Assembly: GCA_964019335.1 (NCBI GenBank)
Contig: OZ025743.1
Coordinates: 1-64,000 of the forward strand
Length of the DNA: 64,000 nt
Direction of reading: 5' to 3'
DNA from: Diplonema japonicum
Taxonomy: Eukaryota; Protista; Euglenozoa: Diplonemea
The translations under genes and the position numbers were made by a program. How positions within the stretch are numbered: position 1 is the first letter of the stretch; each line of letters begins with the position of its first letter. Positions 1 to 64,000 of this stretch are shown here, piece by piece. The notes under the pieces were generated by a model that saw nothing but the letters and a program-made list of their open reading frames with translations, had not been told where the DNA came from and ran no database searches.

Positions 1-155
1 ACAGCTTCTGGTGGACACATACCAGTGCAACGAGCAGTACAAAGAAAAATGTAGCACGGCCTTCCATGCATCCTTCAGCACAGAAGGGTAGCAAAATCCG
101 CTAGCGCGGTTAACAGTACGTCAGGCGGTTTATTAAGAATTTTAAAAAGAAGAGT

Positions 156-345
156 AGGGTGTGCCACTCCTGGATGTTGTGCAGCTCCAGGGCAACACCT
201 GTGGACAGACTCAGGTTGCCCTGAGCTGCCTGCCACCCCAACGACAAATTAGTTTAATATCGCAGCACACGAGGTGCTGTATCAGATATTAAGCTGATAA
301 GAACAGATACTACACTTGATCTTAGCCAAAAGGCCGAGAAGGTAT
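156..345 (-). ncRNA. U2: U2 spliceosomal snRNA
   Basis: Minus strand reads ATACCTTCTCGGCCTTTTGGCTAAGATCAAGTGTAGTATCTGTTCTTATCAGCTTAATATCTGATA (canonical U2 5' end, GTAGTA branch-recognition), then an Sm-like AATTTG and two 3' hairpins. A T5 run follows the 3' end; 3' boundary approximate. Confidence 0.97.
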
Positions 346-453
346 GCCCTCTCAGAACAAAGCAATACCTAAACAATAAAAACCCTTTCCTTTTACTGCC
401 CAAAAACTATGGTGAGACACCACGGATCTGTAACACGAGAAGAAGAAGCAAAT

Positions 454-465
454 GGAATTGAACCC
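454..465 (-). promoter_or_regulatory. Candidate extragenic Pol III B-box upstream of U2
   Basis: GGGTTCAATTCC matches GGTTCRANTCC, ~110 nt upstream of the U2 start; no tRNA cloverleaf around it. Confidence 0.35.
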
Positions 466-750
466 ACACGTCGCCGTATGCAAGGCCATTGGAGCAGCGC
501 TAATACGCACAGGGGGAGCGGTGAAAGTGACGACACCCGCTTCCACAAAGCCCTCAGGGATAACGGGTTCCCGCTCTACGCTTTCCCCAGGTTCTTCGAC
601 AACGCCAGCTCCTTCCGTCGCGTTGCGATCCCCAGGGAGAACCAGTACATCAATAGGCTGGCCTGCTCCCTCAACATGCGGGGGAGGTTTGCCAAGACGC
701 AGACTCGTCGCCGCCGCAACACGAAACGTAAGCCTAAGGCAGTACGCAAG

Positions 751-795
751 CAACAGCAACAGCAGCAGCAACAGCAACAGCAACAACAACAGCAG
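751..795 (+). repeat. (CAG/CAA)15 microsatellite
   Basis: Read directly from the sequence. Confidence 0.9.
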
Positions 796-1859
796 CGGCA
801 CCAACAGCAGGGGCACTCGAATGCCCAACAGGTCCCCAGCCGCGACACTACGTCGCCGTCAGACCCCGGTAACTCCTCCACCAGATCTACTGCTCCCTCG
901 GTACGTACGGGGGGCTGTCGATCCAGCCCACTGGTGCCAACTTCAAGTCCCTTTGCATGAAGATCACGGCGCTGTGTTGAATTACGACTTCACCACCTGG
1001 GTCCCCAAACGGTCTTCAGATACCTAAACTTCTTAAGACGAAACTTCGTTGGGAATTTCTTCACCGCCAAGATCGCGGCGATCGAACGAGGCCTCACCAA
1101 ACGCCTCGCTCCCGCTCTTTTGAAAAAGGTGGTGCGCCGAGACGAAGGCTTCGTGTGGTTCAAGACGAGTTTTGACCATAAAGCCAAGGGTTGATCCTCT
1201 GGCGTAAGGTCTTCGAGGACAAGGAGGTAATTGCAGCATGCCCTAAGCCAGCCCTCCTTCGCAGAGTACACATATGCAACAAGCTTGGTCAAACCCTCAG
1301 GCTACAGTCTGCAATGTGACGAAGCTCAGCATCGAGACCCCGCCCAGAAGTGGACTGTACTTTATTGGTCGCTCCCCGTGGCTGATAAAGTTTCAAAGGA
1401 AGTTAACGGGGTCTCTTTACTTCCACTTTGAGCATTTATGAAACTAAGGCGACTGAAATGGTTTTAAGTTAGGATAGAAGCGAAGAAATAGATAAAAAGG
1501 GGTGGGAAAGAATAAATACTGCATACGAAAACAGAGAGTCGAGTAAAAAAGGGAAAAGGTGACTGACATCCTCAAGAGGAGCCTCCCACGTACCAGGAAT
1601 TAAGCAGAGGTTGCTTCCATGGCCCGTATCAGTCTATCGCCAGAAAGAATAATGAAAATAACATAACAAAGAGAAGGGGAGAAGAAACGGAAAAAGACGG
1701 CTTGGTCATCAGAGAATGTTGACCCAAATGCGTCGGCGGACGCAGTTTAACGTCATACCCGGGACGGAAACCATGTTGGGAAAGCAGAAGGGAAGTTAAA
1801 AGTCAAGAAGTGGAAAAGGAAAAGGTGGAAACTAAAATCATAGGGTGCGAGGTCTGTGA

Positions 1860-2464
1860 GACCCTGCATAGCCTATCGCCCTCGTAGCACGCCGGGCCGG
1901 CACTCCTACATTGCGTAGGGTCGTCTCCAGTAGTTCCTAGTTGTAGGAGCTCAGCACAGTCGACCACTGTGACTCGCTGTAGTAGAGGGTCCCTGCCCCC
2001 ACGAAGTCAGCGAGTAGGGCTGCCACAGTCGGATACGACTTGTCCTTGAACCCTTGGGTCTGCAACCGAAAGCCCTGTTCCTGGCGGGAAGCGTAGAGCC
2101 ACGTCGAGTCATAACAGACCAGCAGACACGGGATCGCGACGCGTGTGTCGAGGGGGACCGTGATCATGGGGGTCTCACCCAGGAAGTGTGTGCAAGCCCT
2201 GGACATGCAGCTGAGGTCAAAGACGGCCTCGCCCTGGGAAAGGATCGGCGACCGAATTTGAGCATTTAGAAACTAAGGGGTCAAGTATGAGTTTTTTTTT
2301 GAAGACTTGGGTACTTGGGGTCAAGCTACCATCTTTCCCTTTCAACACCCTCCAATCCAAGGGGTCCATCTTGTGTTTAGAATGAATCCGACGTGAGTCT
2401 GTAGGATCAGACATCCTCGTTTGCCGGCCCGGCGTGCTACGAGGGCAATAGGCTATGCAAGGTC
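1860..2464. repeat. ~600-bp segment bounded by 43-bp inverted repeats (1860-1902 / 2422-2464)
   Basis: gaccctgcatagcctatcgccctcgtagcacgccgggccggca matches the reverse complement of 2422-2464 with 2 mismatches; encloses an 89-aa ORF (1937-2206, -). Confidence 0.8.
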
Positions 2465-2489
2465 CGTTGCTCTGCATAAAAAAGAAAAA

Positions 2490-2562
2490 TGCCACCACCT
2501 GGGATTGAACCAGGGACCTTCAGATCTTCGGTCTGACGCTCTCCCAACTGAGCTAAAGCGGC
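2490..2562 (-). tRNA. tRNA-Phe(GAA), with C33 instead of U33
   Basis: GCCGCTTTAGCTCAGTTGGGAGAGCGTCAGACCGAAGATCTGAAGGTCCCTGGTTCAATCCCAGGTGGTGGCA; 73 nt cloverleaf with A/B boxes and a T-run terminator. Confidence 0.95.
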
Positions 2563-2566
2563 CTAC

Positions 2567-2900
2567 TTTTTTTTTTTTAATAATAATAATAATAAATATT
2601 CCACTACCAGGCGGGAGGATCGAAGGGGAGTAGAGAAAACCATTCAAGGGAAAGGGAAAGGGACATCACTTCAAACCAAGAGAGGTGTTTGAAAGTGATT
2701 CGTGAAAAGCAGTCTCTGTTACTGAGCCATTGGTCGAGGGGTCCTGGTCCGCTGCTCCCTGTAGTAAATTACTTGGACCCCCTCACCACGCTCTTTTCAT
2801 AATAAAATAAAACCGATCCCACCCACCAGGCAGCACCTGGGTCTCGAGGCATTAGCCGCCTCTAGTAACAAGAGACGACCTCCCAGATTTTAAGAACTTT
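2567..2900 (-). mobile_element. SINE-like element S1, (TTA)n/A tail abutting the tRNA-Phe 5' flank
   Basis: Near-identical inverted copy at 26724-27045; ends CCGCCTGGTAGTGGAATATT(TAT)n; non-coding. Confidence 0.85.
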
Positions 2901-3013
2901 GGAGGAGTTTCAATTGTGAAAAATTAACCAGCTGACTGTGAAACTCCACCGTCTGCTGGACTTGTTGGGCTTTCGGGAGCCAATAAATTCAATTCAATTA
3001 AGTTTCGTTCTTC

Positions 3014-3015
<2 letters not shown>

Positions 3016-3074
<59 letters not shown>

Positions 3075-6000
3075 TTTCTCAAAATAAAGGAATTCAAATC
3101 AAGCTCGATTGTGTACACCGAAGCTTGAATCATCTGTCCTTCTTTTTTTTCTTTTTTTTTTTTTCTTTTTTCTTTCTATATGAAAGGTGAGTGAAAAATT
3201 TGAATAACACTGGGGGCGGGGGACAGGGGCCTGGTAATGGAAAATAAGGGAAGACACTGGGGAGGGAGGTGAAAAGAAAGGATAGGAGTGAAGCCAGAGT
3301 CGAGAGATTGAGTTAGAAACAATTGCTGTCTGAAGTCGTTTAACAACTTCAGACCTCAATGTTTGGAGAGTATAACATATTATAATTTATAAGTTTTTTC
3401 ACAATGTTCCCTGCCGCTCCAAGAGCTGGGCGGTCTTACAGGCGTCGGTGGACAGGAGGACTTTGAGGGAAGGAAGGGAGCTACCGAAGATCTGACTCCT
3501 TTGGTCGATCCTCTTTCCGTCTTGGCATTCCCGTAGGAGGTGGCTTAGAGTCTGGGGTTGCGAACATAGATGGCACGGGACCTCCTCGACTGGGGGTATG
3601 AGTAGGTATCCGCAAGTGAGTGGGCTCTTCCCCACCCTCAGCCTCATGATCGCCACTTCTTTCTTTCTGTCCAGCTCCTCGAACTTCTCGTAACTTCCGG
3701 CAAACTGCTCCCTGTACGTCTTTGTGACGCCAGTATCCTTCCATAGGCGGAGGTGGCTTCTGATGACATGCTTCCTCACCAGAGTTTTAACCACCTCAAT
3801 GTCTGTCTCACGGGTGTGGGCCAGTCTTTCGCTCGCCTCTTTTGCCTTCTGGTCCGCCTTCTCGTTCCACTTGTACCCGCAGTGACTCGGGACGTATTGA
3901 ACGATTAGCTTGTGGCCTCTGCCTGTCAAGCTCGCGACCTCCTGCCAGAGTTCGAAGTCATCTTTGGAGGCTGCCGACATGTGTCCCTGGCACATCTTCC
4001 GTATCACCGACTGCGAATCTGTGCATATCAGAACCATCCCTTGGCTTGCAAGCTTCCTCTCTGAGAGTCTTGTCGCCAGTCGGATCCCTAGCCTCAGGGC
4101 CCTGAGTTCGCATTTGTAGGATGTCGAATACAGTCCACCGCTGATCCCGTAGGCAGCATCGGACCCGTTGTGCAGCAGGATGGCGGCCGAGCCTCCGTTT
4201 TTCCCATCCTTTACGGACCCGTCTGTGAACACCATGCAGAATGCCCGGCCGTGTTTCTCGCATAACCTGTTCAGGGTGTTCGTTGTTGCCTCTTTCCTGA
4301 CCTCTTTTGGGTCCGTCCTTTTCACCTGCGTGTCTAGGAAGGGGGAGAGCACGAGTTGCCCCTCGAATCTTTGCCAGGGTGCAACCGCGAGTCTCCTCAT
4401 GAAGACGGCGCCCGAGTGAGGTGTGCCCGTCCTCTCTGGGAGTTTGTAGGCTTTCGATGCCTCTCTCTGTTTGTCAGACCAAGTCCTCCTTGGTAGGAGC
4501 TTCTCGTACCTGGTCAGATCCTCCAGAGGCTGAGTCGCCTGGTATGCGGCGGTGTCCACTTTTCTCATCAGTGACTCGTAGAGCAACAGGCTGTCGTGTT
4601 CGATCAGCGCATCCAGGGTCCACAGCCCCGCTTCGTTCAGTGTCGCGAATGTCTCTGATGACGCGATGCAGCCTGTGATCTTCACCGCTGCCCTGTATTG
4701 AAGCTTCTTGATGCCTTCGTGGGGCGTGTTCCTCCCGCTCGGGAGAAATGACCCGTACACGCCCAAGCAGTATCTGAAGACTGGTTGCACATATGTGAGG
4801 TATAGAGCCCTCAACACCACCTTCTTGCAACCCCATCTCGTTCCCGCAAGGCAGCTCAGCAGCCTGACCCTGCTTTCACCTCTTTCCAAGACGTCTCTGG
4901 AGTGTTCGGAGAAAAGCATGTCCTCCTCGAAGGTGACTCCGAGCAGCTTTGTTTTTTCGACCACCTCGAGTTCTTCGCCGGTCTTGAAAGTTGCTCTGAT
5001 CTTCCCCTTCAGTGTTCTCTGCGGATAGGAGATGCCAGCAACGGGAAGGAACTCTGTCTTTCCCTTGGAGATCACCATCGAGTTTCTCGAGCACCAGCTC
5101 TCCACAACCCTCAGGATCTTCATCAGTTTTCCATTCAAGCTGTCCAGGTCTTTTTCGTGCAGCACCACCGCAATGTCGTCTGCGTACATCACGGCATCAA
5201 TGACCTCCTTTTCGAACGTCTCTGAGAGGTCGTCCATGTAGATCGAGAAGAGGGTTGGGGCAAGGATGGTTCCCTGTGGAACCCCACCCGTTATGTGTTC
5301 GTGCTTCCCTGTTTCGCCACTCACCTTGACGGCAGCGATCCTCTGGTCTAGGAAAGCGGCCACCCAGTCCGTAATTCTTTGCGGGTAGCCATTACTCCTC
5401 ATTTTCGCATTTAGACCCTTGTGCCACACTGTGTCGAAGGCTCCTTTCAGGTCGAAGAGCAAAAGTCCGCCGCAGAACTCATCGTCTCTGATGCGGTTCA
5501 GTTTCGTGGTCACTTGCAGGACGTTCTCTTCTGTGGAGCGCCCTTTCCTGAAACCTGACTGCATTTTGTGCACCCTCTTCACATCTCCCACGTCTTGGTG
5601 GTAGTCGACCCTTATCTTTACTATCCTCTCCATTGTCTTTGAAATGTTGGAGGTTAGCGATATCGGTCTGTACGATGCCGGATCACTTCTTGACTTGCCC
5701 TTTCCTTTGTAAAGTGGGATTATGTGCGTGAACCTCCAGTCTGATGGTACCACTCCCTTCTCCCATGACATATTGAACAGATGGAGTAATGTGTCCATGG
5801 CCGTCCCCCCCAGGTGTTTCAGCATCTCGTTGTAGACACCGTCTGGGCCCGGGGATTTCCCCTTCTTCAACTGCCTCAGCGCGTGCTTCAGTTCCTCCAT
5901 GCTTATCCCTGGGCAAGTGACCCTGTCCCTCAAGTCCTTGATCACTTTGGACTTCCTGTTTTCACCGTCCAGCATCTTCTTTGTGTCCTTGTTAAGGTGG

Positions 6001-7631
6001 GGTGCAAAAGCCTTTGCGTAGTGCTCCACAAGGACGTCTGCTTTTTGCTTCGCCGATGTGTGTAGCTTGCCGCCTGCCATTAGTGGTGCTACTGGATCTT
6101 TGTCCTTCCTGCCATCGAGCGTTTTTATCGTCCTGAAAGCGTGTCCCAAGTCCTTTTTCTGAGACAGCTCCTTCATGTAGTCGGCCCACGCTCTTTTCTT
6201 CCCTTCATCGATCTGTTTCTGCACTTGCCTGCTGATTTCACCAAGCCTCTCGCATTGTTCTATCGATGGGATGCCGATGTCCGACATAATCTCCTTCTTC
6301 AGAGCGTTTCTTCTTCCAACCAGTTGCGTCAGCTCTTCAGTCCACCACGCTTTCCCGCCTCTCGCTCCCCCTCTTGGGATGAAGAGCCTGGCGGCCTCCT
6401 TGACTGCTTCAGTGAACTGCTTGTTTAGCCTGACCGGGTCTCCTGTTCTCTGCAGGTGCCTCAGGGTGTACTCCAGATGATTTCTGTACCCCTCCCAGTC
6501 AGCTTTTTTGAAGCTGAATTTCTTAATGGTTGGTCCGGTTTCGTATTTCGTTCTTATCCGGATGGACATGGGTATGTGGTCAGACCCCCATGAATCGAGG
6601 GTTGTCCAGGATCTAGAGTCCATGTCTGGCCCGCTTATCACCAGGTCCGGTGATGATAAGGAACCTCTTGTGTTCAATAGTGTCGGTGTGGCTTTGTCAT
6701 TCCAGGGTCGCATCCCTTTCTCGATCATCCACTTTGCGACTTTGTCACCTATGAGGTCCTCTTTCTTTCTTCTCCCGTCCCACAGAGGGTGGTGGGCGTT
6801 GAAATCCCCCATGATTAAGGTTCTGTCCCCTGTCGGGAGTGTGTTCGGGTTGAAGTAGGTGTCGATGCTCGGTCTGTCATCGCTCGGATCTGACGGCGAT
6901 GTTGGTGGAAGGTAGATGTTCACCAGGAGGATCTCCTTTTGACCTGGCGGGTATATTTTGACGTCCAGTCTTTCCGTCACGTCATTTTTCTTCTCCTTCC
7001 TTTCGACACCGCTAGCGTTGATGCCTTCTTTCACGAGAGTCAGTAAGCCGCCCCCTTTTATGGGGAAATTCCTCCTTCTCGGTCGCGTCCTGTCTCTTCG
7101 GAAAGCTCTGTACCCTTCGAACCAGCCGTGGATCGCATCGTCTGATGTTAGGTGTGTCTCTTGGAGACACAGGATGTCCGGCGCTGTTTCTTCGATAGCC
7201 TTCTCGATTTCGGCCTTCCTAGCTCTGAGGGACCTCACGTTCAGCGAGACTATCTTCAGCCATCCGTCTTTCGCGGCTGGCCCCGGGTTCTGCTCGACGT
7301 CACCGCACGCCAAGATGTCCATATCATGTGGTCCGCAACCTTTGCGCATCTTTCTCGGTGTGGTCGAGGGTCGTTTCAGCATGTATGTCACTCTGCCTTT
7401 GTGGTCACCCCTACCTTCAGGTCTTCGAAGATAGGGTTGTACGACTTGGGGGGGGCCGGCCCTAACAGACCTTACGTCGCCACCACTAACGCCTTGTCCC
7501 GTTTGGACACCCCTATACGTGCGGGGCCGGCCAGGATTTAGCCGCGAGTTGTAGCCAAGTCGTACGAGCTTCCTTCGCGCAGAGAGATGACATTGCTGTG
7601 ACCCGTTGTCGTCGTCGTCGTCGTCGTCGTG
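3016..7631 (-). mobile_element. Non-LTR retrotransposon family A (Ingi/I-group-like)
   Basis: Poly(A) tail at 3016-3077, 3' end TTTATTTTGAG(A)n, intact pol ORF, structured 5' leader starting with (GAC)n. Confidence 0.9.
3399..7391 (-). CDS. Family A polyprotein: 2A peptide - APE endonuclease - RT - RNase H - CCHC knuckle
   Basis: GDVEQNPGP; SLNVRSL, LQETH, GDFNAHH, SDH; YRPISL, QSGFR, GVPQG, YADD; FTDGS/TDS/HCG/NEKAD; CHLC..HLL.EC. First ATG at 7382. Confidence 0.95.
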   Translation of the reverse strand: MTYMLKRPSTTPRKMRKGCGPHDMDILACGDVEQNPGPAAKDGWLKIVSLNVRSLRARKAEIEKAIEETAPDILCLQETHLTSDDAIHGWFEGYRAFRRDRTRPRRRNFPIKGGGLLTLVKEGINASGVERKEKKNDVTERLDVKIYPPGQKEILLVNIYLPPTSPSDPSDDRPSIDTYFNPNTLPTGDRTLIMGDFNAHHPLWDGRRKKEDLIGDKVAKWMIEKGMRPWNDKATPTLLNTRGSLSSPDLVISGPDMDSRSWTTLDSWGSDHIPMSIRIRTKYETGPTIKKFSFKKADWEGYRNHLEYTLRHLQRTGDPVRLNKQFTEAVKEAARLFIPRGGARGGKAWWTEELTQLVGRRNALKKEIMSDIGIPSIEQCERLGEISRQVQKQIDEGKKRAWADYMKELSQKKDLGHAFRTIKTLDGRKDKDPVAPLMAGGKLHTSAKQKADVLVEHYAKAFAPHLNKDTKKMLDGENRKSKVIKDLRDRVTCPGISMEELKHALRQLKKGKSPGPDGVYNEMLKHLGGTAMDTLLHLFNMSWEKGVVPSDWRFTHIIPLYKGKGKSRSDPASYRPISLTSNISKTMERIVKIRVDYHQDVGDVKRVHKMQSGFRKGRSTEENVLQVTTKLNRIRDDEFCGGLLLFDLKGAFDTVWHKGLNAKMRSNGYPQRITDWVAAFLDQRIAAVKVSGETGKHEHITGGVPQGTILAPTLFSIYMDDLSETFEKEVIDAVMYADDIAVVLHEKDLDSLNGKLMKILRVVESWCSRNSMVISKGKTEFLPVAGISYPQRTLKGKIRATFKTGEELEVVEKTKLLGVTFEEDMLFSEHSRDVLERGESRVRLLSCLAGTRWGCKKVVLRALYLTYVQPVFRYCLGVYGSFLPSGRNTPHEGIKKLQYRAAVKITGCIASSETFATLNEAGLWTLDALIEHDSLLLYESLMRKVDTAAYQATQPLEDLTRYEKLLPRRTWSDKQREASKAYKLPERTGTPHSGAVFMRRLAVAPWQRFEGQLVLSPFLDTQVKRTDPKEVRKEATTNTLNRLCEKHGRAFCMVFTDGSVKDGKNGGSAAILLHNGSDAAYGISGGLYSTSYKCELRALRLGIRLATRLSERKLASQGMVLICTDSQSVIRKMCQGHMSAASKDDFELWQEVASLTGRGHKLIVQYVPSHCGYKWNEKADQKAKEASERLAHTRETDIEVVKTLVRKHVIRSHLRLWKDTGVTKTYREQFAGSYEKFEELDRKKEVAIMRLRVGKSPLTCGYLLIPPVEEVPCHLCSQPQTLSHLLRECQDGKRIDQRSQIFGSSLPSLKVLLSTDACKTAQLLERQGTL

Positions 7632-7884
7632 TATTATTTTTTTTTTATTTTTATATTTTTTTTTTGTTGTTTTTTTTTTTTTCTCTTGTTCTTTTATTTT
7701 CTTTATGTTTTTTTTTTTGTTTTTGTTTTTTTTTTTATGGTTTTTTTTTTTTTTTTTTTTTTTATTATTTTTTTTTTTGTAGACGAATTGGGGGGTTGGG
7801 GGCTTAATAGGGAAACACTTTCTTTTTTCTTTTTTTTTTCTTTCTTATCTATTATGGTAAAATGGAAAAAACTTATCACCTTTT

Positions 7885-9267
7885 TCACCTCTTCTTTGAT
7901 TTTCCGCCTTTCCCGGACTTCTTCGCTGTGTCCGGTGTGCTCGGTGTCGGCGATGTCGAGGTGGAGGAGGAGGTTGTCCCCTTCGAACCCTTCGAGCCCC
8001 CTGGTGCGTAGGGCGCTGCCTTCAGCGACACCTTTGCAGAGGCCCATTCCTGGCCCCTGCGCCTTCCTGGTTTTGCTCCGGCGGGAGTGTCTTCCAACTC
8101 CGTTTCCGAGCCCGAGGATGGCTGGTGTTGCTGTGGGGTGTTCGGTTCCAGCTCCGGTCCGATGAATTTGGACGGTGTCGGGGCTGTGGGTGTGGCGGTG
8201 GTTTGGGCCTTTTTGGCCTTTAGGGCCGTTCTTCTGGCGGTGTCCCTCGCGTCCCGCTCCTCCTGCTTGGCCATCATGGCACGCACCCCTTTCTCCAGAG
8301 CCTCCTGTTGACTCCTCAGCTGCTCCATCAGAGCCGGGAGGCTGGTCCTGATCTCTGCCAGACCCTCTCCCTGCTTCCGCAGCTCCTCCCCCTGCACACT
8401 TACCTGTTTCTGCAGGGGTTGGATGCTGGTCTGGACGGCTGCCAGTCCTTCCCCCTGCTTCAGCACCGCCTCCCCTTGCGCACTGACCTGTTTCTGCAGG
8501 GCCGGGTAACTGGACTGTGCTTCTGCCAGAGACGTCCTCTGTCTCTGCAGTTCCTCTCACTGCGCGGTGATCTCCTGTCTCTGCGCCGAGAGTTCGGCCC
8601 TCTGCGCCGCAACTTCTTGATGCAGATTCTGCATCTGGGCTACCATATCTGGCGAGATTGTTGCCTGTTGTTGCTGTTGTTGGGGGGGCTCCTGTGTGTT
8701 TTTTTGGGGTGTGGCGGTCCTCTTCCTCCACTCTTCTACTGCCTTGCAGTAGAGCTGCCACCCTACCGACCGGCCGTAGAATTCCAGAAATTCTTCTGGG
8801 CTGTACCTGTCTTGGTGGACTTTTGTTCTTTTTTTTTTTTCTTCCCCCTTCCTCGACCACTTCTTCCCTCCTGCAGCCCTGGACTCCAGGGGGTCGGCCA
8901 CCTTTATCGCCGGCAGGACTTCTGCCGTGGCGCCGTTCACCTTGATGCAGGTGTGGTGGGGGGGGGTGCGTGCGGTGTAGAGGAGGAAGGACGCGCCTTC
9001 CGTCGTCAGGATGACGACCTTCTCGGTCTGCTCTGAGACCGTTGCTGCGAGAATCGCAGCTGCGCCCTTCTCCTCCACTCCCTTCGGCAGCGGACCGATG
9101 ATCCAGTTGCCCTTCCGCACCTCGTCCTTTTTCTCCTTCTTCTTCTCTTCTTCTTCTTCGAATACCAGATTTAACTCTGGCATCGCCGCGGCGTCTTCGT
9201 CCACCTGCATCTGCAGGCTGTCCAGTGGGGGCCTCGTGGAGGCGTCCGCGCTGGTCTGCTGATCCAT
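7885..9267 (-). pseudogene. ORF1-like coiled-coil protein with one in-frame TGA (8557-8559)
   Basis: ORFs 8557-9267 and 7885-8466 are in the same frame. The TGA sits where repeats read QGE. Heptad-like repeats, basic C-terminus, directly upstream of family A pol. Confidence 0.55.
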
Positions 9268-9319
9268 TTTTATAAATTTTTATTAAAATTTATTATGTGA
9301 TAGTGTATCAGACCCCCCA

Positions 9320-9322
<3 letters not shown>

Positions 9323-9352
<30 letters not shown>

Positions 9353-11518
9353 CAAAATACCAATGCAGGGCCGCCATGGAGAGCAACACCTGAGAAAAGG
9401 GAAAAAAAAAGGTGAAGGGAAACCATGGGGAAATAGGGAGGGCAATGGACCAGGCTTCTGCAAGCAGGAGGAGCCCTGGTCCCCCACCAACCCGTGCTCT
9501 GCTTTGGGACAGCCGAAGAGGGCTGAATTACATTATTCCCTCAGTCAAGTGAGAGAAAAACGGGGGCCTACCTTCCAGCTGGATGTCCTTCTTTGGCTGG
9601 AACCTCCGGCGGAAAGCCCCCCAGGGAGGTATTGCTCCTATTGAGCGAATCATTGGTGAGTGTGAAAATAAAAAAAAGGGGAAATGGGAAACAGTGAGAG
9701 GAAGGGAAAGGAAAGTGGAAAACACAACATTCCATTTAACACACACACACGGGGCGATCCCTTAGCGCAGCACGGGGGCCGCGGGACCGGCGTCAAGAGA
9801 GACCGGAGGAGGGGGCGGCACGTTTGAAGGTGCAGTGACGTCTGTAGACGCCAGGGATGATGGCGAGGTGAACAGTCCGGAGCGTGACCAGGCGAGCAGG
9901 CCAGACTCAACAATGAGGTCGTAGATCTGGGTCACGCGTCTCGACAGGGAGAAGGCTAGGGAGGGAGTACCAGCAGGAGTGTCGATCGCCCCCTTCCCGA
10001 TCACAGGGCACCCACCGACAACATGCTCCCTGGACATCGGTGCTGCGTGGCAGGCTGGGCACCGGAGCACACCCTTGTGCTTCCTGTTCGGGCCAGCAGT
10101 CTGCAGGAAGCCGAAGAAGAGAGCCGAGTGACCAATCCGCAGCCGCGAGATGACCGTTTCAGCTTGTCTGGGGAAGCCAAGGGGGAAGTGCGCGGACCGA
10201 AGCTCGGTCGCCACCGCGTAGTTGTGGGCGAGGGATGTTATGAGCTCCGCGGACCTCCGCACCACCCACCGTCGCACCAGGGCCCTCACTGATCGGTAGT
10301 CAAGGGAGGGCCTGTCCTGCTTCCGCTTCGTTCCCTCCACGGCCAGAGCGTCAGCCTTCTCGTTCCCGTCCACCCCACAGTGGGAGGGCACAAACTGGAG
10401 GACCACCGGTGTCCCCTGCGTGCGCGCCGCGGACACCAGCCGGCTCCACGTCTGGTGGTCGAGCTTCTCCCTCTGTCGCGTTGGGCCAGCTCGCAGCTGC
10501 TCGACGAGGGAGAGGGAGTCGGTGCAGATCGACAGCGGGGACTTCGCCAGCGAAGGGTGTGTTTTTCGGAGGGTAGCCACCATATCCAGCGCCGTTTTCA
10601 CAGCCATGCCCTCTGCCCGAAAAGATGAACAGAAGTCGTTGACGCCATGGCACACAGACACAGGGGTCAGGGGGGGAGGCAGCTGCAGATAAACCCCAGA
10701 GCCACCTTTCGCCTTCTGTCCGACCTGTACAACCGAGCCATCCGTGTAGGCATGGATGCCCGGGGGGAGAGCCGCAAGAGCAGCCTCGGCCGCCTTCCGC
10801 CTGTCCGCGTCTGGCGACGATCGCGTGACCCCGCCGGGGAGGTCAGTCCTGAAGTCGACCATGCCTGTCTGCCACGGGGCCGCCAGGGGCGTAGCCGACA
10901 GGTACTCGAAGTGCACCTTTGGTTCCAACCCGCATCGACGCAGTGCTTGGTAGCCAGAGCGCAGCCACCCACACCCCAGCCTGTTCGCCTGCTTCAGCTT
11001 GACCGTCTCCCTGTGAACCGGGGAAGACTGCCAGCAGAAGGCCTTCGCCGTCATCGTCGCCGCAGCACCCTCCGCCATTCTTTCGAGGGGAAGCAGTCCT
11101 GCCTCAGCTAGGAGCTTGTACCCTCCGGAGCCACTCCAGCAGCCCGTGATCAGCACCGCCGCCTCCTGGTGAAGCCCAGCCAGGTCCTTCCTCCCGACAT
11201 CATCGAGCCTGCTGTAGTAGACCCCCATGCAGTAGCGCAGCAGCGGGAGGATGTACGTAACGTAGAGAGACCGCAGAGTGTCCCTCTTGCTGCCCCAGGA
11301 CGTGCCGGACAAGAGCTTCAGCACCCTCAGCCTTTTGCTGGCCCGCCGTAGGATGTCCTGTGCGTGTTCACCGAACGTGAGCCCAGAGTCCACCGTAACC
11401 CCAAGGTACCTCGCGTGTTCAGACAGAGGCAGGGGACGGGCCGCAACGTAATCCACGTCGGGCCGTCGCACGGCTGCATGCATGTCCCGCACGCAGCGGA
11501 TCCGCACACCACCCGCCT
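9323..11518 (-). mobile_element. 5'-truncated LINE family B copy
   Basis: Protein identical to the C-terminal part of 22181-26287; same 3' UTR; poly(A) at 9323-9352. Confidence 0.95.
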
Positions 11519-11531
11519 ACTTTTTTTTTTT

Positions 11532-12905
11532 AATAATAATAATAATAAATGTACCACTGTCGTGCGAAGCTAAAGGCTGGGGGGGAGGGATAGGTGCAGG
11601 AGGCCTGAAGGGCCTCCTGCAAGTGAAAGGGGGAACGAGAGGGGTTGACAAATTTTTTGTAAAAGTTTAAAGAAAACCCTCCCACAACTATCCATACGTA
11701 CCGAGGCGGGAGGTGGGCAGGCCCGGGGGCTCCCAGCGTTCGCAACTGTGCCCACCTTCAACGTCCCTCGGCATCTCACCAGCCCGCATCGCACAACAGC
11801 ACCCTTTGGCCGAACCTCCGGGATTTCAAGGGGTGGGGTACCTCGTCAGTGCTCGTAGGCACACCGGCACGGAGGCATCCCCTTCAGCCGGTTTTGTTGG
11901 GCTGTGGAGCCTTTGGAAAATAAAATTGTAAGGAAAACATAACCAGAGAGGAAGAAAGAAGTTGGGGTGCACGACAGGGCAAAAAAAAGGGAAGACATGG
12001 GGGATGAGAGTACTATTACTAAAAAAGTTTAAATCTACTTCTACTTCTTGCCGGCCCGGCACAGCACGCCTCGCACCCAGCAGCACACGCCACGCAGACA
12101 GACCAGCGCACCTCCACCGCCACCAGTTCTCTTCCAGTGTCCCCGTGCACCCCACCGTCGATCCGTTTATCTGTACCCAGTTCGGCTACCGATCTGTCTG
12201 GCCTTCCAGTTGCGACAGGGCGGTCATTGCCTGAAGGGCGCCGGGATCAACACTGTGGCCTCCACTCCGCGCGAGACCGGTCTCAGCCTCACGTCTCTCG
12301 GATGGGGTACGCTGGAACACTGGGCGACGCCGCCGCCCGCATCACACCACAACACAGCGGAACCAGCACAAACAAACCGTACGCCACTCACCAGCGACAC
12401 CAGCCACAACTCACCGCTCCTGTTCATCCCACCGTTGTCCGAGTACCTGTACCCAGTTAGCCTGTGTCCTGACTGGCCTTTCAGTTGGGGCAGGACTGAC
12501 AACGCTACAAGGGCGCCGGGAACAACCTGTGGCCTCCACTGTGCGCGAGATCGGTCTCAGCCTCTCGACGCTGGTGGAATGAACAGGAACGGTGGGTGTC
12601 GCCGCCGCACGCAACCACGCACACGCCGCGCGATGGGAGAGAATGCCTTTTGCTCAGACCGAGTCTGAGTGGTCTTACACCCCCGCTACCGGTGCCCCGA
12701 TAGCGGCTTGTGCCAAACAGACCGTCTTCGTTCCGGCACAGCCCTCCAACCACAGCCCTCCCTGGCCTGCGGTCCCAGGGGCCACCACGAGGAGGACAGC
12801 GCAGGATACTTCACACCATGTTGTTGTTCTTTTTTTTATGTGTACCCCAACCCCCTTTCTTGAGGGGGGGATAAAAAAGAAAAAAAATAATAACGATACT
12901 TTAGT
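11532..12905 (-). mobile_element. ~1.4-kb non-autonomous retroelement S2 with (TTA)n tail and several structured RNA modules
   Basis: 3' end CAGTGGTACATT(TAT)n; bounded by neighbouring element ends; no long ORF. Confidence 0.65.
11712..11911 (-). ncRNA. Double-pseudoknot RNA motif, copy C (unassigned)
   Basis: Same pairing topology as 17249-17432 and 18673-18859, with compensatory changes. Confidence 0.55.
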
Positions 12906-12908
12906 TAC

Positions 12909-13209
12909 TTTTTTTTTTTTTTTTTGCAATAATAACCACTGGGGGGAAACTGGGGGTGGGGGGAGGGGTGTGGGGTGTGTCCAGTCTTTTGTCTGGAGTG
13001 ACCGAGAGGGCCACCACGTGGGCTGAACCTTCCCTTCGGTGCTCCGTTCCCCCTTCCTGGGACAGCCGACCTGGCTGATTACATTCGGGGCGGTCCCCTC
13101 GAGGCTGAACGCAGGGGCGTTCTCTTGCTGCGCCCTGCGCCCTCCCGGCCTTCCCTGTGGCTGCCTCCCGGGAGGTTGTTTCTTGGCCCATTTGCGTGTG
13201 AGTGTGTGT

Positions 13210-13240
<31 letters not shown>

Positions 13241-16095
13241 GGACAAAGGGGTAGGGGGGGGGGGGTCTATAATGGGCTCACGATCACCCTTGTGCTGCGT
13301 CGGCCGGGGGGAAGATCCCACACTCAGACCATGATAAGAGCCCGGAGGCCTCGATGAAGGCGCAGACCTCGGCGGAGTGTTTGGAAAGCAGCGCGCGGAG
13401 CGGCAGCCCAGTGTCGTAGAAGGACTTAGCTGTGGGAGCCAGAGAATGACAGCCCCTCAGCAGGTGATCAGCGTCGAGCGGTGATTGAACGTTGCAGGCG
13501 GGGCAGGTGAGGTGATGACTCCCCTCAGCCCTCAGGGGTCCCTTGAGCTGGAGGTACCCCCTCATCAAAGGCGTGTGTCCGGTCCGGAGCCGAATGATCA
13601 GGACCTCATCCCTCCTACTGAGTGGTGGGAGAGAGAGACATTCGCCACCGGTGACGAGGCGGTGGTGGCCGGGGGAGTCGCTGTTGTATCTCGCACGCGA
13701 CCTTCCTCTCAGCCACGCTTTTATGGCCGCCTTGCTGGAGCGGTAGCTAACCCCGCAAGGCGACTTCGACAGCCCGTCCCTGGCCGCTCCGTCGGCGAGC
13801 TCGTTCCCCGTCACACCGCAGTGGGAGGGGATGTACCAGAAGTGCACATCACCAGAGCGTTTGGCCCTGAGCCAGGAGGCGGCATCCCAGATCCGTCTGT
13901 CCGTGGACTCCCTCTGCTGTCCGGGGCCTCCAGCGAGCCTCCGCAGCATCGTCTGTGAGTCGGTCAGCAGGTAGAGAGGGCGGCCCCTCAGGTTCACGAC
14001 CGTTTTGTACACCTCCGCAGCCTCCTTCAACCCCATCAGGATAGCGGTGCCCTCGGCGCACATGGGTGTGGAGACCATGCCGGCCCCGTGAGAGGTGGTA
14101 AGGGTGAGGTCCATGTCGGGGACTCTGAGGGCAACCCCAGCTCCCCCTCTCCCCCTTATCACCGAGCCGTCCGTGTACACTACCAGAGCGCCGCTTGGGA
14201 TCTCGTCCAGCTTTTCCGCAGCCGCTGCCGCCCTCACATCGTCGGGGAGTGTCCTCCTGGTGTCGGTGGCGTAGGGATCGACGTGGATGCCTTCCGCCCA
14301 GGGGGGGGCTCTCGTATCAGGCCCTAGCGGTAGGGAAGCAACCGCACTCAGCCCAGAACTCCTCGTCGCCTTCAGCGCTCCCAAGGCCCATCCTGCGGTA
14401 GCACCCCTGACCACCCTGTTCACCGGGGTTCCCACCCACCTCAGTGCCCTCTGCAGTAGAATGGCAGAAGCAGCGTCGGCCATCAGGTCGAGCGGGCGCA
14501 AGCGGGCCTCACACAGTACAGCCGAGGTGGAGGTGTTCTTGACGCACCCCGTGATTCGTCGGGCTGCCTCATCGTGCCTCATGCACAGTGCCTTCCTGTC
14601 TTGAGCAGACATTAGTGCGAAGAAGATGCCAATCGAGTAGGTGAACACCGGTAGGACGTAGGCCAGGTACAAGGACCTGAGTGATGCTGCGGAACTGCCC
14701 CAGGACGAGCCGGAGAGGAGCCGCAGTATGCGAATTCGTTTGTCGTATCTCTCGATGATGTCGCGGGCATGGGCACCGAAAGACAAGTCAGCGTCAAGGA
14801 TGACCCCTAGATACTTGGCCCTATCACGCCTCGCGACGGGGACGGCCGTGGAGAATTCATACACCAGCCCTTTGGAGACGAGTGCAGAGACGTCGCGTCG
14901 TGTCGTGGCCGTGCGGTTAACGGACAGGAGCCTCCTCCCGATCAGGTGAGTAGGTCCCCCGGCGATGAGTCGGCCCTTGAGCTCCAGCGGCTGGAATTCG
15001 AAGCCCGGATGCGTCGCCCCGGTCGAGGGGAAGTAGACGTGGAAGTCGTACGGTTCGCATTTGGGGGTGGGGACGTACAGCGTCTTCTCCCTGCTCAACT
15101 GCATCCCCCATCGTGTACACCAGTCTTCGACTGCACCCACCACCGCCGTGGCCCTGGCCTCGAGCTCAGTCCTTGTTGTGGCAGAGACTACTACCGCGAC
15201 GTCGTCCGCGTAGATCGTGGAGAGCCCAGCCAGACCCTCAAGTTCCCTCGCTAGGTCGTCCACGAAGATGGTGAACAGCACTGGACCGAGTACAGAACCT
15301 TGAGGCACGCCACTCTTGATTTTGTAAGGGGTCCCCTTGACACCCCCCACGACTACCCTCGCTGTTCTGGACGTAAGGAAGGAGGAAACCCACCTGGTGT
15401 AGGCCGTAGGGAAGCGCTTCTGAGACATCTTCTGAATGAGTGCCTCGTGGTTGACCCTGTCGAACGCCTTTGAGAAGTCAAAGAGTATGGTGAGGCATGC
15501 CTCCTTAACTTCGGCGTTCCTTTTTATCGTCACATGCTGCACGATGGCGGCAACCTGCTCCTCGGTGGACCTCCCTTTCCTGAAGCCAGCCTGGGCGGGG
15601 TGAAGTCCCTCTACCATCGTTGTCGGGGAGTCAAGTAGATACGTCACGCGGGCCTCGACCATCCTTTCCATGAGCTTGCCGAGGCAGCTCGTCAGGCTGA
15701 TGGGGCGGTAGGACTCAATCTTCGTGGGGTCTTTGCCCGGCTTCGGGATCGGGACGACTAGTGCCAGTTTCCACGTGTCCGGAACTTGCCCGCTCGCCCA
15801 GGAGAGATTGAACAGCTGTAGAACGATTCTCAGGGATTCCCTACCCAGACGCTTCAGCATCACGTTGAAGATTCCATCGTCGCCTGCAGCACTCTTCGTT
15901 CTCGTCCTGAGCAGTTGTCTCAGCAGTTCGTCCATCGTGAAGTAGCCCGTTCCGCCCTCGTAGGGTTCCTGCGTCTGTCCTGTTGCGTCGAGACCAGGGA
16001 CAGTGTCGTCTCCGCAGATCGTCTCGTAGTAGCGTCCGAGACGATCGGCCCTAGCCTTGTTGCCTGTGAGAAGAGCGTCGCCGTGTTGAAGGGCG
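12909..16095 (-). mobile_element. 5'-truncated LINE family C copy (RT-RNaseH-CCHC)
   Basis: Poly(A) at 12909-12925; 3' end CCCCCAGTGGTTATTATTGC(A)n; frame stays open upstream of the annotated Met (..KARADRLG..) to ~16092. Confidence 0.92.
13284..15935 (-). CDS. Family C pol fragment: RT with insertion, RNase H, CCHC
   Basis: YRPISL, QAGFR, GVPQGS, YADD, KYLG, YTDGS, TDSQ, HCG..NELAD, CPAC..HLL.GC. Confidence 0.9.
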   Translation of the reverse strand: MDELLRQLLRTRTKSAAGDDGIFNVMLKRLGRESLRIVLQLFNLSWASGQVPDTWKLALVVPIPKPGKDPTKIESYRPISLTSCLGKLMERMVEARVTYLLDSPTTMVEGLHPAQAGFRKGRSTEEQVAAIVQHVTIKRNAEVKEACLTILFDFSKAFDRVNHEALIQKMSQKRFPTAYTRWVSSFLTSRTARVVVGGVKGTPYKIKSGVPQGSVLGPVLFTIFVDDLARELEGLAGLSTIYADDVAVVVSATTRTELEARATAVVGAVEDWCTRWGMQLSREKTLYVPTPKCEPYDFHVYFPSTGATHPGFEFQPLELKGRLIAGGPTHLIGRRLLSVNRTATTRRDVSALVSKGLVYEFSTAVPVARRDRAKYLGVILDADLSFGAHARDIIERYDKRIRILRLLSGSSWGSSAASLRSLYLAYVLPVFTYSIGIFFALMSAQDRKALCMRHDEAARRITGCVKNTSTSAVLCEARLRPLDLMADAASAILLQRALRWVGTPVNRVVRGATAGWALGALKATRSSGLSAVASLPLGPDTRAPPWAEGIHVDPYATDTRRTLPDDVRAAAAAEKLDEIPSGALVVYTDGSVIRGRGGAGVALRVPDMDLTLTTSHGAGMVSTPMCAEGTAILMGLKEAAEVYKTVVNLRGRPLYLLTDSQTMLRRLAGGPGQQRESTDRRIWDAASWLRAKRSGDVHFWYIPSHCGVTGNELADGAARDGLSKSPCGVSYRSSKAAIKAWLRGRSRARYNSDSPGHHRLVTGGECLSLPPLSRRDEVLIIRLRTGHTPLMRGYLQLKGPLRAEGSHHLTCPACNVQSPLDADHLLRGCHSLAPTAKSFYDTGLPLRALLSKHSAEVCAFIEASGLLSWSECGIFPPADAAQG

Positions 16096-16107
16096 GCCTA
16101 CATTTCC

Positions 16108-16108
<1 letters not shown>

Positions 16109-16144
<36 letters not shown>

Positions 16145-16296
16145 CAAAATACCAATGCAGGGCCATCATCCGGCGTCTGGCCTTCTCTTACCAGTATGCC
16201 CGTCCCCCTTTAAACTTTTAAAATTTTAAAAAATTTTTAAAATTAACATCCTCTTGTTATCGTGTGCCCTGACATTGTAGTCAAAAACGGATGGCC
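16109..16296 (-). mobile_element. Short SINE-like element S3 carrying the family B 3' terminus
   Basis: Ends GGCCCTGCATTGGTATTTTG(A)n exactly like family B but the body is unrelated; 5' edge inferred from a GTAGGCCG target remnant. Confidence 0.6.
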
Positions 16297-16624
16297 CGGC
16301 CTACTCTGAAGTTGCCAAGATGAGTCCTCTCATCTTCGCACGAACGAGTGTGGTACGGCCATCCCCTCCCCCCGCCTGCCGGAGTGCAGCGGGGAGAGCA
16401 AATACTTCCCCTATCATCCCCATGCGCACACGCACGCTCGCTTCCCCTTTTGATTTTGAGAGATTTTACTCTCACCCTTTCATGTTTCGCTCAATGGAGC
16501 AAATCCCTCTCGAGGGGGCGACCGGGGCCAGTTCCGGTCACCAGAGGTCCCAGTTGAGAAAAACTACGAACTGGGGTCAAGGTCCCCGTCCGAGTCACGT
16601 AGGTCTACGCGGCTTGGAATTAAA

Positions 16625-17440
16625 GTAATTCAGCCCTCTTCGGCTGTTCCAAACAGGTGCACGGGTTGGCGGAGTCCACAGCTCCATCTGATTGCAGAAG
16701 AACTGGTCTTCGCCCTCCCTGTAATATTTCCATGCTTCCCTTCACCTTTCCCCTTCCCAGGTTGTTGTGTGGGGTGAGTCGTGTGGTGACGCGGACCCCT
16801 GGCCGAGCAAAACGAGGGGTGCTGGAGCGAAGACGGTCTGTTTGGCACAAGCCGCTATCGGGGCACCGGTAGCGGGGGTGTAAGACCAACAGACTCGTTC
16901 TGAGCGAAGGCATCTCTCGAGGGGAGCGGAGCCGGGGGGGCGTTTTTCGTGCTGATCCGGGTCCTGACCGGCCCTCTACATCAACTATCCCTCTCCCAAC
17001 CCCTACCTTCCTCTCACGAGTTGGCCCTGCCGCTCCATCGCGCTGGTTGCCTGACGCCAGCGCCGACGACGACGACGACGACCGGGGCCCTCGACATGGG
17101 CAACTTAGAAGAGTAGAGTCATCTTTCCCCCCCTTTTTAGTTTCCCTCAAAACCTCACTCGATGTCTCCTGTTCTGCTGCCAGGTCTTTTCTGTTGCTAT
17201 TCCTCTCTCTTCCCCTTTTCTTTTCATTTTATGTTTTAATTATCTAGTGCCCCACCGACCCAACAAATCCAGCAAGGGGACGGTCTCGTGCTGGTTTAAG
17301 CAATGGTCGCCCCGAAATCCTTAAGACGATCCTACCTTTTGAGGCGGATGCGCTGTTGGCGGGGAATGTGCGGAGTTGGCCAAGGACGCCCAGTCAAAGG
17401 AATTTATTAGGGGGCGAGAACCAGACTGGGTGGGCCTTCG
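16625..17440 (+). mobile_element. Old composite non-coding element(s): diverged family B 3'UTR segment, shared hairpin module and pseudoknot motif
   Basis: 16625-16770 resembles 26518-26665; 16812-16918 matches 12637-12739 in reverse complement; boundaries uncertain. Confidence 0.5.
17249..17432 (+). ncRNA. Double-pseudoknot RNA motif, copy A (unassigned)
   Basis: Shares GTCGCCCCGAAATCCTTAAGACGATCC with copy B; covarying stems. Confidence 0.6.
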
Positions 17441-17811
17441 GCGTTCAATAAACAAAAAAACAATAAGGAAAGGGGTAATATTAATAAGGGTGGGAGGGAA
17501 TGAAGAGGGAGAGAAAAAAGAAATGATAAAAGGATCTTGAAGGACAGTGTCCCAGTACTCACCGCTCCTCTCTGTTGGTAATTGGCCACACAGAAGCTTT
17601 TTTTTTAAAGAAAAAAAAAAAGACCAGAAGGAGGGAGTGCTAAACCCCCCCTACCTATGGTGCTGTTTGTTCTCTTCTTGGGCGAAAGGCTCATGATACC
17701 TTCACTTTGATTTTTGATTTCTCGAGCTCTGCTTTTCAACTCAGCTTTGTTGATTTTTTCTTCCTTTCCCCATTTTCCTTTTATCCTTTTCAAACCTTCT
17801 CTGATGCTCCC

Positions 17812-18184
17812 GTAGGAGGGATGAGGTCCTGATCATTCGGCTCCGGACCGGACACACGCCTTTGATGAGGGGGTACCTCCAGCTCAAGGGACCCCTGAGG
17901 GCTGAGGGGAGTCATCACCTCACCTGCCCCGCCTGCAACGTTCAATCACCGCTCGACGCTGATCACCTGCTGAGGGGCTGTCATTCTCTGGCTCCCACAG
18001 CTAAGTCCTTCTACGACACTGGGCTGCCGCTCCGCGCGCTGCTTTCCAAGCACTCCGCCGAGGTCTGCGCCTTCATCGAGGCCTCCGGGCTCTTATCATG
18101 GTCTGAGTGTGGGATCTTCCCCCCGGCCGACGCAGCACAAGGGTGATCGTGAGCCCATTATAGACCCCCCCCCCCTTTGTCCCC

Positions 18185-18215
<31 letters not shown>

Positions 18216-18474
18216 ACTCACACGCAAATGGGCCAAGAAACAACACAGGGAAGGCCGGGGGGGCGCAGGGCGCAGCAAGAGAACGCCCCTGCGTTCAGCC
18301 TCGAGGGGACCGCCCCGAATGTAATCAGCCAGGTCGGCTGTCCCAGGAAGGGGGAACGGAGCACCGAAGGGAAGGTTCAGCCCACGTGGTGGCCCTCTCG
18401 GTTACTCCAGACAAAAGACTGGACACACCCCACACCCCTCCCCCCACCCCCAGTTCCCCCCAGTGGTTATTATT

Positions 18475-18512
<38 letters not shown>
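17812..18512 (+). mobile_element. Heavily 5'-truncated LINE family C copy (~700 bp)
   Basis: Near-identical to the reverse complement of 12909-13618; poly(A) at 18477-18512. Confidence 0.92.
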
Positions 18513-18514
<2 letters not shown>

Positions 18515-19121
18515 ACGAACAATCCTCCCTTCACTCCCCTCCCCTAGTGTATTTTCGTTCCCTGCCAAAAAACCCCTCCCTCCTTTTAAGACGGTACAGT
18601 GTATTGAAAAGAAAAAAAAAAAGAAAAAAAAACTATATAAATAAACAACAGAAAGAAAGAAAAACTATTCAAGCCCCAACGACAAACAAAAACCGGCATG
18701 GGGACGGCTCGGGGCCGGTCGAAGGCAAGAGTCGCCCCGAAATCCTTAAGACGATCCTTCCTATTGAGGGGGATGCGCTACCAGGGGAAAGGAAAAAAGG
18801 TGGCCATGGGCAGGACAGTCGAAGGAATGTACTAGGGGGCCAAGAGGCAGACTGACTGCGCCATAGGCGATACAAAAGGAGAAGATTTTGACCAGGAAAG
18901 AATGGAACAATGGAATATCTGAAAGGAAGTATACACACACTCCCCTTACTGAATACCGTCTTGCTTCACCCTGTGATTTGCCAGGCACAATTATGTCACC
19001 CTGTGCAACACAGACTTTTGATGTTTCAAACCTCCCAATTTTTATGGTTTCAACTTTCTCCGCCCCCTATCCCCCCCGCCTGGTAGTGGAATAATTATTA
19101 TTATTATTATTGCAAAAAAAA
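18513..19121 (+). mobile_element. SINE-like element S4 with (TTA)n-TGC-(A)n tail
   Basis: 3' end CCCGCCTGGTAGTGGAATA(ATT)n shared with S1; contains pseudoknot motif copy B. Confidence 0.7.
18673..18859 (+). ncRNA. Double-pseudoknot RNA motif, copy B (unassigned)
   Basis: Shares the core and covarying stems with copies A and C. Confidence 0.6.
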
Positions 19122-19149
19122 GTGATCAGGAAAAGAAAAGAAAAGAAAA

Positions 19150-22011
19150 ATGGGCAAGAAGAAAGACAAGCACAAGGAGAAGGCAAAGCCGGAAGGGAAC
19201 GGGGCCAGCACGCAGCTGGCGCAGTCCAAGGCCAGGGAGGAGCGGCGGGTGGAGAGGATGCTCCGCAGCGCGGGAGCAGCCGGGGAGCTGGGGCAGCTCC
19301 TGACGCCGGAGCACCGGGAGAAGATGACGGGGGTGGTCACCGTGATTGACCTCCTCACGCCCGACGCCGCCGCCGCTACAGCCGGCCCAGCGACACCTGT
19401 CGCCTCCACCCCGACCGGCTCCGTCAAAAGGCCGGTTTCGCCTGACGCCAGCGTCGCCACCCCGACCTCCAGCAAGAAAGCTAGGAGGAAGGCCGCCAGA
19501 GCCGCGCGCGCTGACGCTGCCGCCGAAGCCGCACACATAGCTGACGCCACACACCCCCTCGAAGCCGCACGCACTGCGGCCGACGTCGAACTCGCGGGAA
19601 TCGCTGCTGATTTGGAAGCTGCACGCGAGTCGGCCGACGTGGTAGCTGCAGAAATAGCAGCTAAGATGAAGGCTGCGCAGGAGGTGGCTGATGCTGCGGT
19701 TGTCAAAATGGCAGCCGAGACGGAAGCTGCACGCGTGGCTGGTGTGGAGGCTGCTCGCAGAGCAGTCGAGGCTGAGGAGAAGGCTCTGCGCGAGCGGTCT
19801 ACTGCACGACTTGCGGCAGAGGAGAAGGAGGCTGCGCGTGCTGCGGCCGAGATGAAAGCAGCCGAGGAGAAGAAGGCTACAGCCGCAGCCGCTGCAGCCG
19901 AGAAGAAGAAAGCCGCAGCCGCCGCCGCCGCCGAGAAGAAAGCAGCAGCCGCCGCCGCCGCCGAGGAGAAGGCCGCCGCCGAGAAGAAAGCAGCAGCCGC
20001 CGCCGCCGCCGCCGAGAGGAAGGCCGCAGCCGACGCCGCCAGGAAGAAAGCTGCAGCCGCCGCCGCCGCCGCCGAGAAGGAGACCGCAGCCGCAGCCGCC
20101 GCCGCCGAGGAGAAGAAGAAGGTCGCAGCCACCGCCGCCGCCGAAAAGGAAGCCGCCGCAGCCGCTGCCAAAAAGGAGGAAGCTTTGAGGTTGGCGGCCG
20201 CCAAGAAGGCAGATGCCCAGAAGGTCGAGGACGAAGCAGTCGCGAACGCTTCCGCCAACGCGTCAACAGACCAAGGCACGCTCCTCCTCAGCTCAGACTC
20301 TGACACCAGCTCTGGCCCTGAGGAGATGGAGGACGACCCTGCCCCTGCCCCTTCCACAACCCCGCGATGGGACCTGGTGCCAGACACACGGGACGCCCCG
20401 ATCTACACCAACGTGTCCCCCCCGACGGAAACATCCCGCGCTGTCATTGCGCTCGACGATCCCTCCGAAATGGGGGTCGTGTGCTCCGCGTTACCTACGG
20501 CATCCATCACCTTTGTCCTTATGACAGAGGTCCCCGGTGTCACCACCCCCAGCGAGATTGTCATGGTCTCTGGGTCGCGCGCAGTGAACAGGAGGGTCCA
20601 CGTCTCCACGTTCGGGCTGGACCCCCCCACCTACACCCCGCCTTCCACCTTCAACAGCGGATCGGAGGTCGTCTACGTCTGTGTCAGTGCAGACAGCCTG
20701 AAGGAGGCGAAGGCCAGGGTCCTGGAGCTCGCCAAGGCTCAGGGCGCGGTGGTGGAGGATCGTGCGGTCTTCCGCCCAAGGAAGTTCGGTGAGGAGGAAC
20801 CGCGGGCGAGGCACTGGACCCACGAGGTGGGACTGCGCCTGCAAGCAGCACACGTCCACGCCGTCCTGCGCCGGTCCGGGGACGGCTGCTTAATGCGGAC
20901 GACGGAGAGACGCGGGGGGTACGCTTATGTACCCATCGTGGCGGAAGGGAGGGCGGATGCCTTTCGGATTGCGGGGACGCTGGGTGGGTTGTCTCTCGGG
21001 GTGGCGCACCGTAAGGGATGGACTGTGCGGTGCCTACCGGAGACGGAACAGCGGCTCCGGGAAACCCTCGCAAAACTGCGTACAAAGCGCAAGTTTTTGC
21101 TCACCGGGGCCCCGCCGTCCATCACCAGGGCGGCCTTCGACGAAGTGATGGACCACATCGGTTGGAAACCATCCTCCGTCCTGCGACGCACGCAGACGAT
21201 GTTCCAGGGCACGAGGCAACTCGTGTTCTTCATCGTCGTCGACAGCCCGCCCCCGAAGTCCAGGACGTGGCTCCTTGGGGGGCGCCTTGTCTGCCTCCGT
21301 GATGCGGACGACCACCCGACCGTCAAGCCGCCCCCTCTCATCAACAGGACGACACCTGCATCTGCACCTGCGCTTGCAACGTCCTCGACCCCGGCACCCA
21401 CATCTTCTCATGTACCTGCACCTGCGCCTACACCTGTACCTGACCCGGCACCTGTATCGGCGTCTACACCCTCGGGGACTGGCCCTGCGGTGAAAGCAAC
21501 TGGGCTTCCTCCCACCAGCCCGTGGGCGTCCATACCGAGCTCGGTGGCTCCCCCCCAGCTCGACACTGTGACGTCCCCTACACCGCCCCGCAACGTGTCT
21601 GCGGGAAACAAGGAGGGGGTCCCTTCCGGGTCGCCTGAGGTCGCCGCTCTCACTGAGCTCGTCGCCACGCTGAAGGAGTCGATCGTCGGGCTGCAGAGGA
21701 CGATCGACTCTCAGCAGGAGATGATCTCCGATCTGCGGACGACGCTCCGCCTCCTCCTGCCGCAGGCGGCCACGCTGACGACGGGAACGGCAGTGCCGCG
21801 GGACCCTACACCGGGGGCGACGACGACACACGACAGTGTCTGGAAAGGGAAGGGGAAGGGGAAGAAGGGGGCTCCTCCTCTCGCTACGACCTCTGAGGCT
21901 GCGGTGACGAACCTGGGTACGAGGGGGCGGGCCAGGTCGTTCGCGGAGACCAAAGATCTCTTCACCAATGGGGTCAAGGGGCGCTCTGCCTCCATGGGTC
22001 CATCCAATTGA
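19150..22011 (+). CDS. Family B ORF1 protein (basic N-terminus, Ala/Glu/Lys coiled coil, central globular region, Pro-rich linker, C-terminal coiled coil)
   Basis: 953-aa ORF directly upstream of pol; AAAAEKK repeats. Confidence 0.8.
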   Translation: MGKKKDKHKEKAKPEGNGASTQLAQSKAREERRVERMLRSAGAAGELGQLLTPEHREKMTGVVTVIDLLTPDAAAATAGPATPVASTPTGSVKRPVSPDASVATPTSSKKARRKAARAARADAAAEAAHIADATHPLEAARTAADVELAGIAADLEAARESADVVAAEIAAKMKAAQEVADAAVVKMAAETEAARVAGVEAARRAVEAEEKALRERSTARLAAEEKEAARAAAEMKAAEEKKATAAAAAAEKKKAAAAAAAEKKAAAAAAAEEKAAAEKKAAAAAAAAERKAAADAARKKAAAAAAAAEKETAAAAAAAEEKKKVAATAAAEKEAAAAAAKKEEALRLAAAKKADAQKVEDEAVANASANASTDQGTLLLSSDSDTSSGPEEMEDDPAPAPSTTPRWDLVPDTRDAPIYTNVSPPTETSRAVIALDDPSEMGVVCSALPTASITFVLMTEVPGVTTPSEIVMVSGSRAVNRRVHVSTFGLDPPTYTPPSTFNSGSEVVYVCVSADSLKEAKARVLELAKAQGAVVEDRAVFRPRKFGEEEPRARHWTHEVGLRLQAAHVHAVLRRSGDGCLMRTTERRGGYAYVPIVAEGRADAFRIAGTLGGLSLGVAHRKGWTVRCLPETEQRLRETLAKLRTKRKFLLTGAPPSITRAAFDEVMDHIGWKPSSVLRRTQTMFQGTRQLVFFIVVDSPPPKSRTWLLGGRLVCLRDADDHPTVKPPPLINRTTPASAPALATSSTPAPTSSHVPAPAPTPVPDPAPVSASTPSGTGPAVKATGLPPTSPWASIPSSVAPPQLDTVTSPTPPRNVSAGNKEGVPSGSPEVAALTELVATLKESIVGLQRTIDSQQEMISDLRTTLRLLLPQAATLTTGTAVPRDPTPGATTTHDSVWKGKGKGKKGAPPLATTSEAAVTNLGTRGRARSFAETKDLFTNGVKGRSASMGPSN

Positions 22012-22152
22012 AGGGGCCCCGCAGAACAGGGGGGGCAGCAGATCTACGACCATGCTCCCTCTCCTAGTCTCCCTCGCATCCTCCCCAGGAGACTCCTACC
22101 TCTCTGTTTCTTCACCGACTTTTCTGCACTGATCCCCACCCTACTCGGGAGG

Positions 22153-25100
22153 ATGTCCGTCAGGGACCTGCTGGGGCTGCTTGGGCTGGTCGAAACAAAC
22201 CCTGGCCCACCCAAGAAGCTGCCGCCCCCGTCGCCTAAGGGTCTCAAGGGTTCTCAACGTTGCGAAATGGACCGTCGTATCTCGCCATGCTGACTTCTTG
22301 TCGCTGGACATCATCATGATACAGGAGACGCACCTGAGGGAAGGGCACGACACGCCACACCTGCCTGGGTACAGGTCATACAGGAGGGATCGGTTGACAC
22401 CGGTGACTGACGGCACTGCGACGAGGGGTGGTGGTATTGTCACGTATGTCCGCGACGATCTTGCCTCGGAGGAGGTTCCGCACGTACTCCCGGCTGGGGA
22501 CTGTGTCACTGAGAGACTGGATGTGAGGATCTCCTGCGAGAAGCGTGAGCCGATCACTCTCTCCAACGTTTACCTTACACCGGTAAGCGCGAGCAGAGGC
22601 ACGAGGGACCCTGAGTACCTGCGGCCTGGCAGCCTTCCCATGGGGAAGAACACAGTCATAGCGGGTGACTTCAATGCTCACCACAGCTCCTGGGACGCCA
22701 CGGTGACGACGCCGAACGAGAGGGGGAACGTGGTCAGGGACTGGCTGGACACCCACGGGTACTCCGTCTACAACGACCGCAACGAACCGACGAGGGACTC
22801 GTCACGACACGTTCTGGACCTGGTTGTGGGGCGCTGCGCGAAGCTTGAGCCGAAGACGCTGGGCACGTGGGGCTCCGATCATAGTCCCGTATCCTTTCAC
22901 CTGCCTCTTGAGGACGTCTACCGTTCGGAGCGCCCCTTCCCCACCTGGAATTTCAAAAAAGCCAGATGGGATGACTACACTGCTGCTGTTGCCCGCCTGC
23001 TTGCTGGTGTTGACACGGCGGCTCCGATTGACTCTGTCACGAAGGGGTTTACACAAGCCCTTTTGACTGCGGCGAACGACCACATTCCCCTCTGTGGGAT
23101 GCGACGTGGCCCGACCCCCTGGTGGACTGCTGAGCTCGAGGACGCCTTCGAAGAGCGGAACACCCTGCGCGAACTCCTGCTCCAAGAGGCTGACGTGGTG
23201 GTGGAGGAGTACAGGGCGAAGGTGAAAGAAGTCAACCGACTTCTTGACGAGACGAAGCGTGAGGCATGGGGAAGGATGGCGGCCGACCTCAGCCGGAGCA
23301 AGGACCTCGGGGCTGCGTTCAGAGCGGTGAAGAAGCTGGACGGCAGGCACCGAAAGACACACCTTCCTGTACTCGAGGGAAGATTTGTGTCGGACAAGGC
23401 GAAGGCCGACCGGCTGGGGGCGCACTTCGCTAAGCTCTACGGCAGGCGTGGTGACGGGAACTCGAAGGACGCCGCTCCTTCTGCAAGCAGACTCGGGTGT
23501 CAAGCGTTCACCGTGGACGACCTCACCCGCGGCCTGAGAAGGATGAAGACGCGCAGCGCGGCCGGGGAAGACGGAATCTTCTCGGAGATGCTCCTACACC
23601 TGAACTCGGACTCCCTCGGTGTCCTCCTTCTACTCCTCAATCGCTCCTGGCTGATGGGTGTCGTCCCCGGCGCCTGGAAGAAGGGAGTGATCGTCCCGGT
23701 ACCGAAACCTGGAAAAGATGCGACTCTCTTGGCTTCCTACCGGCCGATCTGCCTGACCAGCTGCCTCTGCAAGCTGCTGGAGAGGATGATCGAGGAGAGG
23801 CTCACGTTTCTTCTTGACGCGGACGGGACGGGAGTCGAGGGACTCCACGACAGCCAGGCTGGTTTCAGACGCGGCCGCTCCACGGAGGAGCAGGTGGCAA
23901 CCCTCACTGAGTGCATGTCGAGGAACAAAGACGATCGACGTCTCTCGGCCGCTCTGCTGTTCGACTTCTCTTCTGCCTTCGACCTGGTGCCCCATGGTGC
24001 CCTGCTGGACAAGATGCGAGGGAAGGGTCTCCCCGAACCCTTCGTGGAGTGGACGCGGTCCTTTCTATGCGGCCGTACTGCTGCGGTCACGATTGGACGG
24101 TCGAGGGGGTCGACGACGAAGGTGCGACGGGGTGTCCCCCAGGGCTCTGTCTTGGGTCCCATCCTGTACACCATCTACGTCGACGAACTCGCCAGGAGAC
24201 TGGAGGGACTGGCGGACGTCTCGGTGCTCTACGCCGACGACGTGGCGGTCGTGATCTCCTCTGGACAAGGGGACGTGGCTGGGCTGGAGCGGAAGGCGCA
24301 GGCAGTGGTGGATGCGGTTGAGGACTGGTGCAGGGAGCGTGACATGCTGCTGAGCACGTCCAAGACGCAGGCAGTCTGCGTCCCCCCCCAGAAACGTCTC
24401 GGGGTCTACTTCACTTCGTCACGAGTCCCCCTTCAGCCAGGTGCCTTCCAGAACCCACTCTTCGGCCTGGGGGTGAACGCCGATGGCACGATCTCCGGGG
24501 ACCAGGAGCTGGCGGGCCTTCAGGTTGTGGAGGCGGGTGGTGTGCGGATCCGCTGCGTGCGGGACATGCATGCAGCCGTGCGACGGCCCGACGTGGATTA
24601 CGTTGCGGCCCGTCCCCTGCCTCTGTCTGAACACGCGAGGTACCTTGGGGTTACGGTGGACTCTGGGCTCACGTTCGGTGAACACGCACAGGACATCCTA
24701 CGGCGGGCCAGCAAAAGGCTGAGGGTGCTGAAGCTCTTGTCCGGCACGTCCTGGGGCAGCAAGAGGGACACTCTGCGGTCTCTCTACGTTACGTACATCC
24801 TCCCGCTGCTGCGCTACTGCATGGGGGTCTACTACAGCAGGCTCGATGATGTCGGGAGGAAGGACCTGGCTGGGCTTCACCAGGAGGCGGCGGTGCTGAT
24901 CACGGGCTGCTGGAGTGGCTCCGGAGGGTACAAGCTCCTAGCTGAGGCAGGACTGCTTCCCCTCGAAAGAATGGCGGAGGGTGCTGCGGCGACGATGACG
25001 GCGAAGGCCTTCTGCTGGCAGTCTTCCCCGGTTCACAGGGAGACGGTCAAGCTGAAGCAGGCGAACAGGCTGGGGTGTGGGTGGCTGCGCTCTGGCTACC

Positions 25101-26287
25101 AAGCACTGCGTCGATGCGGGTTGGAACCAAAGGTGCACTTCGAGTACCTGTCGGCTACGCCCCTGGCGGCCCCGTGGCAGACAGGCATGGTCGACTTCAG
25201 GACTGACCTCCCCGGCGGGGTCACGCGATCGTCGCCAGACGCGGACAGGCGGAAGGCGGCCGAGGCTGCTCTTGCGGCTCTCCCCCCGGGCATCCATGCC
25301 TACACGGATGGCTCGGTTGTACAGGTCGGACAGAAGGCGAAAGGTGGCTCTGGGGTTTATCTGCAGCTGCCTCCCCCCCTGACCCCTGTGTCTGTGTGCC
25401 ATGGCGTCAACGACTTCTGTTCATCTTTTCGGGCAGAGGGCATGGCTGTGAAAACGGCGCTGGATATGGTGGCTACCCTCCGAAAAACACACCCTTCGCT
25501 GGCGAAGTCCCCGCTGTCGATCTGCACCGACTCCCTCTCCCTCGTCGAGCAGCTGCGAGCTGGCCCAACGCGACAGAGGGAGAAGCTCGACCACCAGACG
25601 TGGAGCCGGCTGGTGTCCGCGGCGCGCACGCAGGGGACACCGGTGGTCCTCCAGTTTGTGCCCTCCCACTGTGGGGTGGACGGGAACGAGAAGGCTGACG
25701 CTCTGGCCGTGGAGGGAACGAAGCGGAAGCAGGACAGGCCCTCCCTTGACTACCGATCAGTGAGGGCCCTGGTGCGACGGTGGGTGGTGCGGAGGTCCGC
25801 GGAGCTCATAACATCCCTCGCCCACAACTACGCGGTGGCGACCGAGCTTCGGTCCGCGCACTTCCCCCTTGGCTTCCCCAGACAAGCTGAAACGGTCATC
25901 TCGCGGCTGCGGATTGGTCACTCGGCTCTCTTCTTCGGCTTCCTGCAGACTGCTGGCCCGAACAGGAAGCACAAGGGTGTGCTCCGGTGCCCAGCCTGCC
26001 ACGCAGCACCGATGTCCAGGGAGCATGTTGTCGGTGGGTGCCCTGTGATCGGGAAGGGGGCGATCGACACTCCTGCTGGTACTCCCTCCCTAGCCTTCTC
26101 CCTGTCGAGACGCGTGACCCAGATCTACGACCTCATTGTTGAGTCTGGCCTGCTCGCCTGGTCACGCTCCGGACTGTTCACCTCGCCATCATCCCTGGCG
26201 TCTACAGACGTCACTGCACCTTCAAACGTGCCGCCCCCTCCTCCGGTCTCTCTTGACGCCGGTCCCGCGGCCCCCGTGCTGCGCTAA
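22153..26287 (+). CDS. Family B pol: 2A-like peptide, APE, RT with insertion, RNase H, CCHC; frame-disrupted near 22248
   Basis: GLVETNPGP in the ORF1 frame (ATG 22153). IQETH, GDFNAHH, SDH, YADD, YTDGS and CPAC..HVV..C lie in the 22181-26287 frame. Confidence 0.88.
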
Positions 26288-26723
26288 GGGATCGCCCCGT
26301 GTGTGTGTGTTAAATGGAATGTTGTGTTTTCCACTTTCCTTTCCCTTCCTCTCACTGTTTCCCATTTCCCCTTTTTTTTATTTTCACACTCACCAATGAT
26401 TCGCTCAATAGGAGCAATACCTCCCTGGGGGGCTTTCCGCCGGAGGTTCCAGCCAAAGAAGGACATCCAGCTGGAAGGTAGGCCCCCGTTTTTCTCTCAC
26501 TTGACTGAGGGAATAATGTAATTCAGCCCTCTTCGGCTGTCCCAAAGCAGAGCACGGGTTGGTGGGGGACCAGGGCTCCTCCTGCTTGCAGAAGCCTGGT
26601 CCATTGCCCTCCCTATTTCCCCATGGTTTCCCTTCACCTTTTTTTTTCCCTTTTCTCAGGTGTTGCTCTCCATGGCGGCCCTGCATTGGTATTTTGAAAA
26701 AAAAAAAAAAAAAAAAAAAAAAA

Positions 26724-27045
26724 GTTCTTAAAGTTCTTAAAGTCTGGGAGGTCGTCTCTTGTTACTAGAGGCGGCTAATGCCTCGAGACCCAGGTGCTGC
26801 CTGGTGGGTGGGATCGGTTTTATTTTATTATGAAAAGAGCGTGGTGAGGGGGTCCAAGTAATTTACAACAGGGAGCAGCGGACCAGGACCCCTCGACCAA
26901 TGGCTCAGTAACAGAGACTGCTTTTCACGAATCACTTTCAAACACCTCTCTTGGTTTGAAGTGATGTCCCATTCCCTTTGGTTTTCTCTACTCCCCTTCG
27001 ATCCTCCCGCCTGGTAGTGGAATATTTATTATTATTATTATTATT
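26724..27045 (+). mobile_element. SINE-like element S1, second copy
   Basis: Near-identical to the reverse complement of 2579-2900; duplicated AAAGTTCTT at the 5' end. Confidence 0.88.
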
Positions 27046-27060
27046 AAAAAAACAAAAAAG

Positions 27061-28482
27061 GATGGCTCGGTTGGCTCGGTTGTACAGGTCGGACAGAAGG
27101 CGAAAGGTGGCTCTGGGGTTTATCTGCAGCTGCCTCCCCCCCTGACCCCTGTGTCTGTGTGCCATGGCGTCAACGACTTCTGTTCATCTTTTCGGGCAGA
27201 GGGCATGGCTGTGAAAACGGCGCTGGATATGGTGGCTACCCTCCGAAAAACACACCCTTCGCTGGCGAAGTCCCCGCTGTCGATCTGCACCGACTCCCTC
27301 TCCCTCGTCGAGCAGCTGCGAGCTGGCCCAACGCGACAGAGGGAGAAGCTCGACCACCAGACGTGGAGCCGGCTGGTGTCCGCGGCGCGCACGCAGGGGA
27401 CACCGGTGGTCCTCCAGTTTGTGCCCTCCCACTGTGGGGTGGACGGGAACGAGAAGGCTGACGCTCTGGCCGTGGAGGGAACGAAGCGGAAGCAGGACAG
27501 GCCCTCCCTTGACTACCGATCAGTGAGGGCCCTGGTGCGACGGTGGGTGGTGCGGAGGTCCGCGGAGCTCATAACATCCCTCGCCCACAACTACGCGGTG
27601 GCGACCGAGCTTCGGTCCGCGCACTTCCCCCTTGGCTTCCCCAGACAAGCTGAAACGGTCATCTCGCGGCTGCGGATTGGTCACTCGGCTCTCTTCTTCG
27701 GCTTCCTGCAGACTGCTGGCCCGAACAGGAAGCACAAGGGTGTGCTCCGGTGCCCAGCCTGCCACGCAGCACCGATGTCCAGGGAGCATGTTGTCGGTGG
27801 GTGCCCTGTGATCGGGAAGGGGGCGATCGACACTCCTGCTGGTACTCCCTCCCTAGCCTTCTCCCTGTCGAGACGCGTGACCCAGATCTACGACCTCATT
27901 GTTGAGTCTGGCCTGCTCGCCTGGTCACGCTCCGGACTGTTCACCTCGCCATCATCCCTGGCGTCTACAGACGTCACTGCACCTTCAAACGTGCCGCCCC
28001 CTCCTCCGGTCTCTCTTGACGCCGGTCCCGCGGCCCCCGTGCTGCGCTAAGGGATCGCCCCGTGTGTGTGTGTTAAATGGAATGTTGTGTTTTCCACTTT
28101 CCTTTCCCTTCCTCTCACTGTTTCCCATTTCCCCTTTTTTTTATTTTCACACTCACCAATGATTCGCTCAATAGGAGCAATACCTCCCTGGGGGGCTTTC
28201 CGCCGGAGGTTCCAGCCAAAGAAGGACATCCAGCTGGAAGGTAGGCCCCCGTTTTTCTCTCACTTGACTGAGGGAATAATGTAATTCAGCCCTCTTCGGC
28301 TGTCCCAAAGCAGAGCACGGGTTGGTGGGGGACCAGGGCTCCTCCTGCTTGCAGAAGCCTGGTCCTTTGCCCTCCCTATTTCCCCATGGTTTCCCTTCAC
28401 CTTTTTATTTTCCCTTTTCTCAGGTGTTGCTCTCCATGGCGGCCCTGCATTGGTATTTTGAAAAAAAAAAAAAAAAAAAAAA
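27061..28482 (+). mobile_element. 5'-truncated LINE family B copy abutting tRNA-Arg, with target-site duplication
   Basis: Near-identical to 25306-26720; flanked by AACAAAAAAG at 27051-27060 and 28481-28490; 9-nt duplication at the 5' junction. Confidence 0.95.
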
Positions 28483-28491
28483 CAAAAAAGT

Positions 28492-28564
28492 GCCCCGTTG
28501 GCGCAATGGATAGCGCGTTGGGTTCCGAATCCAAAGGTTGCGGGTTCAAGTCCCGCACGGGGTT
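28492..28564 (+). tRNA. tRNA-Arg(CCG)
   Basis: GCCCCGTTGGCGCAATGGATAGCGCGTTGGGTTCCGAATCCAAAGGTTGCGGGTTCAAGTCCCGCACGGGGTT; cloverleaf with anticodon CCG and a T-run terminator. Confidence 0.95.
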
Positions 28565-29138
28565 CTTTTTTTATTTTTTTGGTGGCTGTAGTACCAAATA
28601 CAGAAAATAATGCAAGAAGGGGATAGAGACATTATTGAATTGGGGAGGGAGTAACTGAAATGATACTGTAAGAGGGATACTAATAAAAAGCTGTAAATAT
28701 TGTTCCCAGACAGAAGAGCTTCTTCTGCTTCTTTTTTTTCGTTTTTTGACTTACTATTCACAGAACATACGGAGCAAAAATCCCTTCAAAGTCACAAGGT
28801 TAATAATTTCTTTTTCCCCTTCTTTTTTTATGAAATAGAACACTCCTTCACTCAAATCCTGCTTGTCGAAGGACCTTCATCCTCGTCCACATCCTCGCGG
28901 GAAGGCTCATATGAGTGCTTTCGCATGGATAGATAATTCTGAGGCTGAAGTGGCTGAGGCTGTCTTGCGGTGTGATTGTGCGCACGATACAGTGATAGGC
29001 GACGGCGCTGGGGTTGGAGTACGGCAGGCTCTTCGGGGTAGTTCGCTTGGCTATTAATAAAGTCTCACTTTTGTCGCGCCCAGTATTTCTTTGGGTCACT
29101 GCTCATTCGTTTGGGGGGCCTTCTTCTCGGCTATTGTG

Positions 29139-32100
29139 TCACGTCACACTGTCGCTGAGAGCCTCGTTCGCATTAGCTTTACCTTCCGTGATGAGGATGC
29201 CCAATGCGTCAGTCTGTCCTGCCTCTGTTGCCACGTGACACGGAGTAATACCGCCATTGGTGGCCTTGTTCACATCTGCTTGTCCTTCAGTGATGAGGAT
29301 ACGTAATGCATCGGTGCTTCCCTTCTGAGCTGCAATGAAACACGGGGTAGCACCGTCGTTGTCGGCCTTGTTCACATCTGCTTGTCCTTCAGTGATGAGG
29401 ATACGCAATGCGTCGGTGTGTCCACATTCAGCCGCCATGTAACACGGGGTCTTTCCCAAGTCGTTGTCGGCCTTGTTCACATCTGCTTGTCCTTCAGTGA
29501 TGAGGATACGCAATGCGTCGGTGTGTCCCTTCTGAGCTGCAACGTAACACGGGGTAGCACCATTGTTGCGAGCCTTGTTAACATCTGCTTTTCCTTCAGT
29601 GATGAGGATGCGTAAGACGTCAGCATGTCCGTTTTGAGCCGCCATGTAACACGGGGAACTATCGCTGTTCTTGGCCTTGTCCACATCTGCTTGTCCTTCA
29701 GTGATGAGGATGCGTAATGCGTCGGCTTGTCCGACCAAAGCCGCCACGGAACACGGAGTAGTGCCACCCTTGTTGGCCTTGTTCACATCTGCTCCTCCTT
29801 CAGTGATCAGAACGCGCAATGCGTCGGTGTGTCCCTTCTGAGCTGCAATGTAACACGGGGTAATACCGTCGTTCCTGGCCTTGTCCACATCTGCTTTTCC
29901 TTCAGTGATGAGGATGCGTAATACGTTGGCATGTCCGCCTTGAGCCGCCATGTAACACGGGGAACTACCGTTGTTCTTGGCCTTGTTCACATCTGCATTT
30001 CCTTTCGTAATGAGGAAGCGCAATGCGTCGGCTTGCCCGATCAAAGCCGCCACGGAACACGGAGTAGTACCGTTTTTGTTGGCCTTGTTTGCATCTGCTT
30101 GTCCTTCAGTGATGAGGACGCCCAATGCGTCGGTGTGTCCCCATTCAGCCGCCAGGTAACACGGGGTCTTTTCCAAGTCGTTGTCGGCCTTGTTCACATC
30201 GACTTCTCCTTCAGTGATGAGGACACGCAATGCTTCGGTGTGTCCATTGCGAGCCGCTTTCAAACACGGGGTAAGACCTTCCTTGTCAGCCTTGTTCGCA
30301 TCTGCCTTTCCTTCAGTGATGAGGATCCGCAAAGCGTCCACGCAGTCGTGTTCAGCGGCGACAGAGCACGCAGTGCTGCCAAACGCATCCACCGTATCCA
30401 CCGCCAGCCTCCCAGAGAGGAGGACATCCTTCAGAAGGTCAGCACGATTCCTTGCCGCCGCCGCATGAAGCACTGTCCACCCTTCCCGAGGTCCCTCTTC
30501 CTTGTGCACTCCCCAGAACCTGTCGCCAAGTGCCTCCACCACCTTGTCGAACACAGCCCGCTTGCAAGCACACGCAAGAAGCCCGACACCTGCTGTCCGC
30601 AGCTCGTCTCCTACGCCTCTGAGGTCAGCTCCCTTGCTCAGCAGCACCGCCGCACTGTTGTCATTGCTGCCGTTCTTGTTCACCCGCAACACTGCTGCGA
30701 GTGCGGCGTTGAGGACCTCAGAGTGACCTGTGGGTCCCAGGTTGGCACAGCACAGCGACACCACCTGCTCGTTGTGCTCCAACTCTGCAGCCACCTCCAG
30801 CAGTGTCTTCCCGTCCACAACAGGCATTCTCGTGCTGGGTGGGTAGTCTACCCAACTTCCTTCGCGTGTCACCGGATGGAGTTCAAAACGATTCTTAGCT
30901 AACATGACCTTCGTCTTGATCGTGTCGAGGAGCCGTGCATTGCGAACCTGCTCCACCTGTGTCATGACGTCGGCAAGCCTGCCCCAGTGATCGAAGTCCA
31001 TTTCCTGAAGCTCCACCACCACCACGCGACGCAGGCTTGTGTCCAGCGCCACCTCCAGCAGACGCATCACACCAACATCAGGGCGCCCCACCACCCGGAA
31101 CTGGGTGTTCGCTGCGATAAGAACCTCCTGTTCCTCGGGGAAGCGGCTGAACTGAGCGATGCTTCGACCCGTCTGCACTCGAAGAACGAGGATCGTCCCC
31201 TGAACCTCTTCGTCTCCACCATCACCCTTCCCAAGGAAGTCCTTCACCACCCCAGGATCCTCGCTTGCACTCGTGGGGTGAGGCATCGTCACCACCGCCC
31301 CCACAGAGTACAGCGACTCGCTCACCCGGAAGTCCATCGCACGGAACACGGTCCCCTCGTACTTCGGCTGCGACACCATTGCTCGGTGCAGGGAATAGGC
31401 GAAGTCCTTCATCGGCTCGTAGCGCTGTCGCTCCCCACGGAACGCCACCTCACGCATCGCCGCGTTCACCTCATAGCACAAGGGGCTCTCCAGCGTGTAC
31501 AGCCGAAGGTACGGCTCAGACTTCCCTTCCACCTGCTGCACCGCCCACTCCGCAGTCATCTTCTGGAACACCCCACCAGCAGCCCGTTGAGCCGCCTCCA
31601 GCTTCCCACACTTCGAGAGGTGCCGCTCCTTGCTCCCAGCGTTCAGAGCAGTCCCACACGCAGCGCACGTCACATACTTCTCGCACTCCGCCCCCATCGC
31701 AGCCTCCACAGTCGCCAGCATCGGCCTCGCACACGACGCACCACCCTCGAAGAACTCACTCCACCCTCGGTCCACGTCGATCTCACCGAGCCCGTCGCTG
31801 TACCGGCTCACCCCTCCCTTGCTCGCTGACACCACCCCTCCAGCCACCTTGAACGCCTTCACAGCCTTCTGCAGCTCTTTCCGTCCCTCCGACACCAGCG
31901 ATAACACGCAGTCCCCCACACCGCGTTCCTCGCTCCGTTTCAGGAGCTTCTGCATCACAGCAATCACGCTGTGGCACAGGGCGTCGTGCCACCTCCCCAG
32001 CGCCGCCTCCAGCTCCCTTCGTCTTGTCTCCATGGGCGTGCCGGCGGCGGTGGTGGTTGTGCTAGTTTTCGCACTGTTCTCCAACTGTCCACGCAGCTGC

Positions 32101-32201
32101 TCCACCGCTTCCCACGCTGTCCTCACAGCTCCCTCTCCTGCTGGAGGAGGCGACGACAGGGCCTTCGCAGCCTGCACACCAGATCCCGCTGTCGTTGTCA
32201 T
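29139..32201 (-). CDS. R-S-E type ADP-ribosyltransferase domain + C2HC finger + ~13 ankyrin repeats
   Basis: LYTLES..Y.VN..MR, VFRAM, TSAS, SRFPEEQEVL..NTQFRV; CAAC..HLSKC; tandem TPCY.AA..GH..ALRILITEG.ADVNKA. Start placed at MTTTAG. Confidence 0.85.
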   Translation of the reverse strand: MTTTAGSGVQAAKALSSPPPAGEGAVRTAWEAVEQLRGQLENSAKTSTTTTAAGTPMETRRRELEAALGRWHDALCHSVIAVMQKLLKRSEERGVGDCVLSLVSEGRKELQKAVKAFKVAGGVVSASKGGVSRYSDGLGEIDVDRGWSEFFEGGASCARPMLATVEAAMGAECEKYVTCAACGTALNAGSKERHLSKCGKLEAAQRAAGGVFQKMTAEWAVQQVEGKSEPYLRLYTLESPLCYEVNAAMREVAFRGERQRYEPMKDFAYSLHRAMVSQPKYEGTVFRAMDFRVSESLYSVGAVVTMPHPTSASEDPGVVKDFLGKGDGGDEEVQGTILVLRVQTGRSIAQFSRFPEEQEVLIAANTQFRVVGRPDVGVMRLLEVALDTSLRRVVVVELQEMDFDHWGRLADVMTQVEQVRNARLLDTIKTKVMLAKNRFELHPVTREGSWVDYPPSTRMPVVDGKTLLEVAAELEHNEQVVSLCCANLGPTGHSEVLNAALAAVLRVNKNGSNDNSAAVLLSKGADLRGVGDELRTAGVGLLACACKRAVFDKVVEALGDRFWGVHKEEGPREGWTVLHAAAARNRADLLKDVLLSGRLAVDTVDAFGSTACSVAAEHDCVDALRILITEGKADANKADKEGLTPCLKAARNGHTEALRVLITEGEVDVNKADNDLEKTPCYLAAEWGHTDALGVLITEGQADANKANKNGTTPCSVAALIGQADALRFLITKGNADVNKAKNNGSSPCYMAAQGGHANVLRILITEGKADVDKARNDGITPCYIAAQKGHTDALRVLITEGGADVNKANKGGTTPCSVAALVGQADALRILITEGQADVDKAKNSDSSPCYMAAQNGHADVLRILITEGKADVNKARNNGATPCYVAAQKGHTDALRILITEGQADVNKADNDLGKTPCYMAAECGHTDALRILITEGQADVNKADNDGATPCFIAAQKGSTDALRILITEGQADVNKATNGGITPCHVATEAGQTDALGILITEGKANANEALSDSVT

Positions 32202-32617
32202 GTTGCAATTCCGGTTTGCCTTTTTCAGTGGGAATTTTGTGTGATGTGTGTTATGAACATGTGAGCTTGAAAGAGAATAAAAAAGTGCATTTGGTTTTTT
32301 AGTTCGATTCATTCTTTTTTTGTTGGATATTGTATGAGTTCGTAAAAAAAATGTCAAAGGCGAGCAAGGTACCAAGGCACAGACACAGACGGACCTCTCA
32401 AACGGGGGTAACATGGTCTGCATTTGGCTTCTGCAAAAGAAAAAGATGATTTCAAATATCTTTCAAATGCGTACCTCGAATCAAAAAAAAAATAACTTCA
32501 AGACTTTGGCACCCTTTGCCTGTTCGTCCTTGCCAGGTAAAATCGGAAAAATCCAAAAATCAATACCCCCCCCCCCCCAAGGAGACCAAAATCTTTCAAT
32601 TTTATATCATCTTCCTC

Positions 32618-33158
32618 AGCAAAACCCTGGCTCAAGGACCACAGGCGGCTTCACACCCATGGACATCGCAGCAGAGAAGGGACAGCTGCAGGTGGTCAGG
32701 TATCTCACTGAAGTCTGCAAGGTTGACCCTGGGATGAAGGATGGGACAGGCACCACACACTTGCACAGGGCGGCAATGAACAACAAAGTTGATGTAATGA
32801 GGTATTTTGTCGAAGTTTGCAAGCAAGACCCGAGCGGTGAGGATGATGAGGGCTATGCTCACATTCACAGGGCGGCACTGGGTGGTCACGTGGAGGCCTT
32901 GAGGTACCTCATTGAGGTGTGCAAGATAGACCCTGCGACCGTGCTGTGTGTTGCAATCACTTGCATGTGGTCAAGCATCTTACTGAAGTCTGCAAGGTTG
33001 ACCTTGGTGGGATGAAGAACAGAAGAGGCTTGTTCTTGGCGGTAGCGACGAACCATGTTGATGTGATGAGGTATTTCATCGAAGAGTGCAAGCTTGACCC
33101 CAGCCTTGTGGATGATGACGGAACCTCCAAATCACAGCAGTGTATCAGAGACTCATAG
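32618..33158 (+). pseudogene. Ankyrin-repeat gene fragment with a frameshift near 32940
   Basis: TPMDIAAEKG, LHRAA..N, IHRAALGGH; repeats continue in another frame. Confidence 0.6.
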
Positions 33159-33535
33159 TTCTTCTCTTTTTTATTTTCCCTGGGGGTTGCTTGGTGTTTC
33201 TGAAAAGTCAAGAAAGGGGGAAAGAGACAATATTGAATAGGGGAGGGGGGTAAGAGGGATACAAATAAAAAGGGGGGGGGATAAATATTATTGCCCCACA
33301 TACGTAATGTAGAGATCTTCTTCTGCTTCTTATATTGACTTACTGTTCACAACACATTTCTTTGCACCGACGGAAAAAATTAAAAAAATAAAAAAAAATA
33401 ATAAAAAAATAAAAGAATTCCCTTCAAAGTCACGCGGCTAAGAAAAATCGTGCGACTACTCCTTTTTTCTTTTTCTTTTTTTGTTCTTCGTTTATGAATA
33501 TGGAACGCCATTAGCCCATGAGAGAATAGGTGTTC

Positions 33536-33585
<50 letters not shown>

Positions 33586-34673
33586 GTGCCAACAAGTAAT
33601 GACTTTACCATTGACTTTAACATGCTAAAATAGGTTCACAAAGAACAAGGGGCTAAAAGTTGAAAGAAAAAAAATCAATATAAAAAACAAAAAAACTAAA
33701 CATCAGGATTCGCGTTTTCGCGCTGCTCAGCGCTAAAAATAAGGGGGGTGGGAGATGGACACCTGTCTTTCCCCCCCCCCCCCCCCGGGGTGGGGCAACT
33801 GCGTTCTAATGCTTTTTTTTTTCGTTTTTCTTTTTTTTATTCCCCGTTTTAAAAAAAAAATAAAGGAACTTAGAATACAAGAAGGAAAAAAAAAAAAAAA
33901 AAAAAGAATAAGAAGAAAAAAAAAAAAAAAAAAAAAACGCCACCGCTCTCCTTTCCCCCTCATCTGATTCAAAGGCCAAAAGCAGTCCAACTTGAGGTGC
34001 CAGATTTAAAAGGAAACAAAAAAGGGGGTGATTGTTTTTTAAAAAAAAAAAGAAGAAAAAAAAAAAACTAAACAGAAAGTGCGTGTGGGGTTACGTCAAG
34101 AGCCAGGAATAAAAAAAAAAAAAAAAAAAAAAAAAGTGGTGTGAAATACGTAAAAGAGAGGGTGGGAGGGGGGAGGGGGGAATGGGACGGATGAAAGAGG
34201 GGAGGCATCACAAAGTAACTTTCTTTTCTTTTTCTTTTAACTCTCTTTTTTCTTTCTTCATCTTTGTTTTCCTCCCCACCCTAAAGGCAAGGAAGGATAG
34301 GGTTTGACGCACACAGGTTAACGGCTTGTGGGGAAAGAGGGGGTGGGGCTCAACATGAACCATTCCTGGCAACAGAGGTAAAGACGAAGATTTCTTTTTT
34401 CTTTTGTGCAACTGCTTACTATAAAAGGGGAAGGGGGAAACATCCAAAGAAAAAAAGATGACAGGGCCATTCGTCTATTTCCTTCTGGCAAAAAAAAAGA
34501 AAAAGAAAAAGAAAAGAAAATCACTATGATAGGAACGAAGTGGTTAGCAACGGTCCGCAAAAAAAAAAAGGTTTACAGTGTTGTCCCTCCACCCACCCAC
34601 CCAAGCTTTCCAAACTAAATTGAAAAACGAAAAAAAAAAAAAGAAAAAGGGAACGAACCACACACTACAAACG

Positions 34674-37600
34674 TTAAGGGGCAGCACCTCGTGGAGGGGT
34701 AATGTTGGGTTTTCTCAATACAGGGGGTGAAAAAGACACAGCGCTCGGAGTAGGATAGCCCAGACTGAGTTGTGTGGATCCGGATAAAGGAGAAGCTGAC
34801 GAAGAGACCGAGCCCACGCGCATTGACATAACGGTGCTGAACCAGGTTGTCCAGGAGTCCCTGTCGGGGGTGCTTTGCAGCTCAAATTCCCATGTTTCGC
34901 CCTGCTGACCCATCAGTGTCATGCCCAGCCCCCCATCGTTTTTCACACTGCACCCACGAAGCCCTATCACTTCCACCGTCTTCAGCACACCGTTGTCGAG
35001 CTTGCTTACTGTGATGGTCTCCTCGGGATCGCTCCCCACGCACCACCTCTTTTTATTCTTCACCCGCTCGCCGCTGCGCTCCCGCACGTAGCACCACATC
35101 TTCGGTGCGGTCTTGAACAACGTCCCATTAGACACGGGAAGTGGGGAGCAAGACGGCGACGCTGTTGCAGGTGTTGTTGATGCCTTCGACAGTATGTTGA
35201 TACTCGGCTGGGAAAACCACACAGGCGACTGCGGCAACGGGCTCGGCACAACAGGAGACGGGGACAACGACGTGCTCGGTAAACTGAGGACACTGCGGAC
35301 ACTGGAGGCAAGCGGGTACAGCGGCACGACACCGGACATGACAGGCGTCGCAGACAACGGGGAATGCGACACACCAGAAGGAGAGATGGGTGATGAAGGG
35401 ACGGACAAGCTCGGCACATAAGGCACAGCTGCTTGAAGGATAGTGGGTGACGTAATATCTACAGGGTAAAACGGCAGCAGCGACGACGGGGACGGCACTG
35501 CAGCAGGCATCGTCTGAGGAGCGGGTACCGCCTGCTCGATGGACTGTTCTATAAGCCTGAACGTGCCTTTTCCTTTCTTCTTGACACCTTCTCTGGCGGC
35601 CTGCAGGTCTTCCTTCGACTTAATGGGTGTGCCATCCACATCAGTGAGCACCATGCCCGGGGTCACGCCCAGCTCATGTGCCACGCTGCCTGGCGTCACG
35701 GTTTTGACCCACACCTCCTTCTCTTCGCCTTCCCATGAGATACCTGTCTTGTTGGTTGCAAACACAAAGAAGTCGCCATGTCTGCTGCACCCAGCACGTC
35801 TCTTCGGTGACAATGGTGAGCCTGGCGATGCCGACAACGATGGTGAAGGCGGCGGACGGGGCGATCCAGGAAGAACGATTAACGGTACAAGCGGTGCCAG
35901 AGCCTTCTGAGGTGCGGTATCTCTCCGCTCGCCAGTCGCTTTGGGTTGCTCTTCGTCGTTCAAGCTTTCTTCCATTTTCTCGACTGCCTTGTTGAGAGCA
36001 CCTGTGCGCAGCCCGTTCATCAGTGCTTGTTTCGCAGCGAACGACCTCTTGGCTGCCAGTTTCGGGGCTGGCTTAGGTTTTGGCTTTGGAACTTCATCTT
36101 TACCAGGCAGCTTGCCAAAGATCTTGAGCCCTGTGTCGGGACCTGCCAGGTGCTTGTATTTATTGCATTCTTCGAGCTGCCTTTTGTACGACATTCTGGT
36201 CCACGTGGTGAGCCCCACGATGTCCTTGGCGTTGTTGATGACGCTGTATGGCAGCGCGAAGACCTCTTTCTGCGCCTGTGCCTCGCTCATCCCACCGGAC
36301 CCCATCAGAATCCTCCGGCGATGCTCGGGAGTCATTGTCTTCCATTCATCACCGAATTTTTTCTTTGCCTGCGCAATGGTCATGGGCTCGCCAACTGGTA
36401 CTGGATCCGGCTCCTGTTCGCTTGGGCTGTCCATCTCGGGATCTGTTTCAGGAGGGTCTACATGGATCTCAGGAGGCTCTTCTTCGTACACGTCCCAAGG
36501 GGCGAGGAATTCCCTCTTTTCCACCTGGTCGGACTTGTAATCCACTTCAGTGTTCTCGACGTCGAGCCGCTTCCTTGTTCTGCTGCGCACCACGTCCGTG
36601 GCCCCACTGACGCTGAGAAGCACTTTTGTTTTATTCCGAAGTTTCTGTGTTTGGTTTTCCTATTTCCTTCCCCCCAAAAAATACCTTCCACAATCCCACT
36701 CCTTCGCCTTCCCTGTCTTCCCCTTCTGCCGTCTGCGTCACCATCGGGTACGTCACCTGCTTCGGTTGGAAGTACTCTTCGTAGAGATCGTACGCGACGT
36801 CGGCGCACATAGCATGCCCGAGCTGTGTGTCGCGTGTCCTGATCTTCCCTTCAAGGCTGTCCTTGTAGACAGTGCGGCCTGTTTCATCCACAGCGGACTC
36901 CCACACAATGCAGGATGGGAACTCGCGGAAGGCAAGCTTCTGGGTGGTCACTGAGCAGTAGCACTTGTTCTTCTTGTCGTCCAGCTTCCCGTTCGTGGGT
37001 TTGTTCTTGCCCTTGGGCGAGCCAGACAGAACAAGCGTCGCCTCCCGCCAGACGGCCATCTCGGCTAGGTCACGGTCAACTGATGGGATGGCTTTCACGT
37101 ACTGCAGCCAGCGTAGCCAAGAGTCGCGTTGTTCGACATTATCTGCTATCAATGTGTACGCCAAGGGGCTTGTGGTGTGTGTGATGCTGAGTGTGTTTGA
37201 CCATTGCTTTGCGACGATGAACTCGTACTCGTTCAAGGAGAGGGTCAGCTTGTCCACGGACTTCATCCCAAGCATCTTTCCGTAAACGTGGAGCTTTGTC
37301 CCCTCGGGTTGGGGTTTGATCAACGCCTTTACGCGGCGCGAGGTGGGCTTCTCAACGTCGTCGTGCTCGCTCCACCATAGCACCTCCTTCGTGGGTGTGG
37401 TCTGCTTGTCGATGGTGCAGCATGGTGTGATGACCTCCCTGTCGTCGTCCCCCGTGAACTGGTGGGTTAGAAATGTTTTGGTGTAGTCGCGAACATGCTT
37501 CATGTCGATGGGCTTCGGAACCTTTAGCTGCGAAAACACTTCCTTCCCCATTTTTTCCGTCTCTTGGAGGATTAGGTAGTCCTCGAACCATTCTTTCCAT

Positions 37601-38082
37601 TCGTCACGGACCTTTGTCGTCCCGCAGCAGAACTCGCCGTAGAGGCCGGACCCAGAGAGGGTGAAGATCACGTGCCCCCATCGAAATTCTTCGCATTCTG
37701 GTTCGGGTCCGTCTTCTGTGATCTCTTTTTCGTCGAGGTACACCTTAGGGGATCCGTTGGGGCTGCGGATAGGAAATCGCCGGGCTTCGTTTTCCTTGAG
37801 AAATTTTTTATCGACGGAGGACAGCTGCCGGAGTGGTATCTCCTTTAGAACAGCCTTGTCCTCTTCATTACGGTAGATCCTTAGGTATCCCTCTCGTTCG
37901 TCTCGTGGGGCGTCTTGTTCCAAATTGACCTCTATGGTGATGAACCTTGGGACCCATCGATTGTCCTTTTTGTTCCACCACTGCCCGTCGCCTGTTCTTA
38001 CGTAGAACCACCTCTGCTTCCGTATAACGCAGTTGTTCCCCCATAGCCTGTTGGACGCGAGCACTGACTCTCCATCTATCAT
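34674..38082 (-). CDS. Multi-PH-domain protein with a PDZ domain; one 40-nt intron (36645-36684)
   Basis: PH C-terminal helices (RDEWKEWF, RDSWLRWL, RDSWTTWF); PDZ GIS..VKTVTPGSVA.ELGV.PGM.L..VDG. Removing GTATTT..ACACAG joins the two ORFs in frame. Confidence 0.75.
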
Positions 38083-38233
38083 ACTGCTTTTTTTTTTTTT
38101 TTTCTTTTCTTTTTTTCCCTCCTCGAATTTACCCGCTTCGCTTAAGAGCCACTATCCGGGTTATCATGCTAATTGATGTCTTCTTTGTCTGTTCGGTGTT
38201 TTTTTCTTCTTTTTTTTGTTCGTCTACGCGTCT

Positions 38234-38264
<31 letters not shown>

Positions 38265-38494
38265 CTTCCCTGTCAGATAATTTGTCGTGGCGGGGGAAAG
38301 GGAGAAAAAAAAAAAAAAAAAAAAAAAAAAGAAAAAAACGGCAGCACGGGGGGTGAAGCTGGAGCAGAAAAGGGACTTACAACAAAAAAAAAAAAAAAAA
38401 AAAAGAAGAAGAAAAAAATACGTGGTCGGAGGGCAACAAAAAGAAATAGAAAAAAAAAATCTGACATGCCAAGGCACCTACCGATAGAAGAAGA

Positions 38495-38535
<41 letters not shown>

Positions 38536-38656
38536 ACTTCAAAGAAGAAAAAAAAGAAAACACTACAAAAAAAAAGGGGGGAAATCACTGGCTGAACGCA
38601 TCCTTGTATTTGCCGTGGTTCACCTGTTTTTTTTTTTTTTTTTTGATTTCCCTCAT

Positions 38657-39181
38657 TCATACCTGGCCCATCATTTCCCTCCACTGAATAATGGTGAGGC
38701 CGGTGCTGTTGCCCTCGTCGTCAGTGCCAATAGGCTGGCCAGGTGCGCTGTTCAGAATCTCCTGAAACTTTGAGAGTTCGACCTTCTCATTGATCGCGAC
38801 GGCAACGTTGGCGATATCCTGGGCACAGATGTACTCCTTTGTCCTTCCGTCTTCGTTCTTTCCGGCGAATGCCGCGAAAGCAGCTGCGATCTCCTCCCTG
38901 CTGTCTGCCTTGTAGCTCTTCTTCCTCATCATCACTTTGAACTCATCCCACTCAATCTTCCCGGACATGTCCACATCCACCTCATGTATCTGATGTTTTT
39001 TGTTAGGTTGGAAAAAAAAAAAAAAAAAAAATACCATTCTTTTCAGGTCATCCTCCTCCATCTTCCCAAAACCCAGCGCTTCCATCACCAAGCCAAGCTC
39101 CTCAGTGTCGATCGACTCGTCACCACTCGCATCAAACAGATCAAAGACCTCCCTCAGCTGCGTGTCTGTCAGAGCTGCCAT
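38657..39181 (-). CDS. Centrin/caltractin-like EF-hand protein; 45-nt intron (38990-39034)
   Basis: LREVFDLFD.SG..SID.EEL...M.ALGF; KRM|IHEVDVDMSGKIEWDEF after removing the intron (GT..CTAAC..CAG). Confidence 0.85.
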   Translation of the reverse strand: MAALTDTQLREVFDLFDASGDESIDTEELGLVMEALGFGKMEEDDLKRMVFFFFFFFQPNKKHQIHEVDVDMSGKIEWDEFKVMMRKKSYKADSREEIAAAFAAFAGKNEDGRTKEYICAQDIANVAVAINEKVELSKFQEILNSAPGQPIGTDDEGNSTGLTIIQWREMMGQV

Positions 39182-39468
39182 TTTTTTTTTTTTTTTTACT
39201 TTCTCTTTTCTTTTTGTTTGCTTCTGGGGGGGGGGGGGGGGGGTGTATGGTTTACAACAAAAATAACTTAACACTCCCTTCTGGGGGGTTTTTTTTTTCT
39301 AATAATGTTTAGAAACCCCCCCCCCCCCCAGGGAAACGCGTTTCCAGCTTTTCTTTTTTTTGAAAATAAGGAAACGGAAACGTTTCCTTATTTTAGGCCG
39401 TTTCTTTAAGAAGGGAACACGTTTCCCTCTCACCCCCCCCGCTCCAGCAAAATATCTTTTCAAAAAAA

Positions 39469-39500
<32 letters not shown>

Positions 39501-39906
39501 AAAAAAAAACTGCACTCCTTTATTGTTGTTGTTGTTATTATTATTTTTTTTTTCTTTACATAAACCTTGTCCACGGTCACAACATATTCCCCCCCTTTTT
39601 TTTTCTTTTTAAGCACCACCCTAAAAACGGGATTTTATGCGGTGATAAAAGAGAGGGAGGCACAAAAAAAAAAAAAAAAAAAAGATGTCTTTGAAGGGAA
39701 CCTGCAGTATGTGACAGGATCGCCTAAAAAAAAAAAAGCTATTTATCACAAACAGGGGAGGGAGGACGCTTGGACATTTGGAAATGCAAGAGGCTAGGGG
39801 TAAAACGGGGGTAGATACAAGTAAAAGGAAGTCACGCCGCTGCGAGGTCAATGCCCCTCCCTGAGGTCCTCTCCTATGAAGGGTGGGGCAGCCTGGCTTG
39901 GACGGG

Positions 39907-39945
<39 letters not shown>

Positions 39946-39947
39946 TT

Positions 39948-42900
39948 TTAAGAAAATGCTGCATCACGTGTAACGGACTGCGCTGAGCGTACCTCATCCA
40001 GCAAGTTATGCTCCTTGAGCGTAGCTGAAAGCACGCGCCAGACAGGTGGGTCCTCGAATGTATACCTCCACCTCACTAGCGAGTCATTCACCCTGTTTCG
40101 AACTTCATGCGACTTATCAGTCTTAAGGCTCACTAAAGCTCGAAGGCTCGCGAGCATCAGTGCATCATTATTCTGCATGGTGCATGCTGCCGCTATGCCA
40201 CCCAAACAAGACGCAGCGCCTTTGCGGCTCTCCAAAGGTTTTTCAGGCTCCGCATTTTGGATTGCGAAATCAAGGAAGGCCTGCTGCCTGACAGGGAGTA
40301 GGGCACTGAATAGATTCCTGACCTCCACAGCCGCTTCTGCCGCGGCAGTTGCCATGCCCGACGTGAGGACCCTCCACAACAGGTCCCGCGTGCCTTGGTA
40401 CATCACTTCGGAATGATGTAAGTGTTGGAAGCGAACATCTGTGACCATGCCCACCAGCCAGATCATAAACTGCTTCCCCTTCTTCCGTGTTAGAAGGCTC
40501 TTCGGTATCGTTGCTGTTCCTGCCACCATGAACTCCATCTGTGTCCTCCCCAGCCACGACATTCCTCGCGGGGGGAACTTCATGATGTCCATTTCATCGT
40601 CCTGCGAGAACTGTCTTTTTGCCGACGCTGCAGAGGTCACCGACGTCATGGCCGATGCTGCCACTGCGTCTATGTACTGCACCAGTACCATTTTTCTGTC
40701 GGAAGCAAGCAGGACCATCACGAACCGTAACATAACTTCGCTTCTGTGGTCCTCGTGTACAGCCGCTGTGAAGTCCTTGATCAGACGTACTACTTCGTCG
40801 TTCACATTGGTGTCGTAGGCCAGCCAGGCTGCCGTTGCCAGCAGTTTCGTGACTGCCTCACGTACGCTTTCGTATCCGCAGCTGAGATTCTCTTTTAGGA
40901 TGTAGCGCAGCAGATCAACAAAAGATGCGAGGTGCGCCTCCTTCTTCCGCATCCCTTTGAAATACTGCTTTGTGATCTGCAACAGTTTTGTCTGTCCCTG
41001 CACGCTCCTGCTTGACACCACCCAATCCTTTATTATCCCGTCAATGCTCTTCATCACCTTGTCGTCCAAGCCGCGCACACCAAACATTAATGCTGCTCCC
41101 ATTTCCAGTAGGCCTTGCTTCCCTATGGTTTGGGACTCCGACAAAGCGGATAAGATGTACTCCGTGCTGCCCTCGATGTGCCCTTTCTTCTGTGCTTTCA
41201 TAAGCCCCGCAACAAGCTCCATGTACCCGGTGCAGTTGCTGGCGGTGAGCTTGTTCCCCGTAGCTTTCACTTTTTCAAGTAGCTGTTCTTTGTAGGCTAT
41301 GAACAGGCATTGCCACAGGATCGCTTGCGAGCAGCGGAACATCTCCATCTCCGCCTTGCACTCCTCGGTTTTTGTGTACTCGTTTTCGAGGTCCTTGTTG
41401 ACAAGGCTTAGGATCCACTCCGTGTCGAAGTGGGGGAGGAGGTCAAAGGGGGCTTTACCCTTCTTCTCGTTCAGGTAGAGCAGGCTGCCTAGGGCTTGCG
41501 CAGCAAAGACGCAATTCAGTTTTGAGTCTGAGTGAACATGTGTTAAATTGAAGACCGGGACCTCTTGTGGTATGTGAGATGGATCTTCAATCAAATTGAG
41601 TAGAAACATGCACGAAAGTGCAGACTGGACACGCTTGCTGCTGACCAGATCATGGAACACGTTGCGCACTGTCTCTGGTGTTGTGTCGCGAGGCTCCAGG
41701 TTACTTGACAGGGCACGTCCGGACTTCAAAGAAGTCCACAGTTCGCCATGGGACTTCTTGACCTTTTCTTCAGCCTCATGGCATGTCTCCGTAACTACCC
41801 ACGCTATGTTCCTGATACACTCCCAGGATTGGAGCACCTGCTTCTCCGAGGAAAGGGACACCAAGTTCAACAGCGATAAGTAGCCTTTCACATGCGCTCC
41901 TTTCTCTACACCGGCCCTGCACAGCTTCACGAGCTCCCCAGTGACCTGCATGTTGTTGGCCCGCAGAAGTCTCATTATGTAACCAACGACATCCTTGGTG
42001 GTCAACTCAAGTCCGTGCTGGATCATCCCCGTCAACTGGGCCGGCACGGCTTCTTCCTCAGCGCTGTCCGTCCTGAACTCGTTGGTCTTTCCCCAGAATT
42101 TATAGTAGCTGGCGAGCACTTCAGCGGATTGCAGTGTCTTCAGCGTCTTTCCTTTGCGCATCCACATGCTGTGGTTCAGTATCGCTTTCATCCCGCTGAA
42201 GTATGCATCCCTTCGCATCAGGAACCTGGGCGACACGGCTGAAAAGGCGGTCTTTGCTGCAGCTTGCAGCTCGGCATCGACAAGCTTGAGCCCGCAGTGC
42301 ATCTCGATCAAGGAGTACAGTTCGCGGTGCGAAGGGAGGCCGTCCAGAGGCAGCGTCAGAGGGCTGGCCGTAAAAGGATCAGACGCAGGCGAGGTCCTTA
42401 ACGCCAGGATCACCAACGCACACCCCTTAACCAAGTACAGGAGATGAAACACGTGCTTCCCTGTGGGGTTTGTCTCCGCTTTCAGCGCTGCGAAACGCGA
42501 CGAGAAAGTGTTCAATAACATCTTGAGGCATTCGTCTTGATTCTCGATTTTGTCTGTCAGGGGCGACGGGTCTGCGCCGTGCGGTGGTGTACGGGCATCG
42601 ACGATCCCGCCAGGCGTAGGAACAGCAATGCGGGCCACAGGTGTCAGGCTGAGCAACACCGACTTCAATAGCGTCCCGCCTGCTTTCATCTTCCACACCT
42701 CTGGCCCCTCCAGCAACACGTCGCACTGCTTCAGAACGTCTGGTACTATGTCTAGCAAATTGGGCACCACAACTGCCATCCTACCCATCACCGTTGCTGC
42801 GAACAGCCCCGTCCCACTGTCGGTGTTGTTCGCCAACACCTCCAGCTGCTTCTTGAACACCGCAGCACCCCACTTGGGGTTGGCCCGGGCACAACTGCCC

Positions 42901-44459
42901 GCCAAGTGCGCGAAGTTCTTCAAGAACGTATTCTTCTTCGTGTCTGTGAAAGAAGTCTCGTTCATCTTCAGCTCTATTTCCTTGCAGCACGTGTCCAGTG
43001 TGTCTCCCTGCATGGCGTAGGTCAGGAGGTCGGCTGTTAACCGGAAGCGGCTGGAGTTGAACTCCATGTTGCAGATCCCCACGAGCTTCTTGAACACATC
43101 GACCCCCCACTCGTTGTACAACACACCCTCAAGGGGCTTGTAAGCCGATACAAGAGACACTGCTTGTAGGGCGTCTTGTAGCGAGGACTGGGACGAAGCT
43201 CTGATGAGCGATGAGATCTTGTTCAAGATCCACGCCACCTGAGCATCGTCGCCGTGTGCGGTGATGTACGGCGTGAGTGCAATGTAAAGGTTGGTGTTGT
43301 TGCCTACCTTGGAGCCGGTGATTGTGTCTGCAAGCTGCGATCTCTCAACTAGTTCACCCACAAAGGAGGGGTTGATGGACAGGATGGACTTCGCGAGATT
43401 CCCCGCAGTCTTTTTAGCGAAGTCCAGCATGAGGGAGACGAGGCAGTGGGGGGCGACAATCTTTACAAACAGCATGCTGAAGCCTTCCATGTCGATGCCG
43501 TCTGTCGCGTGGTCCGCGTCGTATTCCAGTGCGTCATCGTCCACCAGATCCTCCACATCCTCGTGTGACGAGAGACGCAGCATGCGAGCAACGCAGTTGG
43601 AAACCTTAGCCAATAGATCGCACGGCTGCGACTCGCACAGTTTTTTAAAGAACGCGAGATCCTTGGTGTATTTGTACTCCAACATTGCCAGGTGCGTAAC
43701 GAACGCCGAAGGACACCATCGAGATCCCCGAGATACGATATCATACAAGGTGGGTATGTGCTTCTCGAGGCTTGCTTTCGTGTAAGGCCCGTCGGCCGAC
43801 ATACACTCCGCACATGCCATTCTCGTGAGCAAGTCTACGTAACCAAAAAGCACCTTTTGACTTGCCATTTGTATCATCTTAATGCATGAGTCAAGCTGCT
43901 CCTGTGTAATGCTGCGTACAGGGATCATGCGCATCATGAAGTTCAGCGCCTTGGTGGTGTGGAAGTAGGGTTTCAAGGCGGAGTTGAGCCTGTCGTACAT
44001 AGTGTCGGGGTCTTTCCAGTAATGCGACAGTCTGCAGAAGGCTTTGTACGAACCGTGGCCTAGTACTTTGCGTTCCCGCTGTCTGGGCTTGATGATCTCG
44101 ATGACAAGGGCGATGATGGGGTCGGCGTCCACCTCGAGGCCTTTGATCAACGTGCGCTCCCCGCCGTAGTCGGACCGCAGGAGCTTGGCTATTATAGCCT
44201 CCGTGGGCTGGAAGGCCCCGCTGAACTGCAGCAGCTTCAGCTTCTCGACAAATATCTCGACCAACGTTCGCCTTGCGTCCCAGTCTGGGAACACCCCTGC
44301 ATCTATCGCCGCTTGCGTGCACTCCATCCCACGCACGTAGCTTGCGTGGTCTCCCTTTTGCAGCAGCGACAGGATGTAAGGGTACACATTTGACACACAG
44401 GGTTCGTATAGCTCCTGAGAGGGAAGAAACCTCAGGGCGCGCGACTTACGTGCTTTCAT
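39948..44459 (-). CDS. Large HEAT-repeat protein, probably divergent PA200/Blm10 (PSME4-like)
   Basis: 1503 aa, helical. YESVREAV..LL, VEVRNLFSALL and RKGAASCLGG..EVRNRV..SL..WR resemble PA200 C-terminal blocks from memory. Confidence 0.5.
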   Translation of the reverse strand: MKARKSRALRFLPSQELYEPCVSNVYPYILSLLQKGDHASYVRGMECTQAAIDAGVFPDWDARRTLVEIFVEKLKLLQFSGAFQPTEAIIAKLLRSDYGGERTLIKGLEVDADPIIALVIEIIKPRQRERKVLGHGSYKAFCRLSHYWKDPDTMYDRLNSALKPYFHTTKALNFMMRMIPVRSITQEQLDSCIKMIQMASQKVLFGYVDLLTRMACAECMSADGPYTKASLEKHIPTLYDIVSRGSRWCPSAFVTHLAMLEYKYTKDLAFFKKLCESQPCDLLAKVSNCVARMLRLSSHEDVEDLVDDDALEYDADHATDGIDMEGFSMLFVKIVAPHCLVSLMLDFAKKTAGNLAKSILSINPSFVGELVERSQLADTITGSKVGNNTNLYIALTPYITAHGDDAQVAWILNKISSLIRASSQSSLQDALQAVSLVSAYKPLEGVLYNEWGVDVFKKLVGICNMEFNSSRFRLTADLLTYAMQGDTLDTCCKEIELKMNETSFTDTKKNTFLKNFAHLAGSCARANPKWGAAVFKKQLEVLANNTDSGTGLFAATVMGRMAVVVPNLLDIVPDVLKQCDVLLEGPEVWKMKAGGTLLKSVLLSLTPVARIAVPTPGGIVDARTPPHGADPSPLTDKIENQDECLKMLLNTFSSRFAALKAETNPTGKHVFHLLYLVKGCALVILALRTSPASDPFTASPLTLPLDGLPSHRELYSLIEMHCGLKLVDAELQAAAKTAFSAVSPRFLMRRDAYFSGMKAILNHSMWMRKGKTLKTLQSAEVLASYYKFWGKTNEFRTDSAEEEAVPAQLTGMIQHGLELTTKDVVGYIMRLLRANNMQVTGELVKLCRAGVEKGAHVKGYLSLLNLVSLSSEKQVLQSWECIRNIAWVVTETCHEAEEKVKKSHGELWTSLKSGRALSSNLEPRDTTPETVRNVFHDLVSSKRVQSALSCMFLLNLIEDPSHIPQEVPVFNLTHVHSDSKLNCVFAAQALGSLLYLNEKKGKAPFDLLPHFDTEWILSLVNKDLENEYTKTEECKAEMEMFRCSQAILWQCLFIAYKEQLLEKVKATGNKLTASNCTGYMELVAGLMKAQKKGHIEGSTEYILSALSESQTIGKQGLLEMGAALMFGVRGLDDKVMKSIDGIIKDWVVSSRSVQGQTKLLQITKQYFKGMRKKEAHLASFVDLLRYILKENLSCGYESVREAVTKLLATAAWLAYDTNVNDEVVRLIKDFTAAVHEDHRSEVMLRFVMVLLASDRKMVLVQYIDAVAASAMTSVTSAASAKRQFSQDDEMDIMKFPPRGMSWLGRTQMEFMVAGTATIPKSLLTRKKGKQFMIWLVGMVTDVRFQHLHHSEVMYQGTRDLLWRVLTSGMATAAAEAAVEVRNLFSALLPVRQQAFLDFAIQNAEPEKPLESRKGAASCLGGIAAACTMQNNDALMLASLRALVSLKTDKSHEVRNRVNDSLVRWRYTFEDPPVWRVLSATLKEHNLLDEVRSAQSVTRDAAFS

Positions 44460-44553
44460 CTTTTTTTATTTTTATTTTTATTTTTATTACTTGCGATCTT
44501 GTGTTTTGCGTTTTGTGGCCGGGTAAAAAAAAAAAAAGAAAGAAAGAAAGAAG

Positions 44554-44586
<33 letters not shown>

Positions 44587-44618
44587 AGAACGGAGGAAAA
44601 AGACTCCCCTAAGCTTGC

Positions 44619-45122
44619 TCAATTGATAAATTGAGTCAATTTTGGCTGGGGTGTGAGCACGCGTTGTATAGGTGGTGTTACAGGTCTGGCATCCAGATGT
44701 TTCTTGAGCGACCGTTGAGCACGGATGACCTTGGTGGGGAGGAGGTGGAACCTGTTATCTGAGGTGAAGCTAGAGAAGCCTGCAGAGTCAGTGTCATCAA
44801 GGAGAGATGCAGTAATGAAGTTGCTCGCCTTCGTGGCGGTGTGGAGGTAGCGCTTTGCCTTGAGGTCGGGCAGTAGAACGCTGCTGGGTGCCTTCAGAGG
44901 AACTGACCAACATGACACAGGGCAGCACACTTCCTCTTCTCTCTCCCCCGCCACGTTTTCTTTCTTTTTGAACATTTGCAAGGGAAGCTTTGCCAACTTC
45001 CTGTTCTCCACTCTCAGTAGATATTTCAATGCCTGTTCCTTTATCTCTGTCTTGTTCTCCAGTTTTCTCCGCATCCTCAGCATTTCTAACGGAGCATGCC
45101 CATGGCTTTCGTGCGATAGCAT
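44619..45122 (-). CDS. Hypothetical protein (probably a 3' exon)
   Basis: 167-aa ORF on the cluster strand with coding-like composition; 5' part unresolved. Confidence 0.4.
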   Translation of the reverse strand: MLSHESHGHAPLEMLRMRRKLENKTEIKEQALKYLLRVENRKLAKLPLQMFKKKENVAGEREEEVCCPVSCWSVPLKAPSSVLLPDLKAKRYLHTATKASNFITASLLDDTDSAGFSSFTSDNRFHLLPTKVIRAQRSLKKHLDARPVTPPIQRVLTPQPKLTQFIN

Positions 45123-45867
45123 CTGAGCATTGCAGGACGCGGGGAAAAAAAAAAAATACTGTAAAACGAAAAAAAAAAAAAAAAAAATCCGGAAGAGAAA
45201 AGAAAATCTTTTTTTAGCTGAGGGGCTTATGGGAAGAACAGTATCTTCAAGAAGGTCCGTTGTATGGCAGTTAAAGTCATCACGAGCAGGATGGGGCCAT
45301 CAGGCTCAAGACCCCGGGCATCAATTTTGCCCTTACAGAAAGGGAGGACTACTTGGGCTCAGTCCCAGGCGAGCTTTGTCTCAAGAGGCCACGGAATTTC
45401 ACAACCTGACCCCCCGCTTGGTCGGTCCATGTTCTAAGGAGCTGGGCCTGGTCCCCCCTCCCATGCCGGCCGGAGAAGAAAAAAATATCCGGGCTTTTTT
45501 CGCTTCCGGGAGATTTGTCACTCTGGTATTTTTCCGGCATTTTCTCTTTGGAATCTTTTTCGCTATATAAATTTGTTGTTTGGATGGAAAAAATATGGAA
45601 TAAAAAAAAAAACAATGAGAAGAAAAAAAAAAACTTAACCTGAAAAGTAAGGGGGGGAAAAGTAAATGAGAACTCTAAAAAAAAAAAAGAAAAAAAAAAA
45701 AAAAAAAAAAAAAACAAGGAGGCCAAAAAAAAAAAATAATAATACCTTCCAAAGAATTTAAAATAATTATTGTGGGGGAGGGGGGTGGGGAGGTGTAAAT
45801 AATTAGAGATTTTTTTTTTTTTTTCCAATTTCTTTTTTCTTTTGATATCATATATCAAAAAAAAAGC

Positions 45868-46347
45868 TTATGGGTCTCCCGGCTTTGCACAGTAGCCCCA
45901 GGTTCTTGCTGAACCGGTTTTCTTTTCGCAGGCTTTTGGATCTTCAACAGCACACCAGGCCCCTCGAGGGTCGTTGTCAAAGTTGCAGCACATAGTATCG
46001 CATATGTGGCCTTTGTACTCCCAAGACTGTGCGCAGCGGCAGCCTCTTGTGGTGTACCGCAAAGGCAAGGTTACTGTGTCCCACTCCATAAGAGTTACAG
46101 TAGCGTAGGCAGTCTCTGTGTGCATCAGAGTAGATGTGGGAGTTGGGTCGGCCTCGTCGTCCCCTTTCTCGAACCCACTGAACGTGAATTGCGGAAAGGT
46201 AGGAAGCCCTACCACAAACAAATCCCCGCCCTTCCTCCCCCTCAGCACGTAATGGGACGCACACAGGAGAGCCACCCCAGTTGCTACAATAAGGGCGATG
46301 ACCTTGACCCACTGCACTCTAGCTAAGCGTTCGGAAAATGACGGCAT
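45868..46347 (-). CDS. Type II membrane protein with a kringle-like Cys-rich domain
   Basis: N-terminal TM VIALIVATGVALLCA; GCRC..W...C...CCNFDND.RG.WC....C...WGYC. Confidence 0.65.
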   Translation of the reverse strand: MPSFSERLARVQWVKVIALIVATGVALLCASHYVLRGRKGGDLFVVGLPTFPQFTFSGFEKGDDEADPTPTSTLMHTETAYATVTLMEWDTVTLPLRYTTRGCRCAQSWEYKGHICDTMCCNFDNDPRGAWCAVEDPKACEKKTGSARTWGYCAKPGDP

Positions 46348-47150
46348 TTTCTTTTTTCTTTTTTTGTGTGTAAATACCCTTTTTTTTTTTTTATAAAAAA
46401 AACTTTTCTGGGATTGGTGAAATGAAAACAAATAAAAAAGAGGGAAATAATTACGTGTAAAAAAAAAGGGGGGGGGGAAAGGGAGGGTGGGAATTGTCTG
46501 CCCCGTTGCAGGGGGGGGGGGGGGGGGGAGGAACTTAAAAAAAGAAGGAAGGAAATAGAAGGAAAAAGAAAAAAAAAAGGTGGGAGTATTTCTTTTTTTG
46601 TTTGCTTGCGTTTTTTTAATAATAGTTTTAGTGTAAATGGAAAAGAAAAAAAAATAGCTATTTTATACCGCCAACAAGTATGACTTTACAGTTAGTTACC
46701 TTGAGGGGCACAGTAAGGTGGTTATTATTTTTCACAACTCTCTGTAATTACTTCACAGGGAAAAGTTGAACTGAACCTTAGGGAATAAGCTGGCATCTTT
46801 CACGGGAAAAAAAAAAAAAAAAAAAAAAAAAAAACAGAATTAGAACAGATTAGCGTGAAGTAGCAATACAAACCCCGGGTGCGTTACGTAAAGTAATTTC
46901 AGAAAGAGAGTGAAATGAAAAAAAAAATTCTTTTTATGACTATGTGTCTTTGTTGTTCGCACGAGCAAAAAAAAAAAGAGGTTTTTAAAAAGCTGCGAAA
47001 GCTTTTTTTTTTTTTTGCTCGGCACAAGTTGCATATAGTTATAAAATCATTTTTTTTCTTTTTTGAAAGATAAAATATTTGTAACAAAAGAAATATTCAC
47101 ATTCATGCCCCCCCCCCCCCCCCCCCCAAGCGGAAGCTTAGGGAATGAGA

Positions 47151-47186
<36 letters not shown>

Positions 47187-47189
<3 letters not shown>

Positions 47190-49634
47190 AGTTGCGGCGA
47201 TGGGAGTCAATTCATGCCTCCCCATTGCTGAGGCGTTCAGAGGTTTGGCGACAGGGTCTTGATTGTCAGGAATTGCTGTTTTTTTTTTTTTTTTTTTTTT
47301 TTTTTCCCCATTATTATTTTCTTCCTTCCCCGTACCGGTAGTCTTCAGGAACTGGCTCTTGTAAACATCGATATCAGCCTGCAAGGAGGTCGTCAAACCA
47401 TGGCGGTGGAGCGTGGTGATGAGCTCCGACATCAGCGGCGCGATCATCTTGTGTTCCTTCTCAAGCTCCTGGATCCTCTTCAGGTACTGTTCGTTCTGCT
47501 CCTGCAACACCTTCGTCTTGTAGTTATCCAAGATGTCCGCCTCAATTTTCATGGTGCTGATGGTGTTGTTCAGATTGCCTATCTGATTACGGTATGAAGT
47601 AATATCAGCCTTCAACTGCTCGTTCTGCTCCGCAAGAATCTTGAAGTTGAAATTCTCTGCGATGGACCCTTCTAGCTTCTCGATTGTCTGTTTGTAACCG
47701 TCGAGCTCGCGTTTCAAAGCCTCGATTTCCGCCTTGAAGCTGTTGATCTTGTCCCAGTGATCCTTTTCCTTCTTTGAGCTTTCTTCTTCCAAGGCGTTTA
47801 CTCTGTTTGATGTGTTTTGCAGGTTTTCCTCAGCGGCGGCTAGTTGTTGTTTTTCGTGGGCGAGTGCGTTTTCGTGGACGGCTTCCATTTCGGCTTGTTT
47901 TCTCTTCAACTGTTCGATCTCGGTACGGAGAAGAGTTTCCTTGTCGCTGAAATCCTTCTGCCTTCTGTTTGTCTCTTCTTGTAATAGGCTGGCGTTGTTT
48001 TTGTAGTTTTCCTTTTCCGCGTTCAATGCGATTTGGGTCTCCACGTACTCTCGGTCCTTCTTCTCGTTTAACGTTTGGAGTTGAACGAGTTGCTTGTGTA
48101 AGGATTCCTGTTCTGCAGTAAGGCGTGTGATCTGTTCAAAGTATTCCTTGTCTTTTCTCTCTGATACGGCTTTTGTTTGCGCGGTGTTTCCCTTTTCGAT
48201 TTCAAGGTCTGTTTGTGAGTTAGCCATCGCCTCGTAGTGTGCCTTCTCCTTCTCCCTCAGCATCTCTTGTTCCTGTTCGAGCTTCGCGCGTAGGGTGTCG
48301 ATCTCGCTTTTTTGCAACATGATCTTCTCGTAGCTTTCCTTGTTCTTCTTCTCCGCTTTCTCTTGTTCCAATTTGAGTTTTTCCCTCAAAGCCTCGATCT
48401 CGCTCATTTGTTTGACCTGTTTCTCGTAGGCTTCCTTCTCAAGCGTGTCTTTTTCCTTCAGAAGCTGCGAGTGCGATGTTTTACAGTTCTCGAGCTCCGA
48501 TTTCAAAACCACGTTTTTCTCGAAGGCGTCCTTGTCTTTCTTTTCCGCCTCCGATTGGAAGCTGAGGTACTGTGTTTTGGTGGTGTCCAGCTGTTCGGTG
48601 AGGCGGCCGACGGTAGCAGCCAGTTGTTCTGCTTTGGCTTTGTGGAGGTCGATCTCCCTGTTCATGGCTTCTTCGGTTTGTTTTGCTTCCTTAGCGGCTT
48701 CCTGTGTAGCCTCCTCAAGCTTCATCACCTTGATGTGCGTGTCTTCGAGCTTCTTGTTCAACGAATCATTTCTGGCTTTGAAGTCATCGCTCTGTTCCAT
48801 AAGACGCTTGTTGTCCTCCTTACCGGTGTCGAGCTGAGAGTTCAGCAGGCCCAACATGATGGTGTTCTTCACATCTTCGCGTTCCTTCCTTTCAATGTCA
48901 GATTGTAAATGCCCGGATTGTTGTTTGTACTTGTCAAGCTCCGTGTGGAGAAGCTTCATGAGAATGGTGTTTTCAGTGTCCTCCTTGTCCTTGTCGCTGC
49001 GGAGCTGGTAGATTTCGGTTCGGAGAGTGTCCATCTCTTGGGTGTATTTCTCTTTGATGGTGGTCATGAGGGCTTCGCGTTGCTGGCTTTCCTCTTCTGT
49101 TGTAGTGAGCTTTACTTGTGTGATGGAGAGGTCGTTTACTGCATCTTGAAGCTTTAGCTCTCCGTTGCGCAGAAGGCGTTCTGTTTCGAGTTCTTTTTCA
49201 GTGAGGAGTTGTTGAGTGGTTTCTAGCTCGTCTTGTAAGGCAGCTGTACGTCTTGTCTGGCCTTCTAGGTCGGATTGGATTCCCCCGCATGTGTGGTTTA
49301 AAGCTACTACCTTTTCTTGTAGTTGGTGGATCTCCTTGTCCTTCTCCTCGAGGACTTGTAGTTGTTGCAGTTTCAGTTCCATCTCTCTGTCTCTTCTCTC
49401 CCGTTCCTCTCGCTCCTTTTGTTTTTGTTCTTCTTCTTTTTTTCTTTGTTCTTCCTCGGCCTTGAGCTTTTCCTCTTCTTCCTTCTTTTTCCTCTCCTCT
49501 TCCTCCTTCACCTTCTCCTCTTCTTCTTTTAGCTTCGCGACCTCCGCCTCGGATTCGGCCTTCAGCCGTTCTTCTTCTGCACGCTTTGCTTCATCATCTC
49601 CCTTACCTCCTTTTGCACGAGGTTTTGCAGGCAT
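47187..49634 (-). CDS. Long coiled-coil protein; probable 60-nt in-frame intron (47276-47335)
   Basis: E/K/Q-rich heptads over ~750 aa; GTACGG..(A)n-CAG segment explains the poly-K stretch. Confidence 0.75.
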
Positions 49635-49761
49635 ATTGACACCTGTGTGGTGTGGTGTTATTTAGATGATAAGGGGAATAAAAAAAAAATAGGAATAAAA
49701 ACAGAATAAAAAAAAATGGAATGGCGATCGAACGGCAGAAATAACAACAAAAAAGTCAAGG

Positions 49762-49796
<35 letters not shown>

Positions 49797-50179
49797 GGTG
49801 TGTGGTGTGAATAGTGGTGGAACGGAAAAGAAAGAAAAGAAAAGAGAGAAAAAAAAAAAGAAAAAAAAAAGGGCGAGTTAAGAAAAAAAGAGCACCGATA
49901 GAAGATAGAGCGTGTGAGGGTGAGCGAAGAAAAAAAAAAAGAAATTGCACCAGTTCATATGGTCTTGTCACACACACTCACACGCTCTTCTCTCTTAGCT
50001 TTTTCTTCGTCTTCTTCTTTTTTTTTTTGATGTCCATAAGATTTCGATACTTTGCTTCCCCCCACCCCCCCCCCTTCTTTTTTCTTTCGTCTTAGCAACC
50101 CACCCTGAAAGGGCTCAAAAGTTCCCTATAATAATTATAAATGCACATAGACAGAAATAAAGGAGAGGGAGTAAAGAAC

Positions 50180-50211
<32 letters not shown>

Positions 50212-50308
50212 ATATATTTTTGGCCCTCTCTCCGAGACGTGGAGAGGGGGAAAAAAGGAAATACTTCTAGAGGGTAAAAACCCCAGCCTACATAAGGTTT
50301 CACACCAA

Positions 50309-50340
<32 letters not shown>

Positions 50341-52391
50341 AAAAAAAAGAGACACACAGCAATTTTTTCCCAGAACTTCAACCGCCTCCTGCCAAAAAAA
50401 AAAAAAAAAAAAGGAGAATAAATTTTAAGAAAAAAAAAAGAGACAAATAAAATAAAAGAAACTGATCCTAGCGCCTTAAACTAATTGAGGGTGTATGAAG
50501 GGGAAAAAGGGAATGGAAAACACAAAATAAAAAAAAAGAGGGGGGGTTTTTTTTTAAAATAAAGATATACTCACTGCGTTGCTACCTCTCATCAAGGGAA
50601 GAGGGCATTTTTTTTTTTTTTTTTTTTTTTTGCTTTTCTGTTCAATTTTTTTCTCAAAAAATAGTACATAGAAATGAGGAGGATTCCTGTCGTGCCGGAA
50701 GAGCGCCGGGGGGGGGGAATAAAAACAAAGAAAGAGAGGTAGAAAAAAAAAGAAATACAGACATAGAAAACTTAAGGGGGGTGTGGAAAAATCTTTTTTT
50801 TCTCAGGAGCAATAAAAAAGAAAAAAGGGAGGGGGGAGGGAATGAAAAAAACACACCCCCCCCACCACCACCACCAGATGCTAGGAAACTGTTTGCCACT
50901 GCAGATTGCACTTGGGAGGAGAACCAAACCAGAGACCACATTAGAATGACGACACGAATAAAAAAAGGGGAGTGGGGGAGGGGATAGGATGTAAAGGCAG
51001 CGTTTTTTTTTTTCCCTTCTAAAACTAGCAAACACAAATGGAAAGAAAGGGTAAGGAAGAAAAAAAAATTGTAAAACACCACCAGAAAACACTCCCCCTC
51101 TTTTCTTTCTTCTTCTTTTAAAAAAAATGCTCACCCCCCCCCCCCCCCCCCCCAAAGACCTCATTCCGTTCAGCCCCTTCCCTCCAAGGGGGGGACCAAT
51201 TTTTTTTCTCTTTCTTTTTTTTTTGCAATAAAAAAAAATACCAGTCTAACCCCTCAAGGAGGGGAGGGTGGCTTGTGTGTGTTTTATTTTTCTTTCTTTT
51301 TTTTTCTTCTCTCCTCTCTGCTAAAGCCAGGAGCACAAAAATGAAAAAATGGACTGAATAAGTTGCACCTGCTACTTTATTCACAGTTCTTTCATATTTT
51401 TCATACCGGGAAACGGGGTTTCAGATGTGCAACAAAAAAAGGGGGGGGGATATTTTCAAAAAAAAAATAAATAACTTCGATGGTTTTCTTCTTTTTTCTT
51501 CTTTTTTTTTTTTGCTGTTCTACGTGAAAAATTACTTACTCCCCAGAAAGAAGGTGCAGCGATGAGCTCCATGGAATGAATCATCCTTGGAGTTCCCCCT
51601 TTTCTTTTTTCCGACCAGAGGGGAGGAGGTTCAAAAAAACCTAGAACGCGTGTCGGAAGTTTTCTGACAGAAAAGTCTATGGAGCGCCTTCCCACCCATT
51701 TTCCCCCCCTTTTTTTTTTCCCCCAACACAAAAAAAATAAAAATAAAATAAACTTATAATAAGCACCAAGGGACAGAAGCATACATGCATGTCGCCAGGT
51801 TGTAAACGGTAAAGCACTCCACAATGGGGGAAAAAAAAAAAAGTTTGTTGAATATTGGTTGCAGTCTTCTTTCTTTTCTTTCTTTTTTCTCCGTTCGTCA
51901 TCTTTTGACGCCTCACTGGGGGGGGGGGGGGGGCTCGTAATTTAGTAAATTATAAGAGCTTTCTTCTTTTTTTCTTTTTAAACTTCTACTCTTGATAATG
52001 TCCAAGAGTTGTCTAGAAAAAAAAAAGAAGCAGGTATGTTGTCAAAAGAAAAAAGTTTTTTTTTCCAACTCTCTCTCTGTTCCCCCCCCCCTTTTTTTTC
52101 TTTATTCCTTTTCTTCCAACCATAGAGCAAAATGTTTTATCTCTCCCTGTTTCCATTTCCCTTCTTGGAAACGCCTCCTCAAAGAGGGCCACTTTTTTTT
52201 CTTTTTTTGCATTTTCAGTTTTTTCGCTAAGGGTATTTTGGGCCCTTAAAAAAAAACTCTAACCCCCCCCCCAAAAAAAGTGCCCACAAACCATGGGGAA
52301 ATGGGGGTTTTGGTGATTTGTGGGTACTTTTGGGGGTAGTTAGAGTTTTCTTTTTTAAGAGCCCAAAATGCCCTTTGCGAAAAAAAAAATG

Positions 52392-52422
<31 letters not shown>

Positions 52423-52451
52423 GACCCCCTTATGACCCCCCATCTTCCTTA

Positions 52452-52530
52452 TCACGACCTATGTGGTTTATGCACCAGTGCAGTAAGGCACTCAACGCTG
52501 CTCTGTGTATAATTTTTCTTTCATTTTCGA

Positions 52531-52561
<31 letters not shown>

Positions 52562-53883
52562 ACACACCTTTCTATCCTTCCTCCCGGCCTGTTCAATCGA
52601 TGGGAGACACGATGCCTGTTGCACATTGCCACCAGCAACCGGCAATGGCTGCTGCTGCTGCTGTGCTGCGGAAGAGCTATGCGTAGATTTCGAACTTTTC
52701 GAATGCTTCGATGGGAGCGAGTCCGGGTATCGCCCGGCAATCTGTAGAATTAAAAATTTCTTTTTCTTTTTTTGCCCCATACCGAATGCCCCAAATGTAA
52801 AGAGGGAAGCAGCGATGCAGAGGAATAATTCTCACCGTGAACAGGAGGGGTGGCCCCCCCGATGCTGTGCGCTTCGTGTGTGGAGGCCGTGTCAGAGTAC
52901 TGCCTATGGGACGCCGTGGACTCCCGTTCCCTTTCCTTCCCTTTTTCTTTTTCCTTTTCTTTTTCCTTTTCGGAGTGTTGTTTGACCTGTGCCCGAAGCT
53001 GCCGGTCCAGCTCCCGAATCTCTTTGAAGTATTGATGGCGAACTGCCTTCTTCGCGGTTATCCTCTCTTCGGGGTTGTACTCCAACAAGGCTGTCATGAT
53101 GTCAACAGCCTCCACAGGAGCATGTGGTAATAATTCCGCGAATGGTATCCGCTCCTCTTGCGGGAATTCTGTATTGGCTTGCTGGCTGCTGTTCTGCCGC
53201 AGCTTGTCAAGCAACGCCGTAGAAGGCGTCCCAAGCACCTTGTGGATTTTGTAGAGCTGATCGACTTCATTGGTCCCGGGAAACAATGGGTAAAGGGAGA
53301 CGATCTCGAAGAAAACACATCCCACACCCCACAGATCCATTTTGTAGCTGTAGAATCCATCTGTGAGTAAACACTCAGGTGCTCTGTACCATCGTGTTGC
53401 GATGTACTCGGTGAAAGGCTGCTTGGAGTACACGCCTCGGCAGGACCCGAAGTCCGCGAGCTTCAAAGTGTCACCGCTTATCAGAACGTTTTCCGGTTTT
53501 ATATCTCTGTGAAAAATGCCGTTTCTGTGCATGTGTTCTACAGCTCGGAGGAGTTGATACATGATGTGGAGTACCTTGTCGTCCGGGAGGTACTGTTTTC
53601 TGCCTTTTATCAGTTCGTAGAGGTCCATCTCCATGAGCTCGAAGACCAAGGCGAGCCTCCCTGTGCTTCTGTCGTAAAGTACCTCGAAAAGCTTGATCAC
53701 GTTAGCGTGTGGGGACAGCCTTCTTAGTGCTTGTATTTCGCGCAGTCGATTCACTTGTTCTACGGACTCGAACTGGCTCTTCATGCATTTTATGGCCACG
53801 CACCGCTCCGTCATTGTACATTGCGCTTTCAACACCGCACTGAAGGTGCCTTCTCCCCGCTTTCCTTGTAGTTTATACTTATG

Positions 53884-53886
<3 letters not shown>
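52452..53886 (-). CDS. MOK/RAGE-like CMGC Ser/Thr kinase; predicted introns 52742-52782 and 52503-52567
   Basis: GEGTFS, VAIK, LREIQALRRLSPH, HRDIKPEN, DFGS, TEY activation loop, TRWYRAPE. Confidence 0.9.
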
Positions 53887-53918
<32 letters not shown>

Positions 53919-54003
53919 CCTCCTCCCACCCCTCTCCCCCTCGCCTTTTTTTCTTTTTCTTTTTTGAGGTGGGGAACACACAAAAAAAAAAAAAAAAAAA
54001 AAA

Positions 54004-54130
54004 GAGTCGGTTGATTGTTGTTTGTGCACAGCCGGGGTTAACCTGTAGAAGGATAAGCCCAGCAATGCCACCACTACTCTTTTTAGCACTAACAATTCAT
54101 TATCAATATATTGCTTTTCTTGTTGATGCA
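54004..54130. repeat. Dispersed ~125-bp intergenic repeat; second copy at 60337-60442 + 62022-62045, split by a transposon
   Basis: gagtcggttgattgttgtttgtgcacagccggggttaacctgtagaaggataagccc is identical in both copies. Confidence 0.9.
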
Positions 54131-54672
54131 AAAAAAAAAAAAGAGAGAGAATAAAAAACACAAAAAAAAAGGAAAGGAATGGTGTTTTCCCCCTTCCCCC
54201 CTGTAAAGGGGGGCGAGGTTTAAAAAAAAAAAGAAATTGGCAGTAGAAAAAGAAACCCCCCCCCCCCCCCCCCGAACCTCCTTTGCTGTTGTGACTCTCA
54301 CTCGCTCTTCTTAGCAACGTTACCACGCAGCTTGAAGTAGTATCGGAAGCGGATGCCCTTTTTGTTTGTGTTGTTTTTTTTTAATTGAACAGAAGAAGAG
54401 GAAAAAAAAAAAAAAAAAAAAAAAAAAACTCGCTATGTAGGACTTCTTCCGCGACAAAACAGAGAACCGGTTTTCTCTCCCTTAACAGGCTTAACAATTC
54501 AACATTAATTTACAAAAAGGTAACCAACTCGACACCGAACCCCAAAGCCCGATGATCGCTAGACGATGGACTCAAGACAGCTTTTCAAAGCTCAAGTCAC
54601 TTTGTAACCAAAGTAACAGTACAAACAACGACAATAAAAAAAAAAAAAAGTATCCTTCTCCCTCCCCCGTAC

Positions 54673-57600
54673 CTTATCTGTAGTGCAACCCACAGTGTGC
54701 GACAAGATGCAACTTCGATTGCTGTTCTCCCAGTTAGATACGTTCTCGTCCTGTGTTAAGAGAATTATTATTATTAATAAATTATAATTTTCTTGTTTTT
54801 GTTTTTGTTTGTGGGTCACACCAAGGACTCAAGACAAGGTGTGAAGCATCCTGGGAGGAAATTCTGCATGATGAGCAACTTTGGCCGGACAATCGCAAGC
54901 ATGAAACCGATTTGCGATTTGCAGAAGGCGCTGTGCTGGGTGAGGATCGTGGGCTCAGTAACGAACGTCTGAGGGATATTTCTGTTCTTCTCCTGCTCGG
55001 ACTGCGAGTTGAACTCCTGGGTGATCTTCTGCCCCCACTTCCTCGCGATGGGGAACGGCTTGAATGCGTTGCTTACATCAGCCGTCACCACCAGCACGCA
55101 CATTAGCTTCAAACGATGCTCAAAACTCTCCTTCTCGTACTCAGGGTGGATCGACGCAAATTCATCAAATATCTCACCATGCCGCGACATATCCGTGGCA
55201 AGGATACAGGTTGTAATGACCTTGTAAATATGTTTGCGGTCTCGCTCCGCACACCCGTCCAGGATGTTTGTCTTGTCCTCCTGAAGCATCTCCATAGAAA
55301 TGGTACAGTGGTGCACCTCAAGAACCGACCTGCTCCCGCTTGCTGAGATTAAAATCCCAAGCGGCGTTTCCGCCTTTAAATGAAACGAATTGTTCAAACC
55401 CATGTGGTCGACGTCGTGCAGGAGGCCGATGAGGATCAAACAAAGCATGTCGACATCAGTGATCATGTCCTTCATATCCGGAGAATGCAAAAAGGTCGAA
55501 AGCGTCTGCATGACATCGAACGCATGGCAAATGTTATGGTAAGGGATGGCACGGTACATATTCCTCAAGGTTGCAAGGAAGAGGTACAGTTTTGATGTAT
55601 TCACGTTGAACTTCTTGATGAGCCCCAGCGAGTCGAACAGATGCACGGTCATCGCCATGAGATAGTCTGGAGTCCCATCATAGTCGTGAATGGGGAATGA
55701 TCTCGTGTGCAGCATGTCAAGATCACTTGTTTTCACTGTAATTTTCATCAATTTCTCAGCTTGTTCTTGCGTGGCGAAGTTGACCTTCTTTGAATGTTCT
55801 TGATTCGTCTGCTGGTTGCTCGTTGTCATGTTGAATAAGTTCAAAGCATCGTTGCCTGCTTCCACCACGAACTTGTACAACCTGGCGTTACCAATCGTAA
55901 TGCCTGCGAAGGATGCGAATAGTTCCAGAAGCTGCTCGTCGGACTTATTAAACGCGACACATCTACCAATCCCGTCTAACTTGTTGATGAGCTGAGCGAC
56001 TGCAATCACCTCCCCGTTGCAGTGTATAGGGTAGCATAGAATCGACTCTGTTCTGTACCCGGTTTGCTTGTCGACCGTTTGGTTGAACCGGTTGTCGTCG
56101 TAAGCCGATTTGATGTTCACATGCTCGCCTGTTTGACCGACAGCACCCGCGATTCCGGAACCAAGCGGGATAACAATTTCAGAACCATCTGCGAGAGATG
56201 CGTGGAGTTCTCCTCTTTCCTCTGCCACGAGGAACAACGCGCATCGGTCTGCTCTGCATAGTGATTTTGCGCCTCCGATAACGGAGTCTGAGACGGATTC
56301 GATGTACCTGATGTCTGATTCCGAAACAGCTTTAACGATGTCGAGGACCATTTCGGTCGTTGCTTGTTCTTTTACCATTTCCCTGTAGTATTTTGCGTTT
56401 CGCAACCCGACGCCTGCGAACCGGACGAAGGAGCCGAGGAGCTCGAAGTCGTCGCCGTCGAAACCCGCACTACCCGATTTGTTGCTTACCAACGCAATCG
56501 CCTGCACCTTCCCCTCGTAGTAAATAGGCATTCCCATTAGGTTCTTGGTTGTATAATCGGTAAGAGAATCAACATTATGGTCAAACCGAGGGTCGTTTTG
56601 CGCGTCTGCCAGCGTGATACCAACTCCAGTAGCGGCAATGTAACCGGCGATGTCGGTGTTGATGGGCATTTGTAGAATGTTCGTTTCTCCGTTTTCATGT
56701 TCGAAGTGTGCGGTGAATTCGTCTCGTTCAGGTGAGACGGTGTAAAGTGTGGCACGCTCTGCACCGACGAGTTCTCTGGCGGAGTTTAGAATACCCGCCG
56801 ACACGTTGGTGTTCATATCGGATTCGCACAGAAAATTCGCAAGATCTTGCATCGCGTTCGACTTCTTCTGTTGAAAAACAGCTTTTTTAAACAGACTTTT
56901 TACCCTGTACACGACACCGATCAACCCGCCCAACGCGGTCAAAACGGTCTTATCATCACACTCGTAGTTGGTCAGCACAAGCGCGCCAATATTTCCATTA
57001 CCAGCAGGGATGGGAACGGACAGAACCTTCTTCGAGGTGTCGGAAAACACTACGGATTCGTCTTCGGTGTAGGCCTGAAGAGCGGTTGTGTATTCTGGAG
57101 CTTCCTTAACAGCTGACGTTATCTGGCGATATCCTTCTGATTTGTGGTCGAGCACCATCGAATCCTCTAGAATCCATGCTTCGCAACGCTCAGCGGTGAA
57201 GAATAATGCGATGTCCTCTAAAACTTTTCTCACGCATTGGAACGTGTTGAAAATCGTTGTGTTTACGGTAACAACCGCGCTTAGAATGTGTCCCGCACGG
57301 TCGCCGAGGCTTTTGCTCGAGAACTTCCCAATGGGGGAGGTTTCCATGGACAGGCTGTCGGATGTGTTGTCCCGGACACCGGTTCCTTTTCTCGGCGGTT
57401 TTCTGGTCGAATCGACTTTTTTGAAGCCTTTCCCACCGTTAACATGCCGAAGGATCTCGTTTTCCGCGTTGCTGGCTGCGATTAAACTATTCATTCCTCC
57501 AAGGCTCAGCGTGCATGATGCTCTGCTGTTTCCAAGGCCCGCTATTGAGGAAACATGTGATCTGACATCGGAAGCAGCTGAATCGGAGTCCATGCACCTG

Positions 57601-57956
57601 TTTTCCTTTTCGTTGTTGATGAGGATGACCTCTGTTTGGGTTCCCGTGTTTCGCATCCTACGCTGGCCGATTTTGAAGGGGATTTTCCGTCTTTCGAGCT
57701 TGTCGATTTTTACGTTTTGGACCATGAGGTGCTCCTCCACCTGCTTCAAGTATTCCGCGTGCATTGTTTGTGCGATCTCTTCCATCGCCGCCCGCTCCCT
57801 TTTGCTGTAGTTCGCATCCTCCTTAGACCTCACGAAATCTAAGATGTCGAAGAGCTTCTCTACAAGAGCTGGTTGTGCCGTTTTCTCTGTGTCATCGGGT
57901 GCCTCGTACCCTTGTTTTTTCCCATCGGTTTTCGCCTTGCTTGCCCCCGAACCCAT
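54673..57956 (-). CDS. Class I cyclic-nucleotide phosphodiesterase with tandem GAF domains (PDEB-like); predicted intron 54751-54821; 3' end uncertain
   Basis: MGSGAS myristoylation site; two GAF domains (D..TGY.T, NK..F...D); YHN..HAFDV, HDVDH.G.NN, LE.HH, ATDM, ADVSN. Splicing restores L|DEN..W. Confidence 0.92.
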
Positions 57957-58118
57957 TTTCCTTTTTTTTTTCTTTTTTTTTTTTTTTTTAAATTATGATT
58001 CTATAATGAACAAGGAGAAAATTTTAATTAAAAAAGAAAAAAAAAAGCTGTTTGCACACACAAGGAGGAAGGAAGTCGGAAAAAAAAAAAAAAAAAGAGA
58101 TAGGAAATAATAAAAAAA

Positions 58119-58151
<33 letters not shown>

Positions 58152-58900
58152 AGGGTATTCATCGTTGTTTTGTATTGTGCCTTTTTTTGGAGAAGTTTTA
58201 TAAACCCGTTAAAACACGCCTGCTAACACGTTTCCATCCCCCTTTTTTTTCTCTTTTTTTTTTCTTTTTTTGCTTAGAAATAATAAGCGGGGAGAGGAAT
58301 GGAGAAGAGTTGGAATATCAAAAGAAAGAAGAAAAGGAAGAGGAGAAGAAGAAGGAAAAAAACCTCCTTTTTCTTCTTCTTCCCTCATTTTTGTGTTCGA
58401 ACTACAGTTAGCCTTTCTTTCTTTTTTTTTTTTCTTCTTTTTTTTATACATAATTATTCCGAAAGCCATTATTGACTTTTTTTTTTTTTTTAAATCCACG
58501 ATGCTTCCTTAGTCTTCATTTTTTTTTTTCAGGACTAGAACGAAAATCAGAAAGAAGTAAAAGAGGTTTTATGTAAGTGGGAATTTATGTAAGTGAAAAA
58601 AAAAAGAAGGGGTAAATAAAAAGAGAGGGATACATTTTTTCTTTTTTTTTCTTGCACATTTCAAAGAACGGGAAAAAAAAAAAAAAAAAAAAAAAGAGAG
58701 AGGGGAACAGACATATGCCGATTTCTAAAAAAAAATCTGAAGGGGCTTATAACCCAAAACAACGCCACTTTTCCCCACTCTCTTTTTCTTTTCTTTTTTC
58801 TTTGAACACAAAAAAAAAAAGAAAAAAAAAAAAAAAAAAAAAAGGAAAAAAAAAAACCATTAGCCGCGTTATCGAATTATGGTTTTTCTTTTTTTTTTTT

Positions 58901-58932
<32 letters not shown>

Positions 58933-58933
<1 letters not shown>

Positions 58934-60087
58934 CAGTACTGGTACCACTTTGGCTTATCAAAGTTCTCCTTCACACTCTTTTCAAAGATGTCGCCATCCA
59001 TCATATCTTCAACAAGATTCCTCCTCTCTATCTCGGACAGCTTATCAATCCCGAACTCCTTATTCTTCACAGAGAAGTCGATCCACTCTATCAACACAGA
59101 CCGCACACTGCTCCCCCCTTTGTACACCCCACGCGCAATCCAGTGCCTTGCATCAGACGGCCACATGTCAGGGTATTTCAACGCCTCAAGCATCTTACTC
59201 TTCGCACCAACAGAAGTAGGAGGAAACACCGTTCTTATAGTGTTAACATTGGGGTCGGGGTTCGGGATGAACACGAGCATCCGGACCTCGCAGGACTGCC
59301 TCAAACAAGCCTGTTGAGTAGTGTTGCTAATTGCAGTGTGGAAACAAAATCTTGTAGGAGATCTAGGATCGGAGTCGTACTGCATAAACAATAAGACTTC
59401 AGAACGAATCATGTTGGGGTAGTACCACCACACGTGGCGGTGCGCAGCACCAGGATCAAGGCTGTACGATTGGGTGGGGGAATTACCCGGTTGGATAAAA
59501 CCGGTTGTCACGAAATCGTCGGGTGCAATAACAGACCTCCCATCACACAATGCCAGGTGGTGGTTTGTAATCGGTGTGTCGCCCACACTCCTCCAAGCAT
59601 TGATGATCATGAACCGACCTTTCTGCTGGCGTGGTGTCGCGCGGTCTGCTATAAAATCCATTGCCGATGCGACAGAATAGTCAGCGTGAGCGTTACGCGC
59701 AGGAGCACGCACTGCACCAGCGAACGAAGTTGAAGTCGACGATCGTGCCGCATGGTGAAACGGGACCACTTCTGCTCCTGGGAAAACCCTGTGAACCGCC
59801 TCTATAACCTCCGGATACGCTGTTTTCTGTACAGCCTCATTATCACCCTTCATATATTTTGACGCAGGTAGGCTGTTCTTGACGTCCTTCACAAGGCAGA
59901 ACCCGCTGGTTGTGATGGAGAAGGGACCCTGTGTTGCTTCCTGTCTGCGTGCATCGTTGACGTTTACGTCAACGTCGTAGAAGGCGGCCGCCATTTCCGC
60001 GTTGCACTCCGCGCTCGGATCGGTTAAGTTCTGCGCCAGGTAGGTGTTCTGGGAACGGGTGTAGACAATCTTGGCGGGGAATGCCAT
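58933..60087 (-). CDS. CmcJ/NvfI (asaB-like) family oxidoreductase
   Basis: GF.LV, FHH..R, AHADYS, RFMIINAWR, LALCD, WWYYPNM..EVLLF.QYDS, HTA, RQSCEVR. Confidence 0.75.
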
Positions 60088-60105
60088 TTTCTTTTTTGTT
60101 TCTTG

Positions 60106-60149
<44 letters not shown>

Positions 60150-60442
60150 CTGAAGCTGCAAAAAAAAAAAAGAAAAAAAAAAAAAAGAAAAAAAAGAAAG
60201 TAGCAAGGGGGGAGGGAGAGAGGGAACGGGTCCCTGATCTGGCATATTTTATGTTGTGCGCACCAGCACCGTTTTTTTTTTTTTTTTTTTTCCCCTTTTC
60301 TTTAAGTAATGCAAGGAGGAAAAAAAAAAAAAAAAAGAGTCGGTTGATTGTTGTTTGTGCACAGCCGGGGTTAACCTGTAGAAGGATAAGCCCAACAATT
60401 GCTACCACTACTGTTTTTAGCAATAACAATTCATTATCAATA

Positions 60443-62021
60443 ATGGGTCGATTTCAAACCCCCCCCCCAAAAAAATGAGGCCAATTGACACTTTCGTTGC
60501 ATCTTTGGGCATGCCGCCCCCTTTAAAAAATTCTCCATATTTCCCGGCCCATATTAGGAAAGAACCCGGGTCAGAAATCGCTCAAGGGTGCTATTTTGAC
60601 CTATGAAAAATTCAGTCTTAGGGTCAAAATCGGGTTTTAGTGGTTTTGGTAAAGTCAGAGATTATGCTTTCAATAGCAAGAAATAGCGAAACTCACTGCT
60701 AGAAGGTGGCTGAAATGATGTTGGAAGTGGAAACCTTCATTTCCTAGTCTTCTGCGGCTGAGATGTGCTGCTGCTGAGTGGGCGACCTCGTTTCTTTTTC
60801 ATACTATTAGGCCTTCTACCGCATTTTGGGGGGGGTTTTAAGAGGCTCATTCATAGGTGTACTTGTGCTTTGGGCTTGTCATGGGGTGGCGAGTATTTTC
60901 GTAATTTGGTTACCATTCTTTCTCGTTTTTCAAGTCCGGGAAGGCTATCAGGAACGTCCTCATACTCATCACAAGATTCATAGACTGGGGGCCTTTTCTC
61001 TGCCCTGTCTGCAGCGAGTTCTTTGATGATGTACTTTAGTTCCTTCTAGCTCGTGGACGCACACGTAGCAAAACACCCTCCGGTGTGCTCCTGAGCTCAT
61101 ATGCACCTGTAAAATCCGGAAACTCAAGAATTTTCTTTTTGTACGGGCCAAAGACATCAGTAACTACATGCACGGCACACTGTATCGTATTGGTGATGTT
61201 AGCTATTTGTTCCACAGTTTTAATTGTTGCGGAACGAGGCACCCAAAACCAAACACGAGAGAGCACACCAAAGTGGCTGTCCCTGTTGTTTTTGCCGTGT
61301 TTCTCCCCCAGAAACCACAGGGAAAACGTCCGATCGGGATATACATAACGAAGACCAAAAAGAACAAAGTAGCAAAATTCCTTTGCACGAAAGTGACGTC
61401 CACCGTCAGTCCAGAGTATCCACTCCATTTTTTTCTTTATTTTTTTCTGTGCCCATGCTACTGTGGAACAAGACTTTTCCAACAGTAAGGCCAGCTGCCC
61501 TTATTTCATCATGTGTGATGTGGTCAAGCCTCATGCCTCTGACCAATTGGCGCCGTGTGGTGTCTTGTTGGCTACTAAATCAACCAGAAAATGATAGCAG
61601 AAGTGCCGCTAGAAGTTCCCCTTTACACACTACGTCACAAACTAGTGCAGCACAGTCGTTGCCACTGAGCTTCTCAAAAACCTCTGTGGCGAGTGTCCTG
61701 ATCGCCGTGGTGTTCCCATTTACCCTTTCTCGGTCCGAATACCATTTTTTTTACCCCTGCTTCTCAACAGCAAGTTTAAAAGCATCCATTTTTGTCACCC
61801 CCTCTTTTACTCAATTTGTGCAAAGTGAAAAAACCCATTTTTGCCCCTAGGATTGAATTTTCTGGGTACTAGTAACACTCACTTTCCCATTTTCTGGGGT
61901 GTTTTCCTGGGCCGGGAAAGTTGTAGAATTTTTTTTCTTTGGGAAAAAGTACTTAGAGAAATATTGAAAGTGTCAATTGGCCTCATTTTGGGGGGGGGGG
62001 GGGGGGTTTTGAAACGATGCC
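60443..62021 (-). mobile_element. Decayed TIR DNA transposon (~1.6 kb)
   Basis: ~100-bp imperfect TIRs (core ATGAGGCCAATTGACACTTTC at both ends); interrupts the dispersed repeat; apparent ATA duplication. Confidence 0.85.
61036..61482 (-). pseudogene. DDD-type transposase fragment (Sola2-like motifs)
   Basis: WTDGGRHF...WFLGEKHGKNNRDSHFG; upstream part frameshifted. Superfamily assignment tentative. Confidence 0.6.
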
Positions 62022-62603
62022 ATATATTGTTTTTCTTGTTCAAGCAAGAAAAAAAAAAAGGAAAAAAAAAAAAAAAACTAAATTTAGCTTTAAAGTTCGC
62101 GTTTTCGCGCTCACCAGCTAGTCCAAAAAAAAGTTATTTGTACCGTCAATTTTTTTCATCCCCCCCCGCGATGGAAGCCCTTATTCTTTTTTATGTTATT
62201 ATTTTACCCAGACTGCAACTCAAACGCACAATTCAAACAGGGTTGTGGGCTATGTGTTTTTTTCTTCTCTTTGTTTCCTTTTTTTTATCTTTCTCTTTTT
62301 TTTCCTCTCGGATGAGGTCTTTCCGGGCCAGGTTGCGCGAAAGCTGTAAAATTGCCATTGTACTAGAAAAAAGAAAGAAGAAGAAATAAAATTAACTCTT
62401 ATGACCAGGGGAAGGGGAAAAAAAAAAAAAAAAAAAGGAGGGAGGGAGGGAGAGAGAGAGAGAGAGAGAGAGAGGGGAGAAAACAAATTATAAATAACCC
62501 CACAAGTTTAAGATTAAAAAAAAAGAAAAAGCAAAAAAAAGTCGAATAATTTGTACTAAATCCTTTTTTTTCTTCTTCTTTTCTTTTTTTTCCCCAGGCT
62601 CAA

Positions 62604-62636
<33 letters not shown>

Positions 62637-62964
62637 AGTCGGTCATGCAAAGCTCCGCACAAGGGCCGCAGGCCCCTAGAAGAAGGGAAGGGGGTATGGT
62701 AGTACTAGGTATCTCAGTTTCGGACTTATCTCACGACTCCTCCAGGTGCTGTCCCCTACAGGCGAGAGGCACCCTTCATTGGCACCTACTAGCGTCCCAG
62801 CAGGTTGGAGAGTACTGTTCCCGACCACGGTCTCCACATTGCACTTAAAAAAAAAAAAAAAAAAAATAATAACTTAGGGGCAAGAATTAAAAAAAGCAAC
62901 CCACAGGTGGGATGGCGGGGGGAGGGGTAAGGGGGCAAGTACTTAAAAAAAAAAAAAAACTTTT

Positions 62965-63957
62965 TTAATTCGGCGAGTCCCCCGCAACTCTGAAACAAGA
63001 CGCAACAAGGCCGTACCTGCCTATCTGGTACTGGTTTCTCGTGTCCCGCGTGAGATCTTTGCAGAACTTATACCCCACAAGCTTCCCACACCGGCACGAC
63101 ACATCAGCCATCAGAAACTTCCCCTGCGCCAACCGCTCCTCCCGCGGCGCCGCCAGGCTCACATTCCCTTCCATTATACTATTCACGTAACAAGCAGGCT
63201 GTGAAGGAGCGGCACAGAAGGACCACCGACGGTGTGTGCAGAGAATCTGATCAGTGCTGCTGAGCACGGCACTGCACTCGACACAGTGTAAGAGGGTTCT
63301 TGGTGCGATGGGATTGTCTGTCACAGGGTTGACACACGTCACGTAGCGAAGGCAGAAGTAAGCTGTTGTGTCCAATGCCACACCAAGAAATAGTTTACAC
63401 CGCTTGCACTCTAGGCTGGACAGGTTGTCGGCGATACAGCTTTTCACCTGAGCCAGCGGCGTCCCTTGTTTTTCCAGCTTTGAGACACCCCCGAACCCGG
63501 AGTAACCCACCACAACTGCACTTTCAAAATCATCGAAACGAACTGTACCCTTTTTGCTGTATGTGCATGTATCTGATCTGGCCAGCCTGTTTCCACAGGA
63601 CGCACAGCATAATACGCTGTGCGGGGCAGTTTTTCTAGCCAGGATGTGGGATGTGGTTGTGTGGGTGGGAGGAGGCGGATATTGTGTGTTTGTATGCTCG
63701 AACAGCATTGATTCTCGTTTTGCGTCTTCTTGTTTCTGAACGTTCCCCAGCCATCTTACCAAGCTTGTGTTTTTCTCTGTTACGCTGGTGCTGCTCACGC
63801 TGCTTCGGGACACCTCTGTTGCGGCTTCGTTGGACCTCCGCACCGAGTTGGCCTCGTCCGCCTGCTGCGGGCGCGGGGCTTGGTTTTGCCCGGCCCCGTC
63901 GTCGGCTGTCTGGTTGTTCGCCCGTTTCTTCCCGGGGCAGCAGCATACCGTACCCAT
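62965..63957 (-). CDS. Protein with tandem Yippee/Mis18-like Zn-binding domains and N-terminal acylation signal
   Basis: MGTVCCC; C..C...L..(n)..C..C...LG and C..C...LS..(n)..ADVSC.CG..VGYKF.....NQYQIGRY. Confidence 0.7.
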   Translation of the reverse strand: MGTVCCCPGKKRANNQTADDGAGQNQAPRPQQADEANSVRRSNEAATEVSRSSVSSTSVTEKNTSLVRWLGNVQKQEDAKRESMLFEHTNTQYPPPPTHTTTSHILARKTAPHSVLCCASCGNRLARSDTCTYSKKGTVRFDDFESAVVVGYSGFGGVSKLEKQGTPLAQVKSCIADNLSSLECKRCKLFLGVALDTTAYFCLRYVTCVNPVTDNPIAPRTLLHCVECSAVLSSTDQILCTHRRWSFCAAPSQPACYVNSIMEGNVSLAAPREERLAQGKFLMADVSCRCGKLVGYKFCKDLTRDTRNQYQIGRYGLVASCFRVAGDSPN

Positions 63958-64000
63958 CCCCTCGCAAAAAAAAATATTAAATTTTTTTTTTTCTTTTTAA

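Follow-up and report, generated by a model that had tools for sequence, protein, structure and literature searches.

Why are the 26 kb between two divergent tRNA genes filled with retroelements whose 3' tails all face the nearer tRNA? Insertion of retrotransposons beside tRNA genes is textbook 'safe-haven' integration and, to our knowledge, the case for it has so far been based on budding yeast and dictyostelid amoebae. The locus studied here lies in a window of 64,000 nt (the whole stretch of DNA analyzed) on contig OZ025743.1 of the PacBio HiFi/Hi-C assembly of Diplonema japonicum YPF1604 (GCA_964019335.1). The host is thus a diplonemid, and not a trypanosome as the comparison frame of the original prediction had implied. 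A literature search found no report of tRNA-targeting LINEs from this eukaryotic branch. The analyses below favor position-specific non-LTR retrotransposons that insert serially at tRNA starts, with the Pol III initiation complex probably serving as the cue for the site; we assign this reading a probability of roughly 0.85.

Results

Two opposed stacks of retroelements occupy the interval between tRNA-Phe and tRNA-Arg

ARAGORN, Rfam, Pfam and blastn analyses agreed with the prediction made from the sequence that the interval between tRNA-Phe(−) and tRNA-Arg(+) consists of retroelement stacks, minus-strand on the left and plus-strand on the right. The two opposed stacks of non-LTR elements measure 13.6 kb (Phe side) and 12.3 kb (Arg side). 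At least 12 elements from three LINE families had been proposed; a multi-element array was indeed found, made up of about 14 pieces that represent four LINE lineages (A, B, B2 and C) and three non-autonomous families. The poly(A) of the proximal element ends 4 nt (GTAG) before +1 of tRNA-Phe and 2 nt (GT) before +1 of tRNA-Arg, within the ~10 nt anticipated. The strand switches from minus to plus at 16164/16165, and not between 16296 and ~16620 as first placed; positions 16165–16767 are plus-strand B2 3'UTR. The flanks (1–2489 and 28566–64000) contain about 100 A/T runs of 12–48 nt each. No array element was detected by blastn or tblastn in these 37 kb of flanking DNA, the rest of the 64-kb window, as had been stated for the equally long A/T runs to the right.

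The left stack is composed of the following features (evidence in brackets).

2490–2562, minus strand: tRNA-Phe(GAA), anchor of the left stack (ARAGORN; Rfam 56.8 bits)
2563–2566, minus strand: native −4..−1 GTAG of tRNA-Phe (sequence)
2567–9321, minus strand: LINE A, full-length, 6.75 kb (Pfam; 3'UTR contiguity in other copies)
9323–11514, minus strand: LINE B copy, 5'-truncated, A30 tail at 9323–9352 (repeat search, blastn)
11515–11520, minus strand: left copy of a target-site duplication, GTAGGC, equal to −4..+2 of tRNA-Phe (sequence)
11521–12864, minus strand: S2, non-autonomous, ~1.3 kb (blastn, sequence)
12909–16092, minus strand: LINE C, 5'-truncated, A17 tail at 12909–12925 (Pfam, blastn)
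16093–16108, minus strand: left copy of a target-site duplication, CGGAAATGTAGGCCGC, corresponding to about −11..+5 of tRNA-Phe (sequence)
16109–16164, minus strand: LINE B, extremely 5'-truncated, last 20 nt plus A36 (blastn, sequence)

The LINE A tail (2567–2596) reads A12+(TTA)n and is followed by a 3'UTR of ~830 nt that extends to 3398 and includes internal A tracts at 3016–3077 and 3143–3171. This region had been divided into separate elements ('S1' at 2567–3015, a second at 3016–3140 and a third from 3143 onward); they are one LINE A with a contiguous 3'UTR, which is also unbroken in at least six other copies (L102–L105, L034, L052). ORF2 (7382–3399) carries a 2A-like DVEQNPGP (7301–7278) followed by APE, RT and RNase H domains (Pfam). 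Beyond an A-rich spacer (7637–7840) lies ORF1 (9267–7846), which encodes 473 aa in intact copies and is interrupted in the window's copy by an in-frame TGA at 8557–8559, as seen by comparison with the L022 copy. The 5' end, GGTGGGGGGTCTGATAC, recurs in L041, L067 and L089.

Behind LINE A, the truncated LINE B copy (9323–11514) is 100% identical to 24531–26723 in the opposite stack, and the GTAGGC at 11515–11520 sits between its 5' end and the tail of S2. That tail, ...CAGTGGTACATTTA(TTA)n A11, belongs to the type found in LINEs A and C. S2 contains an internal 200-nt duplication and no ORF with a Pfam match, and it adjoins tRNAs at other loci as well (L021, L030). The LINE C copy ends 3' in ...CCCCAGTGGTTATTATTGC; its ORF (13284–15935) encodes RT and RNase H as well as a Cys-His motif (Pfam). 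Of the preserved copies of the native sequence upstream of tRNA-Phe, the target-site copy at 16093–16108 is the oldest, and the LINE B remnant beyond it marks the outer edge of the Phe stack and is its oldest element.

The right stack continues on the plus strand.

16165–16767, plus strand: LINE B2 3'UTR fragment (alignments of 95–98% to the tRNA-adjacent B2 copies L021, L040, L041 and L056)
16768–17811, plus strand: S4, non-autonomous (blastn)
17812–18512, plus strand: LINE C fragment, 5'-truncated, A36 tail at 18477–18512 (repeat search, blastn)
18513–18632, plus strand: short piece, A21-tailed (blastn, sequence)
18633–19122, plus strand: S5, non-autonomous (blastn, sequence)
19124–26723, plus strand: LINE B, full-length, 7.6 kb, A27 tail at 26697–26723 (Pfam; transcript match)
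26724–27059, plus strand: LINE A 3'-end copy, 5'-truncated (repeat search, blastn)
27060–28489, plus strand: LINE B copy, 5'-truncated, proximal (repeat search, blastn)
28492–28565, plus strand: tRNA-Arg(CCG), anchor of the right stack (ARAGORN; Rfam 65.5 bits)

LINE B2 is a relative of LINE B, with about 72% identity in ORF2, and its fragment, which has no tail of its own, is the outermost piece of the Arg stack. S4 is related to S2 over ~110 nt; the copy in the window lacks ~55 nt of the 3' terminus and the tail, both of which are present in L059. No native spacer is left between the two stacks, which, together with the missing 3' ends of the B2 fragment and S4, indicates that deletions or rearrangements also happened. 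The 3' end of S5, ...CCGCCTGGTAGTGGAATAA(TTA)nTTGC A8, is common to LINE A, and the terminal AAAAAAGTG (about 19115–19123) equals −8..+1 of tRNA-Arg.

ORF1 of the full-length LINE B (19150–22011, 953 aa) has an Ala/Glu/Lys-rich coiled-coil region and no match in Pfam or the ESM Atlas. ORF2, from the ATG at 22153 to 26287, begins with a 2A-like LVETNPGP followed by APE, RT and RNase H (Pfam); its ESM Atlas matches were all generic APE-RT-RNH clusters, and it matches a D. japonicum transcript at 100% identity. Compared with the expressed transcript P0121, the window's LINE B has a frame-shifting indel near 22249–22260. The AAAAACAAAAAAG that follows the LINE A piece at 26724–27059 reappears just before tRNA-Arg and is the target-site duplication of the next element, a LINE B copy 99.7% identical to 25305–26723 and the youngest element of the Arg stack. 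A third copy of GTAGGCCG, at 16296–16304, was considered as a target-site duplication and rejected as a chance 9-mer because it lies inside the contiguously aligning B2 3'UTR.

The LINEs are related, young and expressed

LINEs A, B and C lack LTRs and have a poly(A) or A-rich 3' tail. Pfam identified Exo_endo_phos, RVT_1 and RNase_H in LINEs A and B, and RVT_1 and RNase_H in the truncated C. The architecture of the four lineages (A, B, B2 and C) comprises two ORFs, with the 2A-like peptide where ORF2 begins. Identity between lineages is 41% for B and C and 31% for A and B. In the tree, the LINE lineages form one supported clade, with a D. ambulator relative of the LINE A lineage, and the closest named relatives are diplonemid transcripts. 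The proposed multi-family system therefore does consist of APE-LINEs (Pfam), with its families, judged by sequence comparison, best described as related lineages within a single APE-RT-RNaseH clade that is specific to diplonemids. Environmental contigs of 9–22 kb encode the closest relatives, P0167, P0169 and P0172. LINE copies are mutually 97–100% identical, and the LINEs are recently active and expressed.

The non-autonomous elements have only 3'-terminal motifs in common with the LINEs. Several SINE-like families had been expected; S2, S4 and S5 are indeed non-autonomous, and ARAGORN and Rfam found nothing tRNA-, 5S- or 7SL-like inside them. With lengths of 0.5–1.3 kb and only their 3' ends common to LINEs, they are non-autonomous LINE dependants and not classical SINEs.

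Element tails lie immediately upstream of tRNA genes across the genome

Among the best 63 of about 1600 first-look tRNA candidates, 23 (about 37%) had an element tail 1–16 nt upstream. Further tRNAs in the flanks of the sampled ones gave a LINE or non-autonomous-element tail at the same distance in 6 of 15 cases. The tail-to-+1 distances have a main mode at 4–6 nt and another at 12–13 nt. Tails followed the strand of the tRNA and faced +1 without exception in about 60 junctions. At least 18 tRNA species served as targets, with unrelated 5' ends and spacers.

Reverse samples were drawn from the 3' ends of LINEs A, B and C among the matches listed, at most 40 per list. Within these, 18 of 38 LINE B ends directly abutted a same-strand tRNA gene and 2 more abutted tRNA 5' fragments; for LINE C the count was 11 of 24, and for LINE A 9 of 24 plus 3 probable cases. 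Overall, roughly 40–50% of the sampled ends lay directly at a tRNA gene, against a chance expectation below 3 × 10−4 per element end. Where a sampled end did not touch a tRNA, its neighbor was mostly the 5' end of another element, and the coordinates of several such LINE copies place them in stacks that end at a sampled tRNA. The samples passed the check that the original prediction had set for itself, by which copies mostly away from tRNAs or randomly oriented would have spoken against it; the tRNA-adjacent tails kept a single orientation.

Among other Pol III genes, one of eight 5S genes was occupied, with a LINE B tail 8 nt upstream, and none of the six U6 and six 7SL genes sampled; the occupied types (tRNA, one 5S) have internal promoters. 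The 40 empty tRNA sites have a loose upstream architecture in common, and empty paralogous tRNA genes retain native upstream DNA.

LINE 5' ends located 67–82 nt downstream of some tRNAs were considered as a TRE3-like second target and rejected, the junctions being heterogeneous. These ends fit stacks that fill the spacers of tRNA clusters (roughly 45–120 nt in three measured) upstream of the next tRNA. Eighty metagenomic loci found with an ORF2 profile (21–35% identity) showed no tRNA in their short flanks; since most of these contigs end at the LINE, such tRNA-free flanks are uninformative.

Target-site duplications record serial insertion

The duplications found where elements join correspond to the local tRNA, for example over −12..0, −5..+5, −6..+7 and −4..+5. 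They are 9–13 nt long and fall within tRNA −12..+7, apart from rare longer ones that reach +16, +39 and +45. Many start with A runs, which makes an A/T preference for priming likely. Since duplications carrying the tRNA's own start are found between stacked elements, each insertion took place beside the tRNA and the older ones were pushed outward. The original proposal of repeated insertion at the tRNA start was thus upheld by the forward and reverse samples as well as by the duplications.

In the proposed mechanism, the Pol III initiation complex (TFIIIB/TFIIIC/Pol III on internal-promoter genes), and not the DNA sequence, would mark the site, and an A-rich patch or the poly(A) of the previous tail may help priming. 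The element always comes to lie in the orientation of the tRNA, with its poly(A) toward +1. The second nick falls ~9–13 nt downstream, often inside the tRNA, so that a duplicate of the tRNA's upstream sequence and first bases remains at the 5' side of the element and the gene is left intact. Because each new insertion reuses the same site, older copies are displaced outward, and this displacement produces opposed stacks at divergent tRNA genes.

Discussion

What directs the elements to tRNA starts

The data directly demonstrate where and in which orientation the elements lie, their duplications and serial insertion, and that they are expressed and were recently active; from this we infer tethering to the Pol III initiation complex. 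The endonuclease or ribonucleoprotein might instead make no contact with Pol III factors and recognize the DNA directly, through an AT-rich box at −30..−21, a GC block at −18..−15, an A-rich patch at −13..−7, or a melted or R-loop start site. The loose upstream architecture common to the 40 empty sites, the A runs that open many duplications, and the unoccupied U6 and 7SL genes, whose upstream regions differ, would all suit such recognition. However, spacer and tRNA 5' sequences are unrelated among the targets, which include no fewer than 18 tRNA species and one 5S gene, the native −30..−15 region is displaced by kilobases after the first insertion and yet the site is reused, and none of the ~100 long A/T runs nearby carries an insertion. 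Direct DNA recognition is therefore considered unlikely.

Insertion could also be random or A-tract-biased, with selection in a gene-dense genome sparing the copies beside tRNAs, whose flanks are plausible safe havens. Such selection cannot yield a window of 1–16 nt, an orientation bias of 100% and duplications that include tRNA +1..+7, and copies that are 97–100% identical are too young for purging of this kind, which makes this account highly improbable. Equally hard to credit is an artefact, either tRNA genes co-mobilized with the LINEs by 3' transduction or mis-assembly of repeats. The array does contain 100% identical inverted copies of 2.2 kb, and short-read contigs (four runs, 25800–29500) break at every poly(A), with no bridging and no empty-site allele. 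Against this, the poly(A) precedes the tRNA and does not follow it; each locus has its own junction spacer, tail length and downstream flank; empty paralogous genes keep their native upstream DNA; and the pattern is found on dozens of contigs of a HiFi and Hi-C assembly with a quality of QV 59 (PMC13598402).

Comparison with known systems

The closest known system, by analogy of position and domains, is NLTR-A of Dictyostelium purpureum, a non-LTR element that has RNase H after RT and inserts 2–6 bp upstream of tRNAs, according to the section on non-LTR elements of Spaller et al. 2016 (PMC5006619). The diplonemid LINEs likewise have RNase H downstream of RT and a main distance mode of 4–6 nt, and differ in their second mode at 12–13 nt. 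NLTR-A resides in an amoebozoan host and is reported in that section as a single family; stacks, non-autonomous partners, 5S insertion and duplications into the tRNA are diplonemid features that do not appear in it. No Dictyostelium protein was among the best matches listed for the diplonemid LINEs.

TRE5-A and TRE3 of D. discoideum, a species with a compact genome, are also APE-type LINEs that target internal-promoter Pol III genes with constant orientation, and TRE5-A can use a 5S gene (PMC3159450, PMC5391098, PMC5006619). Occupancy of tRNA genes is 61% in D. discoideum versus about 37% in the D. japonicum sample, and TRE5 inserts ~48–50 bp upstream and TRE3 ~100 bp downstream, in contrast to 1–16 nt upstream here (same sources). 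RNase H, present in the diplonemid LINEs, is absent from the TREs, which are members of a different clade; contact between ORF1p and TFIIIB has been demonstrated experimentally for the TREs (PMC3159450, PMC5391098, PMC5006619), whereas a link to Pol III factors is proposed for the diplonemid LINEs. The diplonemid LINEs thus show what characterizes tRNA-targeting non-LTR elements as a class (APE/RT, narrow distance, fixed orientation, target-site duplications) without the position 44–54 bp upstream and the absence of RNase H that mark the TRE5 family.

Ty3 and the dictyostelid DGLT-A resemble the diplonemid LINEs in inserting upstream of tRNAs, at the Pol III start or no more than ~15 bp away from it, and also at 5S genes, but they are LTR retrotransposons with an integrase and have neither poly(A) nor 5' truncation, whereas the diplonemid LINEs use target-primed reverse transcription (PMC5911963, PMC5006619). 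With ingi/L1Tc and their partners RIME/NARTc, the euglenozoan host, the APE-RT-RNase H order and the non-autonomous partners are shared (PMC1874656, PMC3708506), as is the N-terminal 2A-like NPGP peptide (PMC3708506); ingi/L1Tc have a single ORF and the Pr77 hallmark at the 5' end, in contrast to the two ORFs here (PMC1874656, PMC3708506). Literature searches found no tRNA targeting by ingi/L1Tc, and trypanosomatid proteins were absent from the closest relatives listed, in a comparison set that holds no named reference elements.

A possible coupling between element and tRNA gene

Beyond safe-haven parking, element and tRNA gene may be functionally coupled, the tail keeping the tRNA transcribed and RNase P forming the 3' end of the LINE RNA, although we regard this as doubtful. 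The 3' end of the LINEs is AT-rich (TATTTTG-A(n) or (TTA)n-A(n)) and comes to lie ~15–40 nt upstream of +1. It overlaps the place of the displaced native AT-rich box at −30..−21 and could sustain tRNA transcription. RNase P would cut read-through LINE transcripts at tRNA +1, and the LINE RNA would gain a fixed 3' end bearing a poly(A) encoded in the genome, so that it would need no polyadenylation signal of its own. If true, the life cycle of these LINEs would combine tethering to Pol III with processing by RNase P.

Implications

Diplonemids (Discoba) are among the most abundant marine heterotrophic flagellates. The elements described here represent a third, independent case of tRNA targeting, in Discoba, and one in which an entire clade of LINEs, young and expressed, takes part together with its dependants. 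Its scale is considerable, with about a third of the sampled tRNA genes occupied and stacks of up to 13 kb per tRNA. Ty3-like precision is reached by target-primed reverse transcription, with a second nick inside the tRNA that does not destroy the gene. Positioning of a LINE endonuclease by the Pol III machinery becomes testable in a culturable protist; Paradiplonema papillatum, a relative of D. japonicum, is transformable. The finding also bears on efforts to find LINEs with natural site specificity that could serve as insertion tools. For annotation and genome evolution, it means that tRNA loci in this organism are sinks for transposable elements and substrates for recombination.

Opposed retroelement stacks between divergent tRNA genes

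The 25.9-kb interval between tRNA-Phe and tRNA-Arg was examined by ARAGORN, Rfam, domain searches and self-comparison of the window.

2490-2562, minus: tRNA-Phe(GAA) (ARAGORN and Rfam)
2567-9321, minus: full-length LINE A
3399-7391, 9762-11507 and 13284-15935, minus: ORFs with Exo_endo_phos, RVT_1 and RNase_H domains
Phe stack, minus, outward from the tRNA: LINE A, 2.2-kb LINE B fragment, S2 (1.3 kb, non-coding), 3.2-kb LINE C fragment, LINE B stub
Ending at 16164, minus: the outermost LINE B stub of the Phe stack (20 nt + A36)
Arg stack, plus, from 16165 toward the tRNA: B2 3'UTR fragment, S4, LINE C fragment, short tailed piece, S5, full-length LINE B, LINE A 3' fragment, 1.4-kb LINE B fragment adjoining tRNA-Arg
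19124-26723, plus: full-length LINE B
22181-26287 and 27151-28050, plus: ORFs with Exo_endo_phos, RVT_1 and RNase_H domains
28492-28565, plus: tRNA-Arg(CCG) (ARAGORN and Rfam)

The original prediction of opposed retroelement piles at divergent tRNA genes was confirmed, and families common to both halves were found only in inverted orientation. The predicted strands (left minus, right plus) were also correct; the flip had been placed between 16296 and ~16620, but the plus strand begins at 16165. The proximal tail ends 4 nt before +1 at tRNA-Phe (...A12 GTAG|GCCGC) and 2 nt before it at tRNA-Arg (...A22CAAAAAA GT|GCCCC). As predicted, A/T runs to the right of the stacks carry no insertions: in the other 37 kb of the window, homopolymer runs of A or T, 12-48 nt long, number ~100, and the stack elements have no nucleotide or protein-level match there.

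The two stacks meet at 16164/16165, where the native spacer is gone, and the pieces at 16165-16767 and ~16768-17811 lack their own 3' ends. The LINE B fragment of the Phe stack and the full-length copy of the Arg stack, 13 kb apart, form an inverted pair (9326-11518 / 24531-26723; 2193 nt) that is 100% identical, which suggests gene conversion or that a copy was re-inserted locally. Such copies could serve as a substrate for inversion, and deletion or recombination has also reshaped the array.

A ~43-nt inverted repeat pair (1858-1900 / 2421-2463) around ~520 nt ends 27 nt downstream of tRNA-Phe and may represent a small element of the foldback or terminal-inverted-repeat type. Beside tRNA-Arg, a 1094-aa ORF (29139-32423, minus) encodes an NAD:arginine ADP-ribosyltransferase (ART) domain and a long ankyrin repeat array coded by 102-nt tandem units. 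Across 29139-63957, the large ORFs (9 of the 17 listed with 200 aa or more) are all encoded on the minus strand, including a PDZ protein, a MOK-like kinase and a GAF-GAF phosphodiesterase, with spacers rich in A/T homopolymers; the stacks are located at the end of this one-directional gene cluster. The nearest proteins to a conserved kinase of the window are diplonemid.

Structure, kinship and activity of the LINEs

An 'S1' SINE (2567-2900), a short element and a LINE from 3143 had been regarded as separate and proved to be one LINE A unit. At six further loci the 3'UTR of LINE A likewise spans both internal A tracts, continues into 'S1' and terminates in ...CCGCCTGGTAGTGGAATA(TTA)nA(n). The 5' end, GGTGGGGGGTCTGATAC, recurs at three loci (L041, L067 and L089). 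ORF1 (473 aa) has a nonsense codon at 8557-8559 in the window copy only and is separated by an A-rich spacer from ORF2, which starts at 7382 and carries a 2A-like ribosome-skipping motif (DVEQNPGP; ILACGDVEQNPGP at 7278-7301, minus) directly before the APE domain. In LINE B, no recognisable domain was detected in ORF1 (953 aa), and the 2A-like motif of ORF2, LLGLVETNPGP (22153-22209, plus), likewise directly precedes APE.

The LINEs of the window had been described as three families and are related lineages (B-C 41%, A-B 31%, A-C 31% identical) in one supported RT clade (98/99), together with D. ambulator and Rhynchopus euleeides transcripts and nine environmental proteins. The D. ambulator sequence, whose 2A-like motif is GDVEPNPGP, groups as sister to LINE A (100/100). 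A D. japonicum transcript in EukProt matches LINE B ORF2 with 100% identity; relative to this transcript, a frame-shifting indel is present near 22250 in the window copy. Relatives of LINE C also occur in the transcriptome. Genomic copies are 93-100% identical, many >97%, and in short-read contigs from several independent studies element depth, a rough guide only, was hundreds of times that of unique flanks.

At two loci, L070 (G000:C51, after a LINE B tail) and L214 (G000:C44:64497-64652), the next LINE starts with the host spliced leader (...CGATTCTAAAGCTACAGTTTCTGTACTTTATTG; partly duplicated at L214) immediately before its 5'UTR and ORF1, indicating that at least one further LINE family was copied from trans-spliced mRNA.

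Genome-wide association with tRNA genes

The Rfam tRNA model was run on the whole genome, and the best 63 of ~1600 candidates, from many contigs, were examined together with 2 kb of flank at either end. In 23/63, a LINE (A, B, B2 or C) or a non-autonomous element has its tail ending 1-16 nt upstream of +1, always in the tRNA's own orientation (23/23), which bears out tRNA-targeted insertion. Six of 15 further distinct tRNAs inside the sampled flanks were also occupied. At least 18 tRNA species were hit, with no relation among their 5' ends or among the spacers. The 40 empty sites retained the native architecture (AT-rich box at -30..-21, GC block at -18..-15, A at -1).

From the element side, a same-strand ARAGORN tRNA followed within ~1-13 nt in 18 of the 38 non-window LINE B copies listed, and tRNA 5' fragments directly followed two more. 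Among the matches listed, tRNAs directly adjoined 11/24 evaluated LINE C ends, plus one tRNA-fragment junction, and 9/24 LINE A ends; at three more LINE A ends the recovered sequence begins inside a tRNA. The chance per random end is <3e-4 (within 20 nt upstream, right orientation, allowing 1600 tRNA genes). Most non-adjacent ends adjoin another element's 5' end or an internal break, and several belong by coordinates to stacks ending at a sampled tRNA (for instance, C61:19689 leads via 15450 to a tRNA at 12968, and C52:107410, across a full LINE A, to one at 100636). The sampled A, B and C 3' ends therefore do not show copies lying mostly off tRNAs or in random orientation.

Before a tRNA-Val (L019, G000:C19), a LINE C-like copy (~77% identical) without 3'UTR or poly(A) has its ORF stop only 13 nt from the tRNA; it has either undergone a deletion or belongs to an older lineage whose 3' end is minimal.

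Serial insertion at one site

Short copies of the local tRNA target, representing 9-13-nt target-site duplications, lie between stacked elements. The Phe stack contains A36-CGGAAATGTAGGCCGC-(LINE C), where CGGAAATGTAGGCCGC is -11..+5 of tRNA-Phe, and A11-GTAGGC-(LINE B); at tRNA-Arg, AAAAACAAAAAAG flanks the proximal LINE B on both sides. Duplicates at other loci comprise TACCTCAAACAT (-12..0), GCATCGGTCG (-5..+5), TTCCGAGCCCACC (-6..+7) and TCGTAGCCCGT (-5..+6), and longer ones extend to +16, +39 and +45. They place the first nick at ~-4..-16, on the strand that does not encode the tRNA, and the second ~10 nt downstream, often within the tRNA coding region. Because the right-hand duplicate is always the intact tRNA gene, integration was repeated at one site with the newcomer always proximal, and the predicted outward displacement of older copies is thereby upheld. 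Many duplications begin with A runs, so priming is probably aided by the A-rich patch of the native site or by the tail of the preceding element; such aid would make occupied sites self-reinforcing.

Specificity and comparison with known systems

Among other Pol III genes sampled, a LINE B tail was found at 1/8 5S rRNA genes, and none upstream of U6 (0/6) or 7SL (0/6). The U2 gene of the window is likewise unoccupied. The occupied gene is a dispersed 5S copy (L229, G000:C52:247051-247130), with the tail ending 8 nt before its first base. On one strand of G000:C109:9467-10016, a LINE C tail and tRNA-Asp are followed 127 nt on by a U6 snRNA gene. U6 genes are linked to tRNA genes in kinetoplastids, and may be here. 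Beside a complete 7SL gene, eight partial 7SL matches (model positions 98-250) spaced exactly 1650 nt apart (G000:C36:575493-587194) form a tandem array with a 7SL fragment.

The D. japonicum YPF1604 genome note (62.5 Mb; PacBio HiFi and Hi-C, QV 59.4) does not mention transposons or nuclear tRNA genes (PMC13598402), and in full-text literature searches, retrotransposons targeted to tRNA genes did not turn up for diplonemids or any other Euglenozoa. A 2A-like motif before APE is known in ingi/L1Tc and other APE LINEs; ingi/L1Tc share host supergroup, domain order and 2A peptide with the diplonemid LINEs (PMC3708506), but did not appear among the close relatives retrieved, and no tRNA targeting by them was found in the literature searched. 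The nearest behaviour is that of D. purpureum NLTR-A, a non-LTR element with RNase H that lies 2-6 bp upstream of tRNA genes (PMC5006619). TRE5/TRE3 differ from the diplonemid LINEs in distance and domains, and Ty3 and DGLT-A in mechanism. Tethering to the Pol III machinery is established for TRE5-A and Ty3 (PMC3159450, PMC5911963). Insertion at internal-promoter genes, at fixed distance and polarity and with no sequence motif, is what tethering of the diplonemid LINEs to TFIIIB/TFIIIC/Pol III would predict.

What the first reader, a model, noticed from the sequence alone, without database searches (positions are those of the whole stretch)
11712..18859. Unassigned ~190-nt double-pseudoknot RNA conserved by covariation in three non-autonomous elements
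Three copies lie in element-sense orientation: 17249-17432(+), 18673-18859(+) and 11712-11911(-). Shared features: (1) an enclosing stem, GCCCC/GGGGC in A and B, GGCTCC-CAGC/GCTGGGAGCC in C; (2) an ACAAA linker; (3) a hairpin CCAGC/GCTGG versus CCGGC/GCCGG, whose loop GGGG-A-YG pairs downstream with CR-CCCC keeping a bulged A (CG:CG in A and B, TG:CA in C); (4) invariant GAAATCC; (5) a second pseudoknot crossing the enclosing stem (CGCCCAGTC/GACTGGGTG; CAGTC/GACTG; GGTGGGCA/TGCCCACC). By eye it does not fit HDV, hammerhead, twister, pistol or GIR1. Inference: possibly a new ribozyme, a nuclease-resistant RNA or a LINE-protein recruitment structure.
Basis: partly seen in the sequence, partly recalled or inferred. 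Interest (0 to 1): 0.82.

Follow-up and report, generated by a model that had tools for sequence, protein, structure and literature searches.

The report
Pseudoknotted RNA module in LINE tails
A folded, knotted stretch of RNA, kept intact by matching base changes, sits in the untranslated tail of a jumping gene (LINE) and of its short hitch-hikers in a marine protist, and is probably the handle by which the element's copying enzyme picks out its RNA.

Summary
The module is far more widespread. I found roughly 140-150 copies in this 62.5-Mb genome, in seven sequence lineages (A, A2, B, C, C2, Y, Z). A fourth full copy lies in this window at 2724-2981(-).

C2 is the 3'UTR of an autonomous LINE with endonuclease, RT and RNase H domains. 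The other lineages are ORF-less elements with the same AGUGG..(AUU)n(A)n 3' end, stacked a few bases upstream of tRNA genes.

The fold has four parts:
- a 5' strand pairing with the apical loop of a long 3' hairpin;
- a conserved CCCAACAA linker;
- an H-type pseudoknot;
- a purine-rich hinge.

Lineage-specific complementarity supports it. Cognate strands beat all but 1 of the other 5039 strand permutations for the pseudoknot, and the same for the long hairpin. The enclosing stem is weaker.

Rfam gives no match, and the topology is not HDV-like. The most likely role, by inference only, is a protein-recognition handle for target-primed reverse transcription, like the R2 3'UTR pseudoknot. It is larger than that one and lies 110-415 nt from the 3' end.

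This scan had already noted the same module on other DNA of this genome (s1-858164, s1-865604, s1-869298).

The parts
17248..17442 (+). Module copy A. Stem 1: 17248-17253 with 17411-17416. H1: 17269-17274 with 17289-17294. PK1: 17276-17285 with 17305-17313. Hinge: 17314-17320. Hairpin Hx: 17327-17352. Long hairpin h3+h2: 17379-17395 with 17424-17442.
   Evidence: Sequence read. Helices. Pair counts. R1 score 248 bits.
18673..18868 (+). Module copy B. Stem 1: 18673-18677 with 18836-18840. H1: 18692-18697 with 18714-18719. PK1: 18700-18710 with 18729-18738. Hinge: 18739-18745. Long hairpin: 18803-18820 with 18850-18868.
   Evidence: R1 score 229 bits.
11698..11911 (-). Module copy C. Stem 1: 11901-11911 with 11728-11737. 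H1: 11887-11892 with 11863-11868. PK1: 11872-11882 with 11835-11844. An extra hairpin H2 lies in loop 3. Long hairpin: 11749-11775 with 11698-11719.
   Evidence: R1 aligns PK1 the same way (17.1 bits, E 0.0076).
2724..2981 (-). Stem 1: 2975-2980 with 2754-2759. H1: 2955-2959 with 2928-2932. PK1: 2939-2950 with 2901-2912. Long hairpin: 2775-2793 with 2724-2744.
16762..17812 (+). Non-autonomous element A, cut at its 3' end in this copy. The other seven A copies run about 45 nt further into the AGUGG..(AUU)n tail.
   Evidence: Variable 5' starts and a common 3' end across 8 copies. The largest sense-strand ORF is 66 aa.
18477..19121 (+). Non-autonomous element B. It starts next to the poly(A) of the preceding LINE-B fragment.
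   Evidence: Ten copies share 18477/18553-19111/19121, and only the window copy has LINE-B sequence upstream. 3' end read.
11525..12857 (-). Non-autonomous element C.
   Evidence: Fifteen copies; 5' ends vary and the 3' end is common at about 11525. 3' end read.
2570..3010 (-). Non-autonomous element Y, about 436 nt. It ends 4 nt before the tRNA at 2490-2562(-).
   Evidence: All 40 of the 104 candidates that were scored are 97-100% identical.
26730..27052 (+). 5'-truncated Y copy. It begins at the hinge and lacks stem 1, H1 and PK1.
   Evidence: An R1 partial match to the long hairpin lies at 26842-26899.
12909..16100 (-). 5'-truncated LINE-B (RT, RNase H, C-terminal Cys/His region). It shares the 3'-terminal signature. 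R1 detects no module in it.
17812..18512 (+). LINE-B fragment: ORF C-terminus, 3'UTR and poly(A).

Best explanation
The module is a conserved, pseudoknotted cis-acting RNA domain in the 3' region of a group of tRNA-gene-targeting LINEs. These LINEs carry AP-endonuclease, RT and RNase H domains. The host is a diplonemid-like protist. ORF-less elements that borrow the LINE machinery also carry the module.

Shown here:
- its presence in the 3'UTR of an autonomous LINE and in six ORF-less lineages;
- the sense-strand fold (H-type pseudoknot, plus a long 3' hairpin whose apical loop pairs with the module's 5' end);
- covariation that maintains the fold.

Inferred only: the fold and its conserved unpaired stretches (the CCCAACAA linker and the purine-rich hinge) form the surface that the LINE-encoded reverse transcriptase or ORF1 protein binds. 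That binding would select the RNA and assemble the particle that starts target-primed reverse transcription at the AGUGG..(AUU)n(A)n 3' end. ORF-less elements would then be mobilised in trans because they present the same handle.
For: 1. Context.
- C2 copies are the 3'UTR of a 5.5-kb element. Two copies are 99.0% identical over 5466 nt.
- Its ORF2 is 1442 aa with Exo_endo_phos, RVT_1 and RNase_H domains.
- The module starts about 240 nt after the stop codon and ends about 160 nt before the tail.
- 24 of 36 genomic matches span the junction of ORF2 end, internal poly(A) and module leader.

2. Retention.
- Apart from one 5' segment shared by A and C (110 nt, 91%), elements A, B and C share only the module and the last 20-36 nt. 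None shares more than the last 18-29 nt with LINE-B or LINE-C.
- Y is little more than a 35-nt leader, the module and a 150-nt tail.

3. Orientation and mobility.
- 5' ends vary while 3' ends are common.
- Copies within a lineage are 97-100% identical.

4. Structure.
- 90.6% of cells paired against 50% or less in slid controls; 8 pairs changed on both sides against 0-2.
- swap test, PK1 and the long hairpin each 2 of 5040, all helices 1 of 5040.
- after the bulge, 5 of 6 PK1 positions show two or more Watson-Crick pair types across lineages. Y and Z differ by three double changes in an 11-bp helix.
- 28 G.U pairs. The sense strand is 26 kcal/mol (PK1) and 18 kcal/mol (long hairpin) more stable than the antisense strand.

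5. Precedent. A-clade R2 proteins bind a 3'UTR pseudoknot-hinge-stem, and compensatory mutations restore insertion (passages of PMC11601368 and PMC12222951).
Against: - No binding or function data exist, so the mechanism is inference.
- The module ends 110-415 nt from the 3' end. The R2 element abuts the priming site.
- LINE-B carries the same 3'-terminal signature, yet neither BLAST nor model R1 detects a module in it. Look-alike arrangements in LINE-B, C and D are by eye and RNAduplex only, and the LINE-C/LINE-D swap did not discriminate.
- Nested minimum-free-energy folds are no more stable than shuffles (z +0.52 for A, -1.50 for Y).
- The enclosing stem is the weakest helix: only 4+5 weak pairs in Z, better on the antisense strand, and in C, C2, Y and Z a local GGCU/AGCC hairpin competes with it (read directly from the sequences).
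- Some copies break pairs. Y2 changed both sides of one PK1 pair to G.A. L123 has a U.C. L003 and L007 have an A.C. L007, L066 and L124 have 2-4 nt deletions.
- The seven lineages are not independent samples; C and C2 are close.
- In A, A2 and B, loop 1 of the pseudoknot is only 1-2 nt against a 9-10 bp second stem, which may be sterically tight. I did not model this.
Confidence: 0.55

Rival explanations
1. The module is a new self-cleaving ribozyme that processes element transcripts.
For: It has a compact pseudoknotted core with conserved unpaired stretches. Retrotransposons elsewhere do carry HDV-like and twister ribozymes (abstracts listed). One B copy and one Y copy start at the hinge, directly after PK1.
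Against: Rfam gives no match at E up to 10 on 11000-19500, or at E up to 1 on the Y, Z and LINE-E copies. The strand order of the helices is not that of HDV-type ribozymes. The module is internal or in a 3'UTR, so cleavage there would separate the ORFs or the 5' part from the tail needed for priming. Other truncated copies start elsewhere, for example 18703 and 18709. A hammerhead-like CUGANGA..GAAA in C is absent from A and lost in C2.
Confidence: 0.07
2. The module acts on the RNA's fate rather than on RT recognition. It could block exonucleases, promote export or stability, or mark the start of a spliced-leader trans-spliced sub-transcript.
For: The topology, an internal strand pairing across an enclosing stem, recalls exonuclease-resistant RNAs (this comparison is recalled, not tested). 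In A, C and LINE-E a polypyrimidine tract (0.75-0.82 pyrimidine over 60 nt) ending in AG sits directly 5' of the module. Z looks the same by eye. LINE-E has an encoded poly(A) about 160 nt upstream of that tract.
Against: A2, B and Y lack the pyrimidine tract. None of the 15 matches of spliced-leader 3' end plus module start is such a junction. The Y leader resembles the spliced-leader-like 39-mer only weakly (18 of 1000 shuffles score as well). No exonuclease-resistant RNA family matched in Rfam.
Confidence: 0.15
3. The module derives from an unknown host small-RNA gene captured as a SINE body, in the way tRNA-, 7SL- or 5S-derived SINE heads arose.
For: In Y the module begins about 35 nt from the element's 5' end, where SINE heads lie.
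Against: Every match I examined lies in a retroelement copy. The module lies in a LINE 3'UTR. No Rfam family matches, tRNA, 7SL, 5S, snRNA and RNase P/MRP models included. No run of T follows it.
Confidence: 0.08
4. There is no RNA function. The similarity reflects recent common descent or a DNA-level signal, and the complementarity is incidental.
For: Copies within a lineage are near-identical, so most of the 140-150 copies add no independent evidence. Chance pseudoknot candidates abound in GC-rich UTRs.
Against: Between lineages the paired strands change on both sides while pairing is kept. G.U pairs favour the sense RNA strand. The flanks have diverged beyond BLAST recognition while the module remains alignable.
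Confidence: 0.05

Closest known systems
R2 (A-clade) 3'UTR pseudoknot-hinge-stem-loop bound by the R2 protein
   Same: Both are pseudoknotted RNAs in a LINE 3'UTR followed by a purine-rich single-stranded hinge and a stem. In R2 the RNA is needed to start target-primed reverse transcription, and compensatory mutations restore activity (passages of PMC11601368 and PMC12222951). Here too a pseudoknot, a hinge and a stem are kept by covariation.
   Different: The R2 element is about 65 nt and sits 4 nt from the priming site. It belongs to a restriction-like-endonuclease LINE that targets rDNA. This module is 195-260 nt, has a second long-range pairing, ends 110-415 nt from the 3' end, and belongs to AP-endonuclease/RNase H LINEs that target tRNA genes. 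No sequence similarity was tested. Binding is untested. The supplementary figures of those papers (their Fig. S1a) could not be seen.
LINE/SINE pairs that share a 3' tail (stringent-type recognition), and R2 SIDE elements
   Same: Non-autonomous elements keep the partner LINE's 3' region and are mobilised in trans. The R2 SIDE case rests on the abstract of PMC3414825 seen in the listing. The eel and zebrafish LINE cases are recalled. Here six ORF-less lineages keep the module and the terminal signature.
   Different: In the recalled cases the signal is a short terminal stem-loop. Here it is a large internal pseudoknotted domain plus a separate short terminal motif.
Pr77 / L1TcRz HDV-like ribozyme of trypanosomatid L1Tc/ingi elements
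   Same: It is a structured, pseudoknotted RNA shared by autonomous and non-autonomous LINE-type elements of Euglenozoa (abstracts).
   Different: It lies at the 5' end, is 77 nt long and has the HDV fold and cleavage activity. The module here is 3' or internal, has a different strand topology, and has no Rfam match.
Dictyostelium TRE5-A, a tRNA-gene-targeting LINE
   Same: It is a LINE that inserts in one orientation just upstream of tRNA genes (abstracts of PMC3159450 and PMC5391098 in the listing). That TRE5-A has non-autonomous derivatives is recalled.
   Different: It inserts about 50 bp upstream, against 2-12 nt here. I know of no pseudoknotted 3' module there. The TRE5-A C-module is recalled and was not compared.
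Highly conserved central domains of SINE superfamilies
   Same: These are internal domains conserved across otherwise unrelated non-autonomous families, of unknown role (abstract of PMC11481361 in the listing).
   Different: Those domains are conserved in sequence. Here the fold is conserved through compensatory change, and the domain is also present in an autonomous LINE.

Membership tests
LINE 3'UTR protein-recognition RNA (R2-type pseudoknot-hinge-stem) | Lies in the 3'UTR of an autonomous LINE | tested here: met
   In LINE-E the ORF2 stop is at L125 8803, the module at about 9043-9262 and the element end at about 9424. 24 of 36 matches span the junction.
LINE 3'UTR protein-recognition RNA (R2-type pseudoknot-hinge-stem) | Shared with non-autonomous elements that use the same 3' end | tested here: met
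   A, A2, B, C, Y and Z carry the module and the AGUGG..(AUU)n(A)n end.
LINE 3'UTR protein-recognition RNA (R2-type pseudoknot-hinge-stem) | Pseudoknot maintained by compensatory change | tested here: met
LINE 3'UTR protein-recognition RNA (R2-type pseudoknot-hinge-stem) | Directly adjacent to the priming 3' end | tested here: not met
   The module ends 110-415 nt upstream of the tail.
LINE 3'UTR protein-recognition RNA (R2-type pseudoknot-hinge-stem) | Specific binding by the element's RT, and requirement for target-primed reverse transcription | not testable with these tools
   Needs biochemistry or a retrotransposition assay.
HDV-like ribozyme | Nested double pseudoknot with the strand order P1-P2-P3-P3'-P1'-P4-P4'-P2', cleaving at its own 5' end (definition recalled) | tested here: not met
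   The strand order here is stem1, H1, PK1, H1', PK1', centre, h3, h2, stem1', h2', h3'. No Rfam match. The module is not at element 5' ends.
Other small self-cleaving ribozymes and GIR1, as held in Rfam 15 | Match to the family covariance model | tested here: not met
   Eight matches at E up to 10 on 11000-19500, all far below gathering score. None is a ribozyme family. No non-tRNA match overlaps the modules of L121, L122, L128 or L125. That these families are in the library is recalled.
Telomerase RNA core (enclosing helix, template, pseudoknot) | Single-stranded template complementary to the telomere repeat | tested here: not met
   15 of 20 contig starts carry GGGTTTGC repeats. The CCCAACAA linker matches neither strand of that repeat. 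The module is a multicopy retroelement part.
SINE head derived from tRNA, 7SL, 5S or snRNA | Match to the parent RNA model | tested here: not met
   Rfam finds only the tRNA genes next to the elements and a U2 gene, and nothing inside the modules.
Exonuclease-resistant RNA | Halts Xrn1; ring-like fold around the 5' end | not testable with these tools
   No Rfam match. The topology alone is not diagnostic.

The most novel reading that the evidence does not exclude
The module may be more than a passive protein handle. It could be an active RNA device of a new class: a self-cleaving or exonuclease-blocking fold, or the start of a spliced-leader trans-spliced sub-transcript that turns a LINE 3'UTR into an independent, capped retrotransposition template. 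On that reading Y is a retro-copy of such a leader-plus-module RNA.
Probability: 0.1. Interest if true: 0.8.

Novelty: new variant of a known kind. Interest (0 to 1): 0.5.

Why it matters
Structured 3'UTR RNAs that tell a LINE reverse transcriptase which RNA to copy are understood in detail only for R2. There they are now the basis of RNA-templated gene-insertion tools.

This would be a second, larger and differently built example, in an endonuclease/RNase H-type LINE that homes to the 'safe' sites in front of tRNA genes. Seven natural variants already display which pairs may change and which unpaired bases may not.

That gives a ready-made mutational map for binding and retrotransposition experiments in diplonemids. 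It also gives a candidate new Rfam family.

It also explains why several unrelated short elements in this genome share one internal block.

Tried and rejected
1. Telomerase-RNA idea. The arrangement of enclosing helix, single-stranded C/A-rich stretch and pseudoknot looked like a telomerase core. The contig-end repeat (GGGTTTGC, 15 of 20 contig starts) does not match the linker, so I rejected it. A literature search for that repeat found nothing relevant.

2. 'Y-short subfamily starting at the hinge'. This was an artefact. My BLAST database held only the truncated window copy, so all hits appeared to start at 26730. The loci concerned have the full 5' part.

3. Hammerhead-like CUGANGA..GAAA in C. 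It is absent from A and mutated in C2.

4. Spliced leader joined to the module. 0 of 15 pattern matches is such a junction. The Y leader is only weakly similar to the leader-like 39-mer.

5. Sequence alignment across lineages. MAFFT misaligns the 3' strand of PK1 and the centre, and puts Z one column out of register with Y. The CM-derived alignment A4 is fragmentary for C, Y and Z. The tool count therefore covers only A, A2 and B. The seven-lineage test is my own RNAduplex swap test.

6. Relatives elsewhere. One metagenome pattern scan gave 20 loci. None scored below E 0.01 with R1; the best was E 0.25. The closest proteins to the LINE-B ORF are transcriptome ORFs at 41-46% identity whose DNA I could not fetch.

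7. Exhaustive pseudoknot enumeration in the LINE-B, C and D 3'UTRs gave hundreds of chance candidates and is uninformative on its own.

8. Literature searches (with passages) found no description of this module or of tRNA-targeting LINEs in diplonemids. The D. japonicum genome note has no occurrence of 'transpos'.
Full report
OBSERVATION. I read the three stretches. A plain MAFFT alignment of the three gives 62% mean column identity. A and B align throughout, while C aligns only in the 5' third. Rfam at gathering thresholds finds only a U2 snRNA (154-345, minus) and two tRNAs (2490-2562 minus, 28492-28564 plus) in the window. With permissive thresholds on 11000-19500 it lists 8 matches, all far below gathering score. 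The best is 26.7 bits against a gathering score of 55. One, mir-6794 at E 5.9, overlaps copy C on the opposite strand. None is a ribozyme family.

COPIES AND LINEAGES. Searches of the whole assembly (62,535,345 bases, 132 contigs) gave these results:
- The A query found 25 matches: 8 A at 96-100%, 2 A2 at 81%, 11 full and 3 partial B at 74-76%, and 1 fragment.
- The B query found 23 matches: 11 full B at 98-100%, 3 partial, 7 A-type and 2 fragments.
- The C query found 41 matches: 15 C at 97-100%, 1 partial, 24 C2 at 78-79% and 1 partial.
- A motif pattern for the first hairpin and its loop matched 68 times, against 2 for the reversed control.
- A looser pattern matched 115 times against 11, and exposed a sixth lineage, Y.
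- For Y, all 40 scored candidates of 104 are 97-100% identical, and its hinge 24-mer occurs 60 times.
- A genome-wide search with covariance model R1 found 30 matches at E up to 1 among 150 scored candidates and exposed a seventh lineage, Z. Z has 20 exact copies of its loop 20-mer.
- Decayed single copies also exist: L079, L121 (Y2) and L127.

The total is roughly 140-150 copies. One full Y copy (2724-2981, minus) and one 5'-truncated Y copy (26730-27052) lie in this window.

WHAT THE ELEMENTS ARE. Copies of one lineage share a fixed 3' end and differ at the 5' end. For A the starts are at 16762 in three copies and at 16874, 16907, 17094 and 17182 in the others. This is the signature of LINE-type reverse transcription, and it fixes the sense strand. 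Intact copies end in a short C-rich stretch, then AGUGG, a few bases, (AUU)n and (A)n. The window's A copy is cut at 17812, before that tail. LINE-B has the same terminal signature. A (about 1.1 kb), B (about 0.6 kb), C (1.33 kb) and Y (0.44 kb) have no long sense ORF. Z is at least 1.29 kb, and its upstream limit is hidden by a withheld stretch. BLAST finds nothing in common among A, B and C beyond the module, the last 20-36 nt and one further 5' segment shared by A and C. With LINE-B and LINE-C the elements share only the last 18-29 nt. The elements lie head to tail, pointing at tRNA genes. Y ends 4 nt before the tRNA at 2562. A LINE-C fragment ends 2 nt before the tRNA at 28492. An A copy ends 7 nt before a tRNA, and a Z copy about 12 nt before one.

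AN AUTONOMOUS CARRIER. C2 copies extend far upstream. Two loci share 5466 nt at 99.0%. They hold a 406-aa ORF and a 1442-aa ORF2 with Exo_endo_phos, RVT_1 and RNase_H domains. That ORF2 is 31% identical to the LINE-B ORF over 890 aa. After the ORF2 stop come 45 nt, an encoded poly(A) of about 35 nt, a pyrimidine-rich leader of about 150 nt, the module, and 160 nt of tail. Of 36 genomic matches to the stretch from the ORF2 end to the leader:
- 24 span it whole;
- 1 copy is split by an insertion (2 matches);
- 5 start in the poly(A);
- 5 are small fragments.

The module therefore travels as part of this LINE, which I call LINE-E. The nearest database proteins to the LINE-B ORF are transcriptome ORFs at 41-46% identity.

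THE FOLD. From stem enumeration and RNAduplex on homologous windows, the parts in 5'-to-3' order are:
- Stem 1, 5' strand (5-10 nt).
- A linker holding CCCAACAA, or ACAAACAAAAA in B.
- Hairpin H1, 5-7 bp.
- PK1. The H1 loop pairs with a strand 9-27 nt downstream, giving 9-14 bp. It has a bulged A in A, A2, B, C and C2, a U.U mismatch in Y, and is continuous in Z.
- A purine-rich hinge: GAAAUCC in A, A2, B and C, with related variants in C2, Y and Z.
- A variable centre: two hairpins in A, A2 and B, larger in Y and Z. C and C2 also carry a hairpin inside loop 3 that a 9-nt insertion in C2 lengthens.
- A 15-21 bp interrupted hairpin (h3+h2). Its 28-39 nt apical loop carries the 3' strand of stem 1.

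TESTS OF THE FOLD.
- On the 19-sequence A/A2/B alignment, 90.6% of 833 cells are standard pairs, against 33.4-49.5% when partners are slid by 1-3 columns. Eight of 44 pairs change on both sides, against 0-2. PK1 and hairpin Hx are 100% paired.
- Model R1 was built only from that alignment with PK1, Hx and h3+h2 as its structure. It aligns C's PK1 to the strand ending in the first CCCC run.
- In the swap test over seven lineages I summed RNAduplex energies of each 5' window with each 3' window and permuted the partners. Permutations as good as the true assignment: PK1 2 of 5040, h3+h2 2 of 5040 (the other one is the C/C2 swap), stem 1 78 of 5040, H1 241 of 5040, all helices together 1 of 5040. 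Total energy was -479 kcal/mol against a permutation mean of -359, sd 27.
- Anchored on the bulge, 5 of the 6 following PK1 positions show two or more Watson-Crick pair types among lineages. Y and Z, whose 5' strands align without gaps, differ by three double changes (A-U to G-C, and U-A to C-G twice).
- Among 293 pairs, 28 are G.U. The sense strand beats the antisense strand for PK1 (-122.6 against -96.4) and h3+h2 (-191.8 against -174.0), but not for stem 1 (-93.2 against -102.5).

EVIDENCE AGAINST THE FOLD.
- Nested minimum-free-energy folds are not unusually stable (z +0.52 for A, -1.50 for Y), though they recover H1 and the long hairpin.
- Stem 1 is weak in Z and competes with a local hairpin in C, C2, Y and Z.
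- Single copies carry disruptive changes. Y2 has both sides of one pair changed to G.A. L123 has a U.C. L003 and L007 have an A.C. L007, L066 and L124 have short deletions.
- Other within-lineage changes keep or improve pairs. In L004 a G.U became A-U. In L005, L006 and L008 a G.U became G-C. In L065 two changes create a U-A and a G.U.
- The seven lineages are few and not independent.

KNOWN FAMILIES. No Rfam family matches any lineage. The strand order of the helices differs from the HDV-type order (recalled definition), and the module is not at element 5' ends. The telomerase-core idea fails on the template test. See the membership table.

FUNCTION.
Shown: a sense-strand RNA fold under selection in the master copies of a LINE and of six ORF-less lineages. 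It lies in the 3' region, upstream of a short terminal signature.
Inferred: it is the recognition or assembly handle for LINE proteins. The argument has three legs.
- What the hitch-hikers keep is what they need in trans.
- Conserved unpaired stretches flanking covarying helices are typical protein contact sites.
- A-clade R2 proteins read a 3'UTR pseudoknot, a GGAAAAG hinge and a stem, and compensatory mutations restore insertion (passages read).

Three points weaken the inference: the module's distance from the 3' end, the lack of a detectable module in LINE-B, and the absence of any experiment. By eye and by RNAduplex, the 3'UTRs of LINE-B, LINE-C and LINE-D show the same order of parts: a 5' strand complementary to the loop of a long hairpin, a C/A-rich linker, and a hairpin whose loop pairs downstream. 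One U-A/A-U exchange separates LINE-C and LINE-D in the stem-1 analogue. However, the LINE-C/LINE-D swap does not discriminate, and chance candidates are many. I treat this as a lead.

EARLIER NOTES AND LITERATURE. After forming this reading (stated), I found that the scan had already described the same module on other DNA of this genome: s1-858164, s1-865604 and s1-869298. It had also described the tRNA-targeting LINE stacks and named the organism Diplonema japonicum. The published genome note gives 62.30 Mb, compatible with this assembly, and contains no occurrence of 'transpos' (abstract and passages). The D. papillatum genome paper lists LINE-type ORFs only in general terms (passages). My searches found no description of this RNA.

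LIMITS. Supplementary figures of the R2 papers were not seen. No pseudoknot-aware aligner or R-scape was available.

Noticed in passing
G000 contigs C1-C20, first 240 nt (L081-L100): 15 of 20 contig starts begin with tandem GGGTTTGC repeats (a 9-mer variant on C2). The G-rich strand is at the 5' end of the contig, opposite to the usual telomere orientation.
   Followed up: partly
window 17187-17248 (+), 11912-11973 (-); L125 8850-9042: In A, C and LINE-E a 60-nt tract of 75-82% pyrimidine ending in AG lies directly 5' of the module, and Z looks the same by eye. It resembles a spliced-leader acceptor site. LINE-E also has an encoded poly(A) of about 35 nt, 45 nt after the ORF2 stop. Five 5'-truncated copies start in that poly(A).
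   Followed up: partly
window 1355-1375 (+) and 228 places in G000: A spliced-leader-like 19-mer ending in TTTATTG occurs 228 times in the genome. It is followed by GT-type sequence, many copies near contig ends, or by varied sequence. The window holds a variant at 1355-1375.
   Followed up: partly
window 16814-16918 (+) and 12637-12746 (-): Elements A and C share a second segment near their 5' ends (91% identity over 110 nt). By eye it contains a 10-bp hairpin.
   Followed up: no
window 12419-12613 and 12142-12341 (-): Element C holds an internal direct repeat of about 195 nt at 76% identity.
   Followed up: no
window 9323-28489: Two opposed head-to-tail stacks of LINEs and hitch-hikers. The plus-strand stack ends 2 nt before the tRNA at 28492. 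LINE-C (19130-26723) is full length, with a 953-aa alanine-rich ORF1. The A copy is joined at 17812 to a 5'-truncated LINE-B, which looks like a template switch or a deletion.
   Followed up: partly
window 18147-18484; 26286-26705; 16164-16767: The 3'UTRs of LINE-B, LINE-C and LINE-D share an AAUGUAAU..CAGCC..GGCUG hinge-plus-hairpin block. They also show candidate pseudoknots arranged like the module.
   Followed up: partly
window 154-345 (-): A canonical U2 snRNA gene (141.5 bits).
   Followed up: no
L129 about 404-605: A withheld stretch (reads N) hides the upstream limit of element Z.
   Followed up: no
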